Source of the DNA: Anaerolineae bacterium
Lineage (GTDB): Bacteria; Chloroflexota; Anaerolineae; B4-G1
Assembly: GCA_046760785.1 (NCBI GenBank)
Contig: JBHIET010000003.1
Location: 451-64,450 of the forward strand
Length of the DNA: 64,000 bases
Direction: 5' to 3'
Shown here piece after piece: positions 1 to 64,000 of this stretch. The notes beneath the pieces were generated by a model. It was not told the DNA's origin and did no database searches. It saw only the letters and a program-made list of their open reading frames with translations. The translations under genes were made by a program, and so were the position numbers. Every line of letters starts with the position of its first letter. Positions within the stretch are counted from its first letter, which is position 1.

Positions 1-80
1 TCACCCACTGGGTGGTCTATGACATCCCGCCCGGCACCGCCGGCCTGTCGGAGGGAGTGCTCCCGCAGCCCCAATTGTCG

Positions 81-464
81 TTAGATCATCGCCTGCGGTC
101 GCACGGCGGCCTGAATCTCGCGCATCAACTGGGGCGTGTCAATCTCTTTGAGGATATAGCGTACAGCGCCCAAACGAAGAGCCTCCATCCGCTCCTCGGC
201 GTCGGGGTAAGAGGTGAGGACGACAACGCTGGTGTAGGGGCATTCCTCGGTCAGGCGACGCAAGGCATCCAGCCCCTGCCCGTCGGCCCGCTTGATTTCT
301 AGCAGCACGACGTCGGGCCTCAATCTTACTGCATCCCGCAGGCCGGTCCTCCAGCAGCCGGTGCAGCCGACGATCTCGACCTCGGATGCCATGCACAGCC
401 GAGCCTCGAGTGCCTCTCGCACAGCGTCGTGGTCATCAATGATGAGCAGCCGCGCTGGTGTCAT
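81..464 (-). CDS. stand-alone NarL-type receiver (REC) domain protein with Glu at the phospho-acceptor position
   Basis: 127 aa. Acidic pocket LLIIDDHD is present, as are the conserved T/S (VVVLTS) and K (YILKE). Beta3 reads PDVVLLEIKRADG where canonical receivers have ..D..MP..DG. No output domain. Confidence 0.8.
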   Translation of the reverse strand: MTPARLLIIDDHDAVREALEARLCMASEVEIVGCTGCWRTGLRDAVRLRPDVVLLEIKRADGQGLDALRRLTEECPYTSVVVLTSYPDAEERMEALRLGAVRYILKEIDTPQLMREIQAAVRPQAMI

Positions 465-610
465 TTTCCCTCAACCATCCCTGCGATGCCATCAGTATAC
501 CGGAACCACCGCGGGGGGTTAGTGTCATCCTTCCCCGATTTCCTCTGACGTTTGTACCGAACCGCCGTGTGGGTTGACGATCTCCCCGCCCTGTGGTATC
601 CTCCCCAGCG

Positions 611-1672
611 ATGAGCGAAAAGGAGCACATCAAAGCGGTGGGCCTGCTTTCGGGCGGGCTCGATAGCACCCTGGCCGTCCGGGTCATGCTCGAGCAGGAA
701 GTCGAGGTCACCGCGTTGCACTTCCGCACCGGCTTCTCCTACGTCGAGCGGAACCGCCTGGTCGGGCGCGGGCCAGTCGGGGCTTCCGACGCCGAGCGGG
801 CGGCGGCGATGCTTGGGGTGAGGCTGGAGGTGATTGACGCCTCCGACGAGTACCTCCCGTTGGTGCTTCATCCCGGCTACGGCTACGGCTCGGGGATGAA
901 TCCGTGCATAGATTGCCGCATCTTCCTGCTGCGCAAGGCAAAGGCCTGGATGGAGGACTACGGTTACCACTTCGTCTTCACCGGCGAGGTAGTCGGTCAA
1001 CGTCCCAAAAGCCAGATGCGCCCCACCCTCAACACCGTCGAGCGAGAAAGCGGCCTGCGGGGTTACCTGCTCCGGCCGCTCTCGGCCAAACTTCTCAAGC
1101 CGACCGTGCCTGAACAGCGGGGCTGGGTGGATCGGGACAAACTGTACGGAATCAGCGGGAGAGGCCGCAAGGCACAGATCGCGCTGGCGGAGCAGTTCGG
1201 CATCAGCGACTACCCGCAGCCCTCCGGCGGCTGTTGCTACCTGATTGACCAGACCTATTCCCGCCGCCTGCGCAACTTCCTGGCCCACGAGGGTGCCGAA
1301 CTGCTGACCCGCGAGCGGGTGCAACTCCTGGCGGTGGGTCGGCACCTGCGCCTGCCCTCCGGGCGCAAGGTGATCGTCGGGCGTCACGAGCGGGAGAACG
1401 AATACCTGGCGACCTGCGGTGTGGAGGGCGTCCTGCTCGCGACGGTGGACCATCCCGGCCCGACGACGCTGTTGCAGCGTCCTGAGCTTGTCGAAGGGCC
1501 AAGCGAGCCTACGCAGGGGGAGATCGAACTGGCGGCGCGGATCACCGCCGGCTATTCCGATGGCAAAGGCGAACTCACTGTGCGCGTCGAAGTGCACCGC
1601 GATGAGGAACTGGTCAAGGTGCTGACGGTCGCGCCGATGGCACGGGAGGAGATAGTGGGGCTGATGGTGTAG
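611..1672 (+). CDS. PP-loop ATP pyrophosphatase, ThiI/MnmA-like tRNA sulfurtransferase family
   Basis: SGGLDS PP-loop motif near the N-terminus. NPCIDCRIF...FTGEVVGQRP resembles ThiI-type PP-loop cores. ATG at 611 preferred over the upstream GTG at 593. Confidence 0.75.
   Translation: MSEKEHIKAVGLLSGGLDSTLAVRVMLEQEVEVTALHFRTGFSYVERNRLVGRGPVGASDAERAAAMLGVRLEVIDASDEYLPLVLHPGYGYGSGMNPCIDCRIFLLRKAKAWMEDYGYHFVFTGEVVGQRPKSQMRPTLNTVERESGLRGYLLRPLSAKLLKPTVPEQRGWVDRDKLYGISGRGRKAQIALAEQFGISDYPQPSGGCCYLIDQTYSRRLRNFLAHEGAELLTRERVQLLAVGRHLRLPSGRKVIVGRHERENEYLATCGVEGVLLATVDHPGPTTLLQRPELVEGPSEPTQGEIELAARITAGYSDGKGELTVRVEVHRDEELVKVLTVAPMAREEIVGLMV
1481..1498 (+). repeat. copy a of dispersed motif CCTGAG-N4-TCGAAGGG, in frame inside the PP-loop gene
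   Basis: Sequence cctgagcttgtcgaaggg, translated PELVEG in the gene frame. Same core as the copies at 15463, 28071, 28366 and 61917. Confidence 0.6.
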
Positions 1673-1834
1673 GTTGGTGCTTTCTATTATACCCGTCCTA
1701 ATCCTATGTGACAAGGTATACCCTGCAAGTACTCGTTTTACAAATCCTTTACCTCGTGCTAAACTCCCCATAACCGGTCTGCGGTATCATCATAGCAGCG
1801 TCAAGAAACACCACACTACCCCAAAATCGAGAGA

Positions 1835-3886
1835 ATGAAGATGGTTCGCCGCTACTCGCCCGACGCCCTGATCGCCTGTCTTATCTTCGCCACCTGTCTG
1901 GTGGTATACAACAGTACGTTGACCCCCAGTCTCTCCTACGTCAGCCCCGACGGCAACGAACTGGCGACGGTCCCTTACGTCCTGGGTCTGGCGCACTCGA
2001 CCGGTTACCCTCTCTACACCTGGCTGGGCAAACTGTTCACCTTCGTTCCCATCGGCGATGTGGCCCACCGTGTGAACCTGATGAGCGGTACGCTCGGCGC
2101 TGCCGGTGTCGCGCTGTTTTACCTCATCCTCCGTACACTGACCTCGGACTTCGAACATCGGACGAATGCGACTGCTTCCTACACCTCCTCTACATTCGGG
2201 GCTTTGCTCTTCGCCTTCTCTCTAACTTTTTGGTCCCAGACCGGCATCGCCGAGGTCTACGCACCCAACGTCTTCATGCTCACACTGACGATGCTCGTGC
2301 TTCTCTGGTGGGCACGGGTCGAGGAACAGGGGAGAGCTAGCCGCCCAGACGGTCAACCGTGGTGGTGCCTTTTTCTGCCTTCGTGGAAGTCGCTGCTGTT
2401 GCTCTTCGCGTTTGGCCTGTGCTTCAGCCTCAGTCTCGGTACCCACATGTCGGACCTGGGCTTTGCGCCGGCGTTCGCGCTCTTCATCCTGCTGGTCAGT
2501 TGGCGCACCGCGCTCAGCCCGATCAGCCTGGCCAGCGCAGGAAGCGGCTTCTTCCTCGGATTGCTCCAGTTCCTGTGGCTGCCCTACAAGGCCAGCACCC
2601 TCACCGACCGCATGATGCGCGCCAACGCGCCCAACACCCTGCGCGGCATGTACGCCTACACGCTGGGAGCATTCCCCCAGTTCAAGTTCGCCTTTCCCCT
2701 CATCGCTATCCCCGACCGCATCGTAATTTACCTGGACCTCCTGCGCCAGCAGTTCGGCTTGTGGGGCATCGGGCTAGGCACGCTGGGGATGTGGGCGCTG
2801 CTGGTGCGCAGACCCAAACGCTTCTTCCTCATCGTGGGGATGTACCTCGTCCACGTCTGGTTTTTCATCCAGTACAAGGCCTTCGACCTGGACGTCTTTT
2901 TCATCCCAGCGCACCTGCTCTATGCCACCTTCATCGGTTTCGGCGTCTACTGGCTGATTGAGATGCTGTTCGGGTTGGTGGGGGAACGGCGGAGATGGCG
3001 TGTACTGCTCACGGCGATGCTCCTCGTGGTGCTGGCGCTGCCGGTCGGGGGCGAACTGCGAGCCAACTGGGAGGCCAACGACTACTCCCACGATACCGCC
3101 ATCAACGACTTCTACGAGAACGTCTTTGCACTTCTCCCGAAAGGAGCAGCGCTCCTGGGTCGCAGCGGCGTCTTCGGCTATGACATGTTCTACTACCGGC
3201 TGGTCTACGACGTGCGGCCCGACGTGGCAATGCCCCACCTCCCCAGTGCCAATCCCCGCCCCGAGGCCCTGGCTGGCCGCGAGGTCTATACCACCATGCA
3301 ACTCGGCAGCCGCAAGGCGGGACGTGGTCCCTGGGCGTTGCCCCCCGACCTCGTCAAGTCCGACGCCTGGCAAGTGCCGGTGCTTTTCGGCAATCCGGGT
3401 CAGTCGGGCTCCGGCCACGGTCTCCATTCGCTCGTCCTCTACCACATCACCGCTGACCCGCCCGGACTCGTCGTCGCCGACGCTGATCCCCAGGTTGAGG
3501 TAGGACAGGAGGCAGCAGGATGGGTATTGGTGGGATACGACCTGGAGACCCGCGAGGTGAGAGCCGGCGAGACCCTGCACCTGACACTCTACTGGAGGGC
3601 CGCCGGGGCATCACAACGGGTATTGATGAGCGCCATGCTGAATAACACCCCGCTCGAAAGCCACGAGCCAGGAATGGGGAACCTGCAGCGCTACATCCAG
3701 GAACTCCACCCACCCCGCGATAGCGCGCTGGTCGAGGACTACCGGGTAGTCGTGCCGCGTACCACAGAGGTGGGCACCGCCACACTGGCGATAGGCATCA
3801 GCTCCCCCTTCCACCTGCCCAACGGCGGGAGCGGGTGGGGGACGGTGCTGGACCTGGGTGAGATCACCATTCTGCCAACGGAGTGA
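1835..3886 (+). CDS. DUF2723-type polytopic membrane protein (glycosyltransferase-like)
   Basis: 683 aa with many hydrophobic segments. The N-terminal motif HSTGYPLYTWLGKLF is, from memory, typical of DUF2723/TMEM260-like proteins. ATG start. Confidence 0.7.
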   Translation: MKMVRRYSPDALIACLIFATCLVVYNSTLTPSLSYVSPDGNELATVPYVLGLAHSTGYPLYTWLGKLFTFVPIGDVAHRVNLMSGTLGAAGVALFYLILRTLTSDFEHRTNATASYTSSTFGALLFAFSLTFWSQTGIAEVYAPNVFMLTLTMLVLLWWARVEEQGRASRPDGQPWWCLFLPSWKSLLLLFAFGLCFSLSLGTHMSDLGFAPAFALFILLVSWRTALSPISLASAGSGFFLGLLQFLWLPYKASTLTDRMMRANAPNTLRGMYAYTLGAFPQFKFAFPLIAIPDRIVIYLDLLRQQFGLWGIGLGTLGMWALLVRRPKRFFLIVGMYLVHVWFFIQYKAFDLDVFFIPAHLLYATFIGFGVYWLIEMLFGLVGERRRWRVLLTAMLLVVLALPVGGELRANWEANDYSHDTAINDFYENVFALLPKGAALLGRSGVFGYDMFYYRLVYDVRPDVAMPHLPSANPRPEALAGREVYTTMQLGSRKAGRGPWALPPDLVKSDAWQVPVLFGNPGQSGSGHGLHSLVLYHITADPPGLVVADADPQVEVGQEAAGWVLVGYDLETREVRAGETLHLTLYWRAAGASQRVLMSAMLNNTPLESHEPGMGNLQRYIQELHPPRDSALVEDYRVVVPRTTEVGTATLAIGISSPFHLPNGGSGWGTVLDLGEITILPTE

Positions 3887-3890
3887 GGAT

Positions 3891-4418
3891 ATGAGGACAG
3901 GACACAAATTACTGGTTGCCGCAGGTGCGGTTGTCATCGTGGGCATGCTGCTCATCGCCACCTTCGCCCTGGGGGTTTACGTGGGAGAGCACGGCTGGAC
4001 GCGAGCCGGGCTTGTTCTACAGGGGCCGGGTGGTGGCCCGGTGCAACCCCCGCCTGGTGACGCCGGCGCGTCGTCACCCCCTGGTGCGGGACTCCCCCAA
4101 CCGGGAGGGACACCGCTCCCTGGCGGCGGTCGCCGACCAGACCTGGTAGGCCGCATCAGGGCTGTCTTCGAAGGCACGCTGGTGCTGGCAACACCTGATG
4201 GTCCGCGCACCGTCGAACTGGACGAGCACACGCGGGTCGAGACGGCTGAGGGGGACACCCACCCGCTGAACAACCTGGAGCGTGGTCAACACGTGGCCGT
4301 CTTCGGTCGCCGTAGTGGTGACGGGCAGGTGCTAGTCGCGGAACTACTCGTGCTGCTGCCATCCACCGAGGGACTGCCTGCCGTTCCGCCTGGACAGGCT
4401 CCTCCTAATCAGCCGTAG
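3891..4418 (+). CDS. membrane-anchored hypothetical protein with Pro/Gly-rich linker and small beta-rich C-terminal domain (DUF5666-like?)
   Basis: ATG at 3891 preceded by ggag/gagga, 5 nt after the upstream stop. One N-terminal TM (LLVAAGAVVIVGMLLIATFALGV). No catalytic motif. Confidence 0.55.
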   Translation: MRTGHKLLVAAGAVVIVGMLLIATFALGVYVGEHGWTRAGLVLQGPGGGPVQPPPGDAGASSPPGAGLPQPGGTPLPGGGRRPDLVGRIRAVFEGTLVLATPDGPRTVELDEHTRVETAEGDTHPLNNLERGQHVAVFGRRSGDGQVLVAELLVLLPSTEGLPAVPPGQAPPNQP

Positions 4419-4500
4419 CCATTCCACACGAGAGGCTGGGGCCGACCACAACAACGCCCAGAGCAACGAGGCAGCCCATGATGGACTCGCTCGCTGGCAT
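4405..4500 (-). CDS. candidate unannotated small membrane peptide (31 aa)
   Basis: Hand translation gives MPASESIMGCLVALGVVVVGPSLSCGMATAD. GGGAGG lies 8 nt upstream of the ATG, 35 nt downstream of the SDR stop. Hydrophobic core. Too short for the ORF track. Confidence 0.3.
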   Translation of the reverse strand: MPASESIMGCLVALGVVVVGPSLSCGMATAD

Positions 4501-4535
4501 AGCATAAACCTCCCTACACATCTGTTGACGTGACA

Positions 4536-5300
4536 TCATCCAGCCAGCCCGCCGCCATCCACCACCAGCGTCGTGCCGGTGACGAAAGAGGAAGCGTCAC
4601 TGGCGAGGTAGAGCACCGCCTGGGCGATGTCCTCCGGCCTGCCGATGCGCTGCAACGGACGGTCTGCGGCTTCCGCCAGGAACTCCTCCTCCGACGCGCC
4701 GAGCTGGTGTGCTTCGTCCCGCAGCATCCCCGTGTCGGTGTCGCCGGGGCAGACGCAGTTGACACGGATGTTCTGCGCGCCGTGGTCGAGCGCCATGGCC
4801 CGGGTCATGTTCACCACGGCCCCCTTCGAGGCGCAGTACGAAACCGCTCTGTGCCCGCCGACCAACCCCCAGCCCGACCCTGTGTTGATGATCACCCCGC
4901 CGCCAGCCTGGGCCATAACGGGAATGGCGTACTTGCTGAGCAGGAAGATGGATTTGACGTTGACCGCCATCACCCGGTCCCATTCTTCTTCGGTTGTATC
5001 TATCACTGTGGCCCGTCGGATAATACCCGCGTTGTTGAAGAGGATGTCGAGGCCGCCTAAGTCGTCCACTGTAAACTGCACGGCGCGTCTACAGTCCATC
5101 GCCTGGCTCACGTCGCAGAGCACAAAGATGGCTCGCCCGCCCTCCTTCCTGATCTGCCGGACCACGTCTTCTCCGCCAACCTCGTCCAGGTCCACCACTG
5201 CCACCGCCGCGCCTTCGTGGGCGAAAAGCAGCGCCGTCGCCCGCCCGATGCCTGACGCTCCACCGGTGATGAGTGCTCGTTTGCCTGTCAGACTGCCCAT
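4536..5300 (-). CDS. short-chain dehydrogenase/reductase (SDR) family oxidoreductase
   Basis: TGGASGIGRA Rossmann motif, NNAG, and the catalytic YCASKGAV (YxxxK). Internal ATG at 5300 gives a typical 254-aa SDR. Confidence 0.9.
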   Translation of the reverse strand: MGSLTGKRALITGGASGIGRATALLFAHEGAAVAVVDLDEVGGEDVVRQIRKEGGRAIFVLCDVSQAMDCRRAVQFTVDDLGGLDILFNNAGIIRRATVIDTTEEEWDRVMAVNVKSIFLLSKYAIPVMAQAGGGVIINTGSGWGLVGGHRAVSYCASKGAVVNMTRAMALDHGAQNIRVNCVCPGDTDTGMLRDEAHQLGASEEEFLAEAADRPLQRIGRPEDIAQAVLYLASDASSFVTGTTLVVDGGGLAG

Positions 5301-5313
5301 GATTTCCCCCATC

Positions 5314-6432
5314 CTAGCACGCCACCCTGTAGACAATTTGCTCATTGTAGCCGGTCACCACCCTGATGTGACCGCTGAGCATCTCGTCTATTGCCCGATC
5401 ACCGCTGTCTACCCAGAGAGGTCGTCCGTGCAGCGAATGGATCTTGCCGATGGTGCTCACGACGATGATGTTCTCCCGGCCCACTTTTTCGATCACTTTG
5501 GGGCTGATCTGCTGATTGCCCCGGCCAAAGATGTATCCCTGGCCGCCGATGGGCGTGACGACGATCCTGGCCCTGCGCCCTTCCAAAAGCTTCAGCAGTT
5601 GGGACTCGTTCACGTCGGCAGCGACGAGTTTCCCTTCGGCGACCACATCCACACCGATTAACGTCTTCCCCAAGCCCAACCTGGTTGTGATCGCCCGGGT
5701 CGTCGTCCCCGGTCCAATGATGTACAACCAGCCATCCTCCATCTTGCTCACGACATCGGCGGCGATTGCCGCCATCGCTGCATATTCTCCAGGGCTGCTT
5801 GGCGTCTTTAGGCTCTGAACCAGCCTTCTCTCGAACGGAATCTTGAGATAGCCGCACAGCCTAGCCGAAACGATGCCCTGCCGAAAGGCTTCCTCGTCAA
5901 TATCCATCACCTCGGCCTCTCGTAGACCGGACACCCTGCCCCGCAGGTACGACGCGGCGAGGTCGCCCGCGCTTCTCGGGTTCGCTCCGAAGACCGCCGA
6001 ATGAATCTTGACCCCCGCCGGGATGCCCAGCGCCGGAAGCTCCCCTCCGACGGCATTGCAGACGTCCCTGGCCGTGCCATCCCCCCCGGCAAAAAGCAGG
6101 AGAGCCACGCCCAGTTGCAGCATGTCCCTGGCGGCGTTGATCGTATCTTCCGGCGTCGTCTTACCCGGTCTGATAGAGCCGATGACCATAGGCCTGAACC
6201 CACGTACCCTGACGGCGTCTTCTCCCATCTCGCCGGGATAGGTGATGATCTCAAGCCCATCTACAAGCTTGAGCCTCTCCAAAGCCTGGATCGCCCGGTC
6301 CTGCGATTGTGGCACAGCGCCCAGCTTCAGCGCCTTCTTCTGTATCTCTGCGCCGTCGCTGCCCTTAAGACCGACCCGCCCGCCGAGACCAGCCACAGGG
6401 TTGACGATCAGGCCCAGTTTGCCGTTTTCCAC
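5314..6432 (-). CDS. ATP-NAD kinase family protein (COG3199-like)
   Basis: N-terminal LGLIVNPVAGLGG and the GGDGT motif (LLLFAGGDGTARD). GTG start with AGGAGG upstream. Confidence 0.75.
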   Translation of the reverse strand: MENGKLGLIVNPVAGLGGRVGLKGSDGAEIQKKALKLGAVPQSQDRAIQALERLKLVDGLEIITYPGEMGEDAVRVRGFRPMVIGSIRPGKTTPEDTINAARDMLQLGVALLLFAGGDGTARDVCNAVGGELPALGIPAGVKIHSAVFGANPRSAGDLAASYLRGRVSGLREAEVMDIDEEAFRQGIVSARLCGYLKIPFERRLVQSLKTPSSPGEYAAMAAIAADVVSKMEDGWLYIIGPGTTTRAITTRLGLGKTLIGVDVVAEGKLVAADVNESQLLKLLEGRRARIVVTPIGGQGYIFGRGNQQISPKVIEKVGRENIIVVSTIGKIHSLHGRPLWVDSGDRAIDEMLSGHIRVVTGYNEQIVYRVAC

Positions 6433-6439
6433 TTGTTAT

Positions 6440-8008
6440 TTACCTCCTGCCCATCTTCCTCCGGTAAGCCCGCCACGTCATCGCCCACTGCGCCGGATCG
6501 TCCAGGGGGGAGTGGTCAATCGTGTGGATGGTGCTGTTATGCGGCGCGGTCTTGACCAACTCGGAGTTCGTGCGCGCTTCTTCTGCCACGTGCGCCATAA
6601 TCGCCACGTACTCGTCCAGGTCATCCCTGGAGGGTGTCTCCGTCGGCTCGAGTGTGCACGGCTCCGGCACGACGAACGGGTGATGGCTGGTCCAGTAATG
6701 GACGCCAAAGTCCGCCGCGCGGATGCCAAGCTCCTCCGAGTGGACACCCGTCTCCTGCGCCAGCTCCTCCCAGCTATAGCGAACCTGCTCGATGCGGCGC
6801 TTGCCCTCGGCATACGGCGCGCTACAGCCGGGGATCCCGAGCATCTTGTGGAGCAGATAGTTGTTGTTGAGCACGGCGATCTCGGCCACCTCGCGCAAGC
6901 CCTCCGCGCCCAGGCTCATCAGCCAGGCATAGGCCCGCAGCACGACCGGGATGTACCCGTAGAACGGGCGCAGCTTGCCCACGCTATCGGGCCGGTCGTA
7001 GTCCAGGTAATACCTCTCGCCGTCGAACTCGACCGTGGGAACCGGCAGGAAGCGGGCCAGTGCCCTGGTCACGCCGCTGGCCCCGGCCCCCGGCCCGCCG
7101 CATCCGTGCGGCGAGGAGAAGGTCTTGTGCAGGTTAAAATGGCACAGATCAAAACCGGCGTCTCGCGCCCGGGTGATCCCCAGGATGCCGTTGGCGTTCG
7201 CCTGGTCGTAGGCGCACAGCCCCCCGGCGTCGTGGACCACCCGCACAAACGCCTCGATCTGGGGGTTAAAGATGCCCGTATCTTCCGGGTTGGTGATCAT
7301 CAACCCGGCGGTCCGCTCCGAGACGGCTGCCTTTAGTGCGTCCAGATCGGGATAGCCGTCCTCGCCGGGGTACAGGGTGATGACCTTGAACCCGGCGGTC
7401 CGGGCGCAGGCCGCGTTGGAGGGATGCGAAAAGATGGTGGTGACGATCTCGTCCCGCTGCTCCGCCTCTCCGTGAGATTCGTGGTAAGCCCGGATCATCG
7501 AAGCGTTGGCATAGATCGCTGCCGACCCGGCAGCCGGTTGCAGTGAAAACCGGGCCATCCCCGAAATCTCCCTGAGCATCTGCTCAAAGCGGTACATGAT
7601 CTCCAGGATGCCCTGAACTGTCTCCTCGTCCTGCAGAGGATGTAGCTCGGTCAACTTGGGATGGCCGGCCAACCGGTCGTTGATCTTGGGGCTGTACTTC
7701 ATCGTACAGGTCCCCTGCCCGATCTCGACGTTCAGATCGGCCCCCAGATTCTCCTGCGAGAGCCGCATGTAGTGGCGCACCACCTGCGGTTGAGCAAGCT
7801 CCGGCAGCTTGGGAGGCTCCTTCCTGCGCATGCCCTCAGGCAGGGTTGCCAGGACGTCTCCTGCCTCACGACGTATTCCCTCATCAACTTGAGGGACGAG
7901 AATGCCCCGCTGTCCCTCACAACTCAGTTCAAAGATAATGGGTTCGTCCCACCTGGCCTGGTGAAACCGCCGCAGTGCAGGCCTTTGGGTGGTAATGTCC
8001 TGGCTCAT
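6440..8008 (-). CDS. gcvPB: glycine dehydrogenase (aminomethyl-transferring) subunit 2
   Basis: 522 aa with full-length family resemblance (…FNLHKTFSSPHGCGGPGAG… PLP-lysine region). Overlaps the stop of gcvPA by 4 nt. Confidence 0.92.
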   Translation of the reverse strand: MSQDITTQRPALRRFHQARWDEPIIFELSCEGQRGILVPQVDEGIRREAGDVLATLPEGMRRKEPPKLPELAQPQVVRHYMRLSQENLGADLNVEIGQGTCTMKYSPKINDRLAGHPKLTELHPLQDEETVQGILEIMYRFEQMLREISGMARFSLQPAAGSAAIYANASMIRAYHESHGEAEQRDEIVTTIFSHPSNAACARTAGFKVITLYPGEDGYPDLDALKAAVSERTAGLMITNPEDTGIFNPQIEAFVRVVHDAGGLCAYDQANANGILGITRARDAGFDLCHFNLHKTFSSPHGCGGPGAGASGVTRALARFLPVPTVEFDGERYYLDYDRPDSVGKLRPFYGYIPVVLRAYAWLMSLGAEGLREVAEIAVLNNNYLLHKMLGIPGCSAPYAEGKRRIEQVRYSWEELAQETGVHSEELGIRAADFGVHYWTSHHPFVVPEPCTLEPTETPSRDDLDEYVAIMAHVAEEARTNSELVKTAPHNSTIHTIDHSPLDDPAQWAMTWRAYRRKMGRR

Positions 8009-9405
8009 CTTCCAATCACCTCCCGCAACGCATCCGCCAGCCTGTCTATGTCGTCTCTGGCGTGAATTTCGGTCACGCAGTAGAGGGCGCTGTGGCCCAG
8101 TTCGGGAAACTCTTGAGTCAAATCCTTGCCGCCAAAGATTTCTCGTGCCAGGAGTGCCTCGTTGATCTCGGCCACCGTCTTACCCGTGCCGTCGAAATTG
8201 ACGACAAATTCCTGGAAATGGGGGGCCTGAAAAAAGGGCGCGCTCACACCCCCAATCCCGTCCAGTTTCAACATCGCGTAGCGTGCGCGCGCCATGATGC
8301 TCTCCCCGATCTCGGCCAGCCCCTGCGGCCCCATCAGCGCCAGGTACACCCCCGCCGTGATGCCCCACAGCGCGGCCGCCGTGCCCACCCACTCCTTCCC
8401 CTCCTCCCGCACGGCAAAGGAGGTACGCTCGTAGGCCACGTCGCCAAAGCCGTACTCTCCGGGGACGCGGGTCGGCGCGAGGCCAAACAGCCGGGAGGGA
8501 TATTCCATCACGTACTCCTCTTCATCCCGCGTGGCGATGTATCCCGCCTGGGCGCCGCCGAACTGCATATGCATTCCCAGCGGCTGGATGTCGCCGCAGA
8601 CGATGTCGGCGCCATAATCGGCCGGCGGGGTCAACACCCCCAGCGAGATCGGGTTGGCCCCGACGACACAGATCGCGCCGTGCTCGTGGGCGATTTGGGC
8701 GATCTCCTCCCCGTGGGTCTCGATGAAGCCCAGGTAAGATGGGTTCTCGAAATAGACAGCCGCCGTCTTCTCAGAAATCTCAGCCTTGAGTGCGTCCAGG
8801 TTCATCTGTCCCGTCGCGGCGTCGTAGTCCACCAGCTTGACCTCAACGTTGGGTTTGCAATAGTCCCTGATCTTGGACAGTAGAGCGGTGTTGATGATCC
8901 TGGCGAGCAGCACTGCGCGCCTCCCCGTCAAACGGCAGGCCATGCGGAGCGATGTGGCGGTGGCCTGGAAGCCGTCGTAGGTCGGGACGTTGACCACATC
9001 CATGTTCAGGAGCTCGCCCATCATGCTGGCGTACTCAAAGAGCGCCTGGAACCGGCCGTGGTCGTCGTAGGGTTCGCCTGCGTAGGCGGTCAGGAACTCG
9101 CCGCGCCGGTTGATCTCGTCGCACACGGCCGGCACGTGATGCTGGTAGCATCCGGCTCCCAGGAAGCTGAGGTACTCATCGGCGGTTTTGTTCTTCGCCA
9201 GAATGCCCTCCACGTGCCGCTTCAGAGCATACTCGGACAAGAGAGGCTCAGGCAAGTTCATCCTTCGCCTGAGCCTGAGATTCTCAGGAACGTCCTCGTA
9301 AAAGTCCTCTGTACTTTCCGCCCCAACCTCTTCCAGCATCCGCTTTTTCACTGCGGGCACGGAATTGGGGATATAGGGATAAACAGTCGTTCGTTCTTCG
9401 CTCAT
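8005..9405 (-). CDS. gcvPA: glycine dehydrogenase (aminomethyl-transferring) subunit 1
   Basis: Typical N-terminus YPYIPNS…MLEEVG and family-wide similarity. ATG at 9405 with GGAGGA upstream is preferred over the GTG at 9420. Confidence 0.9.
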   Translation of the reverse strand: MSEERTTVYPYIPNSVPAVKKRMLEEVGAESTEDFYEDVPENLRLRRRMNLPEPLLSEYALKRHVEGILAKNKTADEYLSFLGAGCYQHHVPAVCDEINRRGEFLTAYAGEPYDDHGRFQALFEYASMMGELLNMDVVNVPTYDGFQATATSLRMACRLTGRRAVLLARIINTALLSKIRDYCKPNVEVKLVDYDAATGQMNLDALKAEISEKTAAVYFENPSYLGFIETHGEEIAQIAHEHGAICVVGANPISLGVLTPPADYGADIVCGDIQPLGMHMQFGGAQAGYIATRDEEEYVMEYPSRLFGLAPTRVPGEYGFGDVAYERTSFAVREEGKEWVGTAAALWGITAGVYLALMGPQGLAEIGESIMARARYAMLKLDGIGGVSAPFFQAPHFQEFVVNFDGTGKTVAEINEALLAREIFGGKDLTQEFPELGHSALYCVTEIHARDDIDRLADALREVIGR

Positions 9406-9482
9406 GCTTCGTTCCTCCACTGATTTTGTCTTGGTCCACGGGGCTTTCCTGCGGACCGATATTGTACCACAAACTCGCCCCC

Positions 9483-9521
9483 AAAAGAAACGGCGAGCGA
9501 ATCGGTTCCAATCCGCTCGCC
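9483..9521 (-). terminator. intrinsic terminator after the efflux operon
   Basis: Minus-strand RNA GGCGAGCG-N14-CGCUCGCC followed by GUUUCUUUU, about 30 nt after the permease stop. Confidence 0.6.
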
Positions 9522-9549
9522 GCGAGGAGAAATACCGCTCAGCATCCAG

Positions 9550-10797
9550 TTACTCGTATCGCAGCGCGTCAATCGGGTTCAAGAGCGAGGCCCGTCGGGC
9601 GGGGTAGATGCCGAAGAAGAGCCCCACCGCCGCAGAGAAAGTCGTCGCCAGCAGCACCGATTGGATTGTGAGGACAGCGCGGAAGTCCTCAACCAGCGTG
9701 GAGATGACCGCTGCCCCCAGTGCCCCCAGGCCGATGCCCATAACACCTCCCACCAGCGAAAGCAACATCGCCTCGATGAGGAACTGCCACAGGATGTCCC
9801 GCCGCCGCGCCCCCACCGCCTTGCGCAGCCCGATCTCCCGCGTGCGCTCCGTCACCGAGACGAGCATGATGTTCATAATCCCGATGCCGCCCACCAGCAG
9901 ACTTATGCCCGCGATTGCGCCCAGGAAAACCGTCAGCACGCCGGTAATCTGACCGAAGACATTAATAATATCGGCCTGGCTGACGATGGAGAAATCGTCC
10001 TCATCGCTGAATTCAATGCCGTGCCGTTCACGCAGGATGGCCGCGACCTGCTCGGCCGCTGCGTCAATGCGGTCATCGCTGCTCGCCTGGATGATGATGA
10101 GTGAGACCTTGTACTCACCGGAACGACTGCGAGACGGAAAAAGGCGAGTTTGGGCCGTCGCCAGGGGGACCAGAACAGTATTGTCCTCATCCCCCATCTG
10201 AGATCCCCCCTTCTCTTCCAGCACGCCGATGATGCGAAAGGGAATCCCGTTAATCTTCACCATCTGCTCCAGTGGATAAGGATTGTCAGGAAAAAGCTCT
10301 TCCACAACGGTCTTTCCCAGCAGGGCGACCCGTGCTCGGCTGTTCATATCCTCCTGATCGAAGAACATCCCCATCTCCACAGGCCAATTGCGCACGTTGG
10401 AGAAAACGGGGGTAACGCCCAGCACCTGAGCCACCGTATCTCGTTTTGCGGTGGCGACCGATGTCGAACGGATTTCCTCAGGAGAGATGGCCGCCACGTC
10501 AGGGGCGCGAATAGGGTCGCGCAGCGCCTCCACATCCCCGTTGGTCAACTCAGCCATGCTGCCGCCGCCCATGCCGGGCGGCCCCGCATTGTCCATCGAA
10601 CCGGGCATGACGAAGAGCAGGTTGGAACCCATGCCCCGGAACTGCTCCTCGATGTAAACCGAGACCCCCTCACCCGCCGACATCAGTGTGATGACCGCAC
10701 CGACGCCGATGATGATGCCCAACATTGTGAGAGCTGCTCGCAATTTGTTGGCTGCGAGGGCACGGAAGGCCAGGCGCATGCTCTCCAGGATGTTCAC
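9550..10797 (-). CDS. ABC transporter permease, MacB/FtsX type
   Basis: 415 aa. N-terminal TM, a large periplasmic domain, and a C-terminal FtsX-like 3-TM bundle (…[20 protein letters not shown]…). Confidence 0.88.
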
Positions 10798-11522
10798 GCT
10801 TCCTCACCTCCCGCCACAGCCACCAGTGGCTCCGCCACCATCTCATTGTGAGTGATCAACCCATCGTGCAGATGCACGATTCGCCCGGCGTGTCGTGCAA
10901 TCGTCGAATCGTGCGTCACCACCACCACCGTGATCCCACGCTCCCGATTCAACCCCTGCAGCACCGCCATCACCTCGGCCCCCGACTTGCTGTCCAGATT
11001 CCCCGTCGGCTCGTCTGCCAGAATGATGGCCGGGTCGTTCACCAGCGCTCGCGCAATCGCCACCCGCTGCTGCTCGCCCCCGGAGAGTTCCGTGGGTGTG
11101 TGCTCTATGCGGTCCGCCAGCCCCACTGCCTCCAGCGCCTGCCGCGCCCGCTTCCGCCGCTCGGCCCGTCCCACTCCCGCGTAGACCAGCGGCAGCATCA
11201 CGTTCTCGAAGGCAGTCGTGCGCGCCAGCAGGTTGAAGGTCTGGAACACGAAGCCGATCTTGCGGTTGCGGATCGCCGCCAGGTGGTCGTCGTCGAGGCG
11301 GCTGACATCTTTACTCCCCAGCAGGTACGTGCCCGAGGTGGGCTGATCGAGACAGCCAATGATGTTCATCAATGTGGACTTGCCGGAGCCGGAGGGGCCC
11401 ATAATGGCCACCATCTGCCCCGCGTTTACCTCCAGCGAAGCGCCGCGCAGGGCGTGTACCTCCACCTCGCCCATCTGATATACTTTGGTGATGTCCTGCA
11501 GTTCAATGACTGGCGATGTCAC
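10794..11522 (-). CDS. ABC transporter ATP-binding protein (MacB/LolD type)
   Basis: Walker [10 protein letters not shown], signature LSGGEQQR, Walker B ILADEPT. 4-nt overlap with the permease gene. Confidence 0.93.
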
Positions 11523-11538
11523 TTGCGCCTCCTTGCCC

Positions 11539-12912
11539 TTACGGATGCTGGAAATCGAAAGGTGTGGACTTCACCAAGACGACCACGTCGCCCTCGGAAA
11601 GACCATCGAGCACCTGAGCGACCCCCTCGTAGCGCACCCCTAACTCCACATCCACGCGCTCGACGGTGTCCCCCACCTTCCGGTTCACGTAGGTCTGTCC
11701 CGTGGTACGGTCCACACGCACTACCCAGGTGGGGATGGTCAATACGTCGGTGAGTTCTTCCACCACGATGGTCGCATTGGCAGTCATATCGGCGCGGACG
11801 GGTGCATCGGTGGGCGACAGCCTGATAGTCACCTCGTAGTAGACGACCCCACCCTCAAACGTGGCCGCCGGCGCAATTTTCTCGACGGTGCCAGCGATGG
11901 CAGTGTCCGGGAGTGCATCGAGCGTCACCTCAGCGGTCTGCCCCTCTACCAGCCGCCCCACGTCCATCTCGTCCACGCTGACGGCGATGCGGAAGTCGGA
12001 GGTATCGAGCAAGGTAATGGCCGGCAGCCCGGTCGCGGCCATCTCATTGGCGGTTACGTTGACCGCCGCGACGACGCCGTCGAAGGGAGCAAGCAGCGTG
12101 GCCTTCTCCAAATCGTTGTGGGCCTTTTCCAGGCCCAGTTCCGCCGCATCCACGTCTAACTGGGCAGCCTCGATATCCGCGTCACTGGCCCCTTCTAGCA
12201 ATTTATCAAGATTATCCTGAGCCTGCTGCAGCGCGTGGTAGGCGCGGGTTACCTCGTTCCGAGCGGTAGTCAGTTGAAATTCTGAATTCTCGACCGCCCG
12301 GTTGTACGCACCCAGCGCATCCAGGTAGGCGTTGTGGGCCATCTCCGTCCACTTGTTGCTCTCGCCCAAACGCGCAACCATATCTTGATACGTGCGATAG
12401 GTCTCATCTCGGGCATAGGCGGCCGCCCGCACCTCATCGCCCACCGAAACGCTGTGTTCCGTCAGGGTCAGATTTGACTTGGCCGCCTCATAAGCCGCCG
12501 CCGCGTCGCTGACGGCGGCACGCGCCACTTCGACGTCCGCCTCGTCCGGCGGCTCCTGCAGCCGTTCGAGTCGCAGTTGAGCCGCACGGAGGCTGATCTC
12601 CGCCTGCTGCACGGCGAACTCCAGGTCAGTGGTACCTAACCGCGCCAGCACCTCGCCAGCCTCGACTGTGTCTCCCACCTCTACCGCCACCTCAGCGACC
12701 CGACCAGGCAGATCGAAATCCAGGCCCACACGGGCCTGTGGCTCGACGCTGCCGCTGGACGAGACGGCCACGAGGATCCTGCCCCGTTCCACGACGGCGG
12801 AGCGGGTCTCGTCCTCCGGCTGTTGCGCCTGCCGCATCCGCCAAGCGACCCCACCAATGACCACCGCGATGACGACGGCACCAAAAATCACGTAGATCGT
12901 AGTACGTTTCAT
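11539..12912 (-). CDS. efflux periplasmic adaptor (HlyD/MacA family)
   Basis: N-terminal TM anchor, a long coiled-coil hairpin region and a beta-barrel C-terminus. ATG at 12912 with GGAGAGGA upstream. Confidence 0.85.
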
Positions 12913-12945
12913 CGTTTCCTCTCCATTTGTGACCAAAGTCCAAAG

Positions 12946-12987
12946 ATGACCGGGGTCATATTATAGGCAACACGAGGGAAATGTCAA
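12946..12987 (-). promoter_or_regulatory. near-consensus promoter (TTGACA-16-TATAAT) with an abutting 14-bp palindrome ATGACCggGGTCAT
   Basis: Minus strand: -35 at 12982-12987, -10 at 12960-12965. A perfect inverted repeat at 12946-12959 covers the expected transcription start of the adaptor/ABC operon. Confidence 0.55.
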
Positions 12988-13025
12988 GGGGAAAGATGCA
13001 GAATGGAGGATGCAAGAAGCAAGTA

Positions 13026-16000
13026 TTAAACCAACGCCATCTTACGCAACCGCGCCGGCAGTAGCGGCGCTAGCAACGCCCACTCCTCCGGTGTGAGGGC
13101 ACGCATGAGTACTAACCCCACCAGGTAGACAATCAGGCTTGTCAAGAGCGCCAGCGGGAGATTGTAAGATGCCAGTGCCAAGGCCACGGCGCCCATCATC
13201 AGACCGACCAACGCGGGCCGGCCCAACGCTCGAACCCACCCCACCGACCCTAGGCGACGGCGCAGGTCGGCATAGAACAGCAACACCAGCAAGAATTCAC
13301 CGGCAATGATAATCCACGCGGAGGCAACGTAGCTGAACGCCTGCACAAAGAGCAAATTCGCCGCTACGGTGAAGACTACGCGCACGCCAGAGGCCAGGAA
13401 CACGTAGCGCTGGCGATTGAGAGCGATGAGCACGTAGTTGGTCAGGCTGTTGATCCAGCCGAAAAGGATAGACCAGACCAGGAACCGCAAGACTATCGCA
13501 CCATGAGGGAGAAATGCCGACCCACTCAGCAGCCCCACAAGTGATGTCGCCAGGAGGGTCACGAACATGGCCGCCGGCAGCGCGATCATTATCAGCAATT
13601 TCACTGACAAACAGTATGACCGTTGTAATCCCTGCAAGTCCTGCGCTGCCTGGCGCGACATCACCGGGAAGACAGCAAAGGTGAACATTGCCGGGATGAT
13701 ATTGAGTGCATCCACCCACTTGCGGGCCGCGTCGTACCAGCCCGCGGCCGCGTCGCCTTGCAGGTACTGCAAGAAAAAGCCGTTGATGCCGAAGAAGAGC
13801 GCCTGTAACAGCAGCGCGACCATCAACGGCCAACTTTCGGCCAGCATCGTGCGCTGGAGAGACCAGTCCATACGCCCACGCCCGCGTGGCAACCCGGCCC
13901 AGATCAACCGCCGGGCCAGCAGCGCCAGCATGGTCAGCGTCGCCACGTTCGTCAGAATCGAAGCCCCTGCCAGCCCCACAATCCCCAGCCCTCCGACCAG
14001 CGCCAGCACGCCCAGCGTAACCTTGACGATGGTCGTCACAGTCTGAATAGCGGCGGGAACCTCGTGCTTCTCGAAGGCACGGAAGAGCACCGTCAGGCCG
14101 TTCGCAATACTCCCCGGCAACAGGCCCACATAGAGCAGGACGACTGCCCAGACTGTCTCGCCGACCAGAGGTGTGCCTAACGCCTGCCGTCCGGCCAGGA
14201 AACTGCCCAGCAGCGGAATCGCCGCCACAAAGAGCAGCAGCCGCAGCACCGTTGAGTTGGCGAAATATCGGCGTGCGCGGGTACGGTCTCGGGCCACTTC
14301 ACGCATCAGATGCATTTCCAGCCCGAAATTGGCCATGATATCGAACCAGCCGTAGATGATCACCGCCGTGAAGTATCTTCCATTCCCCACTGGCCCCAGG
14401 ATGCGGGCCATCAAAGCGGCGAAGGCCATGTCAATCGCCCGGTTGAAGAGATTAAGGATGATGGGGGCGATGGAGTTCTTCGCCACCCGCCTGACGGTAC
14501 TGGCGTCGTCTTCCTCGCGGTAGAAGAAGCGCCACAGGTAGAGGCCCGCCAGGAAGAGCACCACCATTCCGGCGATGAAGCTGATGAAGGCACCCACCTT
14601 CACACTATCGGGGCTGTACTTGAAGCGTACGGTCCACGCGCCAGGCGAAAGCAACACGCCCCGGAAGTTGTCATCCACGCGATAGATCTCGACCTGCTGC
14701 TCGGCCTCTTCGCCACTCCCCTGCGGCCGCACGAAGGCCTTCCAGCCGGGGAAGTAGGAGTCAGCCAGCACGAGCCAACTCGGTTCGGAGACGGTCGCGT
14801 CCACGAACACTTCGTTGATGGTGTAGCTGGATACTCGTTGCTCGATACTGGACGCTGGTTGCGCAGCGCCGGTATCCGACACCGAGGTTCCAGCATCAAG
14901 GATCACATAGTTGCGGAGGTCGTAGAATTGCACAGCGGTGCCAAAGTCCTCGGTCTCCAGCGTCGCCGAGGCCGGCAGCGTGAAGGCACGGGGCATCGCA
15001 CCGAGGTTCTCGTACACCCGCACCGCCTCGTCCTGGTAGACCAGTTGGTACTTGGGGCTTTCGATCTCCACCTCGGTGATGACGTACTTGACGTTGAGCA
15101 GATCGGTGAGGGGACTATCGAGGCTCGACAGATTATGGAAGGAGGCGATGAGGTTGTACAAGGTCTCGTTCTGCGGCTCAATGAGCGCCATGTAATCGCG
15201 GTACTGAGCGGTGAAGAGCGAATCGTAGCCATTAACGGCCTGAAAGCCATAGAACATGCCCACGTTGGGATTCATCGTCTTGGTGGTGCCGGGCGGGGTG
15301 AAGGTGGCGTAGCGCCAGAGGGAAGTGTCTTGTTTCAAGAACTCGATCACCGGCGGGGTGTAGTCCAACAGCGCCGGGTTCACCGCAGGGCCAAAGCCCG
15401 CGCCGAAGGAGACGAGGTCCAGCACCAGCAGTCCCACCACCAGGAACTCCCACACAGGCCTGCCCTGAGCATGGTCGAAGGGCCGGCGGCAGACAAAGAT
15501 CGGGCAGCGACTCACACGCAGGACGATGCCGGTTCCCATCAGCAACAACCCAAAGAGCGCCACCCACTTGAACTCGTAGGAGTAAAAGGCGCGATGATCG
15601 GGGAAAGCCGCCGGAGCCTTCGCCAGCGAGAGGAAGACCCGCTCCACCAGCGGCTCGATCTGGGCGAAGAAGACCCGGCTGAGGGCCAGGCCGACCAGCG
15701 TGGCGAGCCCGCCCCAGAAGGCCAGCGCAGCGAGCAAGGATACCGGTGAGAAGGAAGCCTGGAGCAGAAGCAGATTGCAGATTCGAGATGGCAAACTCGA
15801 GATTACGCGTTGTGTGTTGCGTGTTGCGTATTGCTCCCTTGCTCCCTTGCTCCCTTGCTCCTTTGCCCCTCTGCTCTTCTGCACCGCCTCCACCCCAAAC
15901 CCCGCCAACACGGCCACTGCGACCGTGAGCGGAAAGACCCAACGGAAGGGGGAATGGGACTGTTCGAGACCCGGTAGCACGTAGACCAGGGCATAAACCG

Positions 16001-17300
16001 GCGTGCCGAAGATGCAGCCGAGGGAAAACAGAGCTAACAATGTGAAGAAGGGGATGTGCGGGTGACGGAACCAACTAACCAACCAACCAGCCAACTTCCT
16101 CGTTCGTTTGTTCGTTCGTTGGTTGATTAGCACCGCAATGACCGCCAGGAACAGCGGCAACAGGCCCAGGTAGGCACCGCCCTCGACATAGTTCTTCATG
16201 CCCCAGTCAATGTACTGCCCATTGTCGAACGTCAGCGCGGGAGCCCATTGCCAGTTGAAGAGATCGAAGTAGCCATGGTGGACTGGATTGCCAAAGAAGT
16301 TGGGAATGGCAAACGTGATCAGCCGCCGCTTGGGATAGGCCCACCCCAGAACCTGCTCCAGGCTCGCCGCCGCTTCGCCGCTACGGAAACTGCCGGCGTT
16401 CACCTCCAGGAACGGCACGAACTGCACCGCGCCCAGCGCTAGGCCCAGTGCCAGCATCACGATGAGCCAGGAGGCCGGGCGACGGCAGCCCACCAGCCGA
16501 CCAACCAACCAACTAGCCAACCGGTTCTTGTTGGATAGTTGGTTAGTCGGCTTGTTAGTTGGTTGGGTGATGAGACGCCACAGCGCGTATGCTCCCGTCA
16601 CCAGCAGCGCGAAGTACGTATTCTCCCCGTGACCGGCCAGCATCTGACAGCCCAGGCCCAGCGCTCCCAGGAGCACCCACGGCAGCGCCGCCGGCCGCCG
16701 ACCCAGCGCCGGTCGTTGCTGCACGATCAACTCGACCATCGCCAGGATGAACGGCAGCCACGATGCAGCGGCGATGAGCATGGGGTGCGGGACCGACGAG
16801 ACGAGCATAAAACCGCTGAACTGAAAGGTGATCCCGGCGATCAGCCCTCCCAGCCGGCGGATGCCTAACACGCGGGCGAAGAGGTACGCGAAGATGCCGG
16901 CCAGCCCCAACTGCAGCCAGGCGAAGACCCCGTAGGCCCGCCACAGCGGGAGGACGTAGAAAACAATACTCAGGGGGTAAAGGGCCGAGTGCTGGCCGTT
17001 GGCCAGGAAAGGATGACCGGCGAAGATATAGGGGTCCCAGAGAGGCAATTCACGGTTGTGGATCGCTTCCAAGATGAAACGTTTCCAGGCATAATTCTCC
17101 AGGATCAGATCGACAACCAGGTGATTGTGAGGATATGAGACCCCTAGCTCAGGCGTTGCTGCCCGATACGGCTCGAAGCGGAAGAGCGCGTCGAGCGGCA
17201 GCAGCGTCTTGGGTCCCAAGACCACCGGCGCGAGCAGCAGCAGGGGCAGCAAGAGCAGCAAAATGAGGATGCCCACGTCGGGCAGTGCTTTGCGGATCAT
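13026..17300 (-). CDS. fusion protein: YfhO-like polytopic membrane glycosyltransferase-like region (N, ~900 aa) plus MOP/Wzx-type polysaccharide flippase (C, ~490 aa)
   Basis: 1424-aa uninterrupted ORF. The N part has the many-TM and large-loop layout of YfhO family proteins. The C part starts near VAKNSIAPIILNLFNRAIDMAFAALMARILGP, typical of Polysacc_synt/MOP flippases. Confidence 0.75.
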   Translation of the reverse strand: MIRKALPDVGILILLLLLPLLLLAPVVLGPKTLLPLDALFRFEPYRAATPELGVSYPHNHLVVDLILENYAWKRFILEAIHNRELPLWDPYIFAGHPFLANGQHSALYPLSIVFYVLPLWRAYGVFAWLQLGLAGIFAYLFARVLGIRRLGGLIAGITFQFSGFMLVSSVPHPMLIAAASWLPFILAMVELIVQQRPALGRRPAALPWVLLGALGLGCQMLAGHGENTYFALLVTGAYALWRLITQPTNKPTNQLSNKNRLASWLVGRLVGCRRPASWLIVMLALGLALGAVQFVPFLEVNAGSFRSGEAAASLEQVLGWAYPKRRLITFAIPNFFGNPVHHGYFDLFNWQWAPALTFDNGQYIDWGMKNYVEGGAYLGLLPLFLAVIAVLINQRTNKRTRKLAGWLVSWFRHPHIPFFTLLALFSLGCIFGTPVYALVYVLPGLEQSHSPFRWVFPLTVAVAVLAGFGVEAVQKSRGAKEQGSKGAREQYATRNTQRVISSLPSRICNLLLLQASFSPVSLLAALAFWGGLATLVGLALSRVFFAQIEPLVERVFLSLAKAPAAFPDHRAFYSYEFKWVALFGLLLMGTGIVLRVSRCPIFVCRRPFDHAQGRPVWEFLVVGLLVLDLVSFGAGFGPAVNPALLDYTPPVIEFLKQDTSLWRYATFTPPGTTKTMNPNVGMFYGFQAVNGYDSLFTAQYRDYMALIEPQNETLYNLIASFHNLSSLDSPLTDLLNVKYVITEVEIESPKYQLVYQDEAVRVYENLGAMPRAFTLPASATLETEDFGTAVQFYDLRNYVILDAGTSVSDTGAAQPASSIEQRVSSYTINEVFVDATVSEPSWLVLADSYFPGWKAFVRPQGSGEEAEQQVEIYRVDDNFRGVLLSPGAWTVRFKYSPDSVKVGAFISFIAGMVVLFLAGLYLWRFFYREEDDASTVRRVAKNSIAPIILNLFNRAIDMAFAALMARILGPVGNGRYFTAVIIYGWFDIMANFGLEMHLMREVARDRTRARRYFANSTVLRLLLFVAAIPLLGSFLAGRQALGTPLVGETVWAVVLLYVGLLPGSIANGLTVLFRAFEKHEVPAAIQTVTTIVKVTLGVLALVGGLGIVGLAGASILTNVATLTMLALLARRLIWAGLPRGRGRMDWSLQRTMLAESWPLMVALLLQALFFGINGFFLQYLQGDAAAGWYDAARKWVDALNIIPAMFTFAVFPVMSRQAAQDLQGLQRSYCLSVKLLIMIALPAAMFVTLLATSLVGLLSGSAFLPHGAIVLRFLVWSILFGWINSLTNYVLIALNRQRYVFLASGVRVVFTVAANLLFVQAFSYVASAWIIIAGEFLLVLLFYADLRRRLGSVGWVRALGRPALVGLMMGAVALALASYNLPLALLTSLIVYLVGLVLMRALTPEEWALLAPLLPARLRKMALV
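15463..15482 (+). repeat. copy b of dispersed motif CCCTGAG-N5-TCGAAGGG, inside the YfhO-flippase gene
   Basis: Sequence ccctgagcatggtcgaaggg. Encodes PFDHAQG on the coding (minus) strand. Confidence 0.6.
15770..15880. repeat. in-frame short-period tract: 9 degenerate heptamers (63 bp) followed by 6 degenerate octamers (48 bp)
   Basis: Heptamers: gcagatt gcagatt cgagatg gcaaact cgagatt acgcgtt gtgtgtt gcgtgtt gcgtatt. Octamers: gctccctt x3, gctccttt, gcccctct, gctcttct. Encodes …GAKEQGSKGAREQYATRNTQRVISSLPSRICNL…. Confidence 0.8.
16071..16130. repeat. in-frame 60-bp period-4 tract with imperfect inverted symmetry (ccaN units then ttNg units)
   Basis: ccaa ctaa ccaa ccaa ccag ccaa cttc ctcg ttcg tttg ttcg ttcg ttgg ttga ttag. 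Encodes LINQRTNKRTRKLAGWLVSW. Confidence 0.75.
16501..16568. repeat. in-frame period-4 ccaa/ttgg tract containing a 13-bp hairpin (16509-16521 / 16530-16542, 1 mismatch)
   Basis: ccaactagccaac … gttggatagttgg. Encodes ITQPTNKPTNQLSNKNRLASWLVGRLVG. Confidence 0.75.
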
Positions 17301-17378
17301 ATCCAGCCGTCTGACGTCGCTGACGACACACCGCCTGAAGAGCCAGTGCTGGGCAGGTTGCAGCCCAGCGCCGTCTGT

Positions 17379-18131
17379 TCACGACGGCGTACCTGGCAAC
17401 CGGTCACTTGGCCGCAGGCGGTGATGCCGCCAGCGCACCTCCCACACCCGCAGCGCCGCTTCGGTCTTGACCAACATCGTCATCTTCGAGTGGCCAACAC
17501 GCCGGTCCTCGAAGCAGATGGGAATTTCCAGCACGCGATAGCCCAGCCGCTCGGCCACGTAGGCCATCTCGACCTGGAAGACATAGCCCTGCGAGCGGAT
17601 GCGGTGCAGACCGAGACCCTGCAACGTCTCCCGACGCCAGCACTTAAACCCCGCGGTGGCGTCCTTGACCTTGCACCCCAGGATCAGCCGGGTGTAGACG
17701 CTGTTAGCCCACCAGGAAAGCAGCCAGCGGCCCCAGCCCCACTGCTCGTCCGTCCCACCGCCCCGAACGTAGCGGGATCCCACAACCACATCGTAATCTT
17801 GGACATGCTCGAGAAATTGGGGGATATAACTGGGGGAATGGGAAAAGTCACAGTCCATCTGGACGATGAAATCGGCGCCGTGTTCCAAAGCCCAACGGAA
17901 CCCATCTATGTAAGCCCGACCCAGACCACGCGGGCCGGTGCGGTGCAACACGTGTACCCGACCCAAGTACTGAGCAGTTAACTCGTCGGCAATGCGACCG
18001 GTGCCATCGGGCGATTCATCATCCACGATCAGAACATCCAAAGTGGAGATGCCCAGGCCAAACAGTGCCTCGGTCATAGGCCCGACATTTTCGGCCTCGT
18101 TGTAGGTGGGGACGACAACAGTCAATTCCAC
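17379..18131 (-). CDS. GT2 polyprenol-phosphate mannose/glucose synthase (DPM1-like)
   Basis: N-terminal VVVPTYNEAENV, then DDESPDGT and a DxD-type motif (VQMDCDFSH). GTG start. Confidence 0.88.
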   Translation of the reverse strand: MELTVVVPTYNEAENVGPMTEALFGLGISTLDVLIVDDESPDGTGRIADELTAQYLGRVHVLHRTGPRGLGRAYIDGFRWALEHGADFIVQMDCDFSHSPSYIPQFLEHVQDYDVVVGSRYVRGGGTDEQWGWGRWLLSWWANSVYTRLILGCKVKDATAGFKCWRRETLQGLGLHRIRSQGYVFQVEMAYVAERLGYRVLEIPICFEDRRVGHSKMTMLVKTEAALRVWEVRWRHHRLRPSDRLPGTPS

Positions 18132-18149
18132 TGGAATACCTAACCACAG

Positions 18150-18196
18150 AAAAAACCGGCCAGATGCAGGGCCTGGGTTACAGGCCTGTCAGCCGG
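18150..18196 (-). terminator. intrinsic terminator after the Roadblock/V4R/REC operon
   Basis: Minus-strand RNA CCGGC…(inner GCCUG/CAGGC hairpin)…GCCGG followed by UUUUUU. Confidence 0.6.
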
Positions 18197-18228
18197 GGTC
18201 TGGACTGTTTGTGGCCCAATCTGCGCAC

Positions 18229-19098
18229 CTAACCCGCGCGTTGAGTTTCAACGATAGCCTGTTTCAAGTCCGCCAGACTGCCAAAGGAGTGCGCTGACGA
18301 CTTGAGCACCCCCATGGTGACATCCAAGTGCGGCAACCCCGAATCAGGGTTCGCTTGCTTGGCCTCCCAGTCTACACGAGGGTAGAAAAAGGCCATCGCT
18401 TCGTTCAGCCGCACCTCAAGGGCACGCTGAACGCGCTCTACCCTGGCCAGTCTCATAACGACGCAGAAACCTGTATCGTTCAAATGGCCCACAAATGCAT
18501 GGGGATCGCAGCTCTCGTTCACAACGTGGCTCAGCATCAGCGCCACGGCACGTACCACATCATCTCGCGCCACAAAGCCATAGGTTTCGGCAAACTCATC
18601 CAGCCCATGCAGTCCTACGGAGAGCACCGCCCAGTCAGAACAGCCCAGCAGTTCGCGCAAGCGCTCATCAAGCAGTAACACAGAGGGTAGACCCGTGATG
18701 GGATGAGACAGCGGCCCAAGTCTAGAACGGCGCAGCACATTGCGCACCCTCAAGCGCAGTTCCTGAACATCGAATGGCTTGGTGATGTAGTCGGCAGCGC
18801 CTAATCCCAACCCCATCAATTTATCTCCTCGTTGGCGTCTCTCGGTCAGGAAAATAACTGGGACGTGTTCGGTGCGCCGATGAGCACGCAGGTGACGACA
18901 TACTTCATAGCCATCAATATCCGGCAGGCGGATGTCCAGCACAACGAGGTCAGGGGTAGTCTTCTCTATGAAGGCCAAAGCGTCCTCCCCCCACCCTACC
19001 GCGGTAACCTGATAGCCCTGCGCCTCAAAGTACGAAGTCAACATTCCAGCCGTGTTCACCTGATCCTCCACGATGAGGATATGAGGAGCTTCCGCCAT
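18229..19098 (-). CDS. response regulator: REC plus degenerate GGDEF-like domain
   Basis: REC with DLVVLDIRLPDIDG. The C-terminal domain has a GGDEF-like layout (PITGLP…, …FAETYGF…), but the signature position reads GHLNDTGF instead of GGDEF/GGEEF. Confidence 0.8.
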   Translation of the reverse strand: MAEAPHILIVEDQVNTAGMLTSYFEAQGYQVTAVGWGEDALAFIEKTTPDLVVLDIRLPDIDGYEVCRHLRAHRRTEHVPVIFLTERRQRGDKLMGLGLGAADYITKPFDVQELRLRVRNVLRRSRLGPLSHPITGLPSVLLLDERLRELLGCSDWAVLSVGLHGLDEFAETYGFVARDDVVRAVALMLSHVVNESCDPHAFVGHLNDTGFCVVMRLARVERVQRALEVRLNEAMAFFYPRVDWEAKQANPDSGLPHLDVTMGVLKSSAHSFGSLADLKQAIVETQRAG

Positions 19099-19149
19099 AT
19101 TTTTTTCACCTTCCCCCAGAACACATGAGAAACGAATCTATCGGCACAT

Positions 19150-19782
19150 CTACCCTATTGGCTCCTTGTAGATGGCGAACGTGCAGGTCTCCCCGCCCAC
19201 AGCTACACACTCGACCTCCTCCACCCGGAACTTGAGCCCACCGCTGACCCAGTGTAGCGCTTCCTCCAGTAGCCCTTTGGCCGCGAAGCAGATTGGCCGG
19301 TCGGCCGTGCGGCCCCAGCAAACTGGACATAGGTGTATAATATAGACGTAATGGTCACCACGGTCCTCGACGGTGCTCTTCTGGTCACTGAACTGGCTGA
19401 AGACCTTCGCCATCGCCGGGAGGCCGGCCTTGAGCTTGGCGCCCAGTGGCAGCACCTTAAAAGCCAAGTCGCTGACCCCGACCATGGCGCCCATCTTCTG
19501 CCCGCCTCGGGCAAAGCCAACCCGTCCGGCCCGCAACTGGAGCCCGCGCCCCCCGCGCGCCCCATACATCTCCTCCAGCGCCCCCATCAGAGCCGAGAAG
19601 TCCGCAAAGTCGAACTCCTTTTTCAAGTTAGCAGGCGGGTAATTGTCAATCAGATGTGATAGACCAGCCAGGTTGAGGATGGCATTTAGGCCGTTTCTTC
19701 CCATGACTTCTTCCATCGCTTCGAGGGTGAAGCGAACAATCATATTGGTGTAGTAATAACCACTTGGTTCAATCCGCGCCAC
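19150..19782 (-). CDS. V4R (4-vinyl reductase) domain protein
   Basis: C-terminal CPVCWG…C…GLLEEAL…VEEVECVAVGGETCTF pattern is typical of V4R/hydrocarbon-binding domains. GTG start with AGGAGG upstream. Confidence 0.75.
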   Translation of the reverse strand: MARIEPSGYYYTNMIVRFTLEAMEEVMGRNGLNAILNLAGLSHLIDNYPPANLKKEFDFADFSALMGALEEMYGARGGRGLQLRAGRVGFARGGQKMGAMVGVSDLAFKVLPLGAKLKAGLPAMAKVFSQFSDQKSTVEDRGDHYVYIIHLCPVCWGRTADRPICFAAKGLLEEALHWVSGGLKFRVEEVECVAVGGETCTFAIYKEPIG

Positions 19783-19814
19783 TTTATGGCCTCCTTCTGG
19801 TGTTTCGTCTACTA

Positions 19815-20195
19815 CTAGGCTTCCAGAATGTCAGCCAGGTCTTCGGACGCACGGCGCATATCCAGAAAGAGCAGGCCCAGCTTGGTCTGTTGACGGGCCA
19901 GCACGGTCAAGACAGCCTCCTCACCAACGGCACGAAGAACGACATAGCCGTTCTCTCCCTTCACGTACACCTCGTCCAATATGCCGCGTCCCAACTCGCC
20001 AGCAATGCGCTCACCCAAAGAAAGCATTGCGGCGGACATTGCGGCGACCCGATCCTCTTCCACGCCCGTTGGGAGAGAAGAGGCCATCGTGAGTCCATCT
20101 ACGCTCACGACAGACGTAGCCTCTACATCTGGCGTGTTCATCTGCAGCTCCTGTAGCCGCCTTACCAGTCGCTCAGTTCGGGACCTCTCTGCCAT
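19815..20195 (-). CDS. Roadblock/LC7 (MglB-like) domain protein
   Basis: 126 aa from the ATG at 20195 (GGGAGG upstream). …TPDVEATSVVSVDGLTMASSLP…VAAMSAAMLSLGERIA… matches the Robl/LC7 pattern. Confidence 0.8.
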   Translation of the reverse strand: MAERSRTERLVRRLQELQMNTPDVEATSVVSVDGLTMASSLPTGVEEDRVAAMSAAMLSLGERIAGELGRGILDEVYVKGENGYVVLRAVGEEAVLTVLARQQTKLGLLFLDMRRASEDLADILEA

Positions 20196-20248
20196 TACTG
20201 CCTCCCTGATGTTTCCTTGGTGCTGATGCCTTGAGTCGCATGGGTGTG

Positions 20249-20277
20249 AGACTACCACATGTAGCACAGATTGTCAA
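20249..20277 (-). promoter_or_regulatory. promoter-like motif TTGACA-17-TAGTCT for the Roadblock operon
   Basis: -35 at 20272-20277, -10 at 20249-20254, about 50 nt upstream of the ATG at 20195. Confidence 0.4.
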
Positions 20278-20440
20278 GCGAACGGCGTTATTTTACGGCG
20301 ATTTGGCAAAAAGGGCAAACCCGTGCATGAGCAAGATCCCGAAGCAGAGCAACTGTGCGTGCGCACCAGCCACGGTTTGCCCGTTCACCCGCAACCACCA
20401 TTGTGGGGGCATCCCAGGCAAGGCGATGCTTACAAAGGGC

Positions 20441-20469
20441 TTGCCTTTCGATGTGCCTGCTGGTACAAT
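20441..20469 (+). promoter_or_regulatory. promoter-like motif TTGCCT-17-TACAAT (TGg extended -10)
   Basis: Lies upstream of the hypothetical gene at 20566 and the ADH gene. Confidence 0.4.
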
Positions 20470-20565
20470 AACCACAAGAGCGGGCGTCCTTTCTAATCGG
20501 GCTGTGGGCCATGCAAGTTGCATCCCCACGTTGCCCGCCCTGCTCTCAGACGGTCAGGAGGACGT

Positions 20566-20955
20566 ATGAGTACGCCGCTTGTCTCCAGTGAACAACTCGA
20601 GATAATCATTCGCCAGATGCCGCACGGTTTCACGATCCTCGATTTTGCGGATGCCTTTGAGGAGCAATTCCCGCATCTCTGGCGTAGGCTGGTGGAGCGA
20701 TATGGCCTCTACGGGTCTGGCACCCGCTATTCGGCGCTGACTTATCTGAGCAACCGGCTCAGCGCCTACTCCAGGCGGAAGCGGCCGGGGTTGCTGGAAC
20801 CGACGCCGGTGGGATGGAAGCCGGAGGAGGGGCGCTATCTGCGGCGCACCACGGCTCAGGAACGGCAACACTTTGGCAGCCCCTGGATCGTTATTTACCG
20901 CCGGCGACGAACCAAAGAGGACACCGGCGCGACGGAGCGAGCCACGTCAGAATAG
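20566..20955 (+). CDS. hypothetical protein
   Basis: 129 aa from an ATG with AGGAGG upstream. No recognisable motif. Basic C-terminus. Confidence 0.5.
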   Translation: MSTPLVSSEQLEIIIRQMPHGFTILDFADAFEEQFPHLWRRLVERYGLYGSGTRYSALTYLSNRLSAYSRRKRPGLLEPTPVGWKPEEGRYLRRTTAQERQHFGSPWIVIYRRRRTKEDTGATERATSE

Positions 20956-20965
20956 GAGATGCTTG

Positions 20966-21979
20966 ATGAAGGCGATGCTTCTATGTAAACCCAGACCGGC
21001 CGAAGAACAACCGCTGGAATTAACGGAACTGCCACTGCCGGAACCCGGCCCCGGTGAGATTCGCCTGGCCGTGCGGGCCTGCGGGGTCTGCCGCACCGAT
21101 CTGCACACGGTGGAGGGCGACCTGGAGTTGCCTAAACTGCCGCTGGTTCCGGGCCACCAGATCGTGGGCCTGGTGGCAGCGCAGGGAGTGGGTGCGACGC
21201 GCTTTGCGGAGGGGCAGCGGGTGGGGGTACCCTGGCTCTACCGCACCTGCGGCGCGTGCGAGTTCTGCCGGCGGGGGCTGGAGAACCTGTGTGAGAACGC
21301 GCAGTTCACCGGCCTCCACGCCGACGGCGGCTACGCTCAAGGCATGGTCGTCCCCCAGGACTTCGCCTACCCCATCCCAGAGGCTTTCTCCGACGTGCAG
21401 GCCGCGCCGCTTCTCTGCGCCGGCATCATCGGCTACCGGGCACTGCGGCTGAGCGAGGTGCAGCCCGGCCAGCGACTGGGGATGTACGGCTTCGGAGGTT
21501 CGGCCCACGTCACCATCCAGGTGGCCCGCTACCAGGGCTGCCAGGTCTACGTCTTCACCCGCAGCGAGGGTCACCAGCGGTTGGCACGGGAACTGGGCGC
21601 CGTGTGGGTGGGTCGCGCGGAGGACACACCCCCGGCCAGGATGCACTCTAGCATCATCTTCGCCCCGGCGGGCAGGCTCGTGCCGGAGGCGCTGCGGGTG
21701 CTGGAGCGGGGTGGCACGCTGGCGCTGGCCGGGGTGACGATGACCCCCATCCCCGAAATGGACTACGAGCTGCTCTACTGGGAGCGGACGGTGCGCAGCG
21801 TGGCCAACTTTACCCGGCAAGACGCCGAGGAACTGCTACAGGTCGCTGCCGAGATCCCCATCCAGACCACGGTGCAGACCTTCCCTCTGGAGGCAGCCAA
21901 CGAAGCCCTCCTGGCCCTCAAGCGCAGCGAGATTGACGGGACGGGGGTGCTGGTGGTAGAACAACAGATTGCAGGATAG
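20966..21979 (+). CDS. zinc-dependent alcohol dehydrogenase family protein
   Basis: CGVCRTDLH and GHQIVG catalytic-Zn motifs. The structural Zn cluster CGACEFCRRGLENLC is present. ATG at 20966 with AGGAG upstream. Confidence 0.9.
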   Translation: MKAMLLCKPRPAEEQPLELTELPLPEPGPGEIRLAVRACGVCRTDLHTVEGDLELPKLPLVPGHQIVGLVAAQGVGATRFAEGQRVGVPWLYRTCGACEFCRRGLENLCENAQFTGLHADGGYAQGMVVPQDFAYPIPEAFSDVQAAPLLCAGIIGYRALRLSEVQPGQRLGMYGFGGSAHVTIQVARYQGCQVYVFTRSEGHQRLARELGAVWVGRAEDTPPARMHSSIIFAPAGRLVPEALRVLERGGTLALAGVTMTPIPEMDYELLYWERTVRSVANFTRQDAEELLQVAAEIPIQTTVQTFPLEAANEALLALKRSEIDGTGVLVVEQQIAG

Positions 21980-22097
21980 TAACGGAAGCATTTGCCCTGG
22001 TCCGTCAGGGCCAACGAGCCTTTGGAGCAGACAACACCGGCGAAATTGGACACCCACTGCGCGTTTCAAATGCGTGGGAGGTTGTTGAACGGCAGGG

Positions 22098-23108
22098 CTA
22101 CTTTGCCCAGAAGGATGCGCTGGCGTACTTGAATCCGCCGTCGGGAAGCAACGCGACGACGACACCACGCGCCAGTTTCCGGGCCACCCGCAGCGCGGCA
22201 ACCACCGCCGCCCCGGCCGAGATACCCACGAAAAGCCCCTCCTGGCGAGCCAGCCAGCGGGCCATCGCCTGCGCCTCCTCGGTGTTTACCTCGACGATGC
22301 GATCCACGAGACCGGGATTGTAAATGGCCGGGACCTCTGCTGTGGCCAGGTGCTTCAGGCCCGCGATGCCGTGCTGAGCGCTATCGGGCTGCACGCCGAT
22401 CAGTTGGACTGTCGGTGACCGCTCCCGCAGGTAGCGCCCTGTGCCCATCATCGTCCCGCTGGTGCCCAGACCGGCCACAAAGTGGGTGATTTTCCCTTCC
22501 GTCTGTTGCCAGATTTCGGGACCGGTGGTGGTGTAGTGGGCCAGCGGGTTGGCGGGATTGCTGTACTGGTCGGCGTGAAAGTACCGGTCGGGCTCGGCGG
22601 CCACCAGCTCCTGGACCAGGTGGCGCGCCCCATCTATTCCAGCAGCAGGGTCAGTGAGAGTCAGTTGTGCCCCGTAGGCGCGCAGGATCTGTACCCGCTC
22701 TGGGCTGGCGTTGGCGGGCAGCGTCAACTGGACCGGGAAGCCCAGCGCCGCGCCGAGCATAGCGTAGGCGATGCCGGTGTTGCCGGAGGTGGCGTCAATC
22801 AGCGTCTTCCCGGGGGCCAGCGCACTGGTCCGCATTGCCTCCCGGACAATGGAGAGGGCCGCGCGGTCCTTGACCGAGCCACCGGGGTTCAATCCCTCCA
22901 GCTTGGCATAGAGCGCGACCGTGGGGGGCAGCGTGCCGATCACGCGGACCAGTGGCACCAGTGGCGTCCGCCCGACCAGGGATGTGAGGGGTGGGTATGA
23001 ACTGTCGCGTGCGGAAAGCGGGGCCACGGACGCCCGGTCGCGCGGCGGAGAGATGGCGAGAGGCCCCAGGGGGTCAATGCGTTGCGTCCGGTCGTGCGTC
23101 TGTATCAT
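22098..23108 (-). CDS. PLP-dependent cysteine synthase family protein (CysK/CysM-like)
   Basis: PLP-lysine motif NPGGSVKDRAAL, TSGNTG, and a GLGTSGT glycine loop. ATG at 23108 with GGGAGGAG upstream is preferred over the 18-codon longer ORF. Confidence 0.88.
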   Translation of the reverse strand: MIQTHDRTQRIDPLGPLAISPPRDRASVAPLSARDSSYPPLTSLVGRTPLVPLVRVIGTLPPTVALYAKLEGLNPGGSVKDRAALSIVREAMRTSALAPGKTLIDATSGNTGIAYAMLGAALGFPVQLTLPANASPERVQILRAYGAQLTLTDPAAGIDGARHLVQELVAAEPDRYFHADQYSNPANPLAHYTTTGPEIWQQTEGKITHFVAGLGTSGTMMGTGRYLRERSPTVQLIGVQPDSAQHGIAGLKHLATAEVPAIYNPGLVDRIVEVNTEEAQAMARWLARQEGLFVGISAGAAVVAALRVARKLARGVVVALLPDGGFKYASASFWAK

Positions 23109-23151
23109 CGGTTTCTCCTCCCAAAGCATGCGATCTCCAGGCCGGGGATAC

Positions 23152-23180
23152 AAAAAAGCCAACCTCGCTCACCGGCGAGG
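23152..23180 (-). terminator. intrinsic terminator inside the cysteine synthase leader (attenuator candidate)
   Basis: Minus-strand RNA CCUCGC-CGGUGA-GCGAGG followed by UUGGCUUUUUUG, ending about 45 nt before the start codon. Confidence 0.6.
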
Positions 23181-23257
23181 CCCTCGAGGTCCTGCGAGGG
23201 CGCTCCGCCTGACTCGGTTGGCCTGGAAGGAGACGCGCGCGTCCAGAGTCGAGGCGG

Positions 23258-23314
23258 CTAACGCCCTCGCTCCAGACAGACGCAACACAAGTGACGCGCA
23301 ATTACAGCACTCAT
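23258..23314 (-). CDS. candidate Cys-codon leader peptide MSAVIARHLCCVCLERGR
   Basis: Hand-translated 18-codon ORF with UGU UGC GUC UGU. Its last codons overlap the base of a long leader hairpin. Lies upstream of a cysteine synthase gene. Confidence 0.45.
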   Translation of the reverse strand: MSAVIARHLCCVCLERGR

Positions 23315-23325
23315 ACCTGAACGCT

Positions 23326-23353
23326 ATTATCTCACAGTCCGGCAAATCCGCAA
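23326..23353 (-). promoter_or_regulatory. promoter-like motif TTGCGG-16-GATAAT for the cysteine synthase leader
   Basis: -35 at 23348-23353, -10 at 23326-23331. This would leave only a very short 5' UTR before the leader ATG at 23314. Confidence 0.35.
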
Positions 23354-23556
23354 GTTGGATCAAGGGGCGAGACTTGCGGCTGCTAGCTGGCCGGGCAGCG
23401 CAGCGGGGAGCCTAAGCTCAAAGTCCCCATCCCGGGGACGTCACACGCGGTGGATGGCCGCTTTTCCGTACCGTTCTGCGCTCAAGACGCCCCCGAGACG
23501 GTGGCTACGAGCTCGGGAAACGATCTACGCTGCTCAGGCTGAGTAGTAACACCAAA

Positions 23557-24573
23557 TCAACAGATACGCGGGAGTAGCTCTCCCACAGGCATATCCACCA
23601 CGCGCCGGCCGCCGATGGTGGTGCGAGCCAGGACCATCCCTGGATGCTCCTCGGTGACGACGCCGATGCGGGCCGCCTCCTGCCCTTGTGGGTGTGCTTG
23701 CATCGCCTCCAACGCTTGCGCTGCCTCCTGCGGCGGGACAAAGGCCACCAGCTTGCCCTCGTTGGCCACCGTCAGCGGGTCAAAGCCCAGCATCTCGCAG
23801 GCCGCCGCCACCGGGGGGCGCACGGGCACGGCCGCTTCCTCGATCTCGACACCGACCTGCGACGTCTCGGCCAGCTCGTTCAGCGCCGCCGCCAGCCCGC
23901 CCCGGGTGGGGTCGCGCAGGCAGTGGGTGTGCGGGGCGGCTGCCAACAGCGCCTCCACCAGCCCGTTCAGCGGGGCGCTGTCGGAGAGGAGCTCGGTCTC
24001 GAACTCCAGCCCCTCCCGCTGGCTGAGGACGGCGATGCCGTGATCGCCCACCGTGCCGCTCAGGAGCACCACGTCGCCGGGCCGCGCCCGGTCGGGGCCA
24101 ATCTCCACCCCCTCCGGCACCACCCCCACGCCGGCCGTGTTGACGTAGATGCCGTCTCCGTGCCCCTGTTCGACCACCTTCGTGTCGCCTGCCACGACCT
24201 GCACGCCCACTGCACGGGCCGCCTCCGCCATCGAGCGCACCACCCGCTCCAGCAAGTCCATCTCCAGCCCTTCCTCCAGGATGAACCCGGCCGTGAGCCA
24301 CAGGGGATGCGCGCCGCTCATCGCCAGGTCGTTGACCGTGCCGTGGACGGCCAGCGAGCCGATGTCGCCGCCGGGGAAGAAGAGGGGCCGGACGACGAAG
24401 GAGTCGGTGGAGATCGCCAAGTGCTGATCGCCCATCGCTAATCGCAGGACGGTGGAATCGGCCAGTTGGCGCAGGTAGAGATTGTCCAGCGGGGCAGCAA
24501 AGACCTGGCAGATCAGGTCGTTCATCATCTTGCCGCCCGCGCCGTGGGCCATGCGGATGACGTGTTCTTTCAT
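23557..24573 (-). CDS. hypE: hydrogenase maturation protein HypE (carbamoyl dehydratase)
   Basis: 338 aa from the ATG at 24573 (AGGAG upstream). AIR-synthase-like fold motifs are present. The hallmark C-terminal …PRIC ends the protein. Confidence 0.85.
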   Translation of the reverse strand: MKEHVIRMAHGAGGKMMNDLICQVFAAPLDNLYLRQLADSTVLRLAMGDQHLAISTDSFVVRPLFFPGGDIGSLAVHGTVNDLAMSGAHPLWLTAGFILEEGLEMDLLERVVRSMAEAARAVGVQVVAGDTKVVEQGHGDGIYVNTAGVGVVPEGVEIGPDRARPGDVVLLSGTVGDHGIAVLSQREGLEFETELLSDSAPLNGLVEALLAAAPHTHCLRDPTRGGLAAALNELAETSQVGVEIEEAAVPVRPPVAAACEMLGFDPLTVANEGKLVAFVPPQEAAQALEAMQAHPQGQEAARIGVVTEEHPGMVLARTTIGGRRVVDMPVGELLPRIC

Positions 24574-24652
24574 GTAGGTGAGACTCCTGATTCTGCCCGC
24601 CTGGGTGCGGCTGTCGCCGAAGCGGGCGTGGTTGACCCAGCCCCGCACCGAC

Positions 24653-25550
24653 TCAGTGACCCGTTCCAGCGGCAGCGCGCCGCCAGCAGTTAGAATCATT
24701 TCGCTTGATCTGCAACCTTTTGGCCCCAAAGTTGAGCAGGAACCCTACCTTATAGCCAGATGCTTTGAGGTTCGGTGGTTTCAAAACCGTAGAACCACTG
24801 AAGAGGTTGCCGGGATCGAGGCTGAAGCGGTACGCGCAGCGGACGAGTAGGCGATCGTTGATGTAGGAGCCGCCGCGCACCACCGCACGGTTGGGGGCCC
24901 CCCCTCTGGATTGTTCAAGTCGGCCTCATTTCTACCATAATCCCGCTAATTGTCAACCCAGCGCGTGAGGCACCACTCCAAAACGTTGCCGCTCAGGTCC
25001 AGGCAGCCGTAGGGAGAGTCGCCGGCCGGGAAGATACCCACGGCGGAGGTAGTGCCGATGCCGGTCTGGTCATAGTTGGCCCGATCGGGTCGTCCACGTC
25101 CAACTCGCCGGTGGCCGGGTCCACGCCAACGCCGGGGCGGGGGTCCCCCAGCACGGCCAGGGTGCGGGCGGCGGCGGCACATTCGCGGGGGGTCAGTGCT
25201 CCGGTCTGGAGCAGGTCGCCCAATCGCTCTATCACTCGCCTGTCGGCCTCAAGGCGGCCCTGTAAGGCGCGGCGGTAGAGCATGAACAAGTCACCGGCCG
25301 GCCAGGCGGCGCGCCAGTCCTCGGTCATCGGGTGGTCGGGAGGCGGGGCAGGTACCAGCCGGCTCAGGATCGCATCCAGACGTTCAGGGTCAAAGTTTCT
25401 GAAGCACAGGTGCTCACCCAGCAGCATCACTGGTTCGCGCCAGCGGTCGCTGCGGTCCACACGCTCCCGCACCTGACGCGCCGGTTCGCGCAGGCGGCCC
25501 AGGTAGCGCCCGGCCCGGTGGCTCCCTCGCCTTTCGCGGGCTTGATGCAA
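24653..25550 (-). pseudogene. decayed FGE-sulfatase/SUMF1-domain gene (5'-truncated, internally deleted or frameshifted, in-frame TAG) fused to the tail of a GxxExxY-type gene
   Basis: Three ORF fragments. (1) …[23 protein letters not shown]. (2) After a frame change, …[38 protein letters not shown], then TAG at 24946-24948. (3) In the same frame, …VRGGSYINDRLLVRCAYRF…, then …GYKVGFLLNFGAKRLQIKR. Confidence 0.7.
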
Positions 25551-25580
25551 AGCGAGGCCAGCATCTGGTGATGCCAGCCT

Positions 25581-26012
25581 CGCGATTTGTGGTGGAGATG
25601 GCGGGAATCGAACCCGCGTCCGAAGAATTCGACCAGGGACCTCTACAAGCTTAGTCAGCCTTTTACTTCTCGTCCAGGGAGTCGCCGCCGACCGCGCTAC
25701 ACCCGGACCTAGCCGATGGGAGCCGAGACTCCCGCTTGAGCACCCTTATCGGCGTCGGAGCGCCGCACGCCAGCTCTCTGACGCCCGACCCCCGGCCTGC
25801 CGGCGTGAGACCGGGGCGGACGTGACCGTCTGTGCAGTCAGTTTGTCCTTGGGCCGGATTAGGCTGCCATTGGAGCAGCCGCCACCGCGGCCTGAGGAAC
25901 AGGAATCCAAGTGTTGTTGGCACTTTGGAATGTGTGCTCCGTTGTTAACGGGGGCAGAGCACCCCGGCTTGCCATCCGTGGTAAGCCTTCTCCGTCGAAG
26001 CCTGTCATCCCC
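25581..26012 (-). ncRNA. ssrA: tmRNA (transfer-messenger RNA)
   Basis: 5' GGGGAUGACAGGCUUCGACGG. 3' GGACGCGGGUUCGAUUCCCGCCAUCUCCACCA. The acceptor stem carries a G3:U pair. The tag reading frame GCC AAC AAC … GCA GCC UAA (25859-25921) encodes ANNTWIPVPQAAVAAAPMAA. Confidence 0.95.
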
Positions 26013-26080
26013 ACTTTCAGTATCCCCGGGCAGATCGAGCCCGTTACAACATGGCTTGCGGCCCAGGCTTCAACGATTAT

Positions 26081-26108
26081 ATTATAACACGCATTGGCTA
26101 CTTGACAA
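26081..26108 (-). promoter_or_regulatory. promoter-like motif TTGTCA-16-TATAAT upstream of ssrA
   Basis: -35 at 26103-26108, -10 at 26081-26086, about 70 nt upstream of the mature 5' end. This implies 5' processing. Confidence 0.4.
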
Positions 26109-26155
26109 GGCCCGACACCCAAGAGGGGGACTACCTCGCAGATAAAAAGAAGAAA

Positions 26156-27976
26156 TCAGCGTGCATCTGCGTTTATCCAAACATTGAGCCCCACTGTCGT
26201 CGTTCTCGAGAGCATGCTCTCTAGATTTTCAAACGGGACCGATTCCGGGTCACTGAAGTAGTCGAAGTAATCAGCCCAGCTCAGGCCATCAGCCCAGCTC
26301 AGACCATCAGCCCAGCTCAGGCCATCGGCCCAGCTCAGACCATCAGCCCAGCTCAGACCGTCGCCCCTACACAGGCCATCAGCCCAGCTCAGGCCATCAG
26401 CCCAGCTCAGACCATCAGCCCAGCTCAGACCGTCGGCCCAGCTAAAGCCATCGGCCCAGCTCAGACCATTGAGCCAGGCGAAGACGTCGGCCCAGCTCAG
26501 ACCATCGGCCCAGCTCAAACCATCGGCCCAGCTCAAACCATTGGCCCAGCCGAACTCGTCAGCAGGGAGCCCGAACGTGCCTGTCTCGGGGTCATAGACT
26601 GTCCAGCCTCGGTAATGCTCCTCGCCAGCCAAGTCGAGTTCGATATCCATCCCCTGGTTGGCTTCGTCCATAATATCGGTGAAGACGGCATCGGGCGCCC
26701 AGACGCGGCCTGCTCCTTGTTGCCAGAGACTATATGCCCCCAGGTGCGGACGCGCGGTCATCATCAACCGAGCTTTCACTTGATCGGGTGTCAGCTCTGG
26801 GTGCTGGCTGAGCATCAGGGCCGAGACGCCGGAGACCATAGCTGACGACATAGAGGTGCCCGCCATCTCGAAGTAGTGGCCACGGACTCGATTTTCGGGG
26901 TGTTGCTGGCCCAGGTAGGTGCGTGCTCGCATCAGTGAGATGACGTGGGCGCCAGGCGCAATCAGATCGGGCTTGACGAAAGCATCGCAGGTGGGACCGG
27001 CGGCCGAGAAATCTGGGATGTAATCATCGCTGAAGTCCTCAGGCGTGCGGTTGTCGCTAAAGGCACCGACAGTGATGATGTAGGGGGTGTTGCCCGGCAC
27101 GCCGATACTGAATGGGGCGGGGCCAGAGTTACCCGCGCTCGCGACCACTACAATACCTGCCTGCCAGGCCGCCATCGTCGCCAGATTCAGGGGGTCAACC
27201 CAGTAGGGAGCGCACACCGATGCGTGCATCGAGACGTTGAGCACGCGGACGTTGTACTCATCCTTGTGCTGCACGACCCAATCAATTCCCTGGAGCACGT
27301 CGGCGTAGGTGCCCGTCCCTGTCTCGTCCAACACACGCACGGCCACCAGGTTGGCCGCTGGCGCGATGCCCCGGTACTCACCGTCCCTGCGCTCATATTC
27401 ACTATTGCCCACAATGCCTGCAACGTGGGTCCCGTGGCCATTAGGGTCTCTTGGCGACCGGCGCAATCGCCGTCCCTCGTACAGCTTCCCGGATAGCACG
27501 TCGTAGTAGGCCAGGATACGATTGCCCCTGCTGTCCGGCGGCCGGTACAAACTCCTAATGGTGGGGTCAATCCCGGTATCAAGAAGAGCCACAGTGACGC
27601 CCGCTCCCAGATTACCGGCTTCCCACACCTCTCTGACCCCGATGGCCTTGGAGAACTCCACGTCAACCCGCTTGCCTGAGGTCTCCACCGAACGGTCCGG
27701 CGTCACGCGGACCACGCCGGGGGTCTCGGCCAAGCGAGCCAGAAAAGTCTGGGGAACCTCGGCCACTACCGCGTTGATGATGCCCACTTCAGCGGTGACG
27801 AGACCACCGTTGGCACGCACGGCTGCCGCCGCATCCTCGACGCTGGTGCCCTGCACGATGACGCGCACTGAAGATGCCGACGCAGTGACAGGTGCCGCGC
27901 CGGTCAGCGTCACCACCAGTAGCGTGCACAGGACCAAAAGAGTGACTGCGTTACGAAAACGAGTTTGTACCTTCAT
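26156..27976 (-). CDS. secreted S8 (subtilisin-like) serine peptidase with C-terminal WADGLS hexapeptide repeat region
   Basis: Signal peptide MKVQTRFRNAVTLLVLCTLLVVTLTGAAPVTASA. Catalytic D (ALLDTGID), H (HGTHVAGIV) and S (GTSMSSAMVSG). AGGAGG upstream of the ATG. Confidence 0.92.
   Translation of the reverse strand: MKVQTRFRNAVTLLVLCTLLVVTLTGAAPVTASASSVRVIVQGTSVEDAAAAVRANGGLVTAEVGIINAVVAEVPQTFLARLAETPGVVRVTPDRSVETSGKRVDVEFSKAIGVREVWEAGNLGAGVTVALLDTGIDPTIRSLYRPPDSRGNRILAYYDVLSGKLYEGRRLRRSPRDPNGHGTHVAGIVGNSEYERRDGEYRGIAPAANLVAVRVLDETGTGTYADVLQGIDWVVQHKDEYNVRVLNVSMHASVCAPYWVDPLNLATMAAWQAGIVVVASAGNSGPAPFSIGVPGNTPYIITVGAFSDNRTPEDFSDDYIPDFSAAGPTCDAFVKPDLIAPGAHVISLMRARTYLGQQHPENRVRGHYFEMAGTSMSSAMVSGVSALMLSQHPELTPDQVKARLMMTARPHLGAYSLWQQGAGRVWAPDAVFTDIMDEANQGMDIELDLAGEEHYRGWTVYDPETGTFGLPADEFGWANGLSWADGLSWADGLSWADVFAWLNGLSWADGFSWADGLSWADGLSWADGLSWADGLCRGDGLSWADGLSWADGLSWADGLSWADGLSWADYFDYFSDPESVPFENLESMLSRTTTVGLNVWINADAR
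26270..26557 (-). repeat. 16 tandem copies of an 18-bp unit (atcagcccagctcaggcc and variants), in frame in the S8 peptidase gene
   Basis: The units can be read directly. They translate as W-A-D-G-L-S with variants WANGLS, WADVFA, WLNGLS, WADGFS, WADGLC, RGDGLS and WADYFD. Confidence 0.95.
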
Positions 27977-28070
27977 CTACTTCCTCCTGAACTACCCCGC
28001 CCCTGGAACAGGACGAATCAACACAACTGCATTGCCTCGACAATGGCACATTTCCACCGCACGGCGGTTG

Positions 28071-28090
28071 CCCTTCGACTGCGCTCAGGG
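28071..28090 (-). repeat. copy c of dispersed motif CCCTGAG-N5-TCGAAGGG (intergenic)
   Basis: Forward cccttcgactgcgctcaggg, flanked by ttgccc/gggcaa complementarity. Confidence 0.6.
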
Positions 28091-28115
28091 CAAGCACCGC
28101 GTGCTACGTCTGCGA

Positions 28116-28155
28116 AGTCGCCTCCGGCGACTAGACCAGTCCGCGCAGGCGGACT
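28116..28155. repeat. two adjacent short GC-rich hairpins
   Basis: agtcgcc-tcc-ggcgact (28116-28132) and agtccgc-gcag-gcggact (28138-28155). REP-like in appearance. Confidence 0.6.
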
Positions 28156-28365
28156 TGGCAGTAGTGGCCCGCGATGCTTCAGCTACGCTCAGCACAGGCT
28201 TTCAGTCGCCGGGAAACCGAATGTGCCATTGTCAGGATTGCGGTCACTGCTATATTAGCAGATGTCAGCGCTCAAATCTATGATTTTCGTATGCAAGCTG
28301 CGTGTGAGTTTCGTGTAAAAGCGTGGTGCCACCAGGCGTGATCGGAGGTGCAGGGCGAGGTTCTT

Positions 28366-28384
28366 CCCTTCGACGAGCTCATGG
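28366..28384 (-). repeat. copy d (variant CCATGAG-N4-TCGAAGGG) of the dispersed motif (intergenic)
   Basis: Forward cccttcgacgagctcatgg. Confidence 0.5.
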
Positions 28385-28528
28385 CAGGCCGCCGCCGCGC
28401 TCGAAATGACGGCGTGGAGCAGGTCTGAATCCAAATGTGTCCTTCCCGTTCAAGATTGACTTTTGCGTCCCCTCAAGCTAAAATCGTGCTGACCGGCACA
28501 CGCTTCTGGAACGTAGGAGTGACACACA

Positions 28529-29218
28529 TCAGGGAAGCTGGGAGGTGGTGTTGTAGGCCACGCGCTCGATGAATCCATCCTCGCTCAGTTCGCCAGCGCC
28601 GTAGGCCGCCAGGTCCCCCGCGCTCACGCGGGCGCTGATCCACATATCGGCCTGGCTGCTCTGAGCTTCGCCGTGAGCGTCCGGCCGAACGGCTAGGATC
28701 GTGACCTCAACCCAAGTGAGGGAGCTGCATTCATCTACTGCCTGTTCCTGCAGGGCCAGGACGACGTCGAAGGCTGCCCATACCAATTGAGCGGCCTCGT
28801 CGGGCGTCTCACCTGGCGAGAGAGGATGTACGATCTCGAAGCAGAGCGAGCCGTCAGGGAGCAGCGCTACTGTCCCGCCCAGCCCGGCCCGGGCCAGCAG
28901 TTGCGCAGCCTTCCACTGGCAGGTCCTCTGTAGGGGCGCTCCTGAGACAGAGGCTTCACCTTGAGGGGAAGGGACTTCGGCTGAGTCCGCATCGGGGCGT
29001 GCACTTCGACTAGGCGTAGCGAGGTCCTCAGGTCGCGGGGCTTCGTTGGTGAGTTCAGCCAAACCGCTCAGCGTCGAAGGCCCGGCCCAACGAGTGGGCG
29101 CGGGCAATGGCGATGTGCTGGTGCCAGAAGGATGTGTCGCCAGCATCACCAGAGCCAGGATGATGGCGATGTCGGCGATTACCAAGATGGCGATGATTCG
29201 CTTCTGCCTTGGAGTCAT
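28529..29218 (-). CDS. membrane-anchored hypothetical protein
   Basis: 229 aa from the internal ATG at 29218. N-terminal TM (IIAILVIADIAIILALVMLA), then a Ser/Pro/Ala-rich linker and a globular C-terminal part. No known motif. Confidence 0.55.
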   Translation of the reverse strand: MTPRQKRIIAILVIADIAIILALVMLATHPSGTSTSPLPAPTRWAGPSTLSGLAELTNEAPRPEDLATPSRSARPDADSAEVPSPQGEASVSGAPLQRTCQWKAAQLLARAGLGGTVALLPDGSLCFEIVHPLSPGETPDEAAQLVWAAFDVVLALQEQAVDECSSLTWVEVTILAVRPDAHGEAQSSQADMWISARVSAGDLAAYGAGELSEDGFIERVAYNTTSQLP

Positions 29219-29293
29219 CAGGTAGAGTGTAACACAGCTACGGCTACAGCACAACAGCGAGTAGAGACAACAAACGGATCGAGTGGTGGCGAG

Positions 29294-30211
29294 ATGAGAC
29301 ACCTGAGCCGCGAGCAGCGCCGCGGCGTCATGAACACAATCATTGCCAGTTTCCTTCTGGGCTGGGCACCCATTCTGGGCAAAATAGCCTATACGAGCGG
29401 TGCCACGCCATACACCCTGGTTGCCCTCCGCACGCTGGTGGCAGCGCTGCTCCTGTGGTTGGTTTTTGCGTTCTTCTGGCGTCGCGAGATCGCTATCTCC
29501 TGGCGTGACCTGATCGGATGTGTCGCTGTGGGCGCAGTGAACGGCTTCGGATCGCTACTCTACTACATGAGTCTCTTACGCCTCGATGCTTCTCGTGCCT
29601 CGCTGCTCAACACCCTCTACCCACTATGGGTGGTACTGTTCCTCTTCGCTGCCGGACAGCCACTGACGCGCCTCACCTTGGCGCGCCTGACGCTCTCTAC
29701 ACTGGGAATTTATCTACTGACGCGCACGCGGCCAGGGGAACTGGATTGGTTGGGAGTAATGCTGATGATTGCCTCAGCGGCGACCTATGGCTGGCACCTG
29801 GTGTTAGGACAGTGGGTGCTGGCCGATGTGCCGGCGCACAAGGCAGCGCTCTACATTCTGACGACCATGGCCTGCGTGGTCGGTGTGGCACGGGCGCTGC
29901 AGGCGCGGCCAGTGGAACCTATCGTGAGCACCGGATGGGGCGCGATCCTGGCGCTGGGGCTGACGACCGCCCTATCGCGGCTGGCGATGTTCAGCGCACT
30001 GGAACGGCTGGGAGGAGTCGAGACGGCGTTAGCTGGCCTGTTGGAACTGCTGGTCAGCCTGGTGCTGGCTTTCTTATTGCTAGGCGAACGCCTGACACTT
30101 GTACAGTGGCTTGGAGGCGGGCTGCTGGTGGTCAGCCTGATGATGATGACTCGCGATCCTGGGATGCGCCTGGCAGAGGGAAACGTGCCTCTGGAGTGGA
30201 AGCAGCAGTGA
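29294..30211 (+). CDS. DMT superfamily transporter (EamA family)
   Basis: 305 aa from the ATG at 29294 with about 10 TM segments in a two-fold EamA-like arrangement. The 3' end overlaps the convergent kinase gene by 80 bp. Confidence 0.8.
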   Translation: MRHLSREQRRGVMNTIIASFLLGWAPILGKIAYTSGATPYTLVALRTLVAALLLWLVFAFFWRREIAISWRDLIGCVAVGAVNGFGSLLYYMSLLRLDASRASLLNTLYPLWVVLFLFAAGQPLTRLTLARLTLSTLGIYLLTRTRPGELDWLGVMLMIASAATYGWHLVLGQWVLADVPAHKAALYILTTMACVVGVARALQARPVEPIVSTGWGAILALGLTTALSRLAMFSALERLGGVETALAGLLELLVSLVLAFLLLGERLTLVQWLGGGLLVVSLMMMTRDPGMRLAEGNVPLEWKQQ

Positions 30212-31475
30212 GCCAGAAGGAAGGCTCACACACTGGCAGGAGAATATGGAAGGTGCTGCCCGGCAGCCGTTCCTCGTCGTATCCTGTGCTTTCCACCCAG
30301 ATTCTGCCACCGTGGGCCTCGATGATACCTCGCGCCACGGTGAGTCCCAACCCCAGTCCACCGCCTTTGAACGCGGTCTTACTGGAATGGTGGCGGGCTG
30401 TATCCTCCAGCACATAGAAGCGATCGAATATGCGTTCCTGTTCCTCCACCGGAATGCCTACACCGGTATCCTGGACAGAGATGTGCACTGTATCACCAAT
30501 CTGACGCCCCACGATGCGTATGTGCCCGCCGTCAGGAGTATACTTCACCGAATTACTGATGACGTTCCACAGCGCCTGATGCAGCCGCTTTTCGTCTCCG
30601 TTGAGCGCTGGCAAATCCTCCAGATCCTCAAACTCGAATTGCAGGTTCCGGGATGGGCTAAAACCCTGCACCCTCTCCACCACGCCACGTATTAGCGGCT
30701 TCAGAAGCACCGGTTCCCGGGCCAGGTCCAAACGATCGGCGTCAATGAGGGAGACGTTGCGGATTTCATCGAAGATCTGGTCAAGTCGCTGGGCGGCGTG
30801 GGCGACGCGCTGGAGAAGCTTGCGAGGGCTATCCTCTTCGCCGGGCGCATCGGGAATATCTGGGTTATTGAGCAGCATCTGAACATAACCGTAGACACAG
30901 GTCAGCGGCGTGCGTAATTCGTGGCTGGCCAAGATGATGAAATCCGATTTCACCTTCTCAATCCGTTGCAACTCGGCGTGAGCCCCCTCCAGTTCGCGGA
31001 TCTTCTCCTCCAGCCGGTCCACCAATTTGCGGCTGTACTCAACCAGGTACTCATTTTTCTCCTCTGGAGACTCGATCTCCTCCCTCGCCCTTAGTAGAAA
31101 GGAACGCACCTGATCTGGGAATTCGTCCACGTCAATTGGCTTAGGGATGTAGCCGGTGCAGCCGGCGATGAGCGCCCGTTCCCTGTCGCCCTGCAACGTG
31201 GCAGCAGTGACAGCGACTATGGGTACTCGCCGCATCTCCTCGATGGACCGCAGGTGGGTGGTCACCTCGTGGCCGTCCAGTCCACCGATGTTGATGTCCA
31301 TAAGGATCAGAGCGGGCATCTCGCGCTTGGCGATCTCAATAGCAGAGAGGCCATCAGAAGCGATCACGACCCGGTGACCTTCGCCTTCGAGCACGCGACG
31401 TACCAGGGCTACACTGGACGGATCATCCTCTACGTAAAGTATTGTGGTGTGTTGTGGCCTGGCTTTGTCAGCCAT
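30132..31475 (-). CDS. hybrid REC-histidine kinase (N-terminal receiver, coiled coil, HisKA, HATPase)
   Basis: REC with ALILMDINIGGLDG. H-box FIILASHELRTPLTCVYGY. HATPase with N box …NSVKYTP… and G boxes DTGVGI and GGGLGLGL. Confidence 0.9.
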   Translation of the reverse strand: MADKARPQHTTILYVEDDPSSVALVRRVLEGEGHRVVIASDGLSAIEIAKREMPALILMDINIGGLDGHEVTTHLRSIEEMRRVPIVAVTAATLQGDRERALIAGCTGYIPKPIDVDEFPDQVRSFLLRAREEIESPEEKNEYLVEYSRKLVDRLEEKIRELEGAHAELQRIEKVKSDFIILASHELRTPLTCVYGYVQMLLNNPDIPDAPGEEDSPRKLLQRVAHAAQRLDQIFDEIRNVSLIDADRLDLAREPVLLKPLIRGVVERVQGFSPSRNLQFEFEDLEDLPALNGDEKRLHQALWNVISNSVKYTPDGGHIRIVGRQIGDTVHISVQDTGVGIPVEEQERIFDRFYVLEDTARHHSSKTAFKGGGLGLGLTVARGIIEAHGGRIWVESTGYDEERLPGSTFHILLPVCEPSFWLTAASTPEARFPLPGASQDRESSSSG

Positions 31476-31537
31476 CTGCCTTGCACCGTCAAATGAGAGC
31501 AGAGGAGCAGGGGAAGGATTGGATCGAAAACTCTTAC

Positions 31538-33241
31538 CTACGCCGCCCGCTTCAGAATCTCTTCCAGCAGTTCTTCGTCGGTAAAGGAGCCCTTCTGCAT
31601 CAACTTGTCAATCCGGCCACTGAGACGCTGCCGTTCGGCGGCCGTCAGCTCCTTGGCCGTGACGACAATCACTGGCACATCGCTCAAATCCTCGTCGGCC
31701 TTGAGGGCTTCCAGCACCGCAAAGCCATCCATACCCGGCATCATCAGGTCTAGCAGGATGAGATCGGGCCGCTCGCGGCGCACCAACTCGAGGCCCTCGA
31801 CTCCGTCGTAAGCCTCGAAAATCCGGTACTCGCCCCGTGTTTGCAGGATGCGGCGCAGCAACAGCGCGGCCTTGGGATCATCCTCGATAATGGCAATGCT
31901 CCGCACACGCCCATCGAGTTGCCCTAGCGAACCCAGCAGTCCCTCTTCAACAGCAACCGGTATCTCTGCGGGCACCTCCACCGTCCGCGCCCATTCATCC
32001 CCCAGCAAGTGCTTTTCGACCGGGAAGGTGTGGCCAGAGCAGTTGACAACGATGACCTCATCACGCTGGATTATACCCCTGCTGAGCAATTTGAACAACC
32101 CGGCGAAGGCCGCTGCCGCCGCCGGTTCCATCGAGATGCCGTCCAGCTTGGCCATCACGTGCATGGCGCGGAACGTTTCCTCGTCGCTGACCGCTTCGAA
32201 GACACCGCCGTGCTCCTGCATGACTCGGGCCAGGAAAGAATAGGCGGGGCCGGGGTTGCCGGTGGCGATGGTGATGACCAGCGTCTGCGGGTTGAGGACA
32301 GGCTCGGCCTCCTCCAGCCCTTTATTGAAGGAATTGACCATCGGCGCGCAACCGGCAGCTTGAATGCAGGCCAGTTTCGGCATCCGATCCACCAGTCCCA
32401 GCGTCATCAACTCCTCATACGCCTTCCACACGCCTACCGGCCCCATTCCCCCACTGACGGCCTGGAAGTACCAATCGGGCGTGCGCCAGGGAGTCCCAGA
32501 AACCGAGTTTTGCGGAAAAAACCCGCTTTCTTCTCCAAGCAGCAGGGGGAGTTGTTCGGCGATCTCGAAAGCAACGGTTTTCATAGCCTCGCGGGCCGCT
32601 ATATCCCGAATACCCCGGTCGAGGAAGATCTCCTTACGATGCGCAAAATCCGCCGCAACCTTCTTGGTCTGGTCATAGCTGGCAGTCACTTTGACGACCT
32701 CGCTCCCGTAGAGCGCTACCTCGCGCATTTTCTCAGGGGGCACCAGGCTGGTGAGAAAGGTCCACATTTTGATGCCGGCCAGCGCGGAGTAGGCCGAGTA
32801 GGAGATGGCGACGTTGCCGGTCGAGGCGACGACCGCCTCGGTCACGCCATACTCCTTCATCAACGAGATAGCCAAGGATGCCTGCCGGTCCTTGAATGAG
32901 CCGGTTGGCCCCTGCCGCTCGTCCTTGACGTAGATATGCGGACAACCAAGCATCAGGCCGAGATTGGTGGCGCGGAGCAGCGGAGTTCCCCCCTCACCCA
33001 TCGTCACTTTGTGGGTGCCGTCGCGGAGAGGGAGTAGTTCCCGATAGCGCCACATGTCGAAAGGCCGCTCGCGCAGCACGGCGGGCCACCGTGCCCGCAC
33101 GTAGTCGTAGTCGTAGCGGGCGTCGAGCCACTCCCCGCCGCACCGCTCGCAGGCTTTCAGGGGCCTGACAAACGAGGTGCTGTGTCCACAGGCCGCGCAC
33201 TCCAGCCAGACTTGATGACTGAGCTTATCCTGTTTCGTCAT
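31538..33241 (-). CDS. threonine-synthase-like PLP enzyme fused to a C-terminal receiver domain
   Basis: N-terminal Cys4 ribbon (CAACGH…CERCGG) and PLP-lysine motif GPTGSFKDRQASL. The C-terminal REC (IAIIEDD…, DLILLDLMMPGMDG, VIVVTAK, …QKG) is intact. The start overlaps the giant kinase stop by 17 nt. Confidence 0.85.
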   Translation of the reverse strand: MTKQDKLSHQVWLECAACGHSTSFVRPLKACERCGGEWLDARYDYDYVRARWPAVLRERPFDMWRYRELLPLRDGTHKVTMGEGGTPLLRATNLGLMLGCPHIYVKDERQGPTGSFKDRQASLAISLMKEYGVTEAVVASTGNVAISYSAYSALAGIKMWTFLTSLVPPEKMREVALYGSEVVKVTASYDQTKKVAADFAHRKEIFLDRGIRDIAAREAMKTVAFEIAEQLPLLLGEESGFFPQNSVSGTPWRTPDWYFQAVSGGMGPVGVWKAYEELMTLGLVDRMPKLACIQAAGCAPMVNSFNKGLEEAEPVLNPQTLVITIATGNPGPAYSFLARVMQEHGGVFEAVSDEETFRAMHVMAKLDGISMEPAAAAAFAGLFKLLSRGIIQRDEVIVVNCSGHTFPVEKHLLGDEWARTVEVPAEIPVAVEEGLLGSLGQLDGRVRSIAIIEDDPKAALLLRRILQTRGEYRIFEAYDGVEGLELVRRERPDLILLDLMMPGMDGFAVLEALKADEDLSDVPVIVVTAKELTAAERQRLSGRIDKLMQKGSFTDEELLEEILKRAA

Positions 33242-36200
33242 CTTGCGCGCTTCCTTCACGTGAAAACCGCTTCAGTGCTGCTGCCACGTCTACCAGCAGC
33301 TCCCCCTGCTCGAAGAGCCCTTTCTGTAGCAACGCCTCCACCCTGCTGGTGAGGAAGTCCCGCTCTTCCTGGCTCAGATCTTTGGCGGTTACAACGACGA
33401 TGGGGATAGAGCGGGTGGTCTCATCCGCCTTAACTGCCTCCAGGACAGCAAACCCGTCCACCTCCGGCATGATGAGATCCAGGATGATAATGTGGGGCTG
33501 TGTCTGCCGGATCAGAGTGATGGCCTCCTGACCACCGGCTGCCTCCATTACCTCGTACCCCTCACAGGCTTCGATCATCCGGCGCAGGAGATTCCGGTCC
33601 TCCGGCTGGTCGTCCACCACCAACACAAGATGCCGTCCGGCCTCCCGGTCGAGGTGATCCAGCGCAGCCACCAGATCCTCCTCGAGGATAGGCTTGATCA
33701 GGTAGTCGGATGCACCCAGGCTGAGACCGCGCTCTTTCTCACTCAGGATGGTGCACAGGATGACCGGGATGTGGCGGGTCTCGGGGTCAGACTTCAGTTC
33801 CTGAATGACCTGCCAGCCATCTTTACCGGGCATCATCACGTCCAGCGTGATGGCAAAGGGTCTCAGTTTCCGGGCCCGTTCCACCGCTACTGTGCTGTCG
33901 GTAAGACCAATAACTTGATAGCCCTGTTTGCTCAAGTAGCGGCGGAAGAGAGTGATGACGCCCTCATCGTCCTCCACGCAGAGGACGACCTTCTGCCCGG
34001 GCTCTGGCTCTGGCTGCTCCACCTCCACTTCCTCAGATGGCAAGGGAGGACCCTTGATGGGCAACGTGAAGTAGAAAGTAGAGCCCTTCCCCAACCCGCT
34101 CTCCACCCATATGCGGCCGCCGTGCATTTCCACGAACTCACGGGTGATGGAAAGGCCCAATCCCGTGCCTCCAGCGCGACGAGTGGTCGAGGCATCCACC
34201 TGGATAAAGGGATCGAAAATACTATCGAGCTTCTCCGGCGCAATGCCTATGCCACTGTCGGCGACAGAGATAGTTACTTCGGTGGAACTGGCCTCGGCCT
34301 CCACACGAATGAAACCCGCCTCGGTGAACTTCTCAGCGTTGGAGACCAGGTTGAGAAGCACCTGCCGGATACGACGCTCATCCCCTCGCACCTTCGGCAG
34401 ATCCTCGGGGATGGACTGCTGCAACTCGATGGGCTTGTCCTTGACCAGTGCGATGGCGGTAGCCATGACGCCCTCGATGGCCTCTTTCAGATCCACCGCC
34501 TCGAAAGACAGTTCCATCTTACCGGCTTCTATCTTCGAAATGTCCAGGATATCGTTGATCAAACGCAACAGGTGCTGTCCGCTGTCGTAGACGGCCTGTA
34601 GATCGGTGCGCTGCATGTCAGTGAGCGGGCCGTCAATTTCCTTGAGGATGACGCGGGAGAAGCCGATGATAGAGTTGAGCGGCGTGCGCAGCTCGTGGGA
34701 CATGTTGGCCAGGAACTGACTCTTGAGTCGGTCCACCTCCGCCAGCCGCTCGGCTGTGTGCACCGCATCCTGGAACAGGCGAGCGTTCTCCAGGGCTACA
34801 CTCAGGTTGGCAGCCACAAGCTCGGCAAACGCGGCCTCCACAAGGGGTTGTCCCTTGAGTGTGCTGAGATCGAGCACGCCCAGCACCTGGTTGCGGGAGA
34901 CCAAGGGGACATAGATGGCGGATTGGGCCTGTGCCCGCCTGGCCACATCGGCCAGCGGGCCGCTGAGGTCAGCGGTTGTCTCCAGGATGCGTGTGCGACG
35001 CCCCATCACCGCCTCGAAGAGAACGGGGTTCATCTCGCGGGTTACCTGCTCAAGGCCCTCAGGCAGCGGGACATCGGTAGCGTCGGCGGCGTGGACGGCG
35101 ACCAGGTGGAGCACCTTCTCCTCCGGTTCCCAGGTGAAGACCGCGGAGGGCACCTCCAGACGGTGAGAGATGACCTCCCCAGCCCGATGGAGCAGTTCCT
35201 CCGGGTCCAACGACGCAGCGGCTGTCTGGAGCATCTCGTTGATGAGGGCGCGGCGCATAGCATCGGCCCGGGCGTCTTGGAACAGGCGAGCGTTGGCAAT
35301 GGCGGTAGCCAACTGGTCGGCCATCGTCTGCAAAACGGCCACATCCTCCTCAGAAAAAGCGCCCTCCTCAGTGGACTGGACGTCCAACACCCCGATCACT
35401 CGCTCCCGCACTTTCAGCGGCAACGCCATCTCCGAACGGGTGTCGGGAAGGTCGGGGTTGTTGAAAAAGACGGCGTCCTGGCCCACATCCAGGGCAATGC
35501 GAGGCTCCCCCGTGCCAGCGACGTAACCGACGATGCCGACCTCGCCAACTCTTAGTCGGTGGCCTCGCTCCAGCATCCGGCGCCCGCCCTCGGAGGAGGC
35601 AGCTTGCAGAACTGCGTACCTGTCCCGCTCGTCCAGGAGGAAGACGCCGGCGTGGTAGAAGCCAAACCGTTCGGAGATGCGGTGTACCGCCTCGTCCAGC
35701 AACTGATCCACGTCCAGGATGGCGGTGGCATCGCGAGCGACCTCTGCGGCGGTGGCCAACTGGGTCGCCCTGCGTTGCGTCTCTTCGAACAGCCGGGCGT
35801 TCTGCAGGGCGATGGCCGCCTGGCTGGCGATGGCGGTCAGCAGGTCCCGGTCGTGCTCGTCGTAGAGACCGGGGGTGGTGTAACTCTGGACGGCCATCAC
35901 CCCCAGCACCTGGTCGCCGACCATCAGCGGCACCCCCAGCCAGGAGAGAGCGGGCTCACCCACCATTTCCACCCCCATCTCCTCCAACTGCTCGGCCACA
36001 TTCTCCTGGGTGAGCACACTCGTGCGGTTGCGCACGATGTACCCGCTGACACCCTCGTCTGCGGACATGACGGTGAGCGTCTCCTTATCAATCTCTGACT
36101 CGGTGATTTGAAAGTCGAAGGTGAGCTCGTGCCTCTCCGGGTCGTAGAGGGCGATGAAGAAATTGGTGGTGTCCACCAGGCGGGAGGCCTGCCGGTAGGC

Positions 36201-39200
36201 CTCATCTAGTACCTGCTCCACGTTGAGGCGGGCAGTGAGGGCCCGGCCCAGTTCGTTCAGCACGGCCAGTTCCTCAGCGCGGGCCTGCGTCTCTTCGAAC
36301 AGGCGGGCGTTCTGGATGGCAATGGCGGCCTGGTTGGCGAAGGCCATCAGAAGGTTCAAATCGGCCTGGTCGAACCCCCCTTGTTTGTCCATGGCCACCA
36401 GGGTGCCCATGACCTGGTCCTTGATGGTCAAGGGGGCTATGGCGGCGTTTTGGCCTCCCAGTTCCCCTGTGCGGAAAGGCTGCGAAGCTCGACTGTCATC
36501 CCGGAGCTGGTTAGATATGACTGGCTGGTTATGGAGGGTTACCCAGCCGGAGAGCGCACCTTCCAAGGGGTTACGAGAACCAAGGGCTTGGGCCTGGGAG
36601 CCATAAGCGGCGACCACCTCGTCCTCCTCGTTCTCCCAATCGACCAGATTAAGGATACCTCCATCGCTCTGGAGAAGGGTGCTGGCTTGCTGGGTGATGA
36701 GGTTGAGGAGCTCGTCGAGTTCCAGGGTGCCGGCCACGGCCCTGGTGGTCTCCTGTAGGGCGGTGAGTTGGGCCAGTCGGTTCTCGATGTCTTCAAAGAG
36801 GCGCGCATTCTGGAGAGCGATGGCGGCCTGGCTGGCGATGGCCATCAGCAGGTCCCGGTCGTGCTCGTCGTAGAGGCCAGGGGTGGTGTAACTCTGGACG
36901 GCCATCACCCCCAGCACCCGGCCGCCAATCATCAGCGGCACCCCCAGCCAGGAAAGAGCCGTCCGCCCGATCATCTCGATCCCCAATTCCTCCATTCGCT
37001 CGGGCAAGCTCTCTTCCATGAGCAGCGGCTGCCGGTTGCGGATAATGTATTCGGTGAGACCCTGGCCGGCACGCCGGGTGGTGTAGGGCCTGCGAAGCTC
37101 TCCCTCCAAGGTGTCAAGGGCAAAGGTGACCTCGTCCCTGTCCGGGTCGTAAAGGGCGATGTAGAAGTTCGCGGTGTCCACCAAGCGGGAGGCGCCCCGG
37201 TAGGCCTCATCCAGTACCTGCTCCACGTTGAGGCGGGCGGTGAGGGCCTGGCCCAGCTCGTTCAGCACGGCCAACTCCTCGGCACGGACGCGGGTCTCCT
37301 CGAACAGGCGGGCGTTCTGCAGGGCGATGGCCACCTGGCTGGCGATGGCGGTCAGCAGGTCCCGGTCGTGCTCGTCGTAGAGGCCAGGGGTGGTGTAACT
37401 CTGGACGGCCATCACCCCCAGCGCCCGGTCGCCGACCATCAGCGGCACCCCCAGCCACGATGGGGCCTCCTGCCCAACAGTTTCGATGCCCATCTCTGCC
37501 TCCCACTCAGATGCATCCTCCCCCAAGAGCACACTCGTGCGGTTGCGGATGATGTATCCGGTGAGGCCCTGGCTCGCGGACATGACGGTGATCTGGTCGT
37601 CAATCTCTGACTCGGAGACGCTGAAGGGAAAAGTAATCTCATCTTTTTCCGGGTCGTAGAGGCCGATGTAAAAGTTAGCGGTGTCCACCAGGCGGGAGGC
37701 CTGCCGGTAGGCCTCATCAAGCACCTGCTCTACGTTGAGGCGGGCGGTGAGGGCCTGGCCCAGTTCGTTCAGCACGGCCAGTTCCTCGGCGCGGGTGCGG
37801 GCCTCCTCGAACAGGCGAGCGTTCTCCAAAGCCGCACCGGCCTGACTGGCCAGTGACTGGAAGAGTGCTAAGTCGGTCTGGTCGAAGTCGTTAGGCCGGG
37901 CACTCTCCAGATCCAGCACGCCGATGACACGGTCCCTGACCTTGATGGGCACGCACAACTCGGCAAGAGTGTCCGGCAACTCCGGCATAAAGGCATAGCG
38001 CGGATCGTCGCGGACGTCGTTGACCAACACTGGCTCGCCAGCCCGCGCGGCCTCGGCGACCAGGCCAGCACCATACAGATCGAGGGACACTGTGCCGCGT
38101 TCGGGCCGGATATCGGAATCCCCGATGGTGCTTGCGTCTCGGAGGACTATCCGGTCTCCCTCTATCATCGCGATGTTGACGAAGTAGTAGCCGAAACGAT
38201 CTTTGACGTCGTTCACGATCTGGTGGAGTATCACGTCCGGGTCAAGCACAGAGGTCATAGCCCGTCCTACTTCGTTGATCGCCTCCACTTGCCGCGCCCG
38301 ACGGCGGGTCTCTTCGAACAGGCGGGCGTTCTGCAGGGCAATGGCCGCCTGGCTGGCGATGGCGGTCAGCAGGTCCTGGTCGTGCTCGTCGAAGGCATGG
38401 GGGGTGGTGTAGTCCTGGACGGCCATCGCCCCCAACACCCGCTCGCCGACGATCAGCGGCACCCCCAGCCAGGAAAGAGCGAGCTCCCCCACCAGTTCCA
38501 CCCCCATCTCCTCCAGCCGTTCGGGCAGACCCTCCTGGATGAGCACACTCGCGCGCTTCTGGATGATGTACCCCGCGAGGCCCTGGTCGGCGGGGATGGT
38601 GGTGTACTGCTGGTCTTCCTCCGACTCAGAGACGTCAAAGGCGAAGTTGATCTCCTCTTTCTCCGGATCGTAGAGGGCGACGTAGAAGTTGGGGGTACGC
38701 AACAGGCGGGAGGCCCCCCGGTAGGTCTCTTCCAGTACCTGGTCCACGTTGAGATGAGCAGTGAGGGCCTGGCCCAGTTCGTTCAGCACGGCCATCTCCT
38801 CGGCGCGGATGCGGGTCTCCTCGAACAGGCGGGCGTTCTGCAGGGCGATGGCGGCCTGGCTGGCGATGGCGGTCAGCAGGTCCCGGTCGTGCTCGTCGTA
38901 GAGGCCAGGGGTGGTGTAACTCTGGACGGCCATCACCCCCAGCACCCGGCCGCCAATCATCAGCGGCACCCCCAGCCAGGAAAGAGCCGTCCGCCCGATC
39001 ATCTCGATCCCCAATTCCTCCATTCGCTCGGGCAAGCTCTCTTCCATGAGCAGCGGCTGCCGGCTGTGGATGAGGTACTCGGTTAGGCCCTCCCCCGCCT
39101 GGCGCGATTCCCATCGAACTCTTTGTCCGCCCTCCATGGACAGTGGGAACGAAACGGCATTGCTCTCAGGGTCGTAGAGGGCGACGTAGAAGTTGGTGGT

Positions 39201-42200
39201 ATCCAGCAGGCGGGAGACGCCCCGGTAAACCTGGTCCACCACCTCATCCACACTGAGGTAGGTTGTGAGGGCCTGGCCCAGTTCGTTCAGCACGGCCAGT
39301 TCCTCGGCGCGGGTGCGGGCCTCCTCGAACAAGCGAGCGTTCTCCAGGGCCATAGCGACCTGATCGCTGACCGCTTCGACGAGGGCGATCTCTTCAGGGA
39401 ACCACTCTCGGGCGTTGTCGGTCTGCTGGATACCCAGAGACCCGATGACCTGGTCGTGCACCTTGAGCGGTATCGCCAGCACTGCCTCCGTCGCCCCTGG
39501 CTCGACGAGTGCGACGGTCTCGCCGCGCTCCAGAGCCATGTCGAGCGCTGGAGCCGGCGGCTCCTCGGCCGGCAAGACGTCAACGCGGTCGTAGACATAG
39601 CTCAGCGGGCGCTCTGCCGACACCAGCTCAGCCCAGGCGGCGGCGCTGTACTCGCCGTAGAGGCGACTCAGTTCGCGAACTTGGGCCTCCGTGCGCTCCA
39701 CCAGACGGGCGTTCTCTATAGCGACGGCCAGTTGATCGGCCATGGTCTGCAAGGTGATCACGTCCTCGTCAGAGAAGGCAGCCGGTTCGGTGGACTGGAC
39801 GTCCAGCGCGCCGATGACGCGGCCGCGGATCACCAGCGGGAGGGCCATTTCGGAGCGGGTGTCCGGCAGGTCGGGATTGTCGAAAAAGACGGCGTCCTCG
39901 CCCACGTCGAGGGCAACGCGGGGTTCACCTGCCGCCGCGACGTAGCCGACGATGCCGACCTCACCAACCTTCAGTTTATGGCCCCGCTCCAGCATGCGCC
40001 GTCCGCCCTCGGAGAAGGCAGCGCGCAGGACGGCGTACTCGCCCCGCTCGTCCACCAGGAAGATGCCAGCGTGGTAGAAGCCGAATCTATCGGAGACGAG
40101 GCGCACCGTTTCATCGAGGAGTTGTTGTACGTCGAGGATAGCGGTGGCCTCGCGAGCCACCTCGGCTGCCGCCTGGAGCTGCGTAGTCCGGCGCTCCAGA
40201 CCAGCCGCGCGTCGTTCTAACTCCTCGTGCGCTCTTTGCAGTGCCTCCTCCGCCCGTTTGAGATCAGTGATGTCGGTATGAATCCCGACGATTCTCGCCG
40301 CTCTCCCCTCCTCATCTCTTTCGACGCACTTGCCTCTGGAAAGAATGTGACGCCACGTGCCATCCTTTGCCTTTAGGCGTATTTCAACCGCATAATCGTC
40401 GTGGCCCGGTTGGTTAAGCGCGTTATAGTTCTTCTCAAAGTTATTGAAGTCATCGGGATGCACCAGGCCGTTGAAGAAATCGAACGCATCGGCGGGGGCC
40501 AGCGGTTCATAGCCCAGCATGGTGAACATGCTATCGCTGAAGAAATCCCTTTTGTGATCGAGGCTATTTTCCCACAAGCCGTCCCTGGCAGCTTCAATAG
40601 CGAGTCGAAAACGCTCCTCGCTCTCCCGCAGCGCCTCCTCCGCCCGCTTGCGCTCGGCCAGTTCTTGCTGAATCGTCTCGTACAACCGCGCGTTCTCGAT
40701 GGCTGTGGCTGCCTGATTAGCGAAGGCTATCAGGAGGTCCAAATCGGCCTGGTCGAAGTCCACTCGCTTGTCCATGACCACCAGAGTGCCCATGACCTGG
40801 TCCTTGATGGTCAAGGGGGCTATGGCAGCGTTTTGGTTTTGCTCTCTCCCTGAACGCCAACGCGGGTCCACGCGGTCGTCGTCTCGAAGTTGGTTGGATA
40901 TGACGGGCTGGTTATGGAGGGTTACCCAGCCGGAGAGGCTGCCTTCCAGGGGGGAACGAAAACCAAGCGTGTGGCCCTGGGAGCCGCTAGCGGCGATCAC
41001 CTCCTCCTCCCTGTTCTCCCAATCCACCAGGTTGATGATACCCCCACCGCCTTGCAGTAGGGTGGCGGCTTGCTGGGTGATGAGGTTGAGGAGTTTGTCG
41101 AGTTCCAGGGTGCTGGCCACGGCCCTGGTGGTCTCTTGTAGGGCAGTGAGTTGGGCCAGTCGGCTCCTGGTATCTTCGAACAGGCGCGCGTTCTCCGTAG
41201 CCCGGGCAACCTGATCGGCGATCGTCTCCAACGTAGTGACGTCAGCTTCAGTGAAGACGTTGGGGCGGTCGCTGTCCACCGCCAAGACTCCTATCGTCTT
41301 GTCACCCAGCCTGATGGGGACGTCTAGTTCAGCGGCGATGTCCAAGAACTCCAAGGGCAGAAATCGAGGTTCCTTCGTAACGTCATTGGCCAGTAGTGTC
41401 TCCCCGGTCTGCGCTACCCAACCCACCATCCCTTCCCCTATCTTCTGAGTGTACCCCGAGGGTATCAATTCCGTTTGGAAGCCGGCAATGGCTTCCAAGG
41501 CGGCCTCCTGGTCCCGTACTGAGAAGATGGCCACATACTGATAGCCAACCTTCTCCTGAACGGCTTCGACTACTGTTTGGTAAAGCTCGGTCAAGTCCAA
41601 GATAGGGGTGATTCGCTGTCCCACCTCGTTGATTAGAGCGAGTCGCTCCGACCGGTGCCTGATCTCCTCCTCCACCGTCTTGCGCTCGGTGATGTCGCGA
41701 TAAATGCCATAAAGCGCCACCTGCTCGCCATCAACTTCAACTGGCATCCCAAGAATTGACACACTGACCAACGTTCCATCCTTGCGCCGACGCACGGTCT
41801 CAAAGGTAGTTCTCTCACCCCTGGCCACCTGCTTCGTGATCGAGGCAGCTTCCTCGCGTAGATCGTCCGGCGCGAGCAGCTCGTCTATGGACTGACCAAG
41901 CACTTCATCAAGCGTGTACCCGAACGTCCCGGCGAATTCGTTATTCGCACGTAATATTCGAGCATCAGTGTCAACCAGTACCATCGCCTCCGGGGCGCCC
42001 TCAAATAGCTGCTCAAGGTAGGCCTTCTCGACTCGCAGTGCATCCTGCACCCGCTTGCGCTCGGTGATTTCTCTCTGAGCCCGGTCGTAGAGCCAAGCAG
42101 TTTCGATGGCAGTGGCTGCTGGTGCCGCCAGCGAGGTCAGTAGCCGCAAGTCCTCCTCGTCAAAGGCACCGCTCTCCTTGTTCATCACCTCGATAGCGCC

Positions 42201-43064
42201 GATCGTTTGCCCTTTAGTTTGCAAGGGAACGCACAGAACCGAGCGGGTGGTCAAGCCACTCTCTCTATCAAAGTCACCAAAGAAGCGGGTGTCCTTCGAC
42301 ACGTCTGGCACAATCACCGCTTCGCTGTGCTGGACAACCCAACCTGCAATCCCCTGCCCCGGCGCCAACCGCGCACCCCGTACAAAATCCGAACCCTCGC
42401 CGGAGGTCGCAGCGAACCACAGATCACCCCTGTCCTGGTCAAGAAGGGCCACCGAGGCTGCCGCCACGCCCAGCAACCGGATCGTGTGTTCGGTGATGAC
42501 GGTCAGCGTCTCCTGCAAGTCCAGAGCGGAGATGAGGGCCTGGCCAACCCTGTTCAGAGCGGCCAGTTCACGGTTGAGTTTAATACTTACGGCCTCCGTC
42601 TCCTTGCGCTCGGTGATGTCAATGAAGCTTTCGAGCAGATGCTCGCGACCGTCCAGCATAACAGAAGCCACCGTCTTGAGGATCGGCACACTCCTACCAT
42701 CGGCATTCAGTAACACACGCTCTGAGTTGTCTACGGTCTGTCCAAGATCGGTAATAGGGCAGCGTCCCTTCTCCGCCGGGCAAATGTAGTGATGACACAC
42801 AGAACCAATAACCTGTTCTGGGGGAGCACCGATCATCTCGATAGCGGCGGGGTTGACATCAACGATTTCGTGGGTCTGCGCATCAATCACCACAATGCCA
42901 CTCGGTGTGGAGTCCAACAGGGTCCTCAGACGCTCCTCGCTCTCCCGCAACGTCTCCTCTACCCGCTTGGGCTGCTTTTCTGGCCCCTGCAATTTGGCCA
43001 CTTGTTGGCGCAGCTTCTGCAGTTCCTCGATCAGTTGCGCTTTGGTCTTTCTTTGATCGTTCAT
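33225..43064 (-). CDS. giant hybrid sensor histidine kinase (3279 aa): coiled coil, 3 PAS-like, ~14 GAF-like modules, HisKA, HATPase, 2 REC
   Basis: Single uninterrupted ORF. 14 modules end in …(E/Q)NARL(F/Y/V)… or a variant. H-box FLANMSHELRTPLNSIIGF. HATPase (…NAEKFT…, DSGIGI, GTGLGLSI). REC1 LDVMMPGKDG and REC2 LDLIMPEVDG. ATG at 43064 preferred over TTG at 43076. Confidence 0.9.
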   Translation of the reverse strand: MNDQRKTKAQLIEELQKLRQQVAKLQGPEKQPKRVEETLRESEERLRTLLDSTPSGIVVIDAQTHEIVDVNPAAIEMIGAPPEQVIGSVCHHYICPAEKGRCPITDLGQTVDNSERVLLNADGRSVPILKTVASVMLDGREHLLESFIDITERKETEAVSIKLNRELAALNRVGQALISALDLQETLTVITEHTIRLLGVAAASVALLDQDRGDLWFAATSGEGSDFVRGARLAPGQGIAGWVVQHSEAVIVPDVSKDTRFFGDFDRESGLTTRSVLCVPLQTKGQTIGAIEVMNKESGAFDEEDLRLLTSLAAPAATAIETAWLYDRAQREITERKRVQDALRVEKAYLEQLFEGAPEAMVLVDTDARILRANNEFAGTFGYTLDEVLGQSIDELLAPDDLREEAASITKQVARGERTTFETVRRRKDGTLVSVSILGMPVEVDGEQVALYGIYRDITERKTVEEEIRHRSERLALINEVGQRITPILDLTELYQTVVEAVQEKVGYQYVAIFSVRDQEAALEAIAGFQTELIPSGYTQKIGEGMVGWVAQTGETLLANDVTKEPRFLPLEFLDIAAELDVPIRLGDKTIGVLAVDSDRPNVFTEADVTTLETIADQVARATENARLFEDTRSRLAQLTALQETTRAVASTLELDKLLNLITQQAATLLQGGGGIINLVDWENREEEVIAASGSQGHTLGFRSPLEGSLSGWVTLHNQPVISNQLRDDDRVDPRWRSGREQNQNAAIAPLTIKDQVMGTLVVMDKRVDFDQADLDLLIAFANQAATAIENARLYETIQQELAERKRAEEALRESEERFRLAIEAARDGLWENSLDHKRDFFSDSMFTMLGYEPLAPADAFDFFNGLVHPDDFNNFEKNYNALNQPGHDDYAVEIRLKAKDGTWRHILSRGKCVERDEEGRAARIVGIHTDITDLKRAEEALQRAHEELERRAAGLERRTTQLQAAAEVAREATAILDVQQLLDETVRLVSDRFGFYHAGIFLVDERGEYAVLRAAFSEGGRRMLERGHKLKVGEVGIVGYVAAAGEPRVALDVGEDAVFFDNPDLPDTRSEMALPLVIRGRVIGALDVQSTEPAAFSDEDVITLQTMADQLAVAIENARLVERTEAQVRELSRLYGEYSAAAWAELVSAERPLSYVYDRVDVLPAEEPPAPALDMALERGETVALVEPGATEAVLAIPLKVHDQVIGSLGIQQTDNAREWFPEEIALVEAVSDQVAMALENARLFEEARTRAEELAVLNELGQALTTYLSVDEVVDQVYRGVSRLLDTTNFYVALYDPESNAVSFPLSMEGGQRVRWESRQAGEGLTEYLIHSRQPLLMEESLPERMEELGIEMIGRTALSWLGVPLMIGGRVLGVMAVQSYTTPGLYDEHDRDLLTAIASQAAIALQNARLFEETRIRAEEMAVLNELGQALTAHLNVDQVLEETYRGASRLLRTPNFYVALYDPEKEEINFAFDVSESEEDQQYTTIPADQGLAGYIIQKRASVLIQEGLPERLEEMGVELVGELALSWLGVPLIVGERVLGAMAVQDYTTPHAFDEHDQDLLTAIASQAAIALQNARLFEETRRRARQVEAINEVGRAMTSVLDPDVILHQIVNDVKDRFGYYFVNIAMIEGDRIVLRDASTIGDSDIRPERGTVSLDLYGAGLVAEAARAGEPVLVNDVRDDPRYAFMPELPDTLAELCVPIKVRDRVIGVLDLESARPNDFDQTDLALFQSLASQAGAALENARLFEEARTRAEELAVLNELGQALTARLNVEQVLDEAYRQASRLVDTANFYIGLYDPEKDEITFPFSVSESEIDDQITVMSASQGLTGYIIRNRTSVLLGEDASEWEAEMGIETVGQEAPSWLGVPLMVGDRALGVMAVQSYTTPGLYDEHDRDLLTAIASQVAIALQNARLFEETRVRAEELAVLNELGQALTARLNVEQVLDEAYRGASRLVDTANFYIALYDPDRDEVTFALDTLEGELRRPYTTRRAGQGLTEYIIRNRQPLLMEESLPERMEELGIEMIGRTALSWLGVPLMIGGRVLGVMAVQSYTTPGLYDEHDRDLLMAIASQAAIALQNARLFEDIENRLAQLTALQETTRAVAGTLELDELLNLITQQASTLLQSDGGILNLVDWENEEDEVVAAYGSQAQALGSRNPLEGALSGWVTLHNQPVISNQLRDDSRASQPFRTGELGGQNAAIAPLTIKDQVMGTLVAMDKQGGFDQADLNLLMAFANQAAIAIQNARLFEETQARAEELAVLNELGRALTARLNVEQVLDEAYRQASRLVDTTNFFIALYDPERHELTFDFQITESEIDKETLTVMSADEGVSGYIVRNRTSVLTQENVAEQLEEMGVEMVGEPALSWLGVPLMVGDQVLGVMAVQSYTTPGLYDEHDRDLLTAIASQAAIALQNARLFEETQRRATQLATAAEVARDATAILDVDQLLDEAVHRISERFGFYHAGVFLLDERDRYAVLQAASSEGGRRMLERGHRLRVGEVGIVGYVAGTGEPRIALDVGQDAVFFNNPDLPDTRSEMALPLKVRERVIGVLDVQSTEEGAFSEEDVAVLQTMADQLATAIANARLFQDARADAMRRALINEMLQTAAASLDPEELLHRAGEVISHRLEVPSAVFTWEPEEKVLHLVAVHAADATDVPLPEGLEQVTREMNPVLFEAVMGRRTRILETTADLSGPLADVARRAQAQSAIYVPLVSRNQVLGVLDLSTLKGQPLVEAAFAELVAANLSVALENARLFQDAVHTAERLAEVDRLKSQFLANMSHELRTPLNSIIGFSRVILKEIDGPLTDMQRTDLQAVYDSGQHLLRLINDILDISKIEAGKMELSFEAVDLKEAIEGVMATAIALVKDKPIELQQSIPEDLPKVRGDERRIRQVLLNLVSNAEKFTEAGFIRVEAEASSTEVTISVADSGIGIAPEKLDSIFDPFIQVDASTTRRAGGTGLGLSITREFVEMHGGRIWVESGLGKGSTFYFTLPIKGPPLPSEEVEVEQPEPEPGQKVVLCVEDDEGVITLFRRYLSKQGYQVIGLTDSTVAVERARKLRPFAITLDVMMPGKDGWQVIQELKSDPETRHIPVILCTILSEKERGLSLGASDYLIKPILEEDLVAALDHLDREAGRHLVLVVDDQPEDRNLLRRMIEACEGYEVMEAAGGQEAITLIRQTQPHIIILDLIMPEVDGFAVLEAVKADETTRSIPIVVVTAKDLSQEERDFLTSRVEALLQKGLFEQGELLVDVAAALKRFSREGSAQDDETG
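36817..37035. repeat. intragenic repeat copy 1 (219 bp; last 190 bp identical to copy 2)
   Basis: 36846-37035 matches 38874-39063 base for base by direct comparison. The preceding 29 bp differ at 3 positions. Confidence 0.9.
38845..39063. repeat. intragenic repeat copy 2
   Basis: See copy 1. Encodes the same …ESLPERMEELGIEMIGRTALSWLGVPLMIGGRVLGVMAVQSYTTPGLYDEHDRDLL… segment. Confidence 0.9.
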
Positions 43065-43122
43065 CTCGACCCCCAAGAATCCAAGATTGGGAGATTTAGG
43101 ATTGGTGGATTTATCTCGTGTA

Positions 43123-43171
43123 CCATTTGACGTCTGTCATTTGATATTTGACATTTGTCACTTGTCATTTG
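43123..43171. repeat. 7 degenerate heptamers (NNaTTTG) spanning the stop codon of the 43158 gene and the intergenic spacer
   Basis: ccatttg acgtctg tcatttg atatttg acatttg tcacttg tcatttg. The adjacent 43080-43111 region shows GATT at 7-8 nt spacing. Confidence 0.8.
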
Positions 43172-45413
43172 ATCGTGTACCTGTGCCCAGCCGTATAAAT
43201 GCCCGGTCGGTACCGAGAGCCGCACCCAGTTCCCGCACAGCGGTCTGCAGAATGCTCTCCAAATCCATAGAAGCACGCACTCGCGTGGTGATGTCGCCGA
43301 TGAGCCGCTCCTGCTCCGCTCGCTGTCGGGTCTCCTCCAGCAAGCGAGCGTTCTCTAACGCCAGCCCAACCTGAATGCTCACTTGCTCCACCAGCGCGAT
43401 CTCGTCGGGGGACCAGGGCTCCGCCTCGGGGTCCTGCCGCAAGACGATGGAACCAAGGGTCTGCCCGCGCAAGCGGATGGGGGCGATCAGTTGGCGGCCG
43501 TCCTCCTCCTGTATAACGACCGGCCGGCGATGAAGCGGCAGAGCCTCCATCTCCACTGTGAGGGAGGGAGGAGCGGAGTCCACTCCCACGCCGGTGTAGT
43601 GGTAGGCGGCTGGTTGGCGGGTCGCCCGCTCCCGCCAGGCCTCGCGTGCCTGCCGTCCATAGAGGGTTTCCAGTTCCCGCAGCGCCCGCTGGCTTTCCTC
43701 CAGCAGGCGGGCGTTCTCGATGGCCAGCGCCAACTGATCCGCCATCGTCTCTAGGATCGCTACGTCCTCGTCGGAGAAGGCTCGTTGTTCTGCGGACTGC
43801 ACGTCCAGCACTCCGATCACCCGCTCCCGTACTTTCAGCGGCAACCCCATCTCCGAGCGGGTGTCGGGCAGGTCGGGGTTATCGAAGAACACGGCGTCGG
43901 CACCCACGTCCAGCGCGATGCGGGGCTCTCCCATCCCCGCCGCGTATCCCACGATCCCCACCGCGCCCACCTTCAACTTGTGGCCCCGCGCCAGCATCCG
44001 CTGCCCGCCTTCCGACGAGGCGGCCCGCAGCACCGCGTACTCTCTCGCCTCGTCCAGCAGGAAAATGCCAGTGTGGTAGAAGCCGAAGCGATCGGAGATG
44101 AGGCGGGCAGTGGCGTTCAAGAGTTGCCCGACGTCACGGATGGCGGCAGCTTCGCGGGCGACCTGGGCCGCGGCCTCCATGTGGACGGAACGCCGCTCCA
44201 AGTCCGCCGTGCGCTCGGCCACCCGCTGCTCCAGGCTGCCGATCAGCCCGCGCAACTGGGCCGTCATGCTGTTGAAGGCCTGCGCCAACGCCCCGATCTC
44301 GTCCCTGCGCTCTACTTTGGCGACACGTTCCAGGTCACCGGCCGTGATCTGCGCGGCCGTTTCCGCCAGCTCGCCCAGCGGGGTGGCGATGCTGCGGGTG
44401 ACGAACAACGAAGCAACCACAGCAACTAGCACGGCGACCACCGCCACGCCTCCGATGGCACCCAGCATCACATACACTCCGCCAAAGGCCTCCGCCTGGT
44501 CTTGCTCGGCCAGCAGCGCCACCTGGAATTCCGGCAGCCAGTGATAGACCCCGATCACACGCTCGCCACGATAGTCCTCGTACATCCCGGAACCGTCGCT
44601 GTGGTCCTCTATCGCCGCATCGGCCCCCTGGGTGCGTACATAGGTCCCTTCCTCACCGAAGCGCGACTCGGTCAGCAGGGTATGGCTCAGGTCAACCAGG
44701 TAGGTCTTACCTGTCTCGCCCAACCCCGTTCGTTCTCCCATAATCTCGTTCAACCTGGCCGTGTTGGCACAACCAGCCAGGACGCCCAACACCTGCCCCT
44801 CTTCGTCAACCACCGGGTGGACGGCGAACACCGCCGTCCGGCCCAGTGACGAAGAGTAGAACGGCGGCTGCACGGAGGACTCTTTTAACCCTTCCTGGAA
44901 ATAGGTCTGGTCGCTGTGAATCGTGTCCTCCTGTGTGGCATCGCTGGACACGACCGCCTGTCCCTGGAGATCTAGCAAGAGCAGTTCTTCAAACAACCCC
45001 GTCTCGCTAATATGTAACTGGAAACGCCTCTGCAATTCATCACGCATGCCCCGGTAAAGCGTGATATCAGACGCTCGCAACACAGTACGCAAAAACAATG
45101 TCGTACCCTCTTCAGCTAACACATCGTTCAGATCGGTTTGCAAGCTGGATATCCAGGCCTTGCTCTCAGTCTCTTTGAACATGGCCACCAACTCAATCTG
45201 ACTGATCAATCGCTGCCGCACACTTTGCAGGCCCAAGATGCCTGCGGCGACGCCGGTGGCAAGCGCCGGTATCAGGACCATCGTCACGAAAGCGATGAGC
45301 AAGCGGGCGCGGATAGTACTGAGGGAAAGGGCGTGCAGGAATTGCCAGACGCTTCGCCCGCCGCGCCCGACCGAATCTGGCTCGCTAAGTGAATGGGAGT
45401 TGAGACTGGTCAT
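43158..45413 (-). CDS. kinase-less sensor paralogue 1: TM, dCache-like periplasmic domain, TM, HAMP, GAF, linker, partial GAF, C-terminal truncated GAF-like module
   Basis: 751 aa. HAMP …RSIATPLGELAETAAQITAGDLER…FNSMTAQL…. GAF of the DRFGFYHTGIFL…LPDTRSEMGLPL type. No H-box or HATPase. Confidence 0.85.
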   Translation of the reverse strand: MTSLNSHSLSEPDSVGRGGRSVWQFLHALSLSTIRARLLIAFVTMVLIPALATGVAAGILGLQSVRQRLISQIELVAMFKETESKAWISSLQTDLNDVLAEEGTTLFLRTVLRASDITLYRGMRDELQRRFQLHISETGLFEELLLLDLQGQAVVSSDATQEDTIHSDQTYFQEGLKESSVQPPFYSSSLGRTAVFAVHPVVDEEGQVLGVLAGCANTARLNEIMGERTGLGETGKTYLVDLSHTLLTESRFGEEGTYVRTQGADAAIEDHSDGSGMYEDYRGERVIGVYHWLPEFQVALLAEQDQAEAFGGVYVMLGAIGGVAVVAVLVAVVASLFVTRSIATPLGELAETAAQITAGDLERVAKVERRDEIGALAQAFNSMTAQLRGLIGSLEQRVAERTADLERRSVHMEAAAQVAREAAAIRDVGQLLNATARLISDRFGFYHTGIFLLDEAREYAVLRAASSEGGQRMLARGHKLKVGAVGIVGYAAGMGEPRIALDVGADAVFFDNPDLPDTRSEMGLPLKVRERVIGVLDVQSAEQRAFSDEDVAILETMADQLALAIENARLLEESQRALRELETLYGRQAREAWRERATRQPAAYHYTGVGVDSAPPSLTVEMEALPLHRRPVVIQEEDGRQLIAPIRLRGQTLGSIVLRQDPEAEPWSPDEIALVEQVSIQVGLALENARLLEETRQRAEQERLIGDITTRVRASMDLESILQTAVRELGAALGTDRAFIRLGTGTRSNDK

Positions 45414-45461
45414 AACAAGTTCTCCAAGACAGGCAGGCGCAAGAACTGCCCCTACCCCAAA

Positions 45462-47204
45462 TTATTGAGAAGATACGTCCACAAGCTCCTCGTCGGCCTG
45501 AAGAGGACTGGCCCCATCGCCGACCCCCAACCGGATCAGCCCGTCCGAGGCCCCCAGTGCCCGCGCCAGTTCTCGAACTGCCGTGCGCAGGATAGTGTCT
45601 ACGTCGGTGGAGGCACGCACCCGGGCGGTGATCCCGGCCAGGAGCTGCTCCCGCCTCGCGCGCTGCCGGGTCGCTTCCAGCAGACGGGCATTCTCTATGG
45701 CCAGCGCCATCTGGTCGGCTATGGCTTCGATGAGGGCGATCTCGTCGTCCGTCCACCGCCGCCCGCCCTCCATCTCCTGCAGTCCCAGCGCGCCGATGAC
45801 CTGGCCGCGCAGGCTGATGGGCGCCACGAGAGCAGCCTCCCCCGTTCCGTCACCGGTGCCCGGCTGTGCGACGATCTCCTGCTGCGCCACTGCCCGCTCA
45901 ACCTCGGGCAGCGTGGCCTCGCCAAGAGGGGGCACGTCTGGCCGGGTACGTTCGTAGAGGGGAGCAACGCGACCAGGTGTGAGCCCGGATCGCTGTTCGC
46001 GCATGAGACTTCGTTGGCGTTCCTCCATCTTTTCCAAACGTGCCTGGGTCTCGGCAAACACCTGCGCGTTTTCAATGGCCACCACTATCTGGTCGGCCAT
46101 CGCCTGCAATACGAGGATGTCCTCCTTGGAAAAAGCTTCTCGCTCAGTGCTGTGGATGTCCAGTGCACCGATCACCCGGTCACGAGACAATAGCGGCAGG
46201 ACCATCTCCGAGCGCGTTTCCGGCAGCAGTGGGTTGATTTGGATGATCTCTATCTCGTCGTCACAACGCACTGTCTCCTCACCAGGCTCAGCCGAGGCCT
46301 GTGCAGTACTAAACCGAGCCTGTGCCGAAGCGAGGTCCAGCGCAATGCGGGCATGACCACTGGCTATGCAATGACCGACTACCGAGTCGCTGTTCGCCCC
46401 GAACCCATGGCCCTGCGCCAGCATCTGATGGCCCGCCTCACCTGTGCCTGCCCGCAGCACTGCCCCCTGCCCAGATTCATCCATCAAGAAAAGGCCAACA
46501 TAATAGAGATCAAACCGGTCACGGATCTGATTCACCACCTCCTGCACCAGTTCATCCGGGTCAAGCACCGAGATGATGGCACAGGAGACCCGGGCAGCGG
46601 CCTGGAATTGGAGGGTGCGCCTCTGCAACAGAGCGCTGGCTGCGGCCAGTTCCTCCACTCGCTCCTCAAGAAGCATCTGAGAACGAGTCGCCTCAGCGCG
46701 TTTCTCTTCTACCTCTCGCACAGCGCTGGTCAAGGAGGAGTTGAACAGCCACTGTATCAGCGTGACAACAACAGCCACCGTATAGGCAGTGCAGTATAGA
46801 GTATGGAATCCCGACCACACCATCGGTTTCTGCCAGATGAAACGGATCAGCAGGAAGACAAGGGGCGCTCCTCCTAGGACGATCACTCCGTACAGCAGGA
46901 TATTAAGGATTCTGATACGCTGTCTCCCCAGTTTGAGCTCCCAGGAGGTGGTGCTTGTCGAGGGAATCCCTTGCTCTTTCCTGGTTACTTCCGACTCTAG
47001 CGGAACTGATGGAGGAGCTTCCACTACCGGTGGCTCGGCTACGACACGCTCACCTACGTCTCTGCCTTCGAGGAGGCCGGCGACGACTGTTTCCTCCAGC
47101 GGAGATTCCTCCCACTTCTCCCCTGCCTCTGGCCCCGGCTCCTGCTCAGGGATGGCGGCGGAAAACAGCCCCTTGAGATGGTCTCTGAGGTCTTTACTTA
47201 CCAT
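45462..47204 (-). CDS. kinase-less paralogue 2: basic N-terminal peptide, acidic low-complexity region, 2 TM, coiled coil, GAF, partial GAF, C-terminal truncated GAF-like module
   Basis: 580 aa. The start overlaps the ParA-like stop by 11 nt. GAF …DRFDLYYVGLFLMDE…LPETRSEMVLPL…. Ends …ITARVRASTDVDTILRTAVRELARALGASDGLIRLG…. Confidence 0.8.
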   Translation of the reverse strand: MVSKDLRDHLKGLFSAAIPEQEPGPEAGEKWEESPLEETVVAGLLEGRDVGERVVAEPPVVEAPPSVPLESEVTRKEQGIPSTSTTSWELKLGRQRIRILNILLYGVIVLGGAPLVFLLIRFIWQKPMVWSGFHTLYCTAYTVAVVVTLIQWLFNSSLTSAVREVEEKRAEATRSQMLLEERVEELAAASALLQRRTLQFQAAARVSCAIISVLDPDELVQEVVNQIRDRFDLYYVGLFLMDESGQGAVLRAGTGEAGHQMLAQGHGFGANSDSVVGHCIASGHARIALDLASAQARFSTAQASAEPGEETVRCDDEIEIIQINPLLPETRSEMVLPLLSRDRVIGALDIHSTEREAFSKEDILVLQAMADQIVVAIENAQVFAETQARLEKMEERQRSLMREQRSGLTPGRVAPLYERTRPDVPPLGEATLPEVERAVAQQEIVAQPGTGDGTGEAALVAPISLRGQVIGALGLQEMEGGRRWTDDEIALIEAIADQMALAIENARLLEATRQRARREQLLAGITARVRASTDVDTILRTAVRELARALGASDGLIRLGVGDGASPLQADEELVDVSSQ

Positions 47205-47958
47205 GATTCATCAACTCCTTGGCCAGGGCGCGGTACTGTTGAGCCCCACGGGTCTTCGGCGCATAAAGTGTGATCGGTTGACCAAACACCGGGCTTTCCC
47301 TCAACCTGGTATCCACCTCGATAACAGTACTGAAGAGTACCTCGCTCAGTCCCCGCTGCATCTGGCCAAGTATGACCCGGCAGATCTTGTTGCGCCGGTC
47401 ATACATCGTCACCAGCACGCGGTACTTCAGCCGTGGGTTGGTCTTCTCTCGCACGCGCTGAACCAGTTTCACAAAGTGAAGGAGCGTGTGAGCGGCATAA
47501 TACTCACATTGGATGGGAATGACGAGCAAATCAGCCGCCGTCAGGGCATTGAGGGTCAGTGTCCCCAGGGAGGGCGGACAGTCAATCAGGACAAAGTCGT
47601 AGAAACCCTCGTCCATAATATCCAGCCCGTTCTTCAATCTGAATTGATAGCCCGGTCGCCCATAGAGGATTCTGTCGAGGACGACGAGCCCCTGATTGGC
47701 AGGCACGATGTCCAGGCCGTATACCGGACTCTCGCGGCTGACGCCAACCAGCGAGGCGTTTCCCAGAAGGGCATCTCCCACTGTGCGACGCAACTCCCTC
47801 GGTTTCAACCCCATCGAGAGAGTGAGATTGGCCTGGGGGTCAAGATCAACGAGCAGGACAATCTGCCCCATCTCGGACAGGCAGGCTCCCAACGACAGGC
47901 AGGTAGTGGTCTTGGCCACCCCTCCCTTTTGATTGCTGATGGCGATAGTTGTAGCCAT
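47194..47958 (-). CDS. orphan ParA/Soj-type deviant Walker A ATPase
   Basis: MATTIAISNQKGGVAKTTT (KGGxxK[ST] deviant Walker A). Walker A' LLVDLDPQ and Walker B VLIDCPPS. No ParB-like gene in the window. Confidence 0.9.
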   Translation of the reverse strand: MATTIAISNQKGGVAKTTTCLSLGACLSEMGQIVLLVDLDPQANLTLSMGLKPRELRRTVGDALLGNASLVGVSRESPVYGLDIVPANQGLVVLDRILYGRPGYQFRLKNGLDIMDEGFYDFVLIDCPPSLGTLTLNALTAADLLVIPIQCEYYAAHTLLHFVKLVQRVREKTNPRLKYRVLVTMYDRRNKICRVILGQMQRGLSEVLFSTVIEVDTRLRESPVFGQPITLYAPKTRGAQQYRALAKELMNHGK

Positions 47959-47978
47959 AGCTGATCCCTTCCTATTGC

Positions 47979-50810
47979 TTATGCTCCATCCTTCTCATCA
48001 TCCTGTGCCGACGGGGCAGCCTCCAGTCGCACAAAGGCGCGCGACGTCCCCAACACGCCGAAAAGCTCATCCACTGCTGCCTGTACGATGCCCTCTACGC
48101 CGCTGGCGCGGCGCATCTTATCCGTGATCTCGCGGGTCAACCGCTCGCGGACAGCGCGGCGCTGCGCATCCTCATAGAGCCGGGCGCTTTCCAGCGTCTC
48201 TCCCAACTGGTCGGCCAGTGTCTCTAACACAGCGACCTCCTCGGCTGTCCAGCCGCCTGCATCGCCAGTTTTGTAGGTATCCAATATGCCGATCACGTTG
48301 CCACGTACTTTAATGGGCACGGCCAAAGGATTTGGGGTTTGAGATTTGGAATCTGGAATTTGGACGGTCTTTCCTTCCTCCAAGGCCCGTTCCATCTCAG
48401 GTCGCCATATATCCCCAGCACTGGTGACGCCGCGCTCGTCGCTGCGGTAGGACAGATCAGACTGGGTGCGCAGCAATCCGGCCCAGGCTTCACGGCTCAA
48501 TTCGCTGTAGGCGCGGCGCGTCGCCTCCAGGGCCGCCTGAGTCTCGGTGAACAGCCGCGCATTGTCGAGGGCGACCGCCACCTGATCGGCCAAAGTCTGC
48601 AATACGGCGACGGCGGCCTCATCAAAGGCAGAGGGTTGGTCGCTCTGGACCGTCAGCGCACCAATGACGCGGCCGCGCGAGCGCAGGGGCAGGGCCACCT
48701 CGGAGCGGGTGTCCGGCAGCTCTGCAGTGGCCAGACGCACAGCATCTTCACCGACGTCCAGCGCGACACGCGCCTGCGCGTTGGCAATGCTCCAGCCAAT
48801 CATTCCCTCGCCAGCCTTGATGCGGTGACCACGGGCCAGCATCGCCCGACCAGCATCGCCGGTGCCAGCCCGCAGCACAGCCCACTCGCCGGCCTCGTCC
48901 ACCAGGAACAGCCCCACGTAGTACAGGCCAAACCGCTCGCGGATCAACTCGACCACCTGTCGGATCAACTGGTCCGCATCCAGAATGGACGACGCCGCAC
49001 GGCCCACTGCGGCTGAGGCTTCCAGGTAGGCCGAGCGTTGCTCCAGCTCGCGGGTACGCCGGGCCACGCGCTGCTCCAGGCTGCCGATGAGGCCGCGCAA
49101 CTGGGCGGTCATGCTGTTGAAGGCTCGCCCCAGCGTACCTACCTCGTCCTCTCGCTCCACTTTGGCGATGCGTTCCAGGTCACCGGCCGCGATCTGCGTG
49201 GCCGTTTCCGCCAGATCGCCCAGCGGGGTGGCGATGCTGCGGGTGATGAACAGTGAAGCGACCACGGCGAGTATCACGGAGACCAACGCCACGCCCACGT
49301 TGATGACCAGCGTCGCATACGTTGCGCCAAAGGCCTCCGCCTGGCTTTGTTCGGCCAGCAGCACGACCTGGAGTTCCGGCAGCCAGTGATAGACCCCGAT
49401 CACGGGTACACCCCGATAGTCGTCGTACAAGCCGGAACCGCTGATGCGATTTTCTATCGCCGCGTCGGCTCCCTGGGTACGCACATAGATTCCTTCCTCG
49501 CCGGAGCGCAACTCAGTCAACAAGGCACGGTCGCGGCCGATAATATAGGTCTCCCCCGTCTGGCCCAACCCGGCCCGTTCTCCCATGATCTCATTCAACT
49601 TCGCCAGGCCAGCACGACCGGCCAGGACACCCCACACACGCCCCTCTTCGTCAGCCACCGGGCGCACGACGACCACCGACATCCGGTCCAGCGAGGAGGA
49701 GTAGAACGGCGGCTGTACGTAGGGCCCTTTTACTCCTTCCTGGAAATAAGTCTGGTCACTGTAAATCTCGCCCTCCCGCTCGGCGTCGGTGGAGAGGACC
49801 ACTTGCCCCTGGAGATTCATCAGGAACAATTCCTCAAACCGCCCCGCCTGTTCAATCGCCTGTTGGAAATGGCTCCGCACCCGATATGCCAGATACTCGG
49901 ATGGCTCTGGTAATTGCAACAACATAATCGTGCGCGGCATCGCCTCCTCTCCGGTCAACGCAGTAACCAGATTGGTTTGCAGACTGCTCACCCACGTCTC
50001 AATCTCGGCCTCTTTAAGTGTAGCCACTGATTCGAGTTGATTAATCGCTTGCTGTCGCCCGCTCCGCCAGCCTAACACGGCCGAGCCAGCGCCGGTGACG
50101 GCCGCCGGCAGCAAGACCATCGTCACGAAAGCGATGAGCAAGCGGGTGCGGATGGTGCCCAGGCGGAAGGCTCGGGCAATCTGCCACAGGACCGCCAGCG
50201 CCGCCAGGCCCGTTATGCCCGGTATAATAGTGCCCAACAGGATAGACTGCGCAATATCGTAGCGGGGCAACGGCTCAAACTGATTGACCAGCCAGACGTA
50301 GATTCCGAACAAGCTGGCTATGACCAACCAAGAAACCCATTTGCGGGGCATGATCATACTGCCCGTCAGGATGATGAGCAAGATACCGCCCACTGTAAGA
50401 TACAAGGTCGCACCGCTCCAGATCAACTCGGCACCACCGTAGGCAACCACCAGGCCAAAAATCGCCCAGTATCCTGCAGCGTCGAGCTTCCCTTGCCGGG
50501 CCAGGTGATAACCCACAGCCGCGGACACAAGAGACAGCACAAGGAACCCAACTTCGGTCAGTATTTGCCAGGCCCCGGTTTGCACGTAGAACAGCACGTA
50601 GAGGACGATGCTGATAATAGCGCCAGCGACCAGAATCAACGCCAATCGCCTGAAACTCGTCATGCGACGTTGCTCGTCCGAGATTCCAGCCACGGGCTGT
50701 CTGTTCTGCGGCAGGTTTTGCGCAGCATCCGTGTGGGACGGGGCAGCGCCTTGAACTGCCTCCTCGGAGGCGCGGTGGGCCGACGCGACTACTTTTGTTT
50801 CCTCAGGCAT
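47979..50810 (-). CDS. kinase-less sensor paralogue 3: ~6 TM, dCache-like domain, TM, HAMP, GAF, partial GAF, C-terminal truncated GAF-like module
   Basis: 943 aa. The HAMP and Cache regions are closely similar to paralogue 1. No kinase domains. Confidence 0.85.
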   Translation of the reverse strand: MPEETKVVASAHRASEEAVQGAAPSHTDAAQNLPQNRQPVAGISDEQRRMTSFRRLALILVAGAIISIVLYVLFYVQTGAWQILTEVGFLVLSLVSAAVGYHLARQGKLDAAGYWAIFGLVVAYGGAELIWSGATLYLTVGGILLIILTGSMIMPRKWVSWLVIASLFGIYVWLVNQFEPLPRYDIAQSILLGTIIPGITGLAALAVLWQIARAFRLGTIRTRLLIAFVTMVLLPAAVTGAGSAVLGWRSGRQQAINQLESVATLKEAEIETWVSSLQTNLVTALTGEEAMPRTIMLLQLPEPSEYLAYRVRSHFQQAIEQAGRFEELFLMNLQGQVVLSTDAEREGEIYSDQTYFQEGVKGPYVQPPFYSSSLDRMSVVVVRPVADEEGRVWGVLAGRAGLAKLNEIMGERAGLGQTGETYIIGRDRALLTELRSGEEGIYVRTQGADAAIENRISGSGLYDDYRGVPVIGVYHWLPELQVVLLAEQSQAEAFGATYATLVINVGVALVSVILAVVASLFITRSIATPLGDLAETATQIAAGDLERIAKVEREDEVGTLGRAFNSMTAQLRGLIGSLEQRVARRTRELEQRSAYLEASAAVGRAASSILDADQLIRQVVELIRERFGLYYVGLFLVDEAGEWAVLRAGTGDAGRAMLARGHRIKAGEGMIGWSIANAQARVALDVGEDAVRLATAELPDTRSEVALPLRSRGRVIGALTVQSDQPSAFDEAAVAVLQTLADQVAVALDNARLFTETQAALEATRRAYSELSREAWAGLLRTQSDLSYRSDERGVTSAGDIWRPEMERALEEGKTVQIPDSKSQTPNPLAVPIKVRGNVIGILDTYKTGDAGGWTAEEVAVLETLADQLGETLESARLYEDAQRRAVRERLTREITDKMRRASGVEGIVQAAVDELFGVLGTSRAFVRLEAAPSAQDDEKDGA
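48328..48362. repeat. 5 degenerate heptamers inside the paralogue 3 coding sequence
   Basis: ggatttg gggtttg agatttg gaatctg gaatttg. Encodes …IPDSKSQTPNPL… in a loop that varies among the paralogues. Confidence 0.75.
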
Positions 50811-50858
50811 AGTTGCCTCCAGCTTGGGATGGGAGTGCCGCCACTATTGAAACTCACC

Positions 50859-52601
50859 TCACTCAACGCCATCTCCGGCTTCATCCGTTGGCCGGGTCGC
50901 CAGCCGGATCACGACCTCCGGCAGCCCCAACGCCTGGCGCACCTGTTGCACAGCGGTCTTAAGTATGGTCTCCGTATCCAGCGTCTCGCGCATGCGGGCC
51001 GCAATATCGCCGATCAGCCGCTCGCGAGCGGCGCGGCGCTGGGTCTCATCAATCAGGCGCAAGTTCTCAATAGTCAGTCCAACCTGCTCGGCGACGGTTT
51101 CCGCCAGAGCGATATCCTGGGTCGTCCACGGTCGTTGGCGACGTGTTTCGTGCAGAGCCATCGTGCCTATGACCTGCCCCCGCAACTTCAGGGGCACCAC
51201 GAGCGCCGTCTGGGATGTAGGAGGCTCCGCATCAGAGCCTGGAAAGGGACTGTCTGTAGCAACTGCCCGTCCGTGCATCATCACCGCGCGCCGGGCCTCG
51301 CGCAAGAATTCTCCATCCCCCACCTCTGCTCCCGGCTGGGTGTAGTCAATCCGAGTCACCGGCCCGGCAGCCAAGAACTCCTTCCAGGCCTGGGCCAGGT
51401 AGCGTCGGTGGGCAGCCCGCACTTCCTTCAAAGCAGCTTCAGTCTGGCTGAAGAGTCGAGCATTGTCAACCGCTACTGCCACCTGATCGGCCACCGTCTG
51501 TAGGGCAGTGACGTCAGCTTCGCTGAAGGCCGCCTCCTGGGTACTCTGCACGCTCAATGCTCCCAGGACACGTCCACGTGAGCGCAGCGGCAGGGCGATC
51601 TCCGAGCGCGTGTGTGGCATAGGGAGGGCATCAAGCTGCACCGTGCCCTCTTCCATGCCCAGTGCAATGCGGGCCTGCCGATGGATAACGCACCAGCCGA
51701 TCGCGGTTGTCTCGTCTAGTTCCACTTTGTGGCCCATCCCCAGCAACAGTTGGCCGGCCTCCCCTGTGGCAGCTCTCAGCACGGCAAACCGCTGTGTCTC
51801 GTCAAGCAGGAACAGGCCCACGTAGTACACGGCCATAGGGCGGAATCCCTCTTGAATCCGGTTGGCCACCTCGACCAACAACGCATCTGGGTCCAAGATG
51901 GAGGAGGCTACTTGAGCGATCTCGGCCGTCGTCTGGAGCTGGGAAGCCTGCCGGTGCAACAGCTCGGTAGTTTCTTCCAGCTCCTGTGTCCGTGCCTGCA
52001 GTTGCTGATTGGCCGTGCTCGCCCTCGCCATTGCCTCCAACCAGCTCCGGTTGAACGACCACAGCATCAGTGTCAGAATGGTCACCATAAGCAGGAAGGA
52101 GCCTCCCTCACCGACCCACGTTTTCAACGCATTCAGGTCGTCGGCCACGAGAGGTACGAGCCATCCCTGGCTGAAGACGAGGGTGAAGAAGGCGTAGGTC
52201 AGGACACTGGCAATCCCGGCCCAGATGCCGGGGCGCGGGCCTAACAGGATGAAAGTCAGAGCCGGGAGCAACAACATCCAGACACGCCCACTGCCGGGCA
52301 GCCCACCCCGGCGGAAGATGAAAAAGCCCAGCAAGTAGGTGAGCGTGAGAGAGAGCGCCGCCCGAGGGCGATAGCCCAAGCCGCGCCAGGCCCAGATGAT
52401 CAGCACGATCAGCCAGCCGGCGAGGAAAGGCCACATCTCCATCCACAGTTCTGGCACGCTCAGGCCCGCCGGCAGCGACAGGTAGGTCAAGACTAACGCT
52501 GCGAGGCCGCCGGCCACCGCAGTCAGCAGCAGACCATTCAGCAGCGTGGCGCGGCTGCGTTGGATTTCGACGTCCCAATCAGATACGGGTTGTGTGTCCA
52601 T
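50859..52601 (-). CDS. kinase-less paralogue 4: ~8 TM, coiled coil, GAF, partial GAF, C-terminal truncated GAF-like module
   Basis: About 580 aa (ATG at 52601 or GTG at 52607). Ends …IAARMRETLDTETILKTAVQQVRQALGLPEVVIRLA…. Confidence 0.8.
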   Translation of the reverse strand: MDTQPVSDWDVEIQRSRATLLNGLLLTAVAGGLAALVLTYLSLPAGLSVPELWMEMWPFLAGWLIVLIIWAWRGLGYRPRAALSLTLTYLLGFFIFRRGGLPGSGRVWMLLLPALTFILLGPRPGIWAGIASVLTYAFFTLVFSQGWLVPLVADDLNALKTWVGEGGSFLLMVTILTLMLWSFNRSWLEAMARASTANQQLQARTQELEETTELLHRQASQLQTTAEIAQVASSILDPDALLVEVANRIQEGFRPMAVYYVGLFLLDETQRFAVLRAATGEAGQLLLGMGHKVELDETTAIGWCVIHRQARIALGMEEGTVQLDALPMPHTRSEIALPLRSRGRVLGALSVQSTQEAAFSEADVTALQTVADQVAVAVDNARLFSQTEAALKEVRAAHRRYLAQAWKEFLAAGPVTRIDYTQPGAEVGDGEFLREARRAVMMHGRAVATDSPFPGSDAEPPTSQTALVVPLKLRGQVIGTMALHETRRQRPWTTQDIALAETVAEQVGLTIENLRLIDETQRRAARERLIGDIAARMRETLDTETILKTAVQQVRQALGLPEVVIRLATRPTDEAGDGVE

Positions 52602-52643
52602 GAGCACTTCCTCGTGTTACTCCAAAGAAACCGAGTTTCTGAC

Positions 52644-54713
52644 CTATTCGTGCATAGGCGCTTCCAGTTCGATAGAAACATGTGGCACTCCCATGGCCCG
52701 TGAGAGTTCCTCCGCTGTAGCCTGCAAAGCCTGCTCTACATCCACAGCCCGACGGATACGGTCAACCATCTGGCGAGCCAGTTGCTCCCGTTCTGCACTT
52801 CGTTGCGCTCTCTCCAACAGTTGTGCACGCTCCAGCGCCACTGCCGCCTGGTCGCTCAGGACCTCGTAGAGGCGCAGGGCGGCGTCCGAGAAGGGGCCAG
52901 ATGTGGCACGCAGCACGACCACCTGACCGATCACCTTTTCTCTGGCGCGTAGTGGAATGTTGACCAGTGCTCGCGCGCCAGTCTGCTGAAAGACCTGGCG
53001 CGCACTCTGGGGCAGGCGCTCATCCTGCGCCACGTCGGTCACCACCCACAGGGTACTCACCATTTCAAAGGGAAAGGGGCTCTCCACGACTGGAAGCCGA
53101 AGCCCAGGTTGGAACTGAGGTTCCCGGTCCCTCCGCCACACCCCCAGGTACAGAAGGGCTTCAGGCTCCCCGGCAGGTGAGAACTCAAACTCCACCACAA
53201 TACACCCATCGGCCCCTGTCTCGGCCACAGAGCCAATGATGGCGTCAGCCACATCACCGGTCGCCGTCGCCGCAGTCAGGCGGCGGCTGGCGCGGTAGAT
53301 GGGGCTTATCGTCTCCAACAGGGCTGCCCTGTCGGAGACCCGCCGGGCGTTTTCGATGGCAATGGCAACCTGGTCGGCCATGCCCTGAAGTGCCCGCACG
53401 TCATCGTCGTCAAAGGCGGCTTCCTCGGTGGATTGGACGTTTAACACTCCTATCATCCACCCACCCACCATCAGTGGGAGGGTCATCTCGGAGCGGGTGT
53501 AAGGGAGGAGGGGGTTAGCAAAGCGGACCGCGTCCTCCTCCGCGTACAGAGCGATGCGGGGCTGGCGATGAGCGGCTGTCCAGCCAACCATACTGGTGTC
53601 GCCCACGGCCAGGCGGTGTCCCTGGGCCTTCATCTGTGCCCCGGCCTCGCCGGTAGCCTCCTGCAGGACCGCCCACTCCCCCGCCTCATCCAGCAGGAAG
53701 ATGCCAGCGTGATAGAAGCCGAAGCGGTCGCGAATCAAGTCTACGGTCGTGCGCAGCAACTGATCCACGTCAAAGATGGAAACAATGGCCCTCCCCACCT
53801 CGGCGCTAGTCTCCAGTTGAATGGCCCGGCGCTGGAGGGCGTAATTGGCTTTCTGGAGAGCCTCGGTCCGCTCCGCCACCCGCTGCTCCAGTTCGGCGTA
53901 CAGAGTCTGGAGGCGTTCGGCCATCTCGTTGAAGACTGTGGCCAGACCGCCGAGCTCATCCCCTCTCTCGACAGGGACCCGCTCCTCCAGGTGCCCCGCC
54001 GCCAAGTGAGTGGCTCCTTCCATCAGCCGCTGCACCGGGCCGGTGATGTTGCGGATGGTGGTGACGGCGGTGACCACCGCGGCGATCAGTGCCAACACAG
54101 CGAAGCCACCCAAGATGAAATAGGTCAGTTGGCGGGCAGCAGTAGCATCCGCGATGGCGGCAGCCTGCCGCTCCTCTGTCAATGAGATGATATTCTCTAC
54201 CGGCTCGGCCATGATCCGGTGATAGTCGGCCAGCAATTGGTCCTGGTAGAAATGAACGCTCTCCCAATTGCCTGCCTGGATTTGAGGAACGATCAGGTCG
54301 GCGAGGGAGTCCACGCGGGCCACGCGCCTCTGCGCGCGGGAGGCCTCCATCTGCATCGCATCCCTCTCAGGGAGATCAACCATCGTCTCGCTCAGGACGC
54401 GCTGGGCATCACCTAGATCCGCCCTGGCCTGGCTCACCACCTCCATCAGGTGATCCTGATCCTGCGCAGACGAGGCCTGGCCCAGCGCAGCCAACAGGTT
54501 GGCCGCAGCCCTCGCCACCTGCAGGGCTGCTGTTGCCCGGTCAGCCTCCTCCTGAAGGGCGGTGCTGGCCCACTCCAATTGCGCCAGTGCCCAGGCGTTG
54601 GTCACTACGCCGGCGAGCAGAAGCAGCAGGACCGCCACGAAGCCCCAGATCAGCCGCCCCCGGATGGTCAGACGGGTTGGCGGCACTCTCTGCACACGAT
54701 TCTCCGTCATCAT
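52644..54713 (-). CDS. kinase-less paralogue 5: TM, helical periplasmic region, TM, HAMP, GAF, second GAF-like region, C-terminal truncated GAF-like module
   Basis: 689 aa. GAF …DRFGFYHAGIFLLDE…LPYTRSEMTLPL…. Ends …RIRRAVDVEQALQATAEELSRAMGVPHVSIELE…. The start overlaps the upstream kinase stop (ATGA). Confidence 0.8.
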   Translation of the reverse strand: MMTENRVQRVPPTRLTIRGRLIWGFVAVLLLLLAGVVTNAWALAQLEWASTALQEEADRATAALQVARAAANLLAALGQASSAQDQDHLMEVVSQARADLGDAQRVLSETMVDLPERDAMQMEASRAQRRVARVDSLADLIVPQIQAGNWESVHFYQDQLLADYHRIMAEPVENIISLTEERQAAAIADATAARQLTYFILGGFAVLALIAAVVTAVTTIRNITGPVQRLMEGATHLAAGHLEERVPVERGDELGGLATVFNEMAERLQTLYAELEQRVAERTEALQKANYALQRRAIQLETSAEVGRAIVSIFDVDQLLRTTVDLIRDRFGFYHAGIFLLDEAGEWAVLQEATGEAGAQMKAQGHRLAVGDTSMVGWTAAHRQPRIALYAEEDAVRFANPLLPYTRSEMTLPLMVGGWMIGVLNVQSTEEAAFDDDDVRALQGMADQVAIAIENARRVSDRAALLETISPIYRASRRLTAATATGDVADAIIGSVAETGADGCIVVEFEFSPAGEPEALLYLGVWRRDREPQFQPGLRLPVVESPFPFEMVSTLWVVTDVAQDERLPQSARQVFQQTGARALVNIPLRAREKVIGQVVVLRATSGPFSDAALRLYEVLSDQAAVALERAQLLERAQRSAEREQLARQMVDRIRRAVDVEQALQATAEELSRAMGVPHVSIELEAPMHE

Positions 54714-57199
54714 AAGTTTCCCCCAGTCTGCCGCTGATCGGCCTCCTCATCCGAGGCAGCCAGACGCAGAGGCAGTGTGAAGGTAAAGGTGGAACCCCTC
54801 CCCACGTCGCTCTCCACCCAGATGTGCCCTCCGTGCATCTCCACGAATTCCTTGCTCAGGGCCAATCCCAACCCAGCCCCATTCGGCCGGCGCCCATCCA
54901 TCGTGCCCTGTTCAAAGCGCTGGAAGATCCGCTCCCGGTCCCCAGGCGGGATACCCACGCCGGTGTCGCTGACACTCACCATGACCTCCCCACCAGCGGG
55001 CCAGGCCCGTACAGTGATAGTCCCCTGCCCTGTAAACTTGGCCGCATTGGCCAGAAGCCGCAGCAGCACCTGGCGAATGCGCGCTGTGTCGGCCCGCACT
55101 ATAGGTAGGTCAGGAGCAATCTCCTGACGCAACTCAATGTCTTTATCGCGCACCAGTGCGCTGGCGGTAGCCATCACGCTGGAGACCAGGTCGGCCAGAT
55201 CCACCTCTCGGAACTCCAGTTCCATCAGCCCGGCCTCGATTTGAGAAATGTCCAGCAGGTCATTGATCAGGCCCAGCAGGTGTTGGCCATTTTGGTAGAT
55301 GATCTCAAGATCGTTCTGTTGCCGTTCTGTGAATGAGCCGTTAATCCCCTTCAGCATCAGCCGTGAGAAGCCGATGATATTGGTGAGAGGCGTGCGCAGT
55401 TCATGGGACATGTTGCTCAAGAAGCGGCGTTTGGAACGGTCCAGCTCCTGCAGTCGCTCAACCGCCTCCCGTTCCACGGCGTAGGCACGGGCGTTCTCCA
55501 GAGCAATGACGATCTGGTTGGCGACGTTCTGGAGGACAGAGACGTCGTCTGCGTCAAAGCCTTCCTCATCGGTGATCTGGACGTCCAGCACGCCCAGGGT
55601 ACGGTCCCCTAGACGCAATGGCAGGGCTACCTCTGAGCGAGTATAGGAGGCCGGAGGACCGACCGTAATGGGAAGGGGGCGGCTCTCCACCGCCGCCACC
55701 CCTTCCCGGAAGGCCTGTCCCACCGGACCCGGCAGGTCGGCGGGAACTTGTTGGCCGTGGAAGGGATCGGCATCACCAGCGAAGGCCCGCAGAAGCATGT
55801 ACTCTCCTTCCTCGTCAGACGTGTACACCGCGACGTAGGAGTAGGCAAACCGGCCTCTTACCACCTGGACTACCTGTTCTAGCAGTCTATTGGGGTCGAG
55901 GACGGAGGTGACGGCCTGCCCTACCTCCAGGCTAGCTTGCATCTGGATGGCCCGCCGCTGAATCTGATAGTTGGCTCTCTGCAAGAGAGCAGTACGTTGA
56001 GCAACCTTGTCTTCCAAGTCGTCGTACAAGGTCTTCAATTCCGCCGCCATGTGGTTGAACACGTAAGCCAGGATGCCAATTTCGTCCCGCGACGTGACGG
56101 GTACGCGCTGTTCCAGGTCTCCCCCCGCGATGCCAAGCGCCGACTCGGTCAATTGCACAATCGGACGGGTAAATTGCCGTGTCACGACCGCGGCGATGGC
56201 GGCGGTGACAAGCGCCACCACCAGCGTAGCACCGACAACAGCAGCCGTGACATTATAGGTTGTGGCAAAGGCTTCCTCTTGAGTCTGTTCTGCCACCAAC
56301 GCCAGCCCCAGTTCCGGCATCCAGTGGTAGACCCCGATAACTGGGACGCTGGCGTAGTTCTCATAAAGCCCTTCCCTGTTCTCGCCAGCAAGAGCGGCCT
56401 CGATACCTGAACTGGTCACCGCTTGCCCCTGAGGCAGCGCCATCCCACTGGCATCCACAAGGTAGATTTCTCCCGTCTCTCCGAGTTTGCCAACCGCCTG
56501 CAGGTCAGCGACCAGGTTGCTCGGATTGAGCCAGCCAACCAGCAGGCCGAGCGTCTCGTCATCTTGGCCAGTGATACGCTGGGCTTCGTCGTGAGGCTTC
56601 GTCGAGCTCAGCCGAGACGCGCTCAGCCGAACGGTGACCATCAATCGCTCATCGGCGGTTGGATCGAGTATGATGAACTGAAGAGCGGAGTCTTGTTCAG
56701 ACTCAAGGGCGGGCGCCTGTTCCGCCAACAAGCCCTCAGTTTGTGGGTCAGTAGAGACCAGCACTTTGCCTTCGCTATCAATCACGGCCAGGCAGCGAAA
56801 GGCAGGGTCTTGCAGAAGCACGGTCTGCAACTGGAGACGCAGCGCGTCGCGGGCGGTGGTGGCGCTTTGCTCTGAGCCTGTCGAAGGGTTAGCCGCATTG
56901 ACGACCAGGAGGCTCACATTTTCCCTGGTGGGAGGCAAGGCCGCCAGAAACGCCAAACTCGCAATGCGATGCTCGATCCATTGGCGGATCTGCATTTCCG
57001 TCACCGCAGCCACGGAGGATAGTTTAGCCGTAACCTCGCGCTGGATATCCTGCCGTTCGCGGAGGGTAGCATACCAACTGATAGCGCTCAGTGGCACGAT
57101 CGCCAGGACCAGGAAGGCGGTCAGCAGGGTCCTGCCCAACCCTCCACGCATCCCAGTGGTCGGGATCCGAGACTGTTCCATCGGGCCTGACGGCAACAT
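54710..57199 (-). CDS. sensor histidine kinase: TM, dCache-like, TM, HAMP, GAF, HisKA, HATPase
   Basis: 829 aa. H-box FLSNMSHELRTPLTNIIGF. HATPase N box …NAAKFT… and G boxes DTGVGI and GAGLGLAL. Confidence 0.92.
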   Translation of the reverse strand: MLPSGPMEQSRIPTTGMRGGLGRTLLTAFLVLAIVPLSAISWYATLRERQDIQREVTAKLSSVAAVTEMQIRQWIEHRIASLAFLAALPPTRENVSLLVVNAANPSTGSEQSATTARDALRLQLQTVLLQDPAFRCLAVIDSEGKVLVSTDPQTEGLLAEQAPALESEQDSALQFIILDPTADERLMVTVRLSASRLSSTKPHDEAQRITGQDDETLGLLVGWLNPSNLVADLQAVGKLGETGEIYLVDASGMALPQGQAVTSSGIEAALAGENREGLYENYASVPVIGVYHWMPELGLALVAEQTQEEAFATTYNVTAAVVGATLVVALVTAAIAAVVTRQFTRPIVQLTESALGIAGGDLEQRVPVTSRDEIGILAYVFNHMAAELKTLYDDLEDKVAQRTALLQRANYQIQRRAIQMQASLEVGQAVTSVLDPNRLLEQVVQVVRGRFAYSYVAVYTSDEEGEYMLLRAFAGDADPFHGQQVPADLPGPVGQAFREGVAAVESRPLPITVGPPASYTRSEVALPLRLGDRTLGVLDVQITDEEGFDADDVSVLQNVANQIVIALENARAYAVEREAVERLQELDRSKRRFLSNMSHELRTPLTNIIGFSRLMLKGINGSFTERQQNDLEIIYQNGQHLLGLINDLLDISQIEAGLMELEFREVDLADLVSSVMATASALVRDKDIELRQEIAPDLPIVRADTARIRQVLLRLLANAAKFTGQGTITVRAWPAGGEVMVSVSDTGVGIPPGDRERIFQRFEQGTMDGRRPNGAGLGLALSKEFVEMHGGHIWVESDVGRGSTFTFTLPLRLAASDEEADQRQTGGNL

Positions 57200-57231
57200 G
57201 ATCGTTCGCCTATACTACGCATGTGTCCGAA

Positions 57232-57642
57232 TCACCCTAGATCCCATATTTCTTCCCCTCGCAAGACGCGGCGGATTTGGTTGGGGAAGCGATCCGGGTC
57301 GAGTGGCTTGGCGATGAAACCATCGAAGCCAGCACTGCGGGCACGCTCCATACTGTCAGCAGATACGTCGGCGGTCACGGCAACGATGAGAGTGCTGTTG
57401 AAGCCCGGATGGGCGCGCAGCCTCTTCAACACCTGGTATCCGTCTTCCTCCGGCAAGAAAATATCCATTAAGATCAAGTCAATGTGCGGCAGCGACTCTG
57501 CAAATTCCAACACCTGCCAGCCCGACGCCTTCCACTCGCACTTCTTCACGCCAAGATAGGCCAGCAGGCGTGTGATGAGCACGAAGTTCTGGAAGTTATC
57601 CTCGACGACAAGGATTGTAGCGTCTTTTGGTTGTATGCCCAT
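57232..57642 (-). CDS. single-domain response regulator (CheY-like)
   Basis: 136 aa. ILVVEDN…, DLILMDIFLPEEDG, VAVTAD, …AKP. Confidence 0.9.
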   Translation of the reverse strand: MGIQPKDATILVVEDNFQNFVLITRLLAYLGVKKCEWKASGWQVLEFAESLPHIDLILMDIFLPEEDGYQVLKRLRAHPGFNSTLIVAVTADVSADSMERARSAGFDGFIAKPLDPDRFPNQIRRVLRGEEIWDLG

Positions 57643-57650
57643 AGTGACCT

Positions 57651-58034
57651 CTACAATATGCTGCTTTTCCGCAGTGCCTCTTTGACTTGTTCGGGTAGCC
57701 GGTCCACGTCAATGGGTTTCTGAATATAACCATCGCAGCCCGCTTCCAGTGTACGCTCCCGGTCCCCTTTCATCACGTTGGCTGTAAGGGCCAGGATGGG
57801 CACATGCTGCAGGCCAGGCGTCTCACGGAAGCGTCTAGCCAGGTCATAACCATCTATTTCTGGCAGATTGATGTCCAGCAAGATCAAATCCGGCTGCATC
57901 TGGGCAGCCATTTCCAATCCGGCAAGACCGTCCGTCGCCTCCAGCACGGAATAATCCTCTGCCTCCAGGATGCGCCTCACCAGCAGGCGGTTTGAAGGAT
58001 CGTCCTCGATATAGAGGATGCGAATACTACTCAT
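57651..58034 (-). CDS. single-domain response regulator (CheY-like)
   Basis: 127 aa from the ATG at 58034 (GGAGGG upstream). ILYIEDD, DLILLDINLPEIDG, LALTAN, …QKP. Confidence 0.9.
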   Translation of the reverse strand: MSSIRILYIEDDPSNRLLVRRILEAEDYSVLEATDGLAGLEMAAQMQPDLILLDINLPEIDGYDLARRFRETPGLQHVPILALTANVMKGDRERTLEAGCDGYIQKPIDVDRLPEQVKEALRKSSIL

Positions 58035-58095
58035 CAGACAAGCCCTCCGCACGGAATCTGCACCAAAACAGCAGCCGAATTGCCATAGGTGCTCT

Positions 58096-58124
58096 CATTA
58101 TATCAGATTCCAATTTAGATTTCA
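58096..58124 (-). promoter_or_regulatory. near-consensus promoter TTGAAA-17-TATAAT heading the signalling cluster
   Basis: -35 at 58119-58124, -10 at 58096-58101, about 60 nt upstream of the first response regulator ATG. Sits in a visibly AT-richer spacer. Confidence 0.6.
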
Positions 58125-58215
58125 ATGTTACGCCAATACTAGTGCGTTACAGATTGGTTACAATTTCGCCCATCGAAAACGTTACGGCTCGCCCTGCCGA
58201 CAGAATGATCTGAGT

Positions 58216-58244
58216 TTGACACGCACAGTGTTCTGTGGTACTAT
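58216..58244 (+). promoter_or_regulatory. near-consensus promoter TTGACA-17-TACTAT (TGg extended -10), divergent from the cluster promoter
   Basis: -35 at 58216-58221, -10 at 58239-58244. A second weaker motif, TTGCCC-18-TAGAAT, lies at 58303-58332. The ATG of the downstream gene is at 58450. Confidence 0.55.
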
Positions 58245-58449
58245 CTCACTGCCCGTCTCTCTAACTTCTGGAATACGTGCGGCGCTTCTGAACGCACGGG
58301 ACTTGCCCTTTAGTGGCAAGCTATGCTAGAATATAGACAGCAGCCACACGTTGTGGCGAAAAGATATGATTTGCGTTCTCTACAGTGATGGAACGCGGGC
58401 GTAGATCGAGTAGCAAAGCGCAATATCCATTAGTGAGAGGAGGAGTGAT

Positions 58450-59196
58450 ATGACACCATTGAGCTGGGCCATTGTGGCCACTGCTGTAATGTTGGTCATC
58501 GCAGCCGTCGTCGGGCTTGCCAAGGGCAAGGGTGTCTTCGGCGTGCTGATTGACGGGCGGGGGAAGTACAGCCTCTCGCGCTTGCAGATCCTGCTCTGGA
58601 CAGCGTTGATTATCGGAGGGTACTTTGGCATCGCTCTCCCCAAACTGGCTTTCGTCACGATCCCGAATGATGTGCTGGGATTGCTCGGCGTCACCCTGGG
58701 CTCAACCGTCATCTCGACGGCTATCAAGGCCAACAAGATAAGCGACGGCCAGACGCGAGACGAGGAGCAGAACATCCGCAAGGCCATCGAGTCGGCACAG
58801 GACGAATTGCTGCGCCTGGCCGGGGTGGAGGCCCCTGAGACTCTCTCGCTAGATGAGAAGTCCAAGCTTCTGGCCGAACTGGGCAAAGACTATCTGGAGG
58901 AGCTGAACCGTGAGGCCGAAGCTAAACGCAAGCCCTCGTGGATGGATCTTTTCAGCCAGGAGCAAAAAGACAAGGAGCATCTGATTGACATCGGCAAGCT
59001 GCAGATGTTCGCCTGGACGATAGCCGCATTGGTCATCTACGGTTCGATACTGGTGTCCAAGTTGACGCTTCCGTTGGCGCAGGTATCCGAATTGACCGAG
59101 TTGCCGAACGTCACGAGCACTATCCTGGCGCTGATGGGCATCTCACAGGCGGCCTACCTGGGGATGAAACTGCCCAGCCCGAAGCCGTCTTCGTGA
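58450..59196 (+). CDS. uncharacterised membrane protein (N-terminal TM cluster, charged coiled-coil-like middle, C-terminal TM pair)
   Basis: 248 aa. GAGGAGGAG upstream of the ATG. No motif recognised. Confidence 0.65.
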   Translation: MTPLSWAIVATAVMLVIAAVVGLAKGKGVFGVLIDGRGKYSLSRLQILLWTALIIGGYFGIALPKLAFVTIPNDVLGLLGVTLGSTVISTAIKANKISDGQTRDEEQNIRKAIESAQDELLRLAGVEAPETLSLDEKSKLLAELGKDYLEELNREAEAKRKPSWMDLFSQEQKDKEHLIDIGKLQMFAWTIAALVIYGSILVSKLTLPLAQVSELTELPNVTSTILALMGISQAAYLGMKLPSPKPSS

Positions 59197-59220
59197 CACT
59201 GTCTGCAGTGGGCAAGGCAC

Positions 59221-59250
59221 AAGCCCCGGGGCAAACCTCGGGGCTTCTTG
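59221..59250 (+). terminator. candidate intrinsic terminator
   Basis: aagccccg-N10-cggggctt followed by a short T-rich stretch, 25 nt after the stop. Confidence 0.4.
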
Positions 59251-59379
59251 CCGGTACGAGTTCATACCAAGCAGCCTATGCTGAGCCGCTCGCTTGGTTT
59301 CGATATGCTGCTCCCTCTGGTCGCAGCTACTCAACCAGCGCTCGCTCGCCCACTACTGCATCCAGCCTGAGCAGTAACT

Positions 59380-59667
59380 ATGGGGACATATACGTGGTTC
59401 CTTTACGTCCTGCGCTGCGCCGATGGCACGCTCTACACGGGCATCACCACCGACCTGAACCGGCGCGTAGCCGAGCACAACGCTGGTCGGGGAGCGCGTT
59501 ACACGGCGGGGCGCCGTCCCGTGACGTTGCTCGCGGCCTGGCGCTTCCCCGACCGCGGGGCAGCGCAGCGAGCCGAAGCCTGCTTCCGGCGATTGCGCCG
59601 AGCGCGGAAACTGGCGCTGGTCGCGCGGGGGCTTCCCTTTGGAGACGGTCGTCCGCCCCAGCGATGA
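59380..59667 (+). CDS. GIY-YIG nuclease superfamily protein (UPF0213-like)
   Basis: 95 aa. FLYVLRCADGTLYTGITTDLNRRVAEHN is the GIY-YIG signature with the conserved R and E. Confidence 0.85.
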   Translation: MGTYTWFLYVLRCADGTLYTGITTDLNRRVAEHNAGRGARYTAGRRPVTLLAAWRFPDRGAAQRAEACFRRLRRARKLALVARGLPFGDGRPPQR

Positions 59668-59800
59668 TCGCCCGCGCCAGGTCTGCTCCACCTGCGGGCG
59701 CGTCCCAGAATGAGCCGCAATGCCAAGCCCTGCGCGGACGCTTTGGTCGTGCGCGATGATCGCTTTGTATGGTGTACTGCCCTTTTGCAAGGCTCGCCCG

Positions 59801-61132
59801 CTATCTATCTCCTTTGCGACGGCGGGTAGCCTTCCGGCGCGAAGTGCCGCTCTGGTAATCGGGGGCCAGGATGGGGGCAGGTGTGCAATGGCTCGCGTCC
59901 AACATACGGGTCGCCAGGCGAGGATCAACTTCTTCGATCCACTTGGCTGTGGTAATGACGGTCGGCAGCCGAGCATTGTAGCGGTAGTCGAAGATCTGGT
60001 ACAGTTTCTCCCGCGCCCAGGGCGTGGCTGACTCAGTGCCCAGGTCGTCGAGAATGAGGAGTGGGACACGGCGCACCTCCTCGAACTGCTGGTAGAAGGT
60101 GACTGTGCTCTGAGGACTGAAAGTGGCCCGCAGGTAGTCTAACAGATCAGGGACAACGACGAACAGGACCGGGTGGCCCTGCGCCACGCGATAGTTGGCG
60201 ATGGCGGCGGCCAGATGGGTCTTGCCGCAGCCGTAGGTGCCGGTGATGAGCAGCCAGTCGCGGGGGTCCTCGGCGAAGGCGCGGGCTTTGTCGAAAGCCT
60301 CTTTGAGGCTTTTCTCCTCATCGCGGGATAGTTCTCCCTTACGCAGGTCGAAGGCCTCAAAGGTCTGATGGGTGTGCAGACCCAAGCTACTCAGATCGAA
60401 CTGATCCTGAACGAGTCCCACCCGCCGGTAATCGGGTGCGGTGATGGAGACAATTCGAGCCAGGTCGGGATCCACCAAGCGCGAGCGGAGCCGCAGGGGA
60501 ATCTCCTCCAACTCGCGGTTGGTGGTGACGGCGGTGGGCAAGCGGGCGTTGTAGCGATAGTTGAAGATCTGGAACAGTTTCTCCTGCGCCCAGGGGGTGC
60601 TGCTCTCGGTGCCCAGGTCGTCGAGGATGAGGACCGGGACGGTGCAGACCTCCTCGAAGCGGGCGTCGTATTCGGTGGGACTGGAGGGAGCGAAGGAGGC
60701 GCGGAGGTGATCCAGCAGATCGGGGACGGTGATGAAGAGCACCGGTTGGCCGCGCTCGACACACTCGTTGGCGATGGCGGCAGCAAGGTGAGTTTTTCCA
60801 CACCCATAACCACCTTTCAACACCAACCACCCCTCCGGGTTCTCGGCGAAACCCCTGGCCTCCTCGTAAGCCCAGCGCAGGTTGGCCTGCTTATCGGGCG
60901 GGAGGCCGTGTCCCTCGGGCACAAAGGTCTCGAATGTCAAGTGGGCCAGGATGTCGAGATCGCTTAACGTGCGCAGCGCAGCCACGCGTCGCTGAGCCAG
61001 TTCGACCATGCGGCAGGTGCAGGGGACAAGTCTACCGAAGTCAGGATGGCCAACTGGCACGTCCGCCCGCATGTAGCCCAACCCTTTGCAGATTGGGCAG
61101 ACTCTCTCTGCTGCCTCCCTTGACAGGCTCAT
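59801..61132 (-). CDS. DnaC/DnaI/IstB-like AAA+ protein with N-terminal Cys-rich ribbon and two tandem ATPase modules
   Basis: CPICKGLG…PCTC. Module 1: GGYGCGKTHLAAAIAN … VLILDDLG. Module 2: GTYGCGKTHLAAAIAN … LLILDDLG. The ATG at 61132 overlaps the upstream stop (ATGA). Confidence 0.85.
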   Translation of the reverse strand: MSLSREAAERVCPICKGLGYMRADVPVGHPDFGRLVPCTCRMVELAQRRVAALRTLSDLDILAHLTFETFVPEGHGLPPDKQANLRWAYEEARGFAENPEGWLVLKGGYGCGKTHLAAAIANECVERGQPVLFITVPDLLDHLRASFAPSSPTEYDARFEEVCTVPVLILDDLGTESSTPWAQEKLFQIFNYRYNARLPTAVTTNRELEEIPLRLRSRLVDPDLARIVSITAPDYRRVGLVQDQFDLSSLGLHTHQTFEAFDLRKGELSRDEEKSLKEAFDKARAFAEDPRDWLLITGTYGCGKTHLAAAIANYRVAQGHPVLFVVVPDLLDYLRATFSPQSTVTFYQQFEEVRRVPLLILDDLGTESATPWAREKLYQIFDYRYNARLPTVITTAKWIEEVDPRLATRMLDASHCTPAPILAPDYQSGTSRRKATRRRKGDR

Positions 61133-61794
61133 CGTGTTTTTTCCCATTTGCTGTACCGTTGCCGATCCGCCTCGCTAGTTCGCCGGCTTGTCTTTTCTCC
61201 CCTCCCTTCGGTGCGCCAGCCTTCTAGGATGGCACGGATATACTTCCAACTGCGCTTGTTCAGCAATAGCGCCTCGCGGAACGCCTCCTCGATCCACGCG
61301 GCCGGGTAGGTCTCCTCTGCCTCGCGCAGTTCGTCGGCGATGAGCGGCGTGAGCAGGCCAACGTTCTGCTCGTAGAGGATGAAGATATTGGGCCGTCCGG
61401 CGGATTCAAGTTCGTCGGGCCACTGGCCGCGCGCGATGGCCTCGACGGCGGCACGTCCCTTGGGCGTGTTGGCGAAGTAGAGTTCCTCGGTCGTTCCCCC
61501 AACGGTGGCCTCGACCCGCAGCAGTGTCCCGCGCTCAATGGCGCGCTCCAGCGCCCCGCTCACGGCCTTACCGGCAGCGTCGCCCAGGCCAGAAAGCAGC
61601 ACCTGGTCGGAAGCCAGGTCGGCGCGGCGGAGATAGCGCACCTTGCCCCGCTGCCGGCCCAGCCGCCACAGCACGTGCAGCGTGAGTTTGAGCTCGGCCA
61701 GGTCGTCAATAAGCGGGATGAGCTCGGCGAAGACCGGCTCAGGGACGTTGACGCTGCGGATTTTGCCCGCTGGGAAGCCGCTGAAGGTTTTCAT
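61129..61794 (-). CDS. DnaD-domain replication/primosome protein
   Basis: The C-terminal …LYEQNVGLLTPLIADELREAEETYPAAWIEEAFREALLLNKRSWKYIRAILEGW… matches the DnaD/DnaB_2 repeat pattern. Confidence 0.8.
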   Translation of the reverse strand: MKTFSGFPAGKIRSVNVPEPVFAELIPLIDDLAELKLTLHVLWRLGRQRGKVRYLRRADLASDQVLLSGLGDAAGKAVSGALERAIERGTLLRVEATVGGTTEELYFANTPKGRAAVEAIARGQWPDELESAGRPNIFILYEQNVGLLTPLIADELREAEETYPAAWIEEAFREALLLNKRSWKYIRAILEGWRTEGRGEKTSRRTSEADRQRYSKWEKTR

Positions 61795-61916
61795 ACTCGA
61801 TACTGGATGCTGGAAGGAAACTCCGGAACCAATTCAGGGGAGGGACTATCGTTCAGTCAAAGAGCCACTTAAGCCTAGATTTCGCACTCCGCTAGCAGCT
61901 AAATCAGGCCAGTCGT

Positions 61917-61947
61917 CCTGAGTGCCGCGAAGCGGCGTATCGAAGGG
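61917..61947 (+). repeat. copy e of the dispersed motif, with an expanded internal hairpin (CCTGAG-N17-TCGAAGGG)
   Basis: cctgag tgccgcgaagcggcgta tcgaaggg. The inner part forms gccgc-gaa-gcggc. Intergenic. Confidence 0.55.
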
Positions 61948-62018
61948 GCGATTTGGCCATGATCTGTACAATCACTGTTACGATTTCCAGGGGTGCGAAA
62001 AACAGGCTAAGGAAGCCA

Positions 62019-62357
62019 TCACTGACCTACCATTTCCTCAATCTGCCCGACGAGTTGTCGCAACGAGGGAAGCAGGCGGGAGACATCCTCTGGAGTTATC
62101 CCAGGGCTGGCGAAGAAGGGATACCGCTCCAGCGTGTAGAAGTCTGTGGCCTCCTCGCAAAGCTCTCGGAATCTCTCCAGCATTGGCTCGAAGCGAATCG
62201 CCTCGTTGAGCAGCGTCTCCAGGTTGTGGATACGTTGTAGTTCCCACCCTTGAGAGAGCAGGTATCCCTTGAGATACTTCTCCACTGCCTGCTGAAGGTG
62301 AAAACCGGCCACCTCAGCATCCCCCCCTTCTCGCAACAGAATTTCCGCTGTACGCAC
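62019..62357 (-). CDS. HEPN domain protein (partner of the MNT)
   Basis: …AEILLREGGDAEVAGFHLQQAVEKYLKGYLLSQGWELQRIHNLETLL…ERYP…. The only canonical start is the GTG at 62357. See the finding on the in-frame upstream codons. Confidence 0.8.
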   Translation of the reverse strand: MRTAEILLREGGDAEVAGFHLQQAVEKYLKGYLLSQGWELQRIHNLETLLNEAIRFEPMLERFRELCEEATDFYTLERYPFFASPGITPEDVSRLLPSLRQLVGQIEEMVGQ

Positions 62358-62402
62358 GTCCTTCTGGGCTTTGACAAACCAATCCTGCGGATAAAGGATT
62401 CT

Positions 62403-62735
62403 TCAAGCGGCATACAGCACCTCACCATGCGATATGATCGTCTGCAGGAACTGGTCTCCTCTCTTCAGACGCTCCTCTAATTCTGCAGGTGTTACCACCA
62501 GCAAGTCCACCGGAATGCGACGCTGCGGGTCTCGGAGCAAACGCCTGACATGCACGGCCCGCTGGTAAGGGGACGCCTGGCTATCCTTGACGATGAGCAG
62601 ATCAATGTCACTGATCTGGCCCGGCACGCCATAAGCCTGGGAGCCATAGAGTATAATCTGGTGAGGACGATACTCTCTGGCCAATGTATGGACAATTCTG
62701 TCCAGCAGAGCCTTAATGTTCTGAGGCATTTCCAT
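62403..62735 (-). CDS. minimal nucleotidyltransferase (MNT) domain protein
   Basis: ILYGSQAYG…SDIDLLIV is the GS…DxD nucleotidyltransferase motif. GAGGAG upstream of the ATG. Confidence 0.85.
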   Translation of the reverse strand: MEMPQNIKALLDRIVHTLAREYRPHQIILYGSQAYGVPGQISDIDLLIVKDSQASPYQRAVHVRRLLRDPQRRIPVDLLVVTPAELEERLKRGDQFLQTIISHGEVLYAA

Positions 62736-62747
62736 AAGCAGGCTCCT

Positions 62748-64000
62748 CTACGCAAACTCCACCGGCTGCCGACGCGTCTCGGCATCGAGGAACTGGGCGA
62801 GACGCTCGTGGAAGAAGAGTTGCACCACGCCGGTGGGGCCGTTGCGGTGCTTGCTCACCATGATGTCGGCGATGTGCTGCTTCTCGGTGTCGGGGTGATA
62901 CAGTTCGTCGCGGTAGATGAACATCACCACGTCCGCGTCTTGTTCAAGCGATCCGCTCTCTCTCAGATCTGCCAGCACCGGCCTCTTATCGCCGCGCTGC
63001 TCGACGGCGCGGGAGAGCTGGGAGGCGGCCACCACAGGCACGTCCAACTCCCGCGCCAGTCCCTTGAGCGAGCGCGAGATGTAGGAGACCTCCTGCACTC
63101 TGTTCTCGGAACGCACGTCTCCGGTCATCAACTGCAGGTAGTCCACCAGGACGAGGTCCAGCCCGTGCTCGGCGTGGAGGCGGCGGGCCTTGGTGCGCAG
63201 TTGCAGGGCCGAGATCGAGGGCGTGTCGTCAATGAAGACAGGGAGGTCGGCGAGTTTGCCGGTGGCCTGGACGAAGAGGGGCCACTCCTCCTCCCGCAGG
63301 TCGCCCAGCCGCAGCCGCTGGGTATCAATCCCGGTTTCGGCGGATACGAGGCGCTGCACGACCTGCTCGGACGACATCTCCAGGCTGAAGATGGCGATGC
63401 GCTGTCCGTGGCGGGCAGCGTTCCGCGCGATGGAGAGACACAAAGACGTCTTTCCAACTGAGGGCCTGGCCGCGATGAGGATAAAGTCAGAGCGTTGCAA
63501 GCCACCCAGCAGCCGGTCGAGGTCAATGAAGCCGGTAGGGACGCCCAACTGTTCGCCCCGGTGATCGAAAAGGTACTCGATGCGATCATAGTACTGGCGG
63601 ATGATTTTCTGGAGGGGGGCCAGGTCGCGAGTGATGCGGCGCTCTGAGACGCTGAAGAGTACCTGCTCGGCCTGATCCACCGTCTGGTCTACATCCTCGG
63701 CTTCCCGGTAGGCCAATTGTGCGATCTGACTGGCCGCGCCGATCAGGCGCCGGCGAATGGCAGCCTGTTCGACGATGTGGCCGTAGGCCTCGACGTGTAT
63801 GGCGCTGGGAACGGCGTTGATGAGGTGCGTGATGTAGGCCGCGGCACCGACCTCCTCCAGTTGCCCCCGTCGCTCCAACTCGTCGCACAGTGTGACGAAG
63901 TCAACCGGCTCGCGCCGCTCGTGGAGCGCAAGGATGGCCTCGTAAATCCAGACGTTCTTCTGGATGTAGAAATCCTCCCCCTTCAGGAAGGGGGAGACAC
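62748..64000 (-). CDS. dnaB: replicative DNA helicase DnaB (5' end beyond the window)
   Basis: Walker [10 protein letters not shown], Walker [11 protein letters not shown], …[23 protein letters not shown]…, arginine finger region. The reading frame stays open to position 64000. Confidence 0.93.

Follow-up and report, generated by a model that had tools for sequence, protein, structure and literature searches.

A conserved, modular two-component gene cluster of Anaerolineae with kinase-less sensors, a ParA-type ATPase and a receiver-bearing PLP enzyme

A 28-kb run of 12 consecutive, co-directional minus-strand ORFs (g1–g12) was analysed within a 64-kb stretch of Anaerolineae DNA (hereafter, the window). 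The genes have not come together by chance: many uncultured Anaerolineae (Chloroflexota) conserve the cluster, and dozens of relatives, as genomes or metagenome contigs, keep its gene order. With about even confidence, we read it from its sequence as a modular, lineage-specific two-component network with many inputs, an organising ParA, and an output consisting of a receiver-controlled PLP enzyme and an EamA transporter. A search of the literature returned no paper describing such a system.

Layout and domain content of the cluster

Each of the 12 ORFs lies at the expected coordinates in the window (Table 1), and ORF positions together with domain searches bear out the first-pass annotation, which had described 12 minus-strand genes in this domain order. 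With ATG starts for g10 and g11, the intergenic distances span the reported range, between a 17-nt overlap and 93 nt, and no terminator-like site was found in the gaps between the 12 genes. The ORF of g1 reaches a GTG at 58052; translation probably begins further in, at the ATG at 58034, which follows a GGAGGG Shine-Dalgarno sequence. Profile searches of the 12 proteins (Pfam, E ≤ 0.01; NCBIfam) found no HTH, GGDEF/EAL/HD-GYP, CheA/CheW/MCP, sigma or phosphatase family, in agreement with the earlier statement that conventional output domains are missing.

Table 1. Features of the cluster and its flanks (window coordinates).
Feature	Position	Strand	Assignment	Support
Operator-like direct repeats	58127..58162	-	TGTAAC-N5-TGTAAC, third GTAAC 14 nt on	Ends just upstream of -35
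Putative promoter	58097..58125	-	Sigma-70-like TTGAAA-17-TATAAT, TG before -10	Scores 11/12; best promoter-like site in region
g1	57651..58034	-	Single-domain REC	Pfam Response_reg E = 1.3e-29; D/D/T/K residues intact
g2	57232..57642	-	Single-domain REC	Pfam Response_reg E = 6.8e-20; acceptor residues intact
g3	54710..57199	-	Membrane sensor histidine kinase, TM-dCache_1-TM-HAMP-GAF-HisKA-HATPase	Domain, TM and H-box analyses
g4	52644..54713	-	Kinase-less sensor, TM-periplasmic domain-TM-HAMP-GAF-truncated GAF-stub	
g5	50859..52607	-	Kinase-less sensor, MASE11 (4 TM)-GAF-truncated GAF-stub	
g6	47979..50810	-	Kinase-less sensor, 6 TM-dCache_1-TM-HAMP-GAF-truncated GAF-stub	
g7	47194..47958	-	Soj-type ParA/MinD-family ATPase, AAA_31/CbiA	Pfam AAA_31 E = 2.1e-50
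g8	45462..47204	-	Kinase-less sensor, N-terminal tag-acidic disordered linker-2 TM-GAF-truncated GAF-stub	
g9	43158..45413	-	Kinase-less sensor, TM-dCache_1-TM-HAMP-GAF-truncated GAF-stub	
g10	33225..43064	-	Soluble 3279-aa hybrid kinase	13 full GAFs and one truncated GAF
g11	31538..33241	-	Zn-ribbon and ThrC-like PLP enzyme (PALP) with C-terminal REC	PALP E = 9e-58; Response_reg E = 2.6e-21
g12	30132..31475	-	REC-HisKA-HATPase kinase	
EamA	29132..30211	+	EamA/DMT-family transporter, convergent with g12	Pfam EamA, two repeats
Membrane protein	28529..29302	-	Conserved hypothetical, 257-aa ORF, beyond EamA	

The TTGAAA-17-TATAAT motif noted at first pass was confirmed on the minus strand (58125..58097), and its (TG)nTATAAT element is conserved in loci L150, L151 and L152. 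The exact TGTAAC repeat motif (58146–58161) occurs a single time in the 64-kb window; since one match is within chance expectation, the evidence for an operator is conservation across loci. In L150 and L152 the same arrangement precedes the REC-REC-kinase head; it is degenerate in L151 and L041, and TGTAAC repeats are also found upstream of the operon of a second ParA paralogue in seven loci. On the strength of this conservation, an unlinked regulator binding the TGTAAC direct repeats, 11 bp apart, would govern expression of the cluster; the 12 genes probably form a single long transcription unit driven by a regulated promoter. The earlier view that the readout is not transcriptional is too strong, because the conserved putative operator implies a DNA-binding regulator encoded elsewhere.

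Conservation and modularity across Anaerolineae

The first-pass reading would have been refuted by scattering of these genes in relatives; they are not scattered, and the head, the array of ParA and GAF paralogues, and the giant kinase/ThrC-REC end stay linked. Genomes whose proteins are only 45–75% identical still show the genes arranged as head, array, ParA, array, giant kinase and ThrC-REC. Conservation extends to the overlapping stop/start codons of g3/g4, g7/g8 and g10/g11. The REC-REC-kinase head is present in all four other genomes showing that region (L041, L150, L151 and L152), with different upstream genes each time; the L041 orthologue of g2 is 71% identical, and g3 has more than 120 orthologue clusters at 60% identity or above. 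ParA is flanked by GAF paralogues in approximately 20 Anaerolineae species genomes, and a minimal core (ParA, GAF-kinase, ThrC-REC and EamA) remains at ParA identities down to 47%.

Linkage around ThrC-REC was surveyed in 80 metagenome loci, with the upstream side scored in 46 and the downstream side in 48. A g10-like GAF hybrid kinase lies directly upstream in 34/46 loci, and a REC-kinase and/or an EamA transporter follows in 44/48; the g12-type REC-kinase accounts for 28/48, and on some contigs the pair stands alone. ThrC-REC fusions of only 48–49% identity still lie directly behind a HAMP-GAF kinase.

The modules are also separable. L151 carries the head, ParA and paralogues without the giant kinase/ThrC end beside the array; L121, L126 and others like them are limited to ThrC-REC and REC-kinase; L098 and L110 have ThrC-REC and EamA only; and one distant fusion (P0279) lies among arginine-biosynthesis (argF/argD-like) genes, without a neighbouring kinase. 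Genomes differ widely in how many GAF paralogues they have and of which type, and internal GAF duplication gives giant kinases of anywhere between 863 and 3283 aa. Related clusters also contain periplasmic solute-binding proteins (peptide, amino-acid and sugar types), either placed among the sensors or fused to them.

Kinase-less sensors share a module with the giant kinase

By domain content and topology, five membrane sensors (g4, g5, g6, g8 and g9) have no enzymatic output domain. All five end in the same module—a GAF, a truncated GAF and a conserved helical stub—which is homologous to g10 residues ~982–1310. The stub is kept in most of 78 aligned paralogue sequences, and is followed in the paralogues by a disordered acidic tail. 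The kinship is closest in g9, whose first GAF shares 78% identity with both GAF 4 and GAF 12 of g10, with the following truncated GAF also aligning. No NKFDE-type cyclic-nucleotide motif was found in the GAF paralogues.

The g10 protein itself, which carries internal GAF duplications, is ordered coiled coil-PAS-GAF-PAS-GAF-GAF-PAS-GAF-truncated GAF-9 further GAFs-HisKA-HATPase-REC-REC. It has one weak hydrophobic stretch only, and no membrane-sensor domain was found in it by Pfam.

An AlphaFold2 model of g8 residues 160–580 (mean pLDDT 85.6) consists of GAF, long helix, truncated GAF, long helix and stub helix, and matches GAF and tandem-GAF folds and phytochrome spines. The module is thus predicted to share its fold with the tandem-GAF and GAF-PHY modules of PDE2A/PDE5A, CyaB2 and phytochromes, in which long connecting helices act as a signalling spine. 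In those proteins the spine ends in a catalytic effector; here, it ends in the stub helix and disordered acidic tail.

Kinases and receivers

The first-pass count of three kinases and seven receivers holds for the kinases (g3, g10 and g12), each of which has an intact H-box; the H, N, G1 and G2 boxes were checked in g10. Six receiver domains, not seven, were found (g1, g2, two in g10, g11 and g12), and all six retain the acidic pocket, the phospho-acceptor Asp, the Thr and the Lys. The DHp helices of g3 and g10 are 65% identical, and that of g12 is distinct from both; the closest relative of the g11 receiver is the second receiver of g10. Domain searches found no Hpt domain among the 12 proteins, which points to a kinase cascade or branched network rather than a His-Asp-His-Asp relay; the label of phosphorelay, in that sense, is not borne out.

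ParA and the N-terminal tag of g8

The ATPase g7 has a deviant Walker A motif (KGGVAKT), and among solved structures it is nearest to those of ParA/Soj proteins (E = 7e-52 to 1e-43). The ParA and g8 genes share 11 nt at the ParA stop, and g8 begins with the tag MVSKDLRDHLKGLFS (47157–47204), the sole such tag in the window. At approximately 38 loci, the gene after ParA overlaps its stop by 8–20 nt and begins DLRxQLEGLFSD. The tag is present on every protein encoded directly after this ParA family, irrespective of the remaining domains; elsewhere, the place of g8 is taken by tagged PAS-GAF-LytR_cpsA_psr, FGE-sulfatase or TPR proteins. The second ParA paralogue (ParA2; 71–76% identical) is likewise coupled to other tagged membrane or signalling proteins.

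ParB proteins carry the N-terminal motif LG(R/K)GLxAL(L/F), which the g8 tag resembles. This conserved, ParB-like N-terminal peptide marks g8 as the likely partner of g7. The arrangement is that of ParABS and other ParA/MinD cargo systems in its Soj-like ParA, its deviant Walker A motif and its partner gene immediately downstream; it differs in having no DNA-binding ParB as partner, a role that would fall here to a membrane GAF sensor and, in the operons of the paralogue, to an LCP enzyme, an FGE-sulfatase-like protein or a TPR protein. Use of a partner peptide is a known principle of ParA/MinD systems (PMC10241942, PMC7333895). Partner peptides known to date are described as positively charged; unlike these, the DLRxQLEGLFSD tag is acidic or neutral. 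The translational coupling of ParA and g8, together with the conserved g8 peptide, lends support to the earlier idea that the system is spatially organised.

The ThrC-REC fusion and its neighbours

The g11 gene starts ahead of the g10 stop codon, giving the two a 17-nt overlap. The protein matches ThrC of Mycobacterium tuberculosis (2d1f; E = 1e-47), sharing its SFKDR and STGN motifs, and like threonine synthases of the Zn-ribbon PRK08197 type it has a fold-type II PLP core. It keeps the PLP-binding catalytic Lys, the STGN motif, the four Zn-ribbon cysteines and the receiver phospho-acceptor Asp. Its NF006050 score of 267.6 bits is under the equivalog cut-off for threonine synthase (303), its glycine-rich PLP loop is subfamily-specific and unlike that of typical ThrC, and the protein carries an insertion. 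Identity is at least 78% in the best-matching 120 clusters listed. Few proteins have the ThrC-REC fusion: there are about six clusters (50% identity) in a set of 1.84 billion representatives, and no description of it was found in the literature. With its complete phospho-acceptor site, g11 is comparable to response regulators with enzymatic output (CheB, PleD and RpfG), in contrast to which its receiver is C-terminal to the enzyme.

Among the receiver proteins of the cluster, ThrC-REC has the most constant linkage. An EamA transporter lies at most 2.2 kb downstream in 31/48 loci, and in the most distant relatives directly follows ThrC-REC on the same strand; the window's copy scores 71.6 bits against TIGR00950, below the cut-off. 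EamA is a likely functional partner of ThrC-REC; its adjacency in close relatives could come partly from shared ancestry rather than function. The membrane protein at 28529..29302 has no Pfam or NCBIfam match, and homologues of it (30–48% identity) lie beyond EamA in many loci. The earlier notion of an enzymatic readout gains support from the constant linkage of ThrC-REC, its intact Lys and Asp, and the adjacency of REC-kinase and EamA.

Discussion

Several other readings were weighed against the integrated network. One holds that the cluster is a tandem paralogue pile-up produced by duplication, its common orientation being the history of that process, and that g1–g3, single GAF receptors for small ligands, and g10–g12 are independent units with no integrated function. 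The widely differing GAF paralogue complement, the size range of the giant kinase and the contigs on which head/array and ThrC modules lie apart would all be explained in this way. The recurrence of the head-to-ThrC-REC order at only 45–75% protein identity would not, nor would the conserved stop/start overlaps, nor kinase-less proteins that lack an output of their own and have a module in common with g10 (up to 78% identity); we judge pile-up by duplication unlikely. It is also very improbable that g7 is an ordinary chromosome- or plasmid-partition ATPase inside the cluster by chance. Although g7 is Soj-type and most similar to chromosomal ParA/Soj structures, no ParB gene adjoins it, many genomes preserve both its site amid GAF paralogues and its overlap with the tagged g8, and the ParA2 paralogue is equally coupled to other tagged proteins.

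The remaining two alternatives concern the output. Possibly, though we would not presume it, g11 is a housekeeping threonine synthase that acquired a receiver, such that the network tunes threonine or amino-acid biosynthesis to nutrient signals with EamA and ParA as bystanders. This would sit well with the full set of ThrC catalytic hallmarks, with threonine synthases as the closest solved structures, with the strong conservation of g11 in its best-matching clusters, with the distant fusion among argF/argD-like genes, and with solute-binding proteins amid or fused to the sensors of related clusters; less so with the sub-cut-off NCBIfam score, the subfamily-specific PLP loop and insertion, and an EamA gene that stays adjacent and turns co-directional in the most divergent relatives. 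A mainly transcriptional output—kinases phosphorylating an orphan DNA-binding regulator elsewhere (e.g., an OmpR-type protein on the TGTAAC repeats), with ThrC-REC and the small receivers as side branches or phosphate sinks—seems improbable to us. The putative operator, with its 11-bp periodicity, is conserved before this cluster and ParA2-LytR_cpsA_psr operons, and some loci encode OmpR-type regulators: L045 has one immediately behind the gene for the ParA2 partner, in L121 and L122 they lie close to ThrC-REC/REC-kinase pairs, and L068 has one upstream within the same gene run. However, neither the window's cluster nor most related clusters encode a DNA-binding regulator, the exact motif is found only once in the window, and an operator is a sign that the cluster is regulated, not that its own kinases drive the regulator.

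Two known types of system resemble the integrated network that we prefer. Chemosensory arrays (MCP-CheW-CheA) likewise have HAMP membrane sensors without an enzymatic domain, a soluble kinase and single-domain receivers; those with ParC in Vibrio or PpfA in Rhodobacter sphaeroides also encode within the cluster a ParA/MinD-family ATPase whose partner is recognised via an N-terminal peptide. In contrast, no MCP signalling domain, CheW, CheA (Hpt/P2/P5), CheR or CheB was found here, the coupling module is GAF-truncated GAF-stub, the kinase is a HisKA hybrid, and the proposed output is an enzyme rather than a motor-binding CheY. In Pseudomonas, the accessory sensors RetS and LadS modulate the central hybrid kinase GacS. 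There, too, a single hybrid kinase receives input from several sensors, possibly through direct contact instead of phosphotransfer; RetS and LadS retain kinase-like cores, whereas the sensors here are without DHp and CA, and are encoded together with ParA and a PLP enzyme.

Under the integrated network, signalling would run as follows: (i) the g3 kinase and the sensors g4, g5, g6, g8 and g9 would detect extracellular or membrane signals; (ii) the kinase-less sensors would act like chemoreceptors, modulating g10 and/or g3 non-catalytically, conceivably through homotypic GAF or helical-spine contacts, the pairing of sensor and g10 GAFs being pure inference; (iii) g3 and g10 would probably share receivers (the g1/g2/g12-REC group and the first receiver of g10), while g12, with its different DHp, would probably hand its signal to the g11 receiver; and (iv) g7 would bind the N-terminal peptide of g8, so that the assembly of sensors and kinase is positioned or partitioned along the nucleoid within cells of the filament, a step suggested by the translational coupling, the tag on unrelated cargo proteins and the partner-peptide rule. 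Lastly, as the conserved linkage and intact catalytic residues suggest, the phosphorylated g11 receiver would alter the activity of the threonine-synthase-type PLP domain, and the neighbouring EamA would move its product or substrate. Control by this network would then be metabolic, and not exerted via a DNA-binding response regulator.

Organization and conservation of the signalling cluster

The ORF map places twelve consecutive genes (g1–g12, in transcription order) on the minus strand, and Pfam assigns them the domains listed in the table. The twelve co-directional genes and the domain order of the first-pass annotation were thus reproduced, as was its range of intergenic distances (from a 17-nt overlap to 93 nt) with the ATG starts tabulated for g1, g10 and g11. 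The intergenic gaps hold no terminator-like hairpins, terminator counts do not exceed those of shuffled controls, and Rfam detected no RNA elements within the cluster. Hydrophobicity profiles give two to seven transmembrane segments each in g3–g6, g8 and g9, none in g11 and g12, and a single weak hydrophobic stretch in g10, which has no Pfam membrane-sensor domain.

Positions of the cluster, its surroundings and additional features of related loci (window positions unless a locus, L-number, from another genome or metagenome contig is named)
Feature	Position	Content
Cluster	30132-58052 (-)	twelve consecutive genes
g1	ATG start 58034	REC (Pfam)
g2		REC (Pfam)
g3		dCache-HAMP-GAF-HisKA-HATPase (Pfam)
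g4		HAMP-GAF-GAF (Pfam)
g5		MASE11-GAF-GAF (Pfam)
g6		dCache-HAMP-GAF-GAF (Pfam)
g7		ParA, AAA_31/CbiA (Pfam)
g8		GAF-GAF (Pfam)
g9		dCache-HAMP-GAF-GAF (Pfam)
g10	33225-43064; ATG start 43064	3279-3283 aa; PAS domains, 13 full GAFs and one truncated GAF, HisKA-HATPase, two receivers
g11	ATG start 33241	PALP and REC (Pfam)
g12		REC-HisKA-HATPase (Pfam)
N-terminal tag of g8	47157-47204 (-)	
Promoter-like site	58125..58097	TTGAAA-17-TATAAT
Direct repeat	58127-58162 (-)	TGTAAC-N5-TGTAAC
Cluster promoter to dnaC	58053-59800	only ORFs without family match: 58380-58886 (-), 58450-59196 (+), 59193-59759 (+)
Replication genes	59801-61794 (-), 62748-63878 (-)	DnaD-like, DnaC/IstB-like, DnaB helicase
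tmRNA gene	25590-26012 (-)	Rfam RF00023, 145.9 bits
Membrane protein gene	13026-17300 (-)	1424 aa; YfhO-like region and Polysacc_synt flippase domain
O-mannosyltransferase gene	1835-3886	TMEM260-like
Glycine-cleavage P-protein subunit genes	6440-9420 (-); L046 7456-10264	
DUF7793/SpoIIAA-like gene	L003 and L004 36-398; L009 14521-14883	120 aa, STAS-type
Coiled-coil protein gene	L151 12351-13274	Scy/apolipoprotein-like, DUF3782 and PDDEXK_10
Second DUF3782/PDDEXK_10 gene	L151 18639-19421	
Solute-binding protein genes	L013 587-2296, 5417-7102; L016 3223-4473; L150 19069-20124	SBP_bac_5, Peripla_BP_5/6
Fused kinase-less sensor	L152 12438-15473	Peripla_BP_1
TGTAAC repeats	L017 1562, 3782, 9736; L019 9858; L024 9492; L026 24; L028 9858; L029 5301; L045 9836; L150 9045; L152 9016	

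The cluster is clearly bounded. On the 3' side, the gene for an EamA transporter converges on g12 and overlaps its end; on the 5' side, DnaC-like, DnaD-like and DnaB genes lie past a 1.7-kb upstream stretch of unassigned ORFs. Elsewhere, the window carries a tmRNA gene, a gene for a large membrane protein with a flippase domain, and a putative O-mannosyltransferase gene.

Scattering of these genes among relatives, named by the first-pass annotation as evidence against its proposal, was not what we found: the 5', ParA and 3' regions all keep their linkage. The ThrC-REC protein g11 has a 100% identical counterpart in an NCBI 'Anaerolineae bacterium' MAG. Its best 120 matches (90%-identity clusters) are each at least 78% identical to it, and near homologues of 79–83% identity the 3' end is kept (Cache-HAMP-GAF-GAF sensor, giant PAS/GAF kinase, ThrC-REC, REC-kinase, convergent EamA). 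The neighbourhood was also surveyed in 80 metagenome loci of 55–85% identity, counting in each case the loci with enough flank. A g10-like kinase lies directly upstream of ThrC-REC, on the same strand, in 34 of 46 loci. Downstream are found a g12-like REC-kinase (28/48), EamA within 2.2 kb (31/48), or at least one of the two (44/48). The most divergent ThrC-REC group lacks g12 and has EamA directly after ThrC-REC, on the same strand.

A ParA scan covering one genome per species yielded 56 loci, the ORFs of which were mapped onto the window proteins by BLAST. Kinase-less GAF paralogues flank ParA in about 20 Anaerolineae and Thermoflexia genomes, and the order g3-g4-g5-g6-ParA-g8-g9 recurs in L021 and, as far as the locus reaches, in L020 and L027. 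The two most distant cases (L046 and L048, with ParA 47% identical) retain a co-directional minimal core of ParA, GAF hybrid kinase, ThrC-REC and EamA. At the 5' end, REC-REC-kinase (g1–g3) followed by GAF paralogues is kept in L041, L150, L151 and L152; since the genes upstream differ among these loci, the cluster truly starts at g1. L150 and L076 share one 110-kb contig, on which the whole cluster spans ~40 kb.

Some loci hold parts of the set. L151 contains the REC-REC-kinase head, ParA and the array of GAF paralogues, with the ThrC end absent, and some contigs carry ThrC-REC with REC-kinase only, or with EamA only. Judged by gene content, the signalling system is modular. Additional genes are seen in related arrays: a DUF7793/SpoIIAA-like gene, absent from the window, lies between GAF paralogues in a Thermoflexia MAG array, and in L151 a coiled-coil protein with a DUF3782/PDDEXK_10 region is encoded just before ParA, a second such protein being encoded inside the array.

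Kinase-less sensors and the giant hybrid kinase

The five kinase-less paralogues (g4, g5, g6, g8 and g9) share a HAMP or coiled coil, a full GAF domain, a second GAF that matches just the C-terminal half of the GAF profile, a conserved terminal segment and a variable acidic tail. The terminal segment, ENARLxEETQRRAxRERLxxEITxxxRxxxDxExxLQTAVxELxxxLGxxxxxVRLG, is present in most of 78 aligned paralogues (five from the window and 73 from other genomes); this ending is therefore a family trait and not a truncation artefact. Database names for the family are limited to 'GAF domain-containing protein', and no match to the cyclic-nucleotide NKFDE motif (N[KR][FYVL][DE][EDQ]) was found in any cluster protein.

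An AlphaFold2 model of g8 residues 160–580 (mean pLDDT 85.6) begins with a long helix that leads into a full GAF, the last element of which is a 48-residue helix. A reduced GAF follows, made of one helix, three strands and a helix of 46 residues, and the chain closes with a stub helix (15 residues) and a disordered tail. A non-GAF fold for this module was considered, and the fold search returned GAF, tandem-GAF and phytochrome matches only: single GAFs, the tandem GAFs of PDE2/5 and CyaB2, and phytochrome GAF-PHY modules. All of these are helical-spine transducers, normally with an effector at the end. The stub might alternatively complete the truncated GAF by circular permutation. A simpler reading is suggested by g10: there, the same unit of GAF and reduced GAF (residues 982–1274) precedes a complete GAF, so the stub is more simply taken as what is left of a lost GAF, namely its first helix. 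The first GAF of each paralogue resembles GAF4 and GAF12 of g10, at 78% identity for g9, 54–61% for g4 and g6, and 47–51% for g5 and g8.

The giant kinase g10 grew, over residues 1275–2757, as GAF units repeating every ~169 aa underwent segmental duplication at the protein level. Identity is 58–78% among GAFs 5, 6, 8, 9 and 11, 76% between GAF3 and GAF10, and 79% between GAF4 and GAF12. Recent repeat expansion was rejected: Tandem Repeats Finder detected zero DNA-level repeats, and the duplications of GAF units are ancient and can be recognized in the protein sequence only. Orthologues of g10 range from 863 to 3283 aa.

Solute-binding proteins are encoded among the sensors of three related loci, and in a fourth a Peripla_BP_1 domain is fused to a kinase-less sensor. 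Such periplasmic proteins hint at nutrient-type ligands for the sensors.

Kinases, receivers and outputs

HisKA and HATPase_c exceed the Pfam cut-offs in g3, g10 and g12. All three proteins have the H-box HELRTP and a G1 box; a G2 box is recognizable in g10 and g12, and an N-box in g10. The first-pass annotation had counted seven receivers and proposed a phosphorelay; the count and, in the His-Asp-His-Asp sense, the relay needed correction. Six receivers were counted by Pfam and alignment, and a search for a seventh found none; each of the six keeps (E/D)D, D57, T87 and K109 in an alignment with CheY, and hence a complete phospho-acceptor site. No Hpt domain was detected in any of the twelve proteins (Pfam, E<=0.01; NCBIfam), and the g10 sequence beyond HATPase_c is fully taken up by its two receivers. 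Pfam found no MCP signalling domain, CheW or CheA in the cluster; NCBIfam MCP-model matches are confined to the HAMP region and fall far under the cut-offs. The earlier observation that conventional outputs are missing held, with no HTH, GGDEF/EAL/HD-GYP, Che, sigma-factor or phosphatase family in the twelve proteins (Pfam, NCBIfam). By domain content, the cluster is built of standard two-component parts, and its HisKA kinases and receivers qualify as such by their domains and motifs. By the same measure it does not qualify as a His-Asp-His-Asp relay, because it lacks Hpt, or as a Che pathway, because it lacks MCP, CheW and CheA.

The receivers fall into two identity groups, g1/g2/g12-REC (35–46%) and g10-RECb/g11-REC (45%), with g10-RECa in neither. 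Between g3 and g10 the DHp helices share 65% identity, between g12 and g3 25%, and pairs of ThrC-REC and g12 are also found standing alone. These three lines suggest wiring in which g3 and g10 would signal to the receiver of g12, g1 and g2 would act as branches or as sinks, and g12 would signal onward to ThrC-REC. In lineages without g12, the hybrid kinase would be linked directly to ThrC-REC.

A receiver-fused threonine-synthase-like enzyme

The PLP domain of g11 matches solved threonine synthases (2d1f, E = 1e-47; 2zsj; 1uim). The lysine of SFKDR and the STGN loop are both preserved, and so is a Zn ribbon of four cysteines at the N terminus. The hallmarks of fold-type II PLP enzymes are present, and K123 and S146/G148/N149 are invariant in the alignment. 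The protein scores under the NCBIfam threonine-synthase cut-offs (NF006050, 267.6 bits vs 303; TIGR00260, 143.6 vs 167.1); its glycine-rich loop, SGGMGP, is specific to the subfamily, and it also carries an insertion. Among 1.84 billion representatives (50% identity), full-length ThrC-REC fusions form only about six clusters, and the closest relative without the fusion has 53% identity. Two distant ThrC-REC-REC fusions (48–49% identity) are again encoded immediately downstream of HAMP-GAF kinases and are followed by small receivers; the recurrence of this neighbour implies that the pairing of GAF kinase and ThrC-REC predates the Anaerolineae cluster. One fusion, 43% identical, lies among arginine-biosynthesis genes. 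We conclude that g11 is probably a catalytically competent enzyme of the threonine-synthase type, and that its receiver is probably a genuine target of the cluster kinases. Its product may be threonine or a related compound.

Genes for glycine-cleavage P-protein subunits lie ~20 kb downstream of the cluster and, in L046, soon after EamA with one small unassigned ORF between. This proximity may be large-scale synteny only, or may reflect a link to Gly/Ser/Thr metabolism.

ParA and its tagged partners

The g7 protein satisfies the deviant Walker A pattern xKGGxxK[ST] (KGGVAKT at residues 11–17), and its nearest PDB structures are ParA and Soj proteins; it is Soj-type. In the window and about 38 related loci, the gene after ParA overlaps the ParA stop by 8–20 nt, and its product always starts with M-x-(D/N)-(K/N)-(D/E)-L-(R/K)-x-Q-L-E-(G/D)-L-F-S-D. 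In the cluster context this tag is carried by g8-like TM-GAF proteins, g8 being the sole tagged ORF in the window. Partners of a second ParA paralogue (ParA2, 71–76% identical) are tagged likewise and include PAS-GAF-PAS-LytR_cpsA_psr (LCP) proteins, which are cell-wall ligase-like, as well as FGE-sulfatase-like and TPR proteins. Across loci L008–L050, the tag marks every protein encoded directly after this ParA family. In L026 and L029, a ParA2-LCP operon lies directly upstream of the orthologous DnaD-DnaC pair.

ParB proteins carry the N-terminal motif LG(R/K)GLxAL(L/F), which the g8 tag resembles. Partners of ParA and MinD ATPases are usually encoded nearby and act via an N-terminal peptide (PMC10241942, PMC7333895); unlike the peptides described, the g8 tag is not positively charged. 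We infer that g8 may be the adaptor by which ParA positions the sensor assembly. The range of tagged partners suggests that Anaerolineae possess a general ParA 'luggage tag' system.

A conserved direct repeat and its putative regulon

The promoter proposed by the first-pass annotation is the best promoter-like site in its region. Alignment of the sequences upstream of g1 and its orthologues reveals a conserved (TG)nTATAAT, with a TGTAAC-N5-TGTAAC direct repeat ~25–40 nt upstream of it. In seven ParA2-LCP operon loci, three copies of the repeat occur with an 11-bp period, ending 21–25 nt before TATAAT. Chance alone could account for the single exact copy in the window, so the evidence for an operator is its conservation across genomes, which points to a putative regulon, shared by the signalling cluster and ParA2-LCP operons, under one DNA-binding regulator. 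Two further copies in L017 precede other genes. OmpR/PhoB-type regulators bind direct repeats, and the TGTAAC arrangement resembles their sites. OmpR-type genes occur near some related operons, with none in the window's cluster; as candidates for the operator's regulator they are suggestive only.

Overall interpretation

In function, the nearest parallel is a chemosensory array positioned by an ATPase of the ParC/PpfA type. Here GAF modules replace coupling through MCP/CheW, and CheY would be replaced by a PLP enzyme under receiver control together with a transporter. Our literature search found no publication on ThrC-receiver fusions, the kinase-less HAMP-GAF family or the tag, and nothing relevant on Anaerolineae GAF kinases, ParA-kinase clusters or PLP output domains.

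We infer function here from cluster anatomy and conserved linkage. These can be joined in a single reading that, as a whole, we regard as improbable: a new class of receptor and a giant kinase, positioned by ParA, would drive receiver-gated synthesis and EamA-mediated export. Kinase-less HAMP-GAF receptors would join the giant soluble multi-GAF kinase via homotypic GAF or helical-spine pairing, forming an assembly comparable to that of chemoreceptors with CheA. The Soj-like ParA would position and partition this assembly via the ParB-mimicking tag on one receptor. The output would be threonine or a related metabolite derived from amino acids, synthesized under receiver control and exported by the linked EamA transporter. 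In multicellular Anaerolineae filaments, this would make the system a device for secreted signalling or cross-feeding under sensory control.

If our interpretation of the cluster is right, it would add three features undescribed for two-component signalling: (i) a membrane sensor family that has lost its kinase, yet is conserved in arrays beside a giant soluble kinase, (ii) a chromosomal-type ParA put to new use, in which a portable tag at the N terminus lets it position proteins of signalling and of the cell envelope, and (iii) a PLP enzyme of amino-acid synthesis under direct control of a receiver, with a metabolite transporter as its partner. Two short, directly testable handles are the tag and the TGTAAC operator. 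Sludge, sediments and hot springs harbour abundant Anaerolineae, mostly as uncultured filaments; given this abundance and filamentous habit, a conserved apparatus of 28–40 kb is likely to be central to nutrient sensing or cell coordination.

Follow-up and report, generated by a model that had tools for sequence, protein, structure and literature searches.

In a 64,000-nucleotide stretch of the genome of an Anaerolineae bacterium (contig JBHIET010000003.1; hereafter, the window), a gene for a ParA-type ATPase overlaps the gene of a membrane-anchored GAF protein whose product begins with a short amphipathic peptide, here called the tag. What is new here is that the same N-terminal tag, together with an overlap of 8 to 35 nt between the ParA stop and the partner's ATG, was found in all 37 related loci, which belong to Anaerolineae, Thermoflexia, and Caldilineaceae and encode ParAs that are 47 to 92% identical. 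The recurrence of both the arrangement and the peptide at every related locus examined goes beyond chance. This bacterial group has probably rewired a chromosome-partition motor to bind, and perhaps to position, signalling proteins. Judging from the sequences, we lean towards the view, at slightly better than even confidence, that ParA and the product of the overlapping gene form a dedicated pair of ATPase and tagged client, which tethers signalling proteins to the nucleoid or positions or partitions them there. We found no description of this ParA-tag system in the literature on ParA with GAF domains, on Chloroflexi/Anaerolineae, or on MASE11.

The ParA gene and its overlapping partner

The features of the pair in the window are as follows:

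47194-47958 (-): ParA/Soj-type deviant Walker A ATPase of the tag-linked clade, 254 aa (ORF, Pfam, structure ranking, tree)
47905-47928 (-): Walker A motif KGGVAKTT, ParA residues 11-18, both lysines retained
47215-47220 (-): Shine-Dalgarno-like AAGGAG, 10 nt before the partner's ATG, made of the ParA C-terminal "AKEL" codons
47194-47204 (-): 11-nt overlap of the ParA TAA (ending at 47194) with the ATG of the tagged gene (47204), from the sequence
45462-47204 (-): tagged client/adaptor, 580 aa, with tag, acidic disordered linker, transmembrane hairpin, coiled coil, GAF, partial GAF, and C-terminal helix (ORF, Pfam, AlphaFold2)
47154-47204 (-): N-terminal tag MVSKDLRDHLKGLFSAA, residues 1-17, core L6, L10, L13, and F14, AlphaFold2 helix 4-13
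47064-47102 (-): second short amphipathic motif PLEETVVAGLLEG, residues 35-47, AlphaFold2 helix 37-45
46743-46916 (-): two hydrophobic helices forming a membrane hairpin, residues ~97-154 (hydrophobicity, AlphaFold2)
45465-46664 (-): coiled-coil/GAF/partial-GAF module of ~400 aa, common to five paralogues at 33-41% identity

The initial annotation had described a Soj/ParA-like ATPase with a deviant Walker A motif sitting between sensor paralogues, with its stop overlapping the next gene's start by 11 nt, and both observations were confirmed, the ORF and Pfam analyses placing the ATPase among GAF-GAF paralogues on the same strand. The overlap implies translational coupling, and in 34 of the 37 related loci the last codons of ParA contain a Shine-Dalgarno-like sequence. 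The ParA-tag pair is the minimal conserved unit. At two loci (L014 and L032), it lies outside any GAF array, in L014 near bactofilin and Roadblock/LC7 genes, and some MAGs carry two pairs with different clients (L006 and L012, L007 and L015, L018 and L021). The tag-linked ParA lineage comprises hundreds of 90%-identity clusters in the database, and Longilinea arvoryzae is a cultured carrier.

The N-terminus of the partner reads MVSKDLRDHLKGLF. The acidic, proline-rich, and probably disordered stretch that had been noted after it, followed by two transmembrane helices, was borne out: residues 15-105 contain 17 D/E, 9 K/R, and 10 P, AlphaFold2 predicts residues 16-85 to be disordered (pLDDT < 50), and hydrophobic helices at about 97-125 and 136-154 precede two GAF regions. 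As only about 8 residues separate the transmembrane helices, the tag and the GAF domains are expected on the same (cytoplasmic) side. The second amphipathic motif has a counterpart in relatives, LEE.I..LL, in the same register, and the coiled-coil/GAF module also occurs within the giant kinase of the same operon (residues 951-1300).

A distinct clade of ParA

The ATPase matches Pfam AAA_31 at 2e-50 and CbiA at 5e-18; other families of the ParA/MinD fold match it partially or weakly, with CBP_BcsQ aligning along the full length (1.2e-13). It carries the xKGGxxK[ST] signature of the ParA/MinD superfamily, the Walker A lysines K11 and K16 being conserved in 38 of 38 tag-linked sequences, while Ala15 is found in 100% of the clade and Gly in all the canonical Soj proteins compared. 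Further signatures of the clade are SRE at 74-76, TMYDRRNKI, and IEvDT(K/R)LRESP. No NCBIfam equivalog passed its curated cut-off for this protein: ParA_partition (NF041546) scored 95.9 bits against a cut-off of 180, and minD scored far under its own.

Among solved structures, full-length similarity is highest to the Soj/ParA (chromosomal type Ib) proteins, namely 8RAY (179.5 bits), 1WCV (168), and 6IUB (152), and the next class is MinD, with a best score of 60. MinD chains range from 35 to 60 bits and FleN from 38 to 42, and for the McdA structures 6NON and 6NOO the match, at 51 bits, is confined to the N-terminal part. The ParA sequence shows no evident C-terminal membrane helix of the MinD type, since the protein stops at ...YRALAKELMNHGK directly after the last conserved core helix. 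In a neighbour-joining tree of 47 sequences, which included ParB-linked Soj from the fetched loci and left out PpfA, ParC, McdA, and PomZ, the tag-linked ParAs are monophyletic and separate from the Soj genes followed by ParB. Descent from chromosomal Soj/ParA appears to be the best explanation for the origin of the tag-linked clade.

The lack of a ParB partner had also been noted, and it holds for the window: two ParB queries reached an E-value of 0.5 at best in tblastn, and Pfam searches of all large ORFs found no ParB domain. Nor is the downstream partner a ParB in the 37 related loci. Of the suggestion that this might be a chromosomal Soj working with a ParB, only the kinship stood, as the closest solved structures are indeed Soj/ParA, but the protein belongs to a clade of its own and its partner is not ParB.

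The N-terminal tag

The tag has the consensus xDKDLRxQLEGLFSD, in which L(-4), L(0), L(+3), and F(+4) hardly vary and lie 9 to 11 residues from Met1 across 38 loci; the same pattern is present in 98 of 109 N-terminally complete homologues. The approximately 70 residues that follow are unconserved and predicted to be disordered. Each 20-kb locus contains one tag, always on the gene following ParA, and none was found on other array genes. The conserved Leu and Phe positions are encoded by many synonymous codons, which indicates that selection acts on the protein sequence of the tag. An artefact of the gene overlap or of an RNA element was considered and rejected, as the overlap spans only 2 to 11 codons, the motif is longer, and its synonymous variation is free.

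The hydrophobic register of the tag (i, i+4, i+7, i+8; L6, L10, L13, and F14 in the window) is that of L11, L15, L18, and I19 in Myxococcus xanthus ParB, where these residues determine binding and the stimulation comes from R13 (PMC12462528). The tag therefore has the N-terminal amphipathic helix of a ParB-type motif, but not its central Arg/Lys at i+2 or its positive N-terminus, as i+2 is S, D, N, or A. Lys at -6 and Arg at -3 are common, not universal, and 89 of 98 tags retain at least one K/R before the core. The "short basic peptide" of the initial annotation does not survive as worded, as the net charge is +1 in the window and usually -2 to -4 in relatives. Because the central Arg/Lys is missing and the tag is net acidic, it might bind ParA without stimulating it, or bind elsewhere.

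The tag is found on at least eight architectures, which include TM-GAF-GAF, dCache-HAMP-GAF-GAF, multi-GAF, PAS-GAF-PAS, PAS-GAF-PAS-LytR_cpsA_psr, FGE-sulfatase, PAS-PAS, and hybrid histidine kinase, and in a distant subclade it is the hybrid kinase itself that carries it. Nearly all tagged proteins are signal-transduction proteins and not bulky structures. Several of the clients are membrane-bound (the hairpin protein of the window and the dCache-HAMP, MASE11, and LytR_cpsA_psr types), and the PAS-GAF-PAS and PAS-PAS clients show PAS/GAF matches only and have no membrane segment, judging by their N-terminal sequences.

Changes at the ParB-binding surface of ParA

We compared residues in 38 tag-linked ParAs and 10 canonical sequences, using the numbering of M. 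xanthus ParA. The Arg/Lys-receiving site of the ParB motif, formed in M. xanthus by Y81, E82, D110, and E117, is not conserved in tag-linked ParA. Tyr is found at the Y81 equivalent in 0 of 38 (G, D, E, S, or A stand there) versus 8 of 10 canonical sequences, the E117 equivalent is I, V, or L in 34 of 38 and acidic in none, the D110 equivalent is variable, and the E82 equivalent alone remains acidic. In the pocket, the V116 equivalent is Lys or Arg in 38 of 38, whereas it is hydrophobic in 10 of 10 canonical proteins. Thr predominates at the pocket positions L152 and L192 of the tag-linked clade, which makes its cleft less hydrophobic than the canonical one. The R238 position, which reportedly corresponds to R189 of Bacillus subtilis, is basic in all 38 (K/R; R218 in the window ParA) and is a putative DNA-binding residue by sequence.

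A table of tag residues against ParA pocket residues showed clade-wide differences and no clean pairwise co-variation between subclades. The best explanation seems to be that the ParA clade changed to match the tag, the electrostatic half of the interface having been altered on both partners. The proposal that ParA has the downstream protein as its cognate partner or adaptor, by way of the N-terminal peptide of that protein, thus gains strong comparative support, given that the peptide is conserved, present once per locus, always translationally coupled to ParA, and carried by unrelated architectures, and that the surface to which the ParB peptide binds in canonical ParA is remodelled throughout the clade.

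The sensor operon around the pair

In the window, the pair is part of a sensor operon that lies entirely on one strand:

58097-58125 (-): promoter-like TTGAAA-17-TATAAT upstream of the operon, 11/12 matches with TG extension (consensus match only)
57232-58052 (-): two single-domain response regulator genes at the operon head (57651-58052 and 57232-57642)
54710-57199 (-): dCache-HAMP-GAF-HisKA-HATPase histidine kinase (Pfam)
52644-54713 (-): HAMP-GAF-GAF paralogue (Pfam)
50859-52607 (-): MASE11-GAF-GAF paralogue (Pfam)
47979-50810 (-): upstream paralogue dCache-HAMP-GAF-GAF, 943 aa, with 20 nt between it and ParA (Pfam)
43158-45413 (-): downstream paralogue dCache-HAMP-GAF-GAF, 751 aa (Pfam)
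33225-43076 (-): giant hybrid histidine kinase, 3283 aa, with 3 PAS, 13-14 GAF, HisKA, HATPase, and 2 REC domains (ORF, Pfam)
31538-33259 (-): threonine-synthase-like PLP enzyme fused to a receiver domain, also found after the hybrid kinase in L061, L062, and L063
30132-31475 (-): REC-HisKA-HATPase kinase, the final gene of the conserved set, also in L063

ParA is constant in this conserved operon, even when the look-up began from untagged paralogues; two such look-ups reached arrays that contain the ParA-tag pair, which speaks against the earlier concern that ParA might be absent from homologous clusters. Pfam searches of the large ORFs in the window gave no matches to the MCP signalling domain, CheA, or CheW, and none to carboxysome families.

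Proposed mechanism and likeness to known systems

We propose that the ATPase, which keeps the catalytic lysines of an ATP-sandwich dimer and a basic residue at the position for non-specific DNA binding, would bind the nucleoid and, at the site used by ParB, the tag. The extreme N-terminal amphipathic helix of the partner matches the register of the ParA-binding helix of ParB, and the electrostatic half of the proposed contact is redesigned: Tyr/Glu have been lost and Lys/Arg gained in the pocket, and the tag has Glu/Asp where ParB has the central Arg. Nucleoid-bound ParA, whose ATPase the tag may stimulate, could then tether the tagged signalling protein and spread it along the nucleoid. In the window, the membrane-anchored GAF-GAF client would presumably travel with the GAF-GAF paralogues and the giant hybrid kinase, and ParA might position an array co-assembled from those paralogues. 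A low-copy signalling complex could in this way be placed or partitioned in the cells of the filament, by analogy with PpfA, which positions cytoplasmic chemoreceptor clusters, and McdA, which positions carboxysomes. Counting against the tether is the membrane anchor of the window client, as it is unusual for a nucleoid-based gradient to act on a membrane protein, and the two loci with a pair outside any GAF array count against the positioning of an array.

A bolder form of this proposal, which we offer tentatively and regard as rather doubtful, is that filamentous Chloroflexota (Anaerolineae and relatives) own a portable "luggage-tag" system in which a ParB-derived, charge-inverted helix, co-evolved with a Soj-derived ATPase, was fused to many signalling and envelope proteins. 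In the operon type of the window, it would actively position or partition a chemoreceptor-like super-complex in which GAF-GAF sensors with dCache, HAMP, or MASE11 inputs would join a giant 14-GAF hybrid kinase and the receiver enzyme that resembles threonine synthase. ParA cargo would then extend beyond chemotaxis arrays to two-component signalling complexes.

The system most similar to the pair is ParABS, to whose ATPases (M. xanthus ParA, 8RAY; Thermus thermophilus Soj, 1WCV; and Helicobacter pylori Soj, 6IUB) the window ParA aligns over its full length with 150 to 180 bits. ATPase size, the deviant Walker A motif, and the basic residue at the R238/R189 position are the same, and the partner gene is directly downstream and overlapping, its product having an N-terminal amphipathic helix in an identical register. 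However, the window partner has no HTH or CTPase domain and is a variable signalling or envelope protein instead of ParB, its tag lacks the central Arg/Lys, the ParA clade has replaced Y81 and E117 and has Lys/Arg for V116, and the Walker A motif reads KGGVAKTT in place of the canonical KGGVGKTT.

The tag agrees with a general rule for ParA/MinD ATPases, whose partners carry an N-terminal "luggage tag" (PMC10241942, PMC11407121). Partners of the PpfA/ParC type act via their N-terminal region, with the nucleoid as the matrix of PpfA (PMC11407121). As in PpfA/TlpT of Rhodobacter sphaeroides and ParC/ParP of Vibrio, the ParA-type ATPase lies here within a signalling operon, its proposed cargo is a signalling complex, and several sensors have the chemoreceptor-type inputs dCache, HAMP, and 4HB_MCP. 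In contrast to those systems, there is no che cluster with a CheW/ParP or TlpT-type receptor partner, the outputs are GAF-GAF proteins and hybrid histidine kinases, and the tag is a defined short motif on many architectures. McdA/McdB also pairs a dedicated ParA with a partner whose N-terminal peptide gives cargo specificity, presumably on the nucleoid, but McdA is distant from the window ParA (51 bits versus 180 for ParA) and the proposed cargo here consists of signalling proteins and not of a microcompartment. Partners of the McdB type have positively charged, disordered N-termini (Pulianmackal et al. 2023, PMC10241942), whereas the tag is a net-acidic amphipathic helix. MinD/MinE, FlhG (FleN), MipZ, and BcsQ share the ParA/MinD fold and the logic of a partner-controlled ATPase; MinD and FleN differ in their much lower similarity, their gene context, and the MinD-type C-terminal membrane helix that is not evident in the window ParA.

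Alternative explanations

Among ParA-type ATPases, Soj, MipZ, and PomZ regulate replication or division, and Soj controls replication with DnaA. The window ParA might likewise be a signalling output, in which the sensor's tag switches the ATPase and DNA-binding cycle upon GAF, PAS, or Cache signals and ParA acts on a nucleoid-linked process such as the division site, replication, or chromosome organisation. That nearly all tagged proteins are of the signal-transduction type, that ParA retains its putative DNA-binding residue, that a distant subclade has the tag on the hybrid kinase, and that one pair lies near bactofilin and Roadblock/LC7 genes would agree with such a role. We nevertheless consider it unlikely, as no candidate target is conserved beside the pair and clients with LytR_cpsA_psr or FGE-sulfatase domains are not classical sensors. 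Moreover, the tag is constitutive at the N-terminus and a long disordered linker separates it from the sensor domains, which fits a tether better than an allosteric switch. It is less probable still that ParA is an assembly or membrane-placement factor similar to BcsQ, FlhG, or VirC1, which would help to insert the tagged proteins, most of them membrane-bound, or to place them at a fixed site (the septum or a pole, for example), without the nucleoid as matrix. The full-length match to CBP_BcsQ and the membrane location of several clients would suit this role, but among solved structures ParA is much nearer to Soj/ParA, with 168-180 bits, than to MinD (60) or FleN (41), it has no evident MinD-type membrane helix, and it keeps the basic residue at the DNA-binding position throughout the clade, and some clients (PAS-GAF-PAS and PAS-PAS) have no membrane segment, judging by their N-terminal sequences.

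The explanation that we find hardest to credit is that of an ordinary chromosomal Soj located by chance in a sensor operon, its ParB being encoded at another place in the genome and the N-terminal conservation of the next gene arising as a by-product of the overlap or of an RNA element. The nearest solved structures are chromosomal ParA/Soj, and the absence of ParB covers the window only, so a ParB could be encoded elsewhere in the genome. Nevertheless, the site that would receive the ParB Arg is destroyed throughout the clade, the tree sets the clade apart from ParB-linked Soj, several MAGs have two copies per genome, and no NCBIfam equivalog reached its cut-off. The by-product argument also meets the short overlap, a motif that runs past it with free synonymous variation, and a tag that travels with ParA onto unrelated proteins.

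Significance

Bacterial cells are organised in space mainly by ParA/MinD ATPases. These are known to act on chromosomes, plasmids, carboxysomes, flagella, chemotaxis arrays, the divisome, and a small number of secretion machines as their cargos (PMC11407121). If the pairing of an ATPase with tagged clients is as we propose, sensor proteins, hybrid histidine kinases, and LytR_cpsA_psr (LCP) and FGE-domain proteins would form a new class of ParA cargo. A short tag found on at least eight architectures is also the kind of minimal positioning tag wanted for synthetic biology (PMC10241942). The ParA-tag lineage is large and little studied, and it offers a natural experiment in specificity, in which the hydrophobic register of the ParB helix was kept and the electrostatic half appears to have been swapped on both partners. 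Such a swap may be one way in which paralogous ParA systems avoid cross-talk with ParABS.

The gene pair and its sensor operon

Between the stop of the upstream gene and the start of the window ParA, whose Walker A motif is KGGVAKTT, lie 20 nt; the TAA of ParA and the ATG of the next gene overlap by 11 nt, with an AAGGAG 10 nt ahead of that ATG. The 580-aa protein encoded there, the client, has an acidic, Pro-rich N-terminal part in which residues 16-85 are predicted to be disordered (AlphaFold2, pLDDT below 50), followed by two hydrophobic helices, a long coiled coil, a complete GAF and a second, partial one. The initial annotation had described the motif, the overlap, the disordered stretch and the two helices correctly, and it had also seen no ParB nearby; tblastn with two ParBs and Pfam scans of large ORFs found none within the 64-kb window.

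From ~30.1 kb to 58.1 kb the large genes are all on the minus strand, neighbours overlapping slightly or being a short gap apart, and a promoter-like site, a consensus match only, is found upstream of the first. In transcription order, they are:

57651-58052 and 57232-57642, minus strand: two single-domain receiver genes, the first to be transcribed
54710-57199, minus strand: dCache-HAMP-GAF histidine kinase
52644-54713, minus strand: HAMP-GAF-GAF protein
50859-52607, minus strand: MASE11-GAF-GAF protein
47979-50810, minus strand: dCache-HAMP-GAF-GAF protein, directly upstream of ParA
47194-47958, minus strand: ParA
45462-47204, minus strand: 580-aa tagged protein
43158-45413, minus strand: second dCache-HAMP-GAF-GAF protein, after the 580-aa protein
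33225-43076, minus strand: 3283-aa hybrid histidine kinase with 3 PAS, 13-14 GAF, HisKA, HATPase and 2 REC domains
31538-33259, minus strand: fusion of a threonine-synthase-like PLP enzyme with a C-terminal receiver domain
30132-31475, minus strand: REC-kinase, the last to be transcribed

A module of ~400 aa (coiled coil, GAF, partial GAF) is shared at 33-41% identity by five paralogues and is also present inside the giant kinase, which makes co-assembly of these proteins plausible. In the 580-aa protein, AlphaFold2 models the second GAF as only partial (3 strands), with an additional C-terminal helix at 535-549. The GAF-GAF paralogues (43158-45413, 45462-47204, 47979-50810, 50859-52607 and 52644-54713) and residues 951-1300 of the giant kinase have a common C-terminal segment after the last GAF helix (…ENARLLEE…), which resembles the opening helix and strand of a GAF (…I..R(V/M)R.S.D.E.IL.TAV.EL...LG....IRL); one possibility is a GAF that is circularly permuted or prone to swapping, which would allow the paralogues to pair with one another. 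The giant kinase (33225-43076, minus strand) also contains several near-identical internal repeats, such as the …LGVPLMIGGRVLGVMAVQSYTTPGLYDEHDRDLL… blocks, suggesting recent internal duplication. The PLP-receiver enzyme, through which the phosphorelay may have an unusual, enzymatic output, matches NF006050 at 1.6e-79, below the cut-off of that model. It always follows the hybrid kinase, both in the window (31538-33259, minus strand) and in three of the related ParA loci of ~20 kb fetched from other genomes, which bear L numbers here (L061, 13624-15294; L062, 15709-17394; L063, 16894-18558).

Further genes lie elsewhere in the window. The replication-gene cluster at 59801-63878 (minus strand), unrelated to the pair as far as seen, includes genes for a 448-aa protein bearing a pair of IstB/DnaC-like AAA+ modules, for a protein with a DnaD/DnaB_2 domain, and for the helicase DnaB, the ORF of which continues to the end of the region. 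At 13026-17300 (minus strand), the neighbours of a 1424-aa membrane protein with YfhO-like and polysaccharide-biosynthesis (flippase-like) regions are a GT2 glycosyltransferase and an export set (MacB/HlyD/ABC), and at 18229-19782 (minus strand) a receiver-domain protein (weak PDE8A_N-like match) adjoins a V4R/MetOD1-domain protein as a small signalling pair.

A conserved N-terminal tag on diverse clients

In the related loci with a readable downstream gene, every protein encoded directly after the ParA begins with a short peptide, the tag, whose consensus is x-D-K-D-L-R-x-Q-L-E-G-L-F-S-D. Numbered from the central core Leu, the tag has nearly invariant Leu at -4, 0 and +3 and a nearly invariant Phe at +4. 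Met1 is 9-11 residues away from this core, and residues after the tag show no conservation. Among the best 120 database homologues of the window protein, 109 were N-terminally complete and 98 of these carried the tag. An RNA element or an overlapping ParA frame was considered as the cause of this conservation and ruled out, because many synonymous codons encode the conserved Leu and Phe and the motif reaches well past the gene overlap; selection therefore acts on the peptide itself. Tag residues 4-13 are predicted to be helical (AlphaFold2). A six-frame pattern scan found one tag per 20-kb locus, invariably at the gene that follows ParA; many window-type proteins have a second motif, LEE.I..LL, 25-35 residues later in the same hydrophobic register, and FGE-type proteins carry the first motif in two tandem copies.

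The description of the tag as a basic peptide, made in the initial annotation, holds only in part. The net charge is +1 in the window, at least one K/R precedes the core in 89 of the 98 tags, and some subgroups begin MSKKQL... or MAKKRKDL..., but a net charge of -2 to -4 in most relatives means that basicity is not a family trait. Where the ParA belongs to a distant subclade (47% identity), the hybrid kinase itself bears the tag (L061, 10755-13571; L062, 10752-15701; L043, 927-4286), and this tag, MSKKQLRNRLESLFAELE, is basic and closer to the ParB N-terminus MSKEKRLGRGLSALIP; this resemblance hints that the tag was derived from ParB.

Pfam scans of the tagged proteins revealed TM-hairpin-GAF-GAF (the window type), dCache-HAMP-GAF-GAF, MASE11-GAF, multi-GAF (~1500 aa), PAS-GAF-PAS, PAS-GAF-PAS-LytR_cpsA_psr, FGE-sulfatase-domain and PAS-PAS proteins, and, in the distant subclade, GAF-HisKA-HATPase-REC hybrid kinases. 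As judged from these sequences, the tag is modular, being carried on many protein architectures.

The module is widespread in Anaerolineae-type Chloroflexota. Close relatives of the ParA, 75-92% identical, are very numerous in Anaerolineae-type metagenome bins, and the module is also carried by the cultured species Longilinea arvoryzae and by complete genomes such as CP070811.1. A genome-collection scan gave 56 loci, ~40 of them from Anaerolineae, Thermoflexia, Caldilineaceae or "Chloroflexota" bins. The downstream gene was readable in 37 Chloroflexota loci; in every one of these the client start and the ParA stop overlap by 8-35 nt, and in 34 of them an SD-like sequence lies inside the last ParA codons. 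The remaining loci were ordinary Soj genes (34-43% identity) which, in contrast, have next to them a ParB whose N-terminus is of the classical MSKEKRLGRGLSALIP type (L049, L050).

The ParA, whose absence from homologous clusters would have counted against the initial proposal, was present in those examined. The surrounding sensor operon, threonine-synthase-like receiver enzyme included, is of the same kind in the window and distant subclades, L063 reproduces it almost gene for gene, and two look-ups begun from untagged paralogues also reached operons with the pair. In L014 and L032, the pair stands among unrelated genes, and thus the minimal conserved unit is the two-gene pair. The L014 client (3825-9349) is the PAS-GAF-PAS-LytR_cpsA_psr protein, and its pair lies just downstream of cytoskeleton or polarity-type genes, namely those for a bactofilin, a Roadblock/LC7 (MglB-like) protein and a VWA protein. 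The tandem double tag on an FGE-sulfatase-domain protein occurs in Caldilineaceae-type loci (L032, 10752-12002; L033, 10749-11852; L041), near which no GAF array was found. Some bins contain two pairs (L006 and L012 in G79; L007 and L015 in co334_151; L018 and L021 in H23_299), one client being TM-GAF-GAF and the other PAS-GAF-PAS or a ~1150-aa PAS-type protein, which implies paralogous systems between which cross-talk must be prevented.

A ParA remodelled at the canonical ParB-binding site

The solved structures closest to the window ParA are M. xanthus ParA (8RAY, 179.5 bits) and the Soj proteins of T. thermophilus (168) and H. pylori (152); MinD (60), McdA (51), P1 ParA (48) and FleN (41) are distant, and no NCBIfam equivalog model reached its cut-off. 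In M. xanthus, ParB binding to ParA needs L11, L15, L18 and I19, the central R13 of ParB contacts ParA Y81, E82, D110 and E117 and is required for ATPase stimulation, and ParA R238E abolishes DNA binding (PMC12462528). The Leu residues at -4, 0 and +3 of the tag and its Phe at +4 have exactly the ParB spacing of i, i+4, i+7, i+8. Where ParB has R13, the tag has S/D/N/A, and its positions +1 and +6 are conserved as acidic. We mapped the M. xanthus residues on an alignment of 38 tag-linked and 10 canonical ParAs, the register of which is validated by the agreement of every mapped residue letter with the published numbering.

Table. M. xanthus ParA positions in tag-linked (38) and canonical (10) ParAs
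Y81, receives R13: tag-linked, never Tyr; canonical, Tyr in 8
E117, receives R13: tag-linked, I/V/L in 34, never acidic; canonical, acidic in 7
V116, hydrophobic cleft: tag-linked, Lys/Arg 38/38; canonical, hydrophobic 10/10
R238, DNA binding: tag-linked, Lys/Arg 38/38; canonical, Arg/Lys 9/10
Walker A lysines, catalysis: tag-linked, kept 38/38; canonical, kept 10/10

Further clade-specific basic residues occur close by, at positions 57, 58, 101 and 172, and the Walker A Gly-to-Ala change (KGGVAKTT) is present in the entire tag-linked clade, which an NJ tree places as a single group separate from ParB-linked Soj genes. The simplest reading of these alignments is that the partner peptide would still dock at the ParB-peptide site, with the charge half of the interface inverted on both sides and the DNA matrix unchanged.

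Possible roles of the module

We regard a physical interaction between tag and ParA as likely, and we are more confident of it than of any one cellular role. Among the roles, we lean towards a dedicated nucleoid-bound ATPase that would bind the tag of its co-translated client and thereby tether, space or partition it. The client in the window operon would probably travel with its own signalling complex, the components of which could be linked by the shared ~400-aa coiled coil/GAF/partial-GAF module; the ParA may act on an array of the GAF paralogues, as initially suggested. The accompanying proposal that the downstream protein is the ParA adaptor is well supported by the comparative data. The general logic of the "N-terminal luggage tag" rule for ParA/MinD proteins fits the module (PMC10241942, PMC11407121), and the partitioning of signalling clusters by PpfA matches the proposed ParA-client logic.

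The same contact could also work in the opposite direction, with the sensors regulating ParA through the tag and ParA itself being the output, acting on a nucleoid-linked process; we consider this unlikely, albeit deserving of some weight. That the ParA serves in membrane placement or assembly, in the manner of BcsQ/FlhG, seems to us more doubtful still. The initial annotation had also named clustering with chromosomal Soj or plasmid ParA, together with a cognate ParB just outside the window, as a finding that would overturn its proposal. The ParA is indeed nearest to Soj, but it groups in a separate clade and no ParB accompanies it in the window. We consider an ordinary Soj very improbable.

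If the ParA does tether, space or partition its client, two-component and other signalling or envelope proteins would be a new class of client for such ATPases. In the literature searched, we found no description of a ParA-tagged-client system, and three things set it apart: a new partner tag that is modular and charge-inverted, a ParA remodelled to match it, and clients drawn from signalling or envelope proteins.
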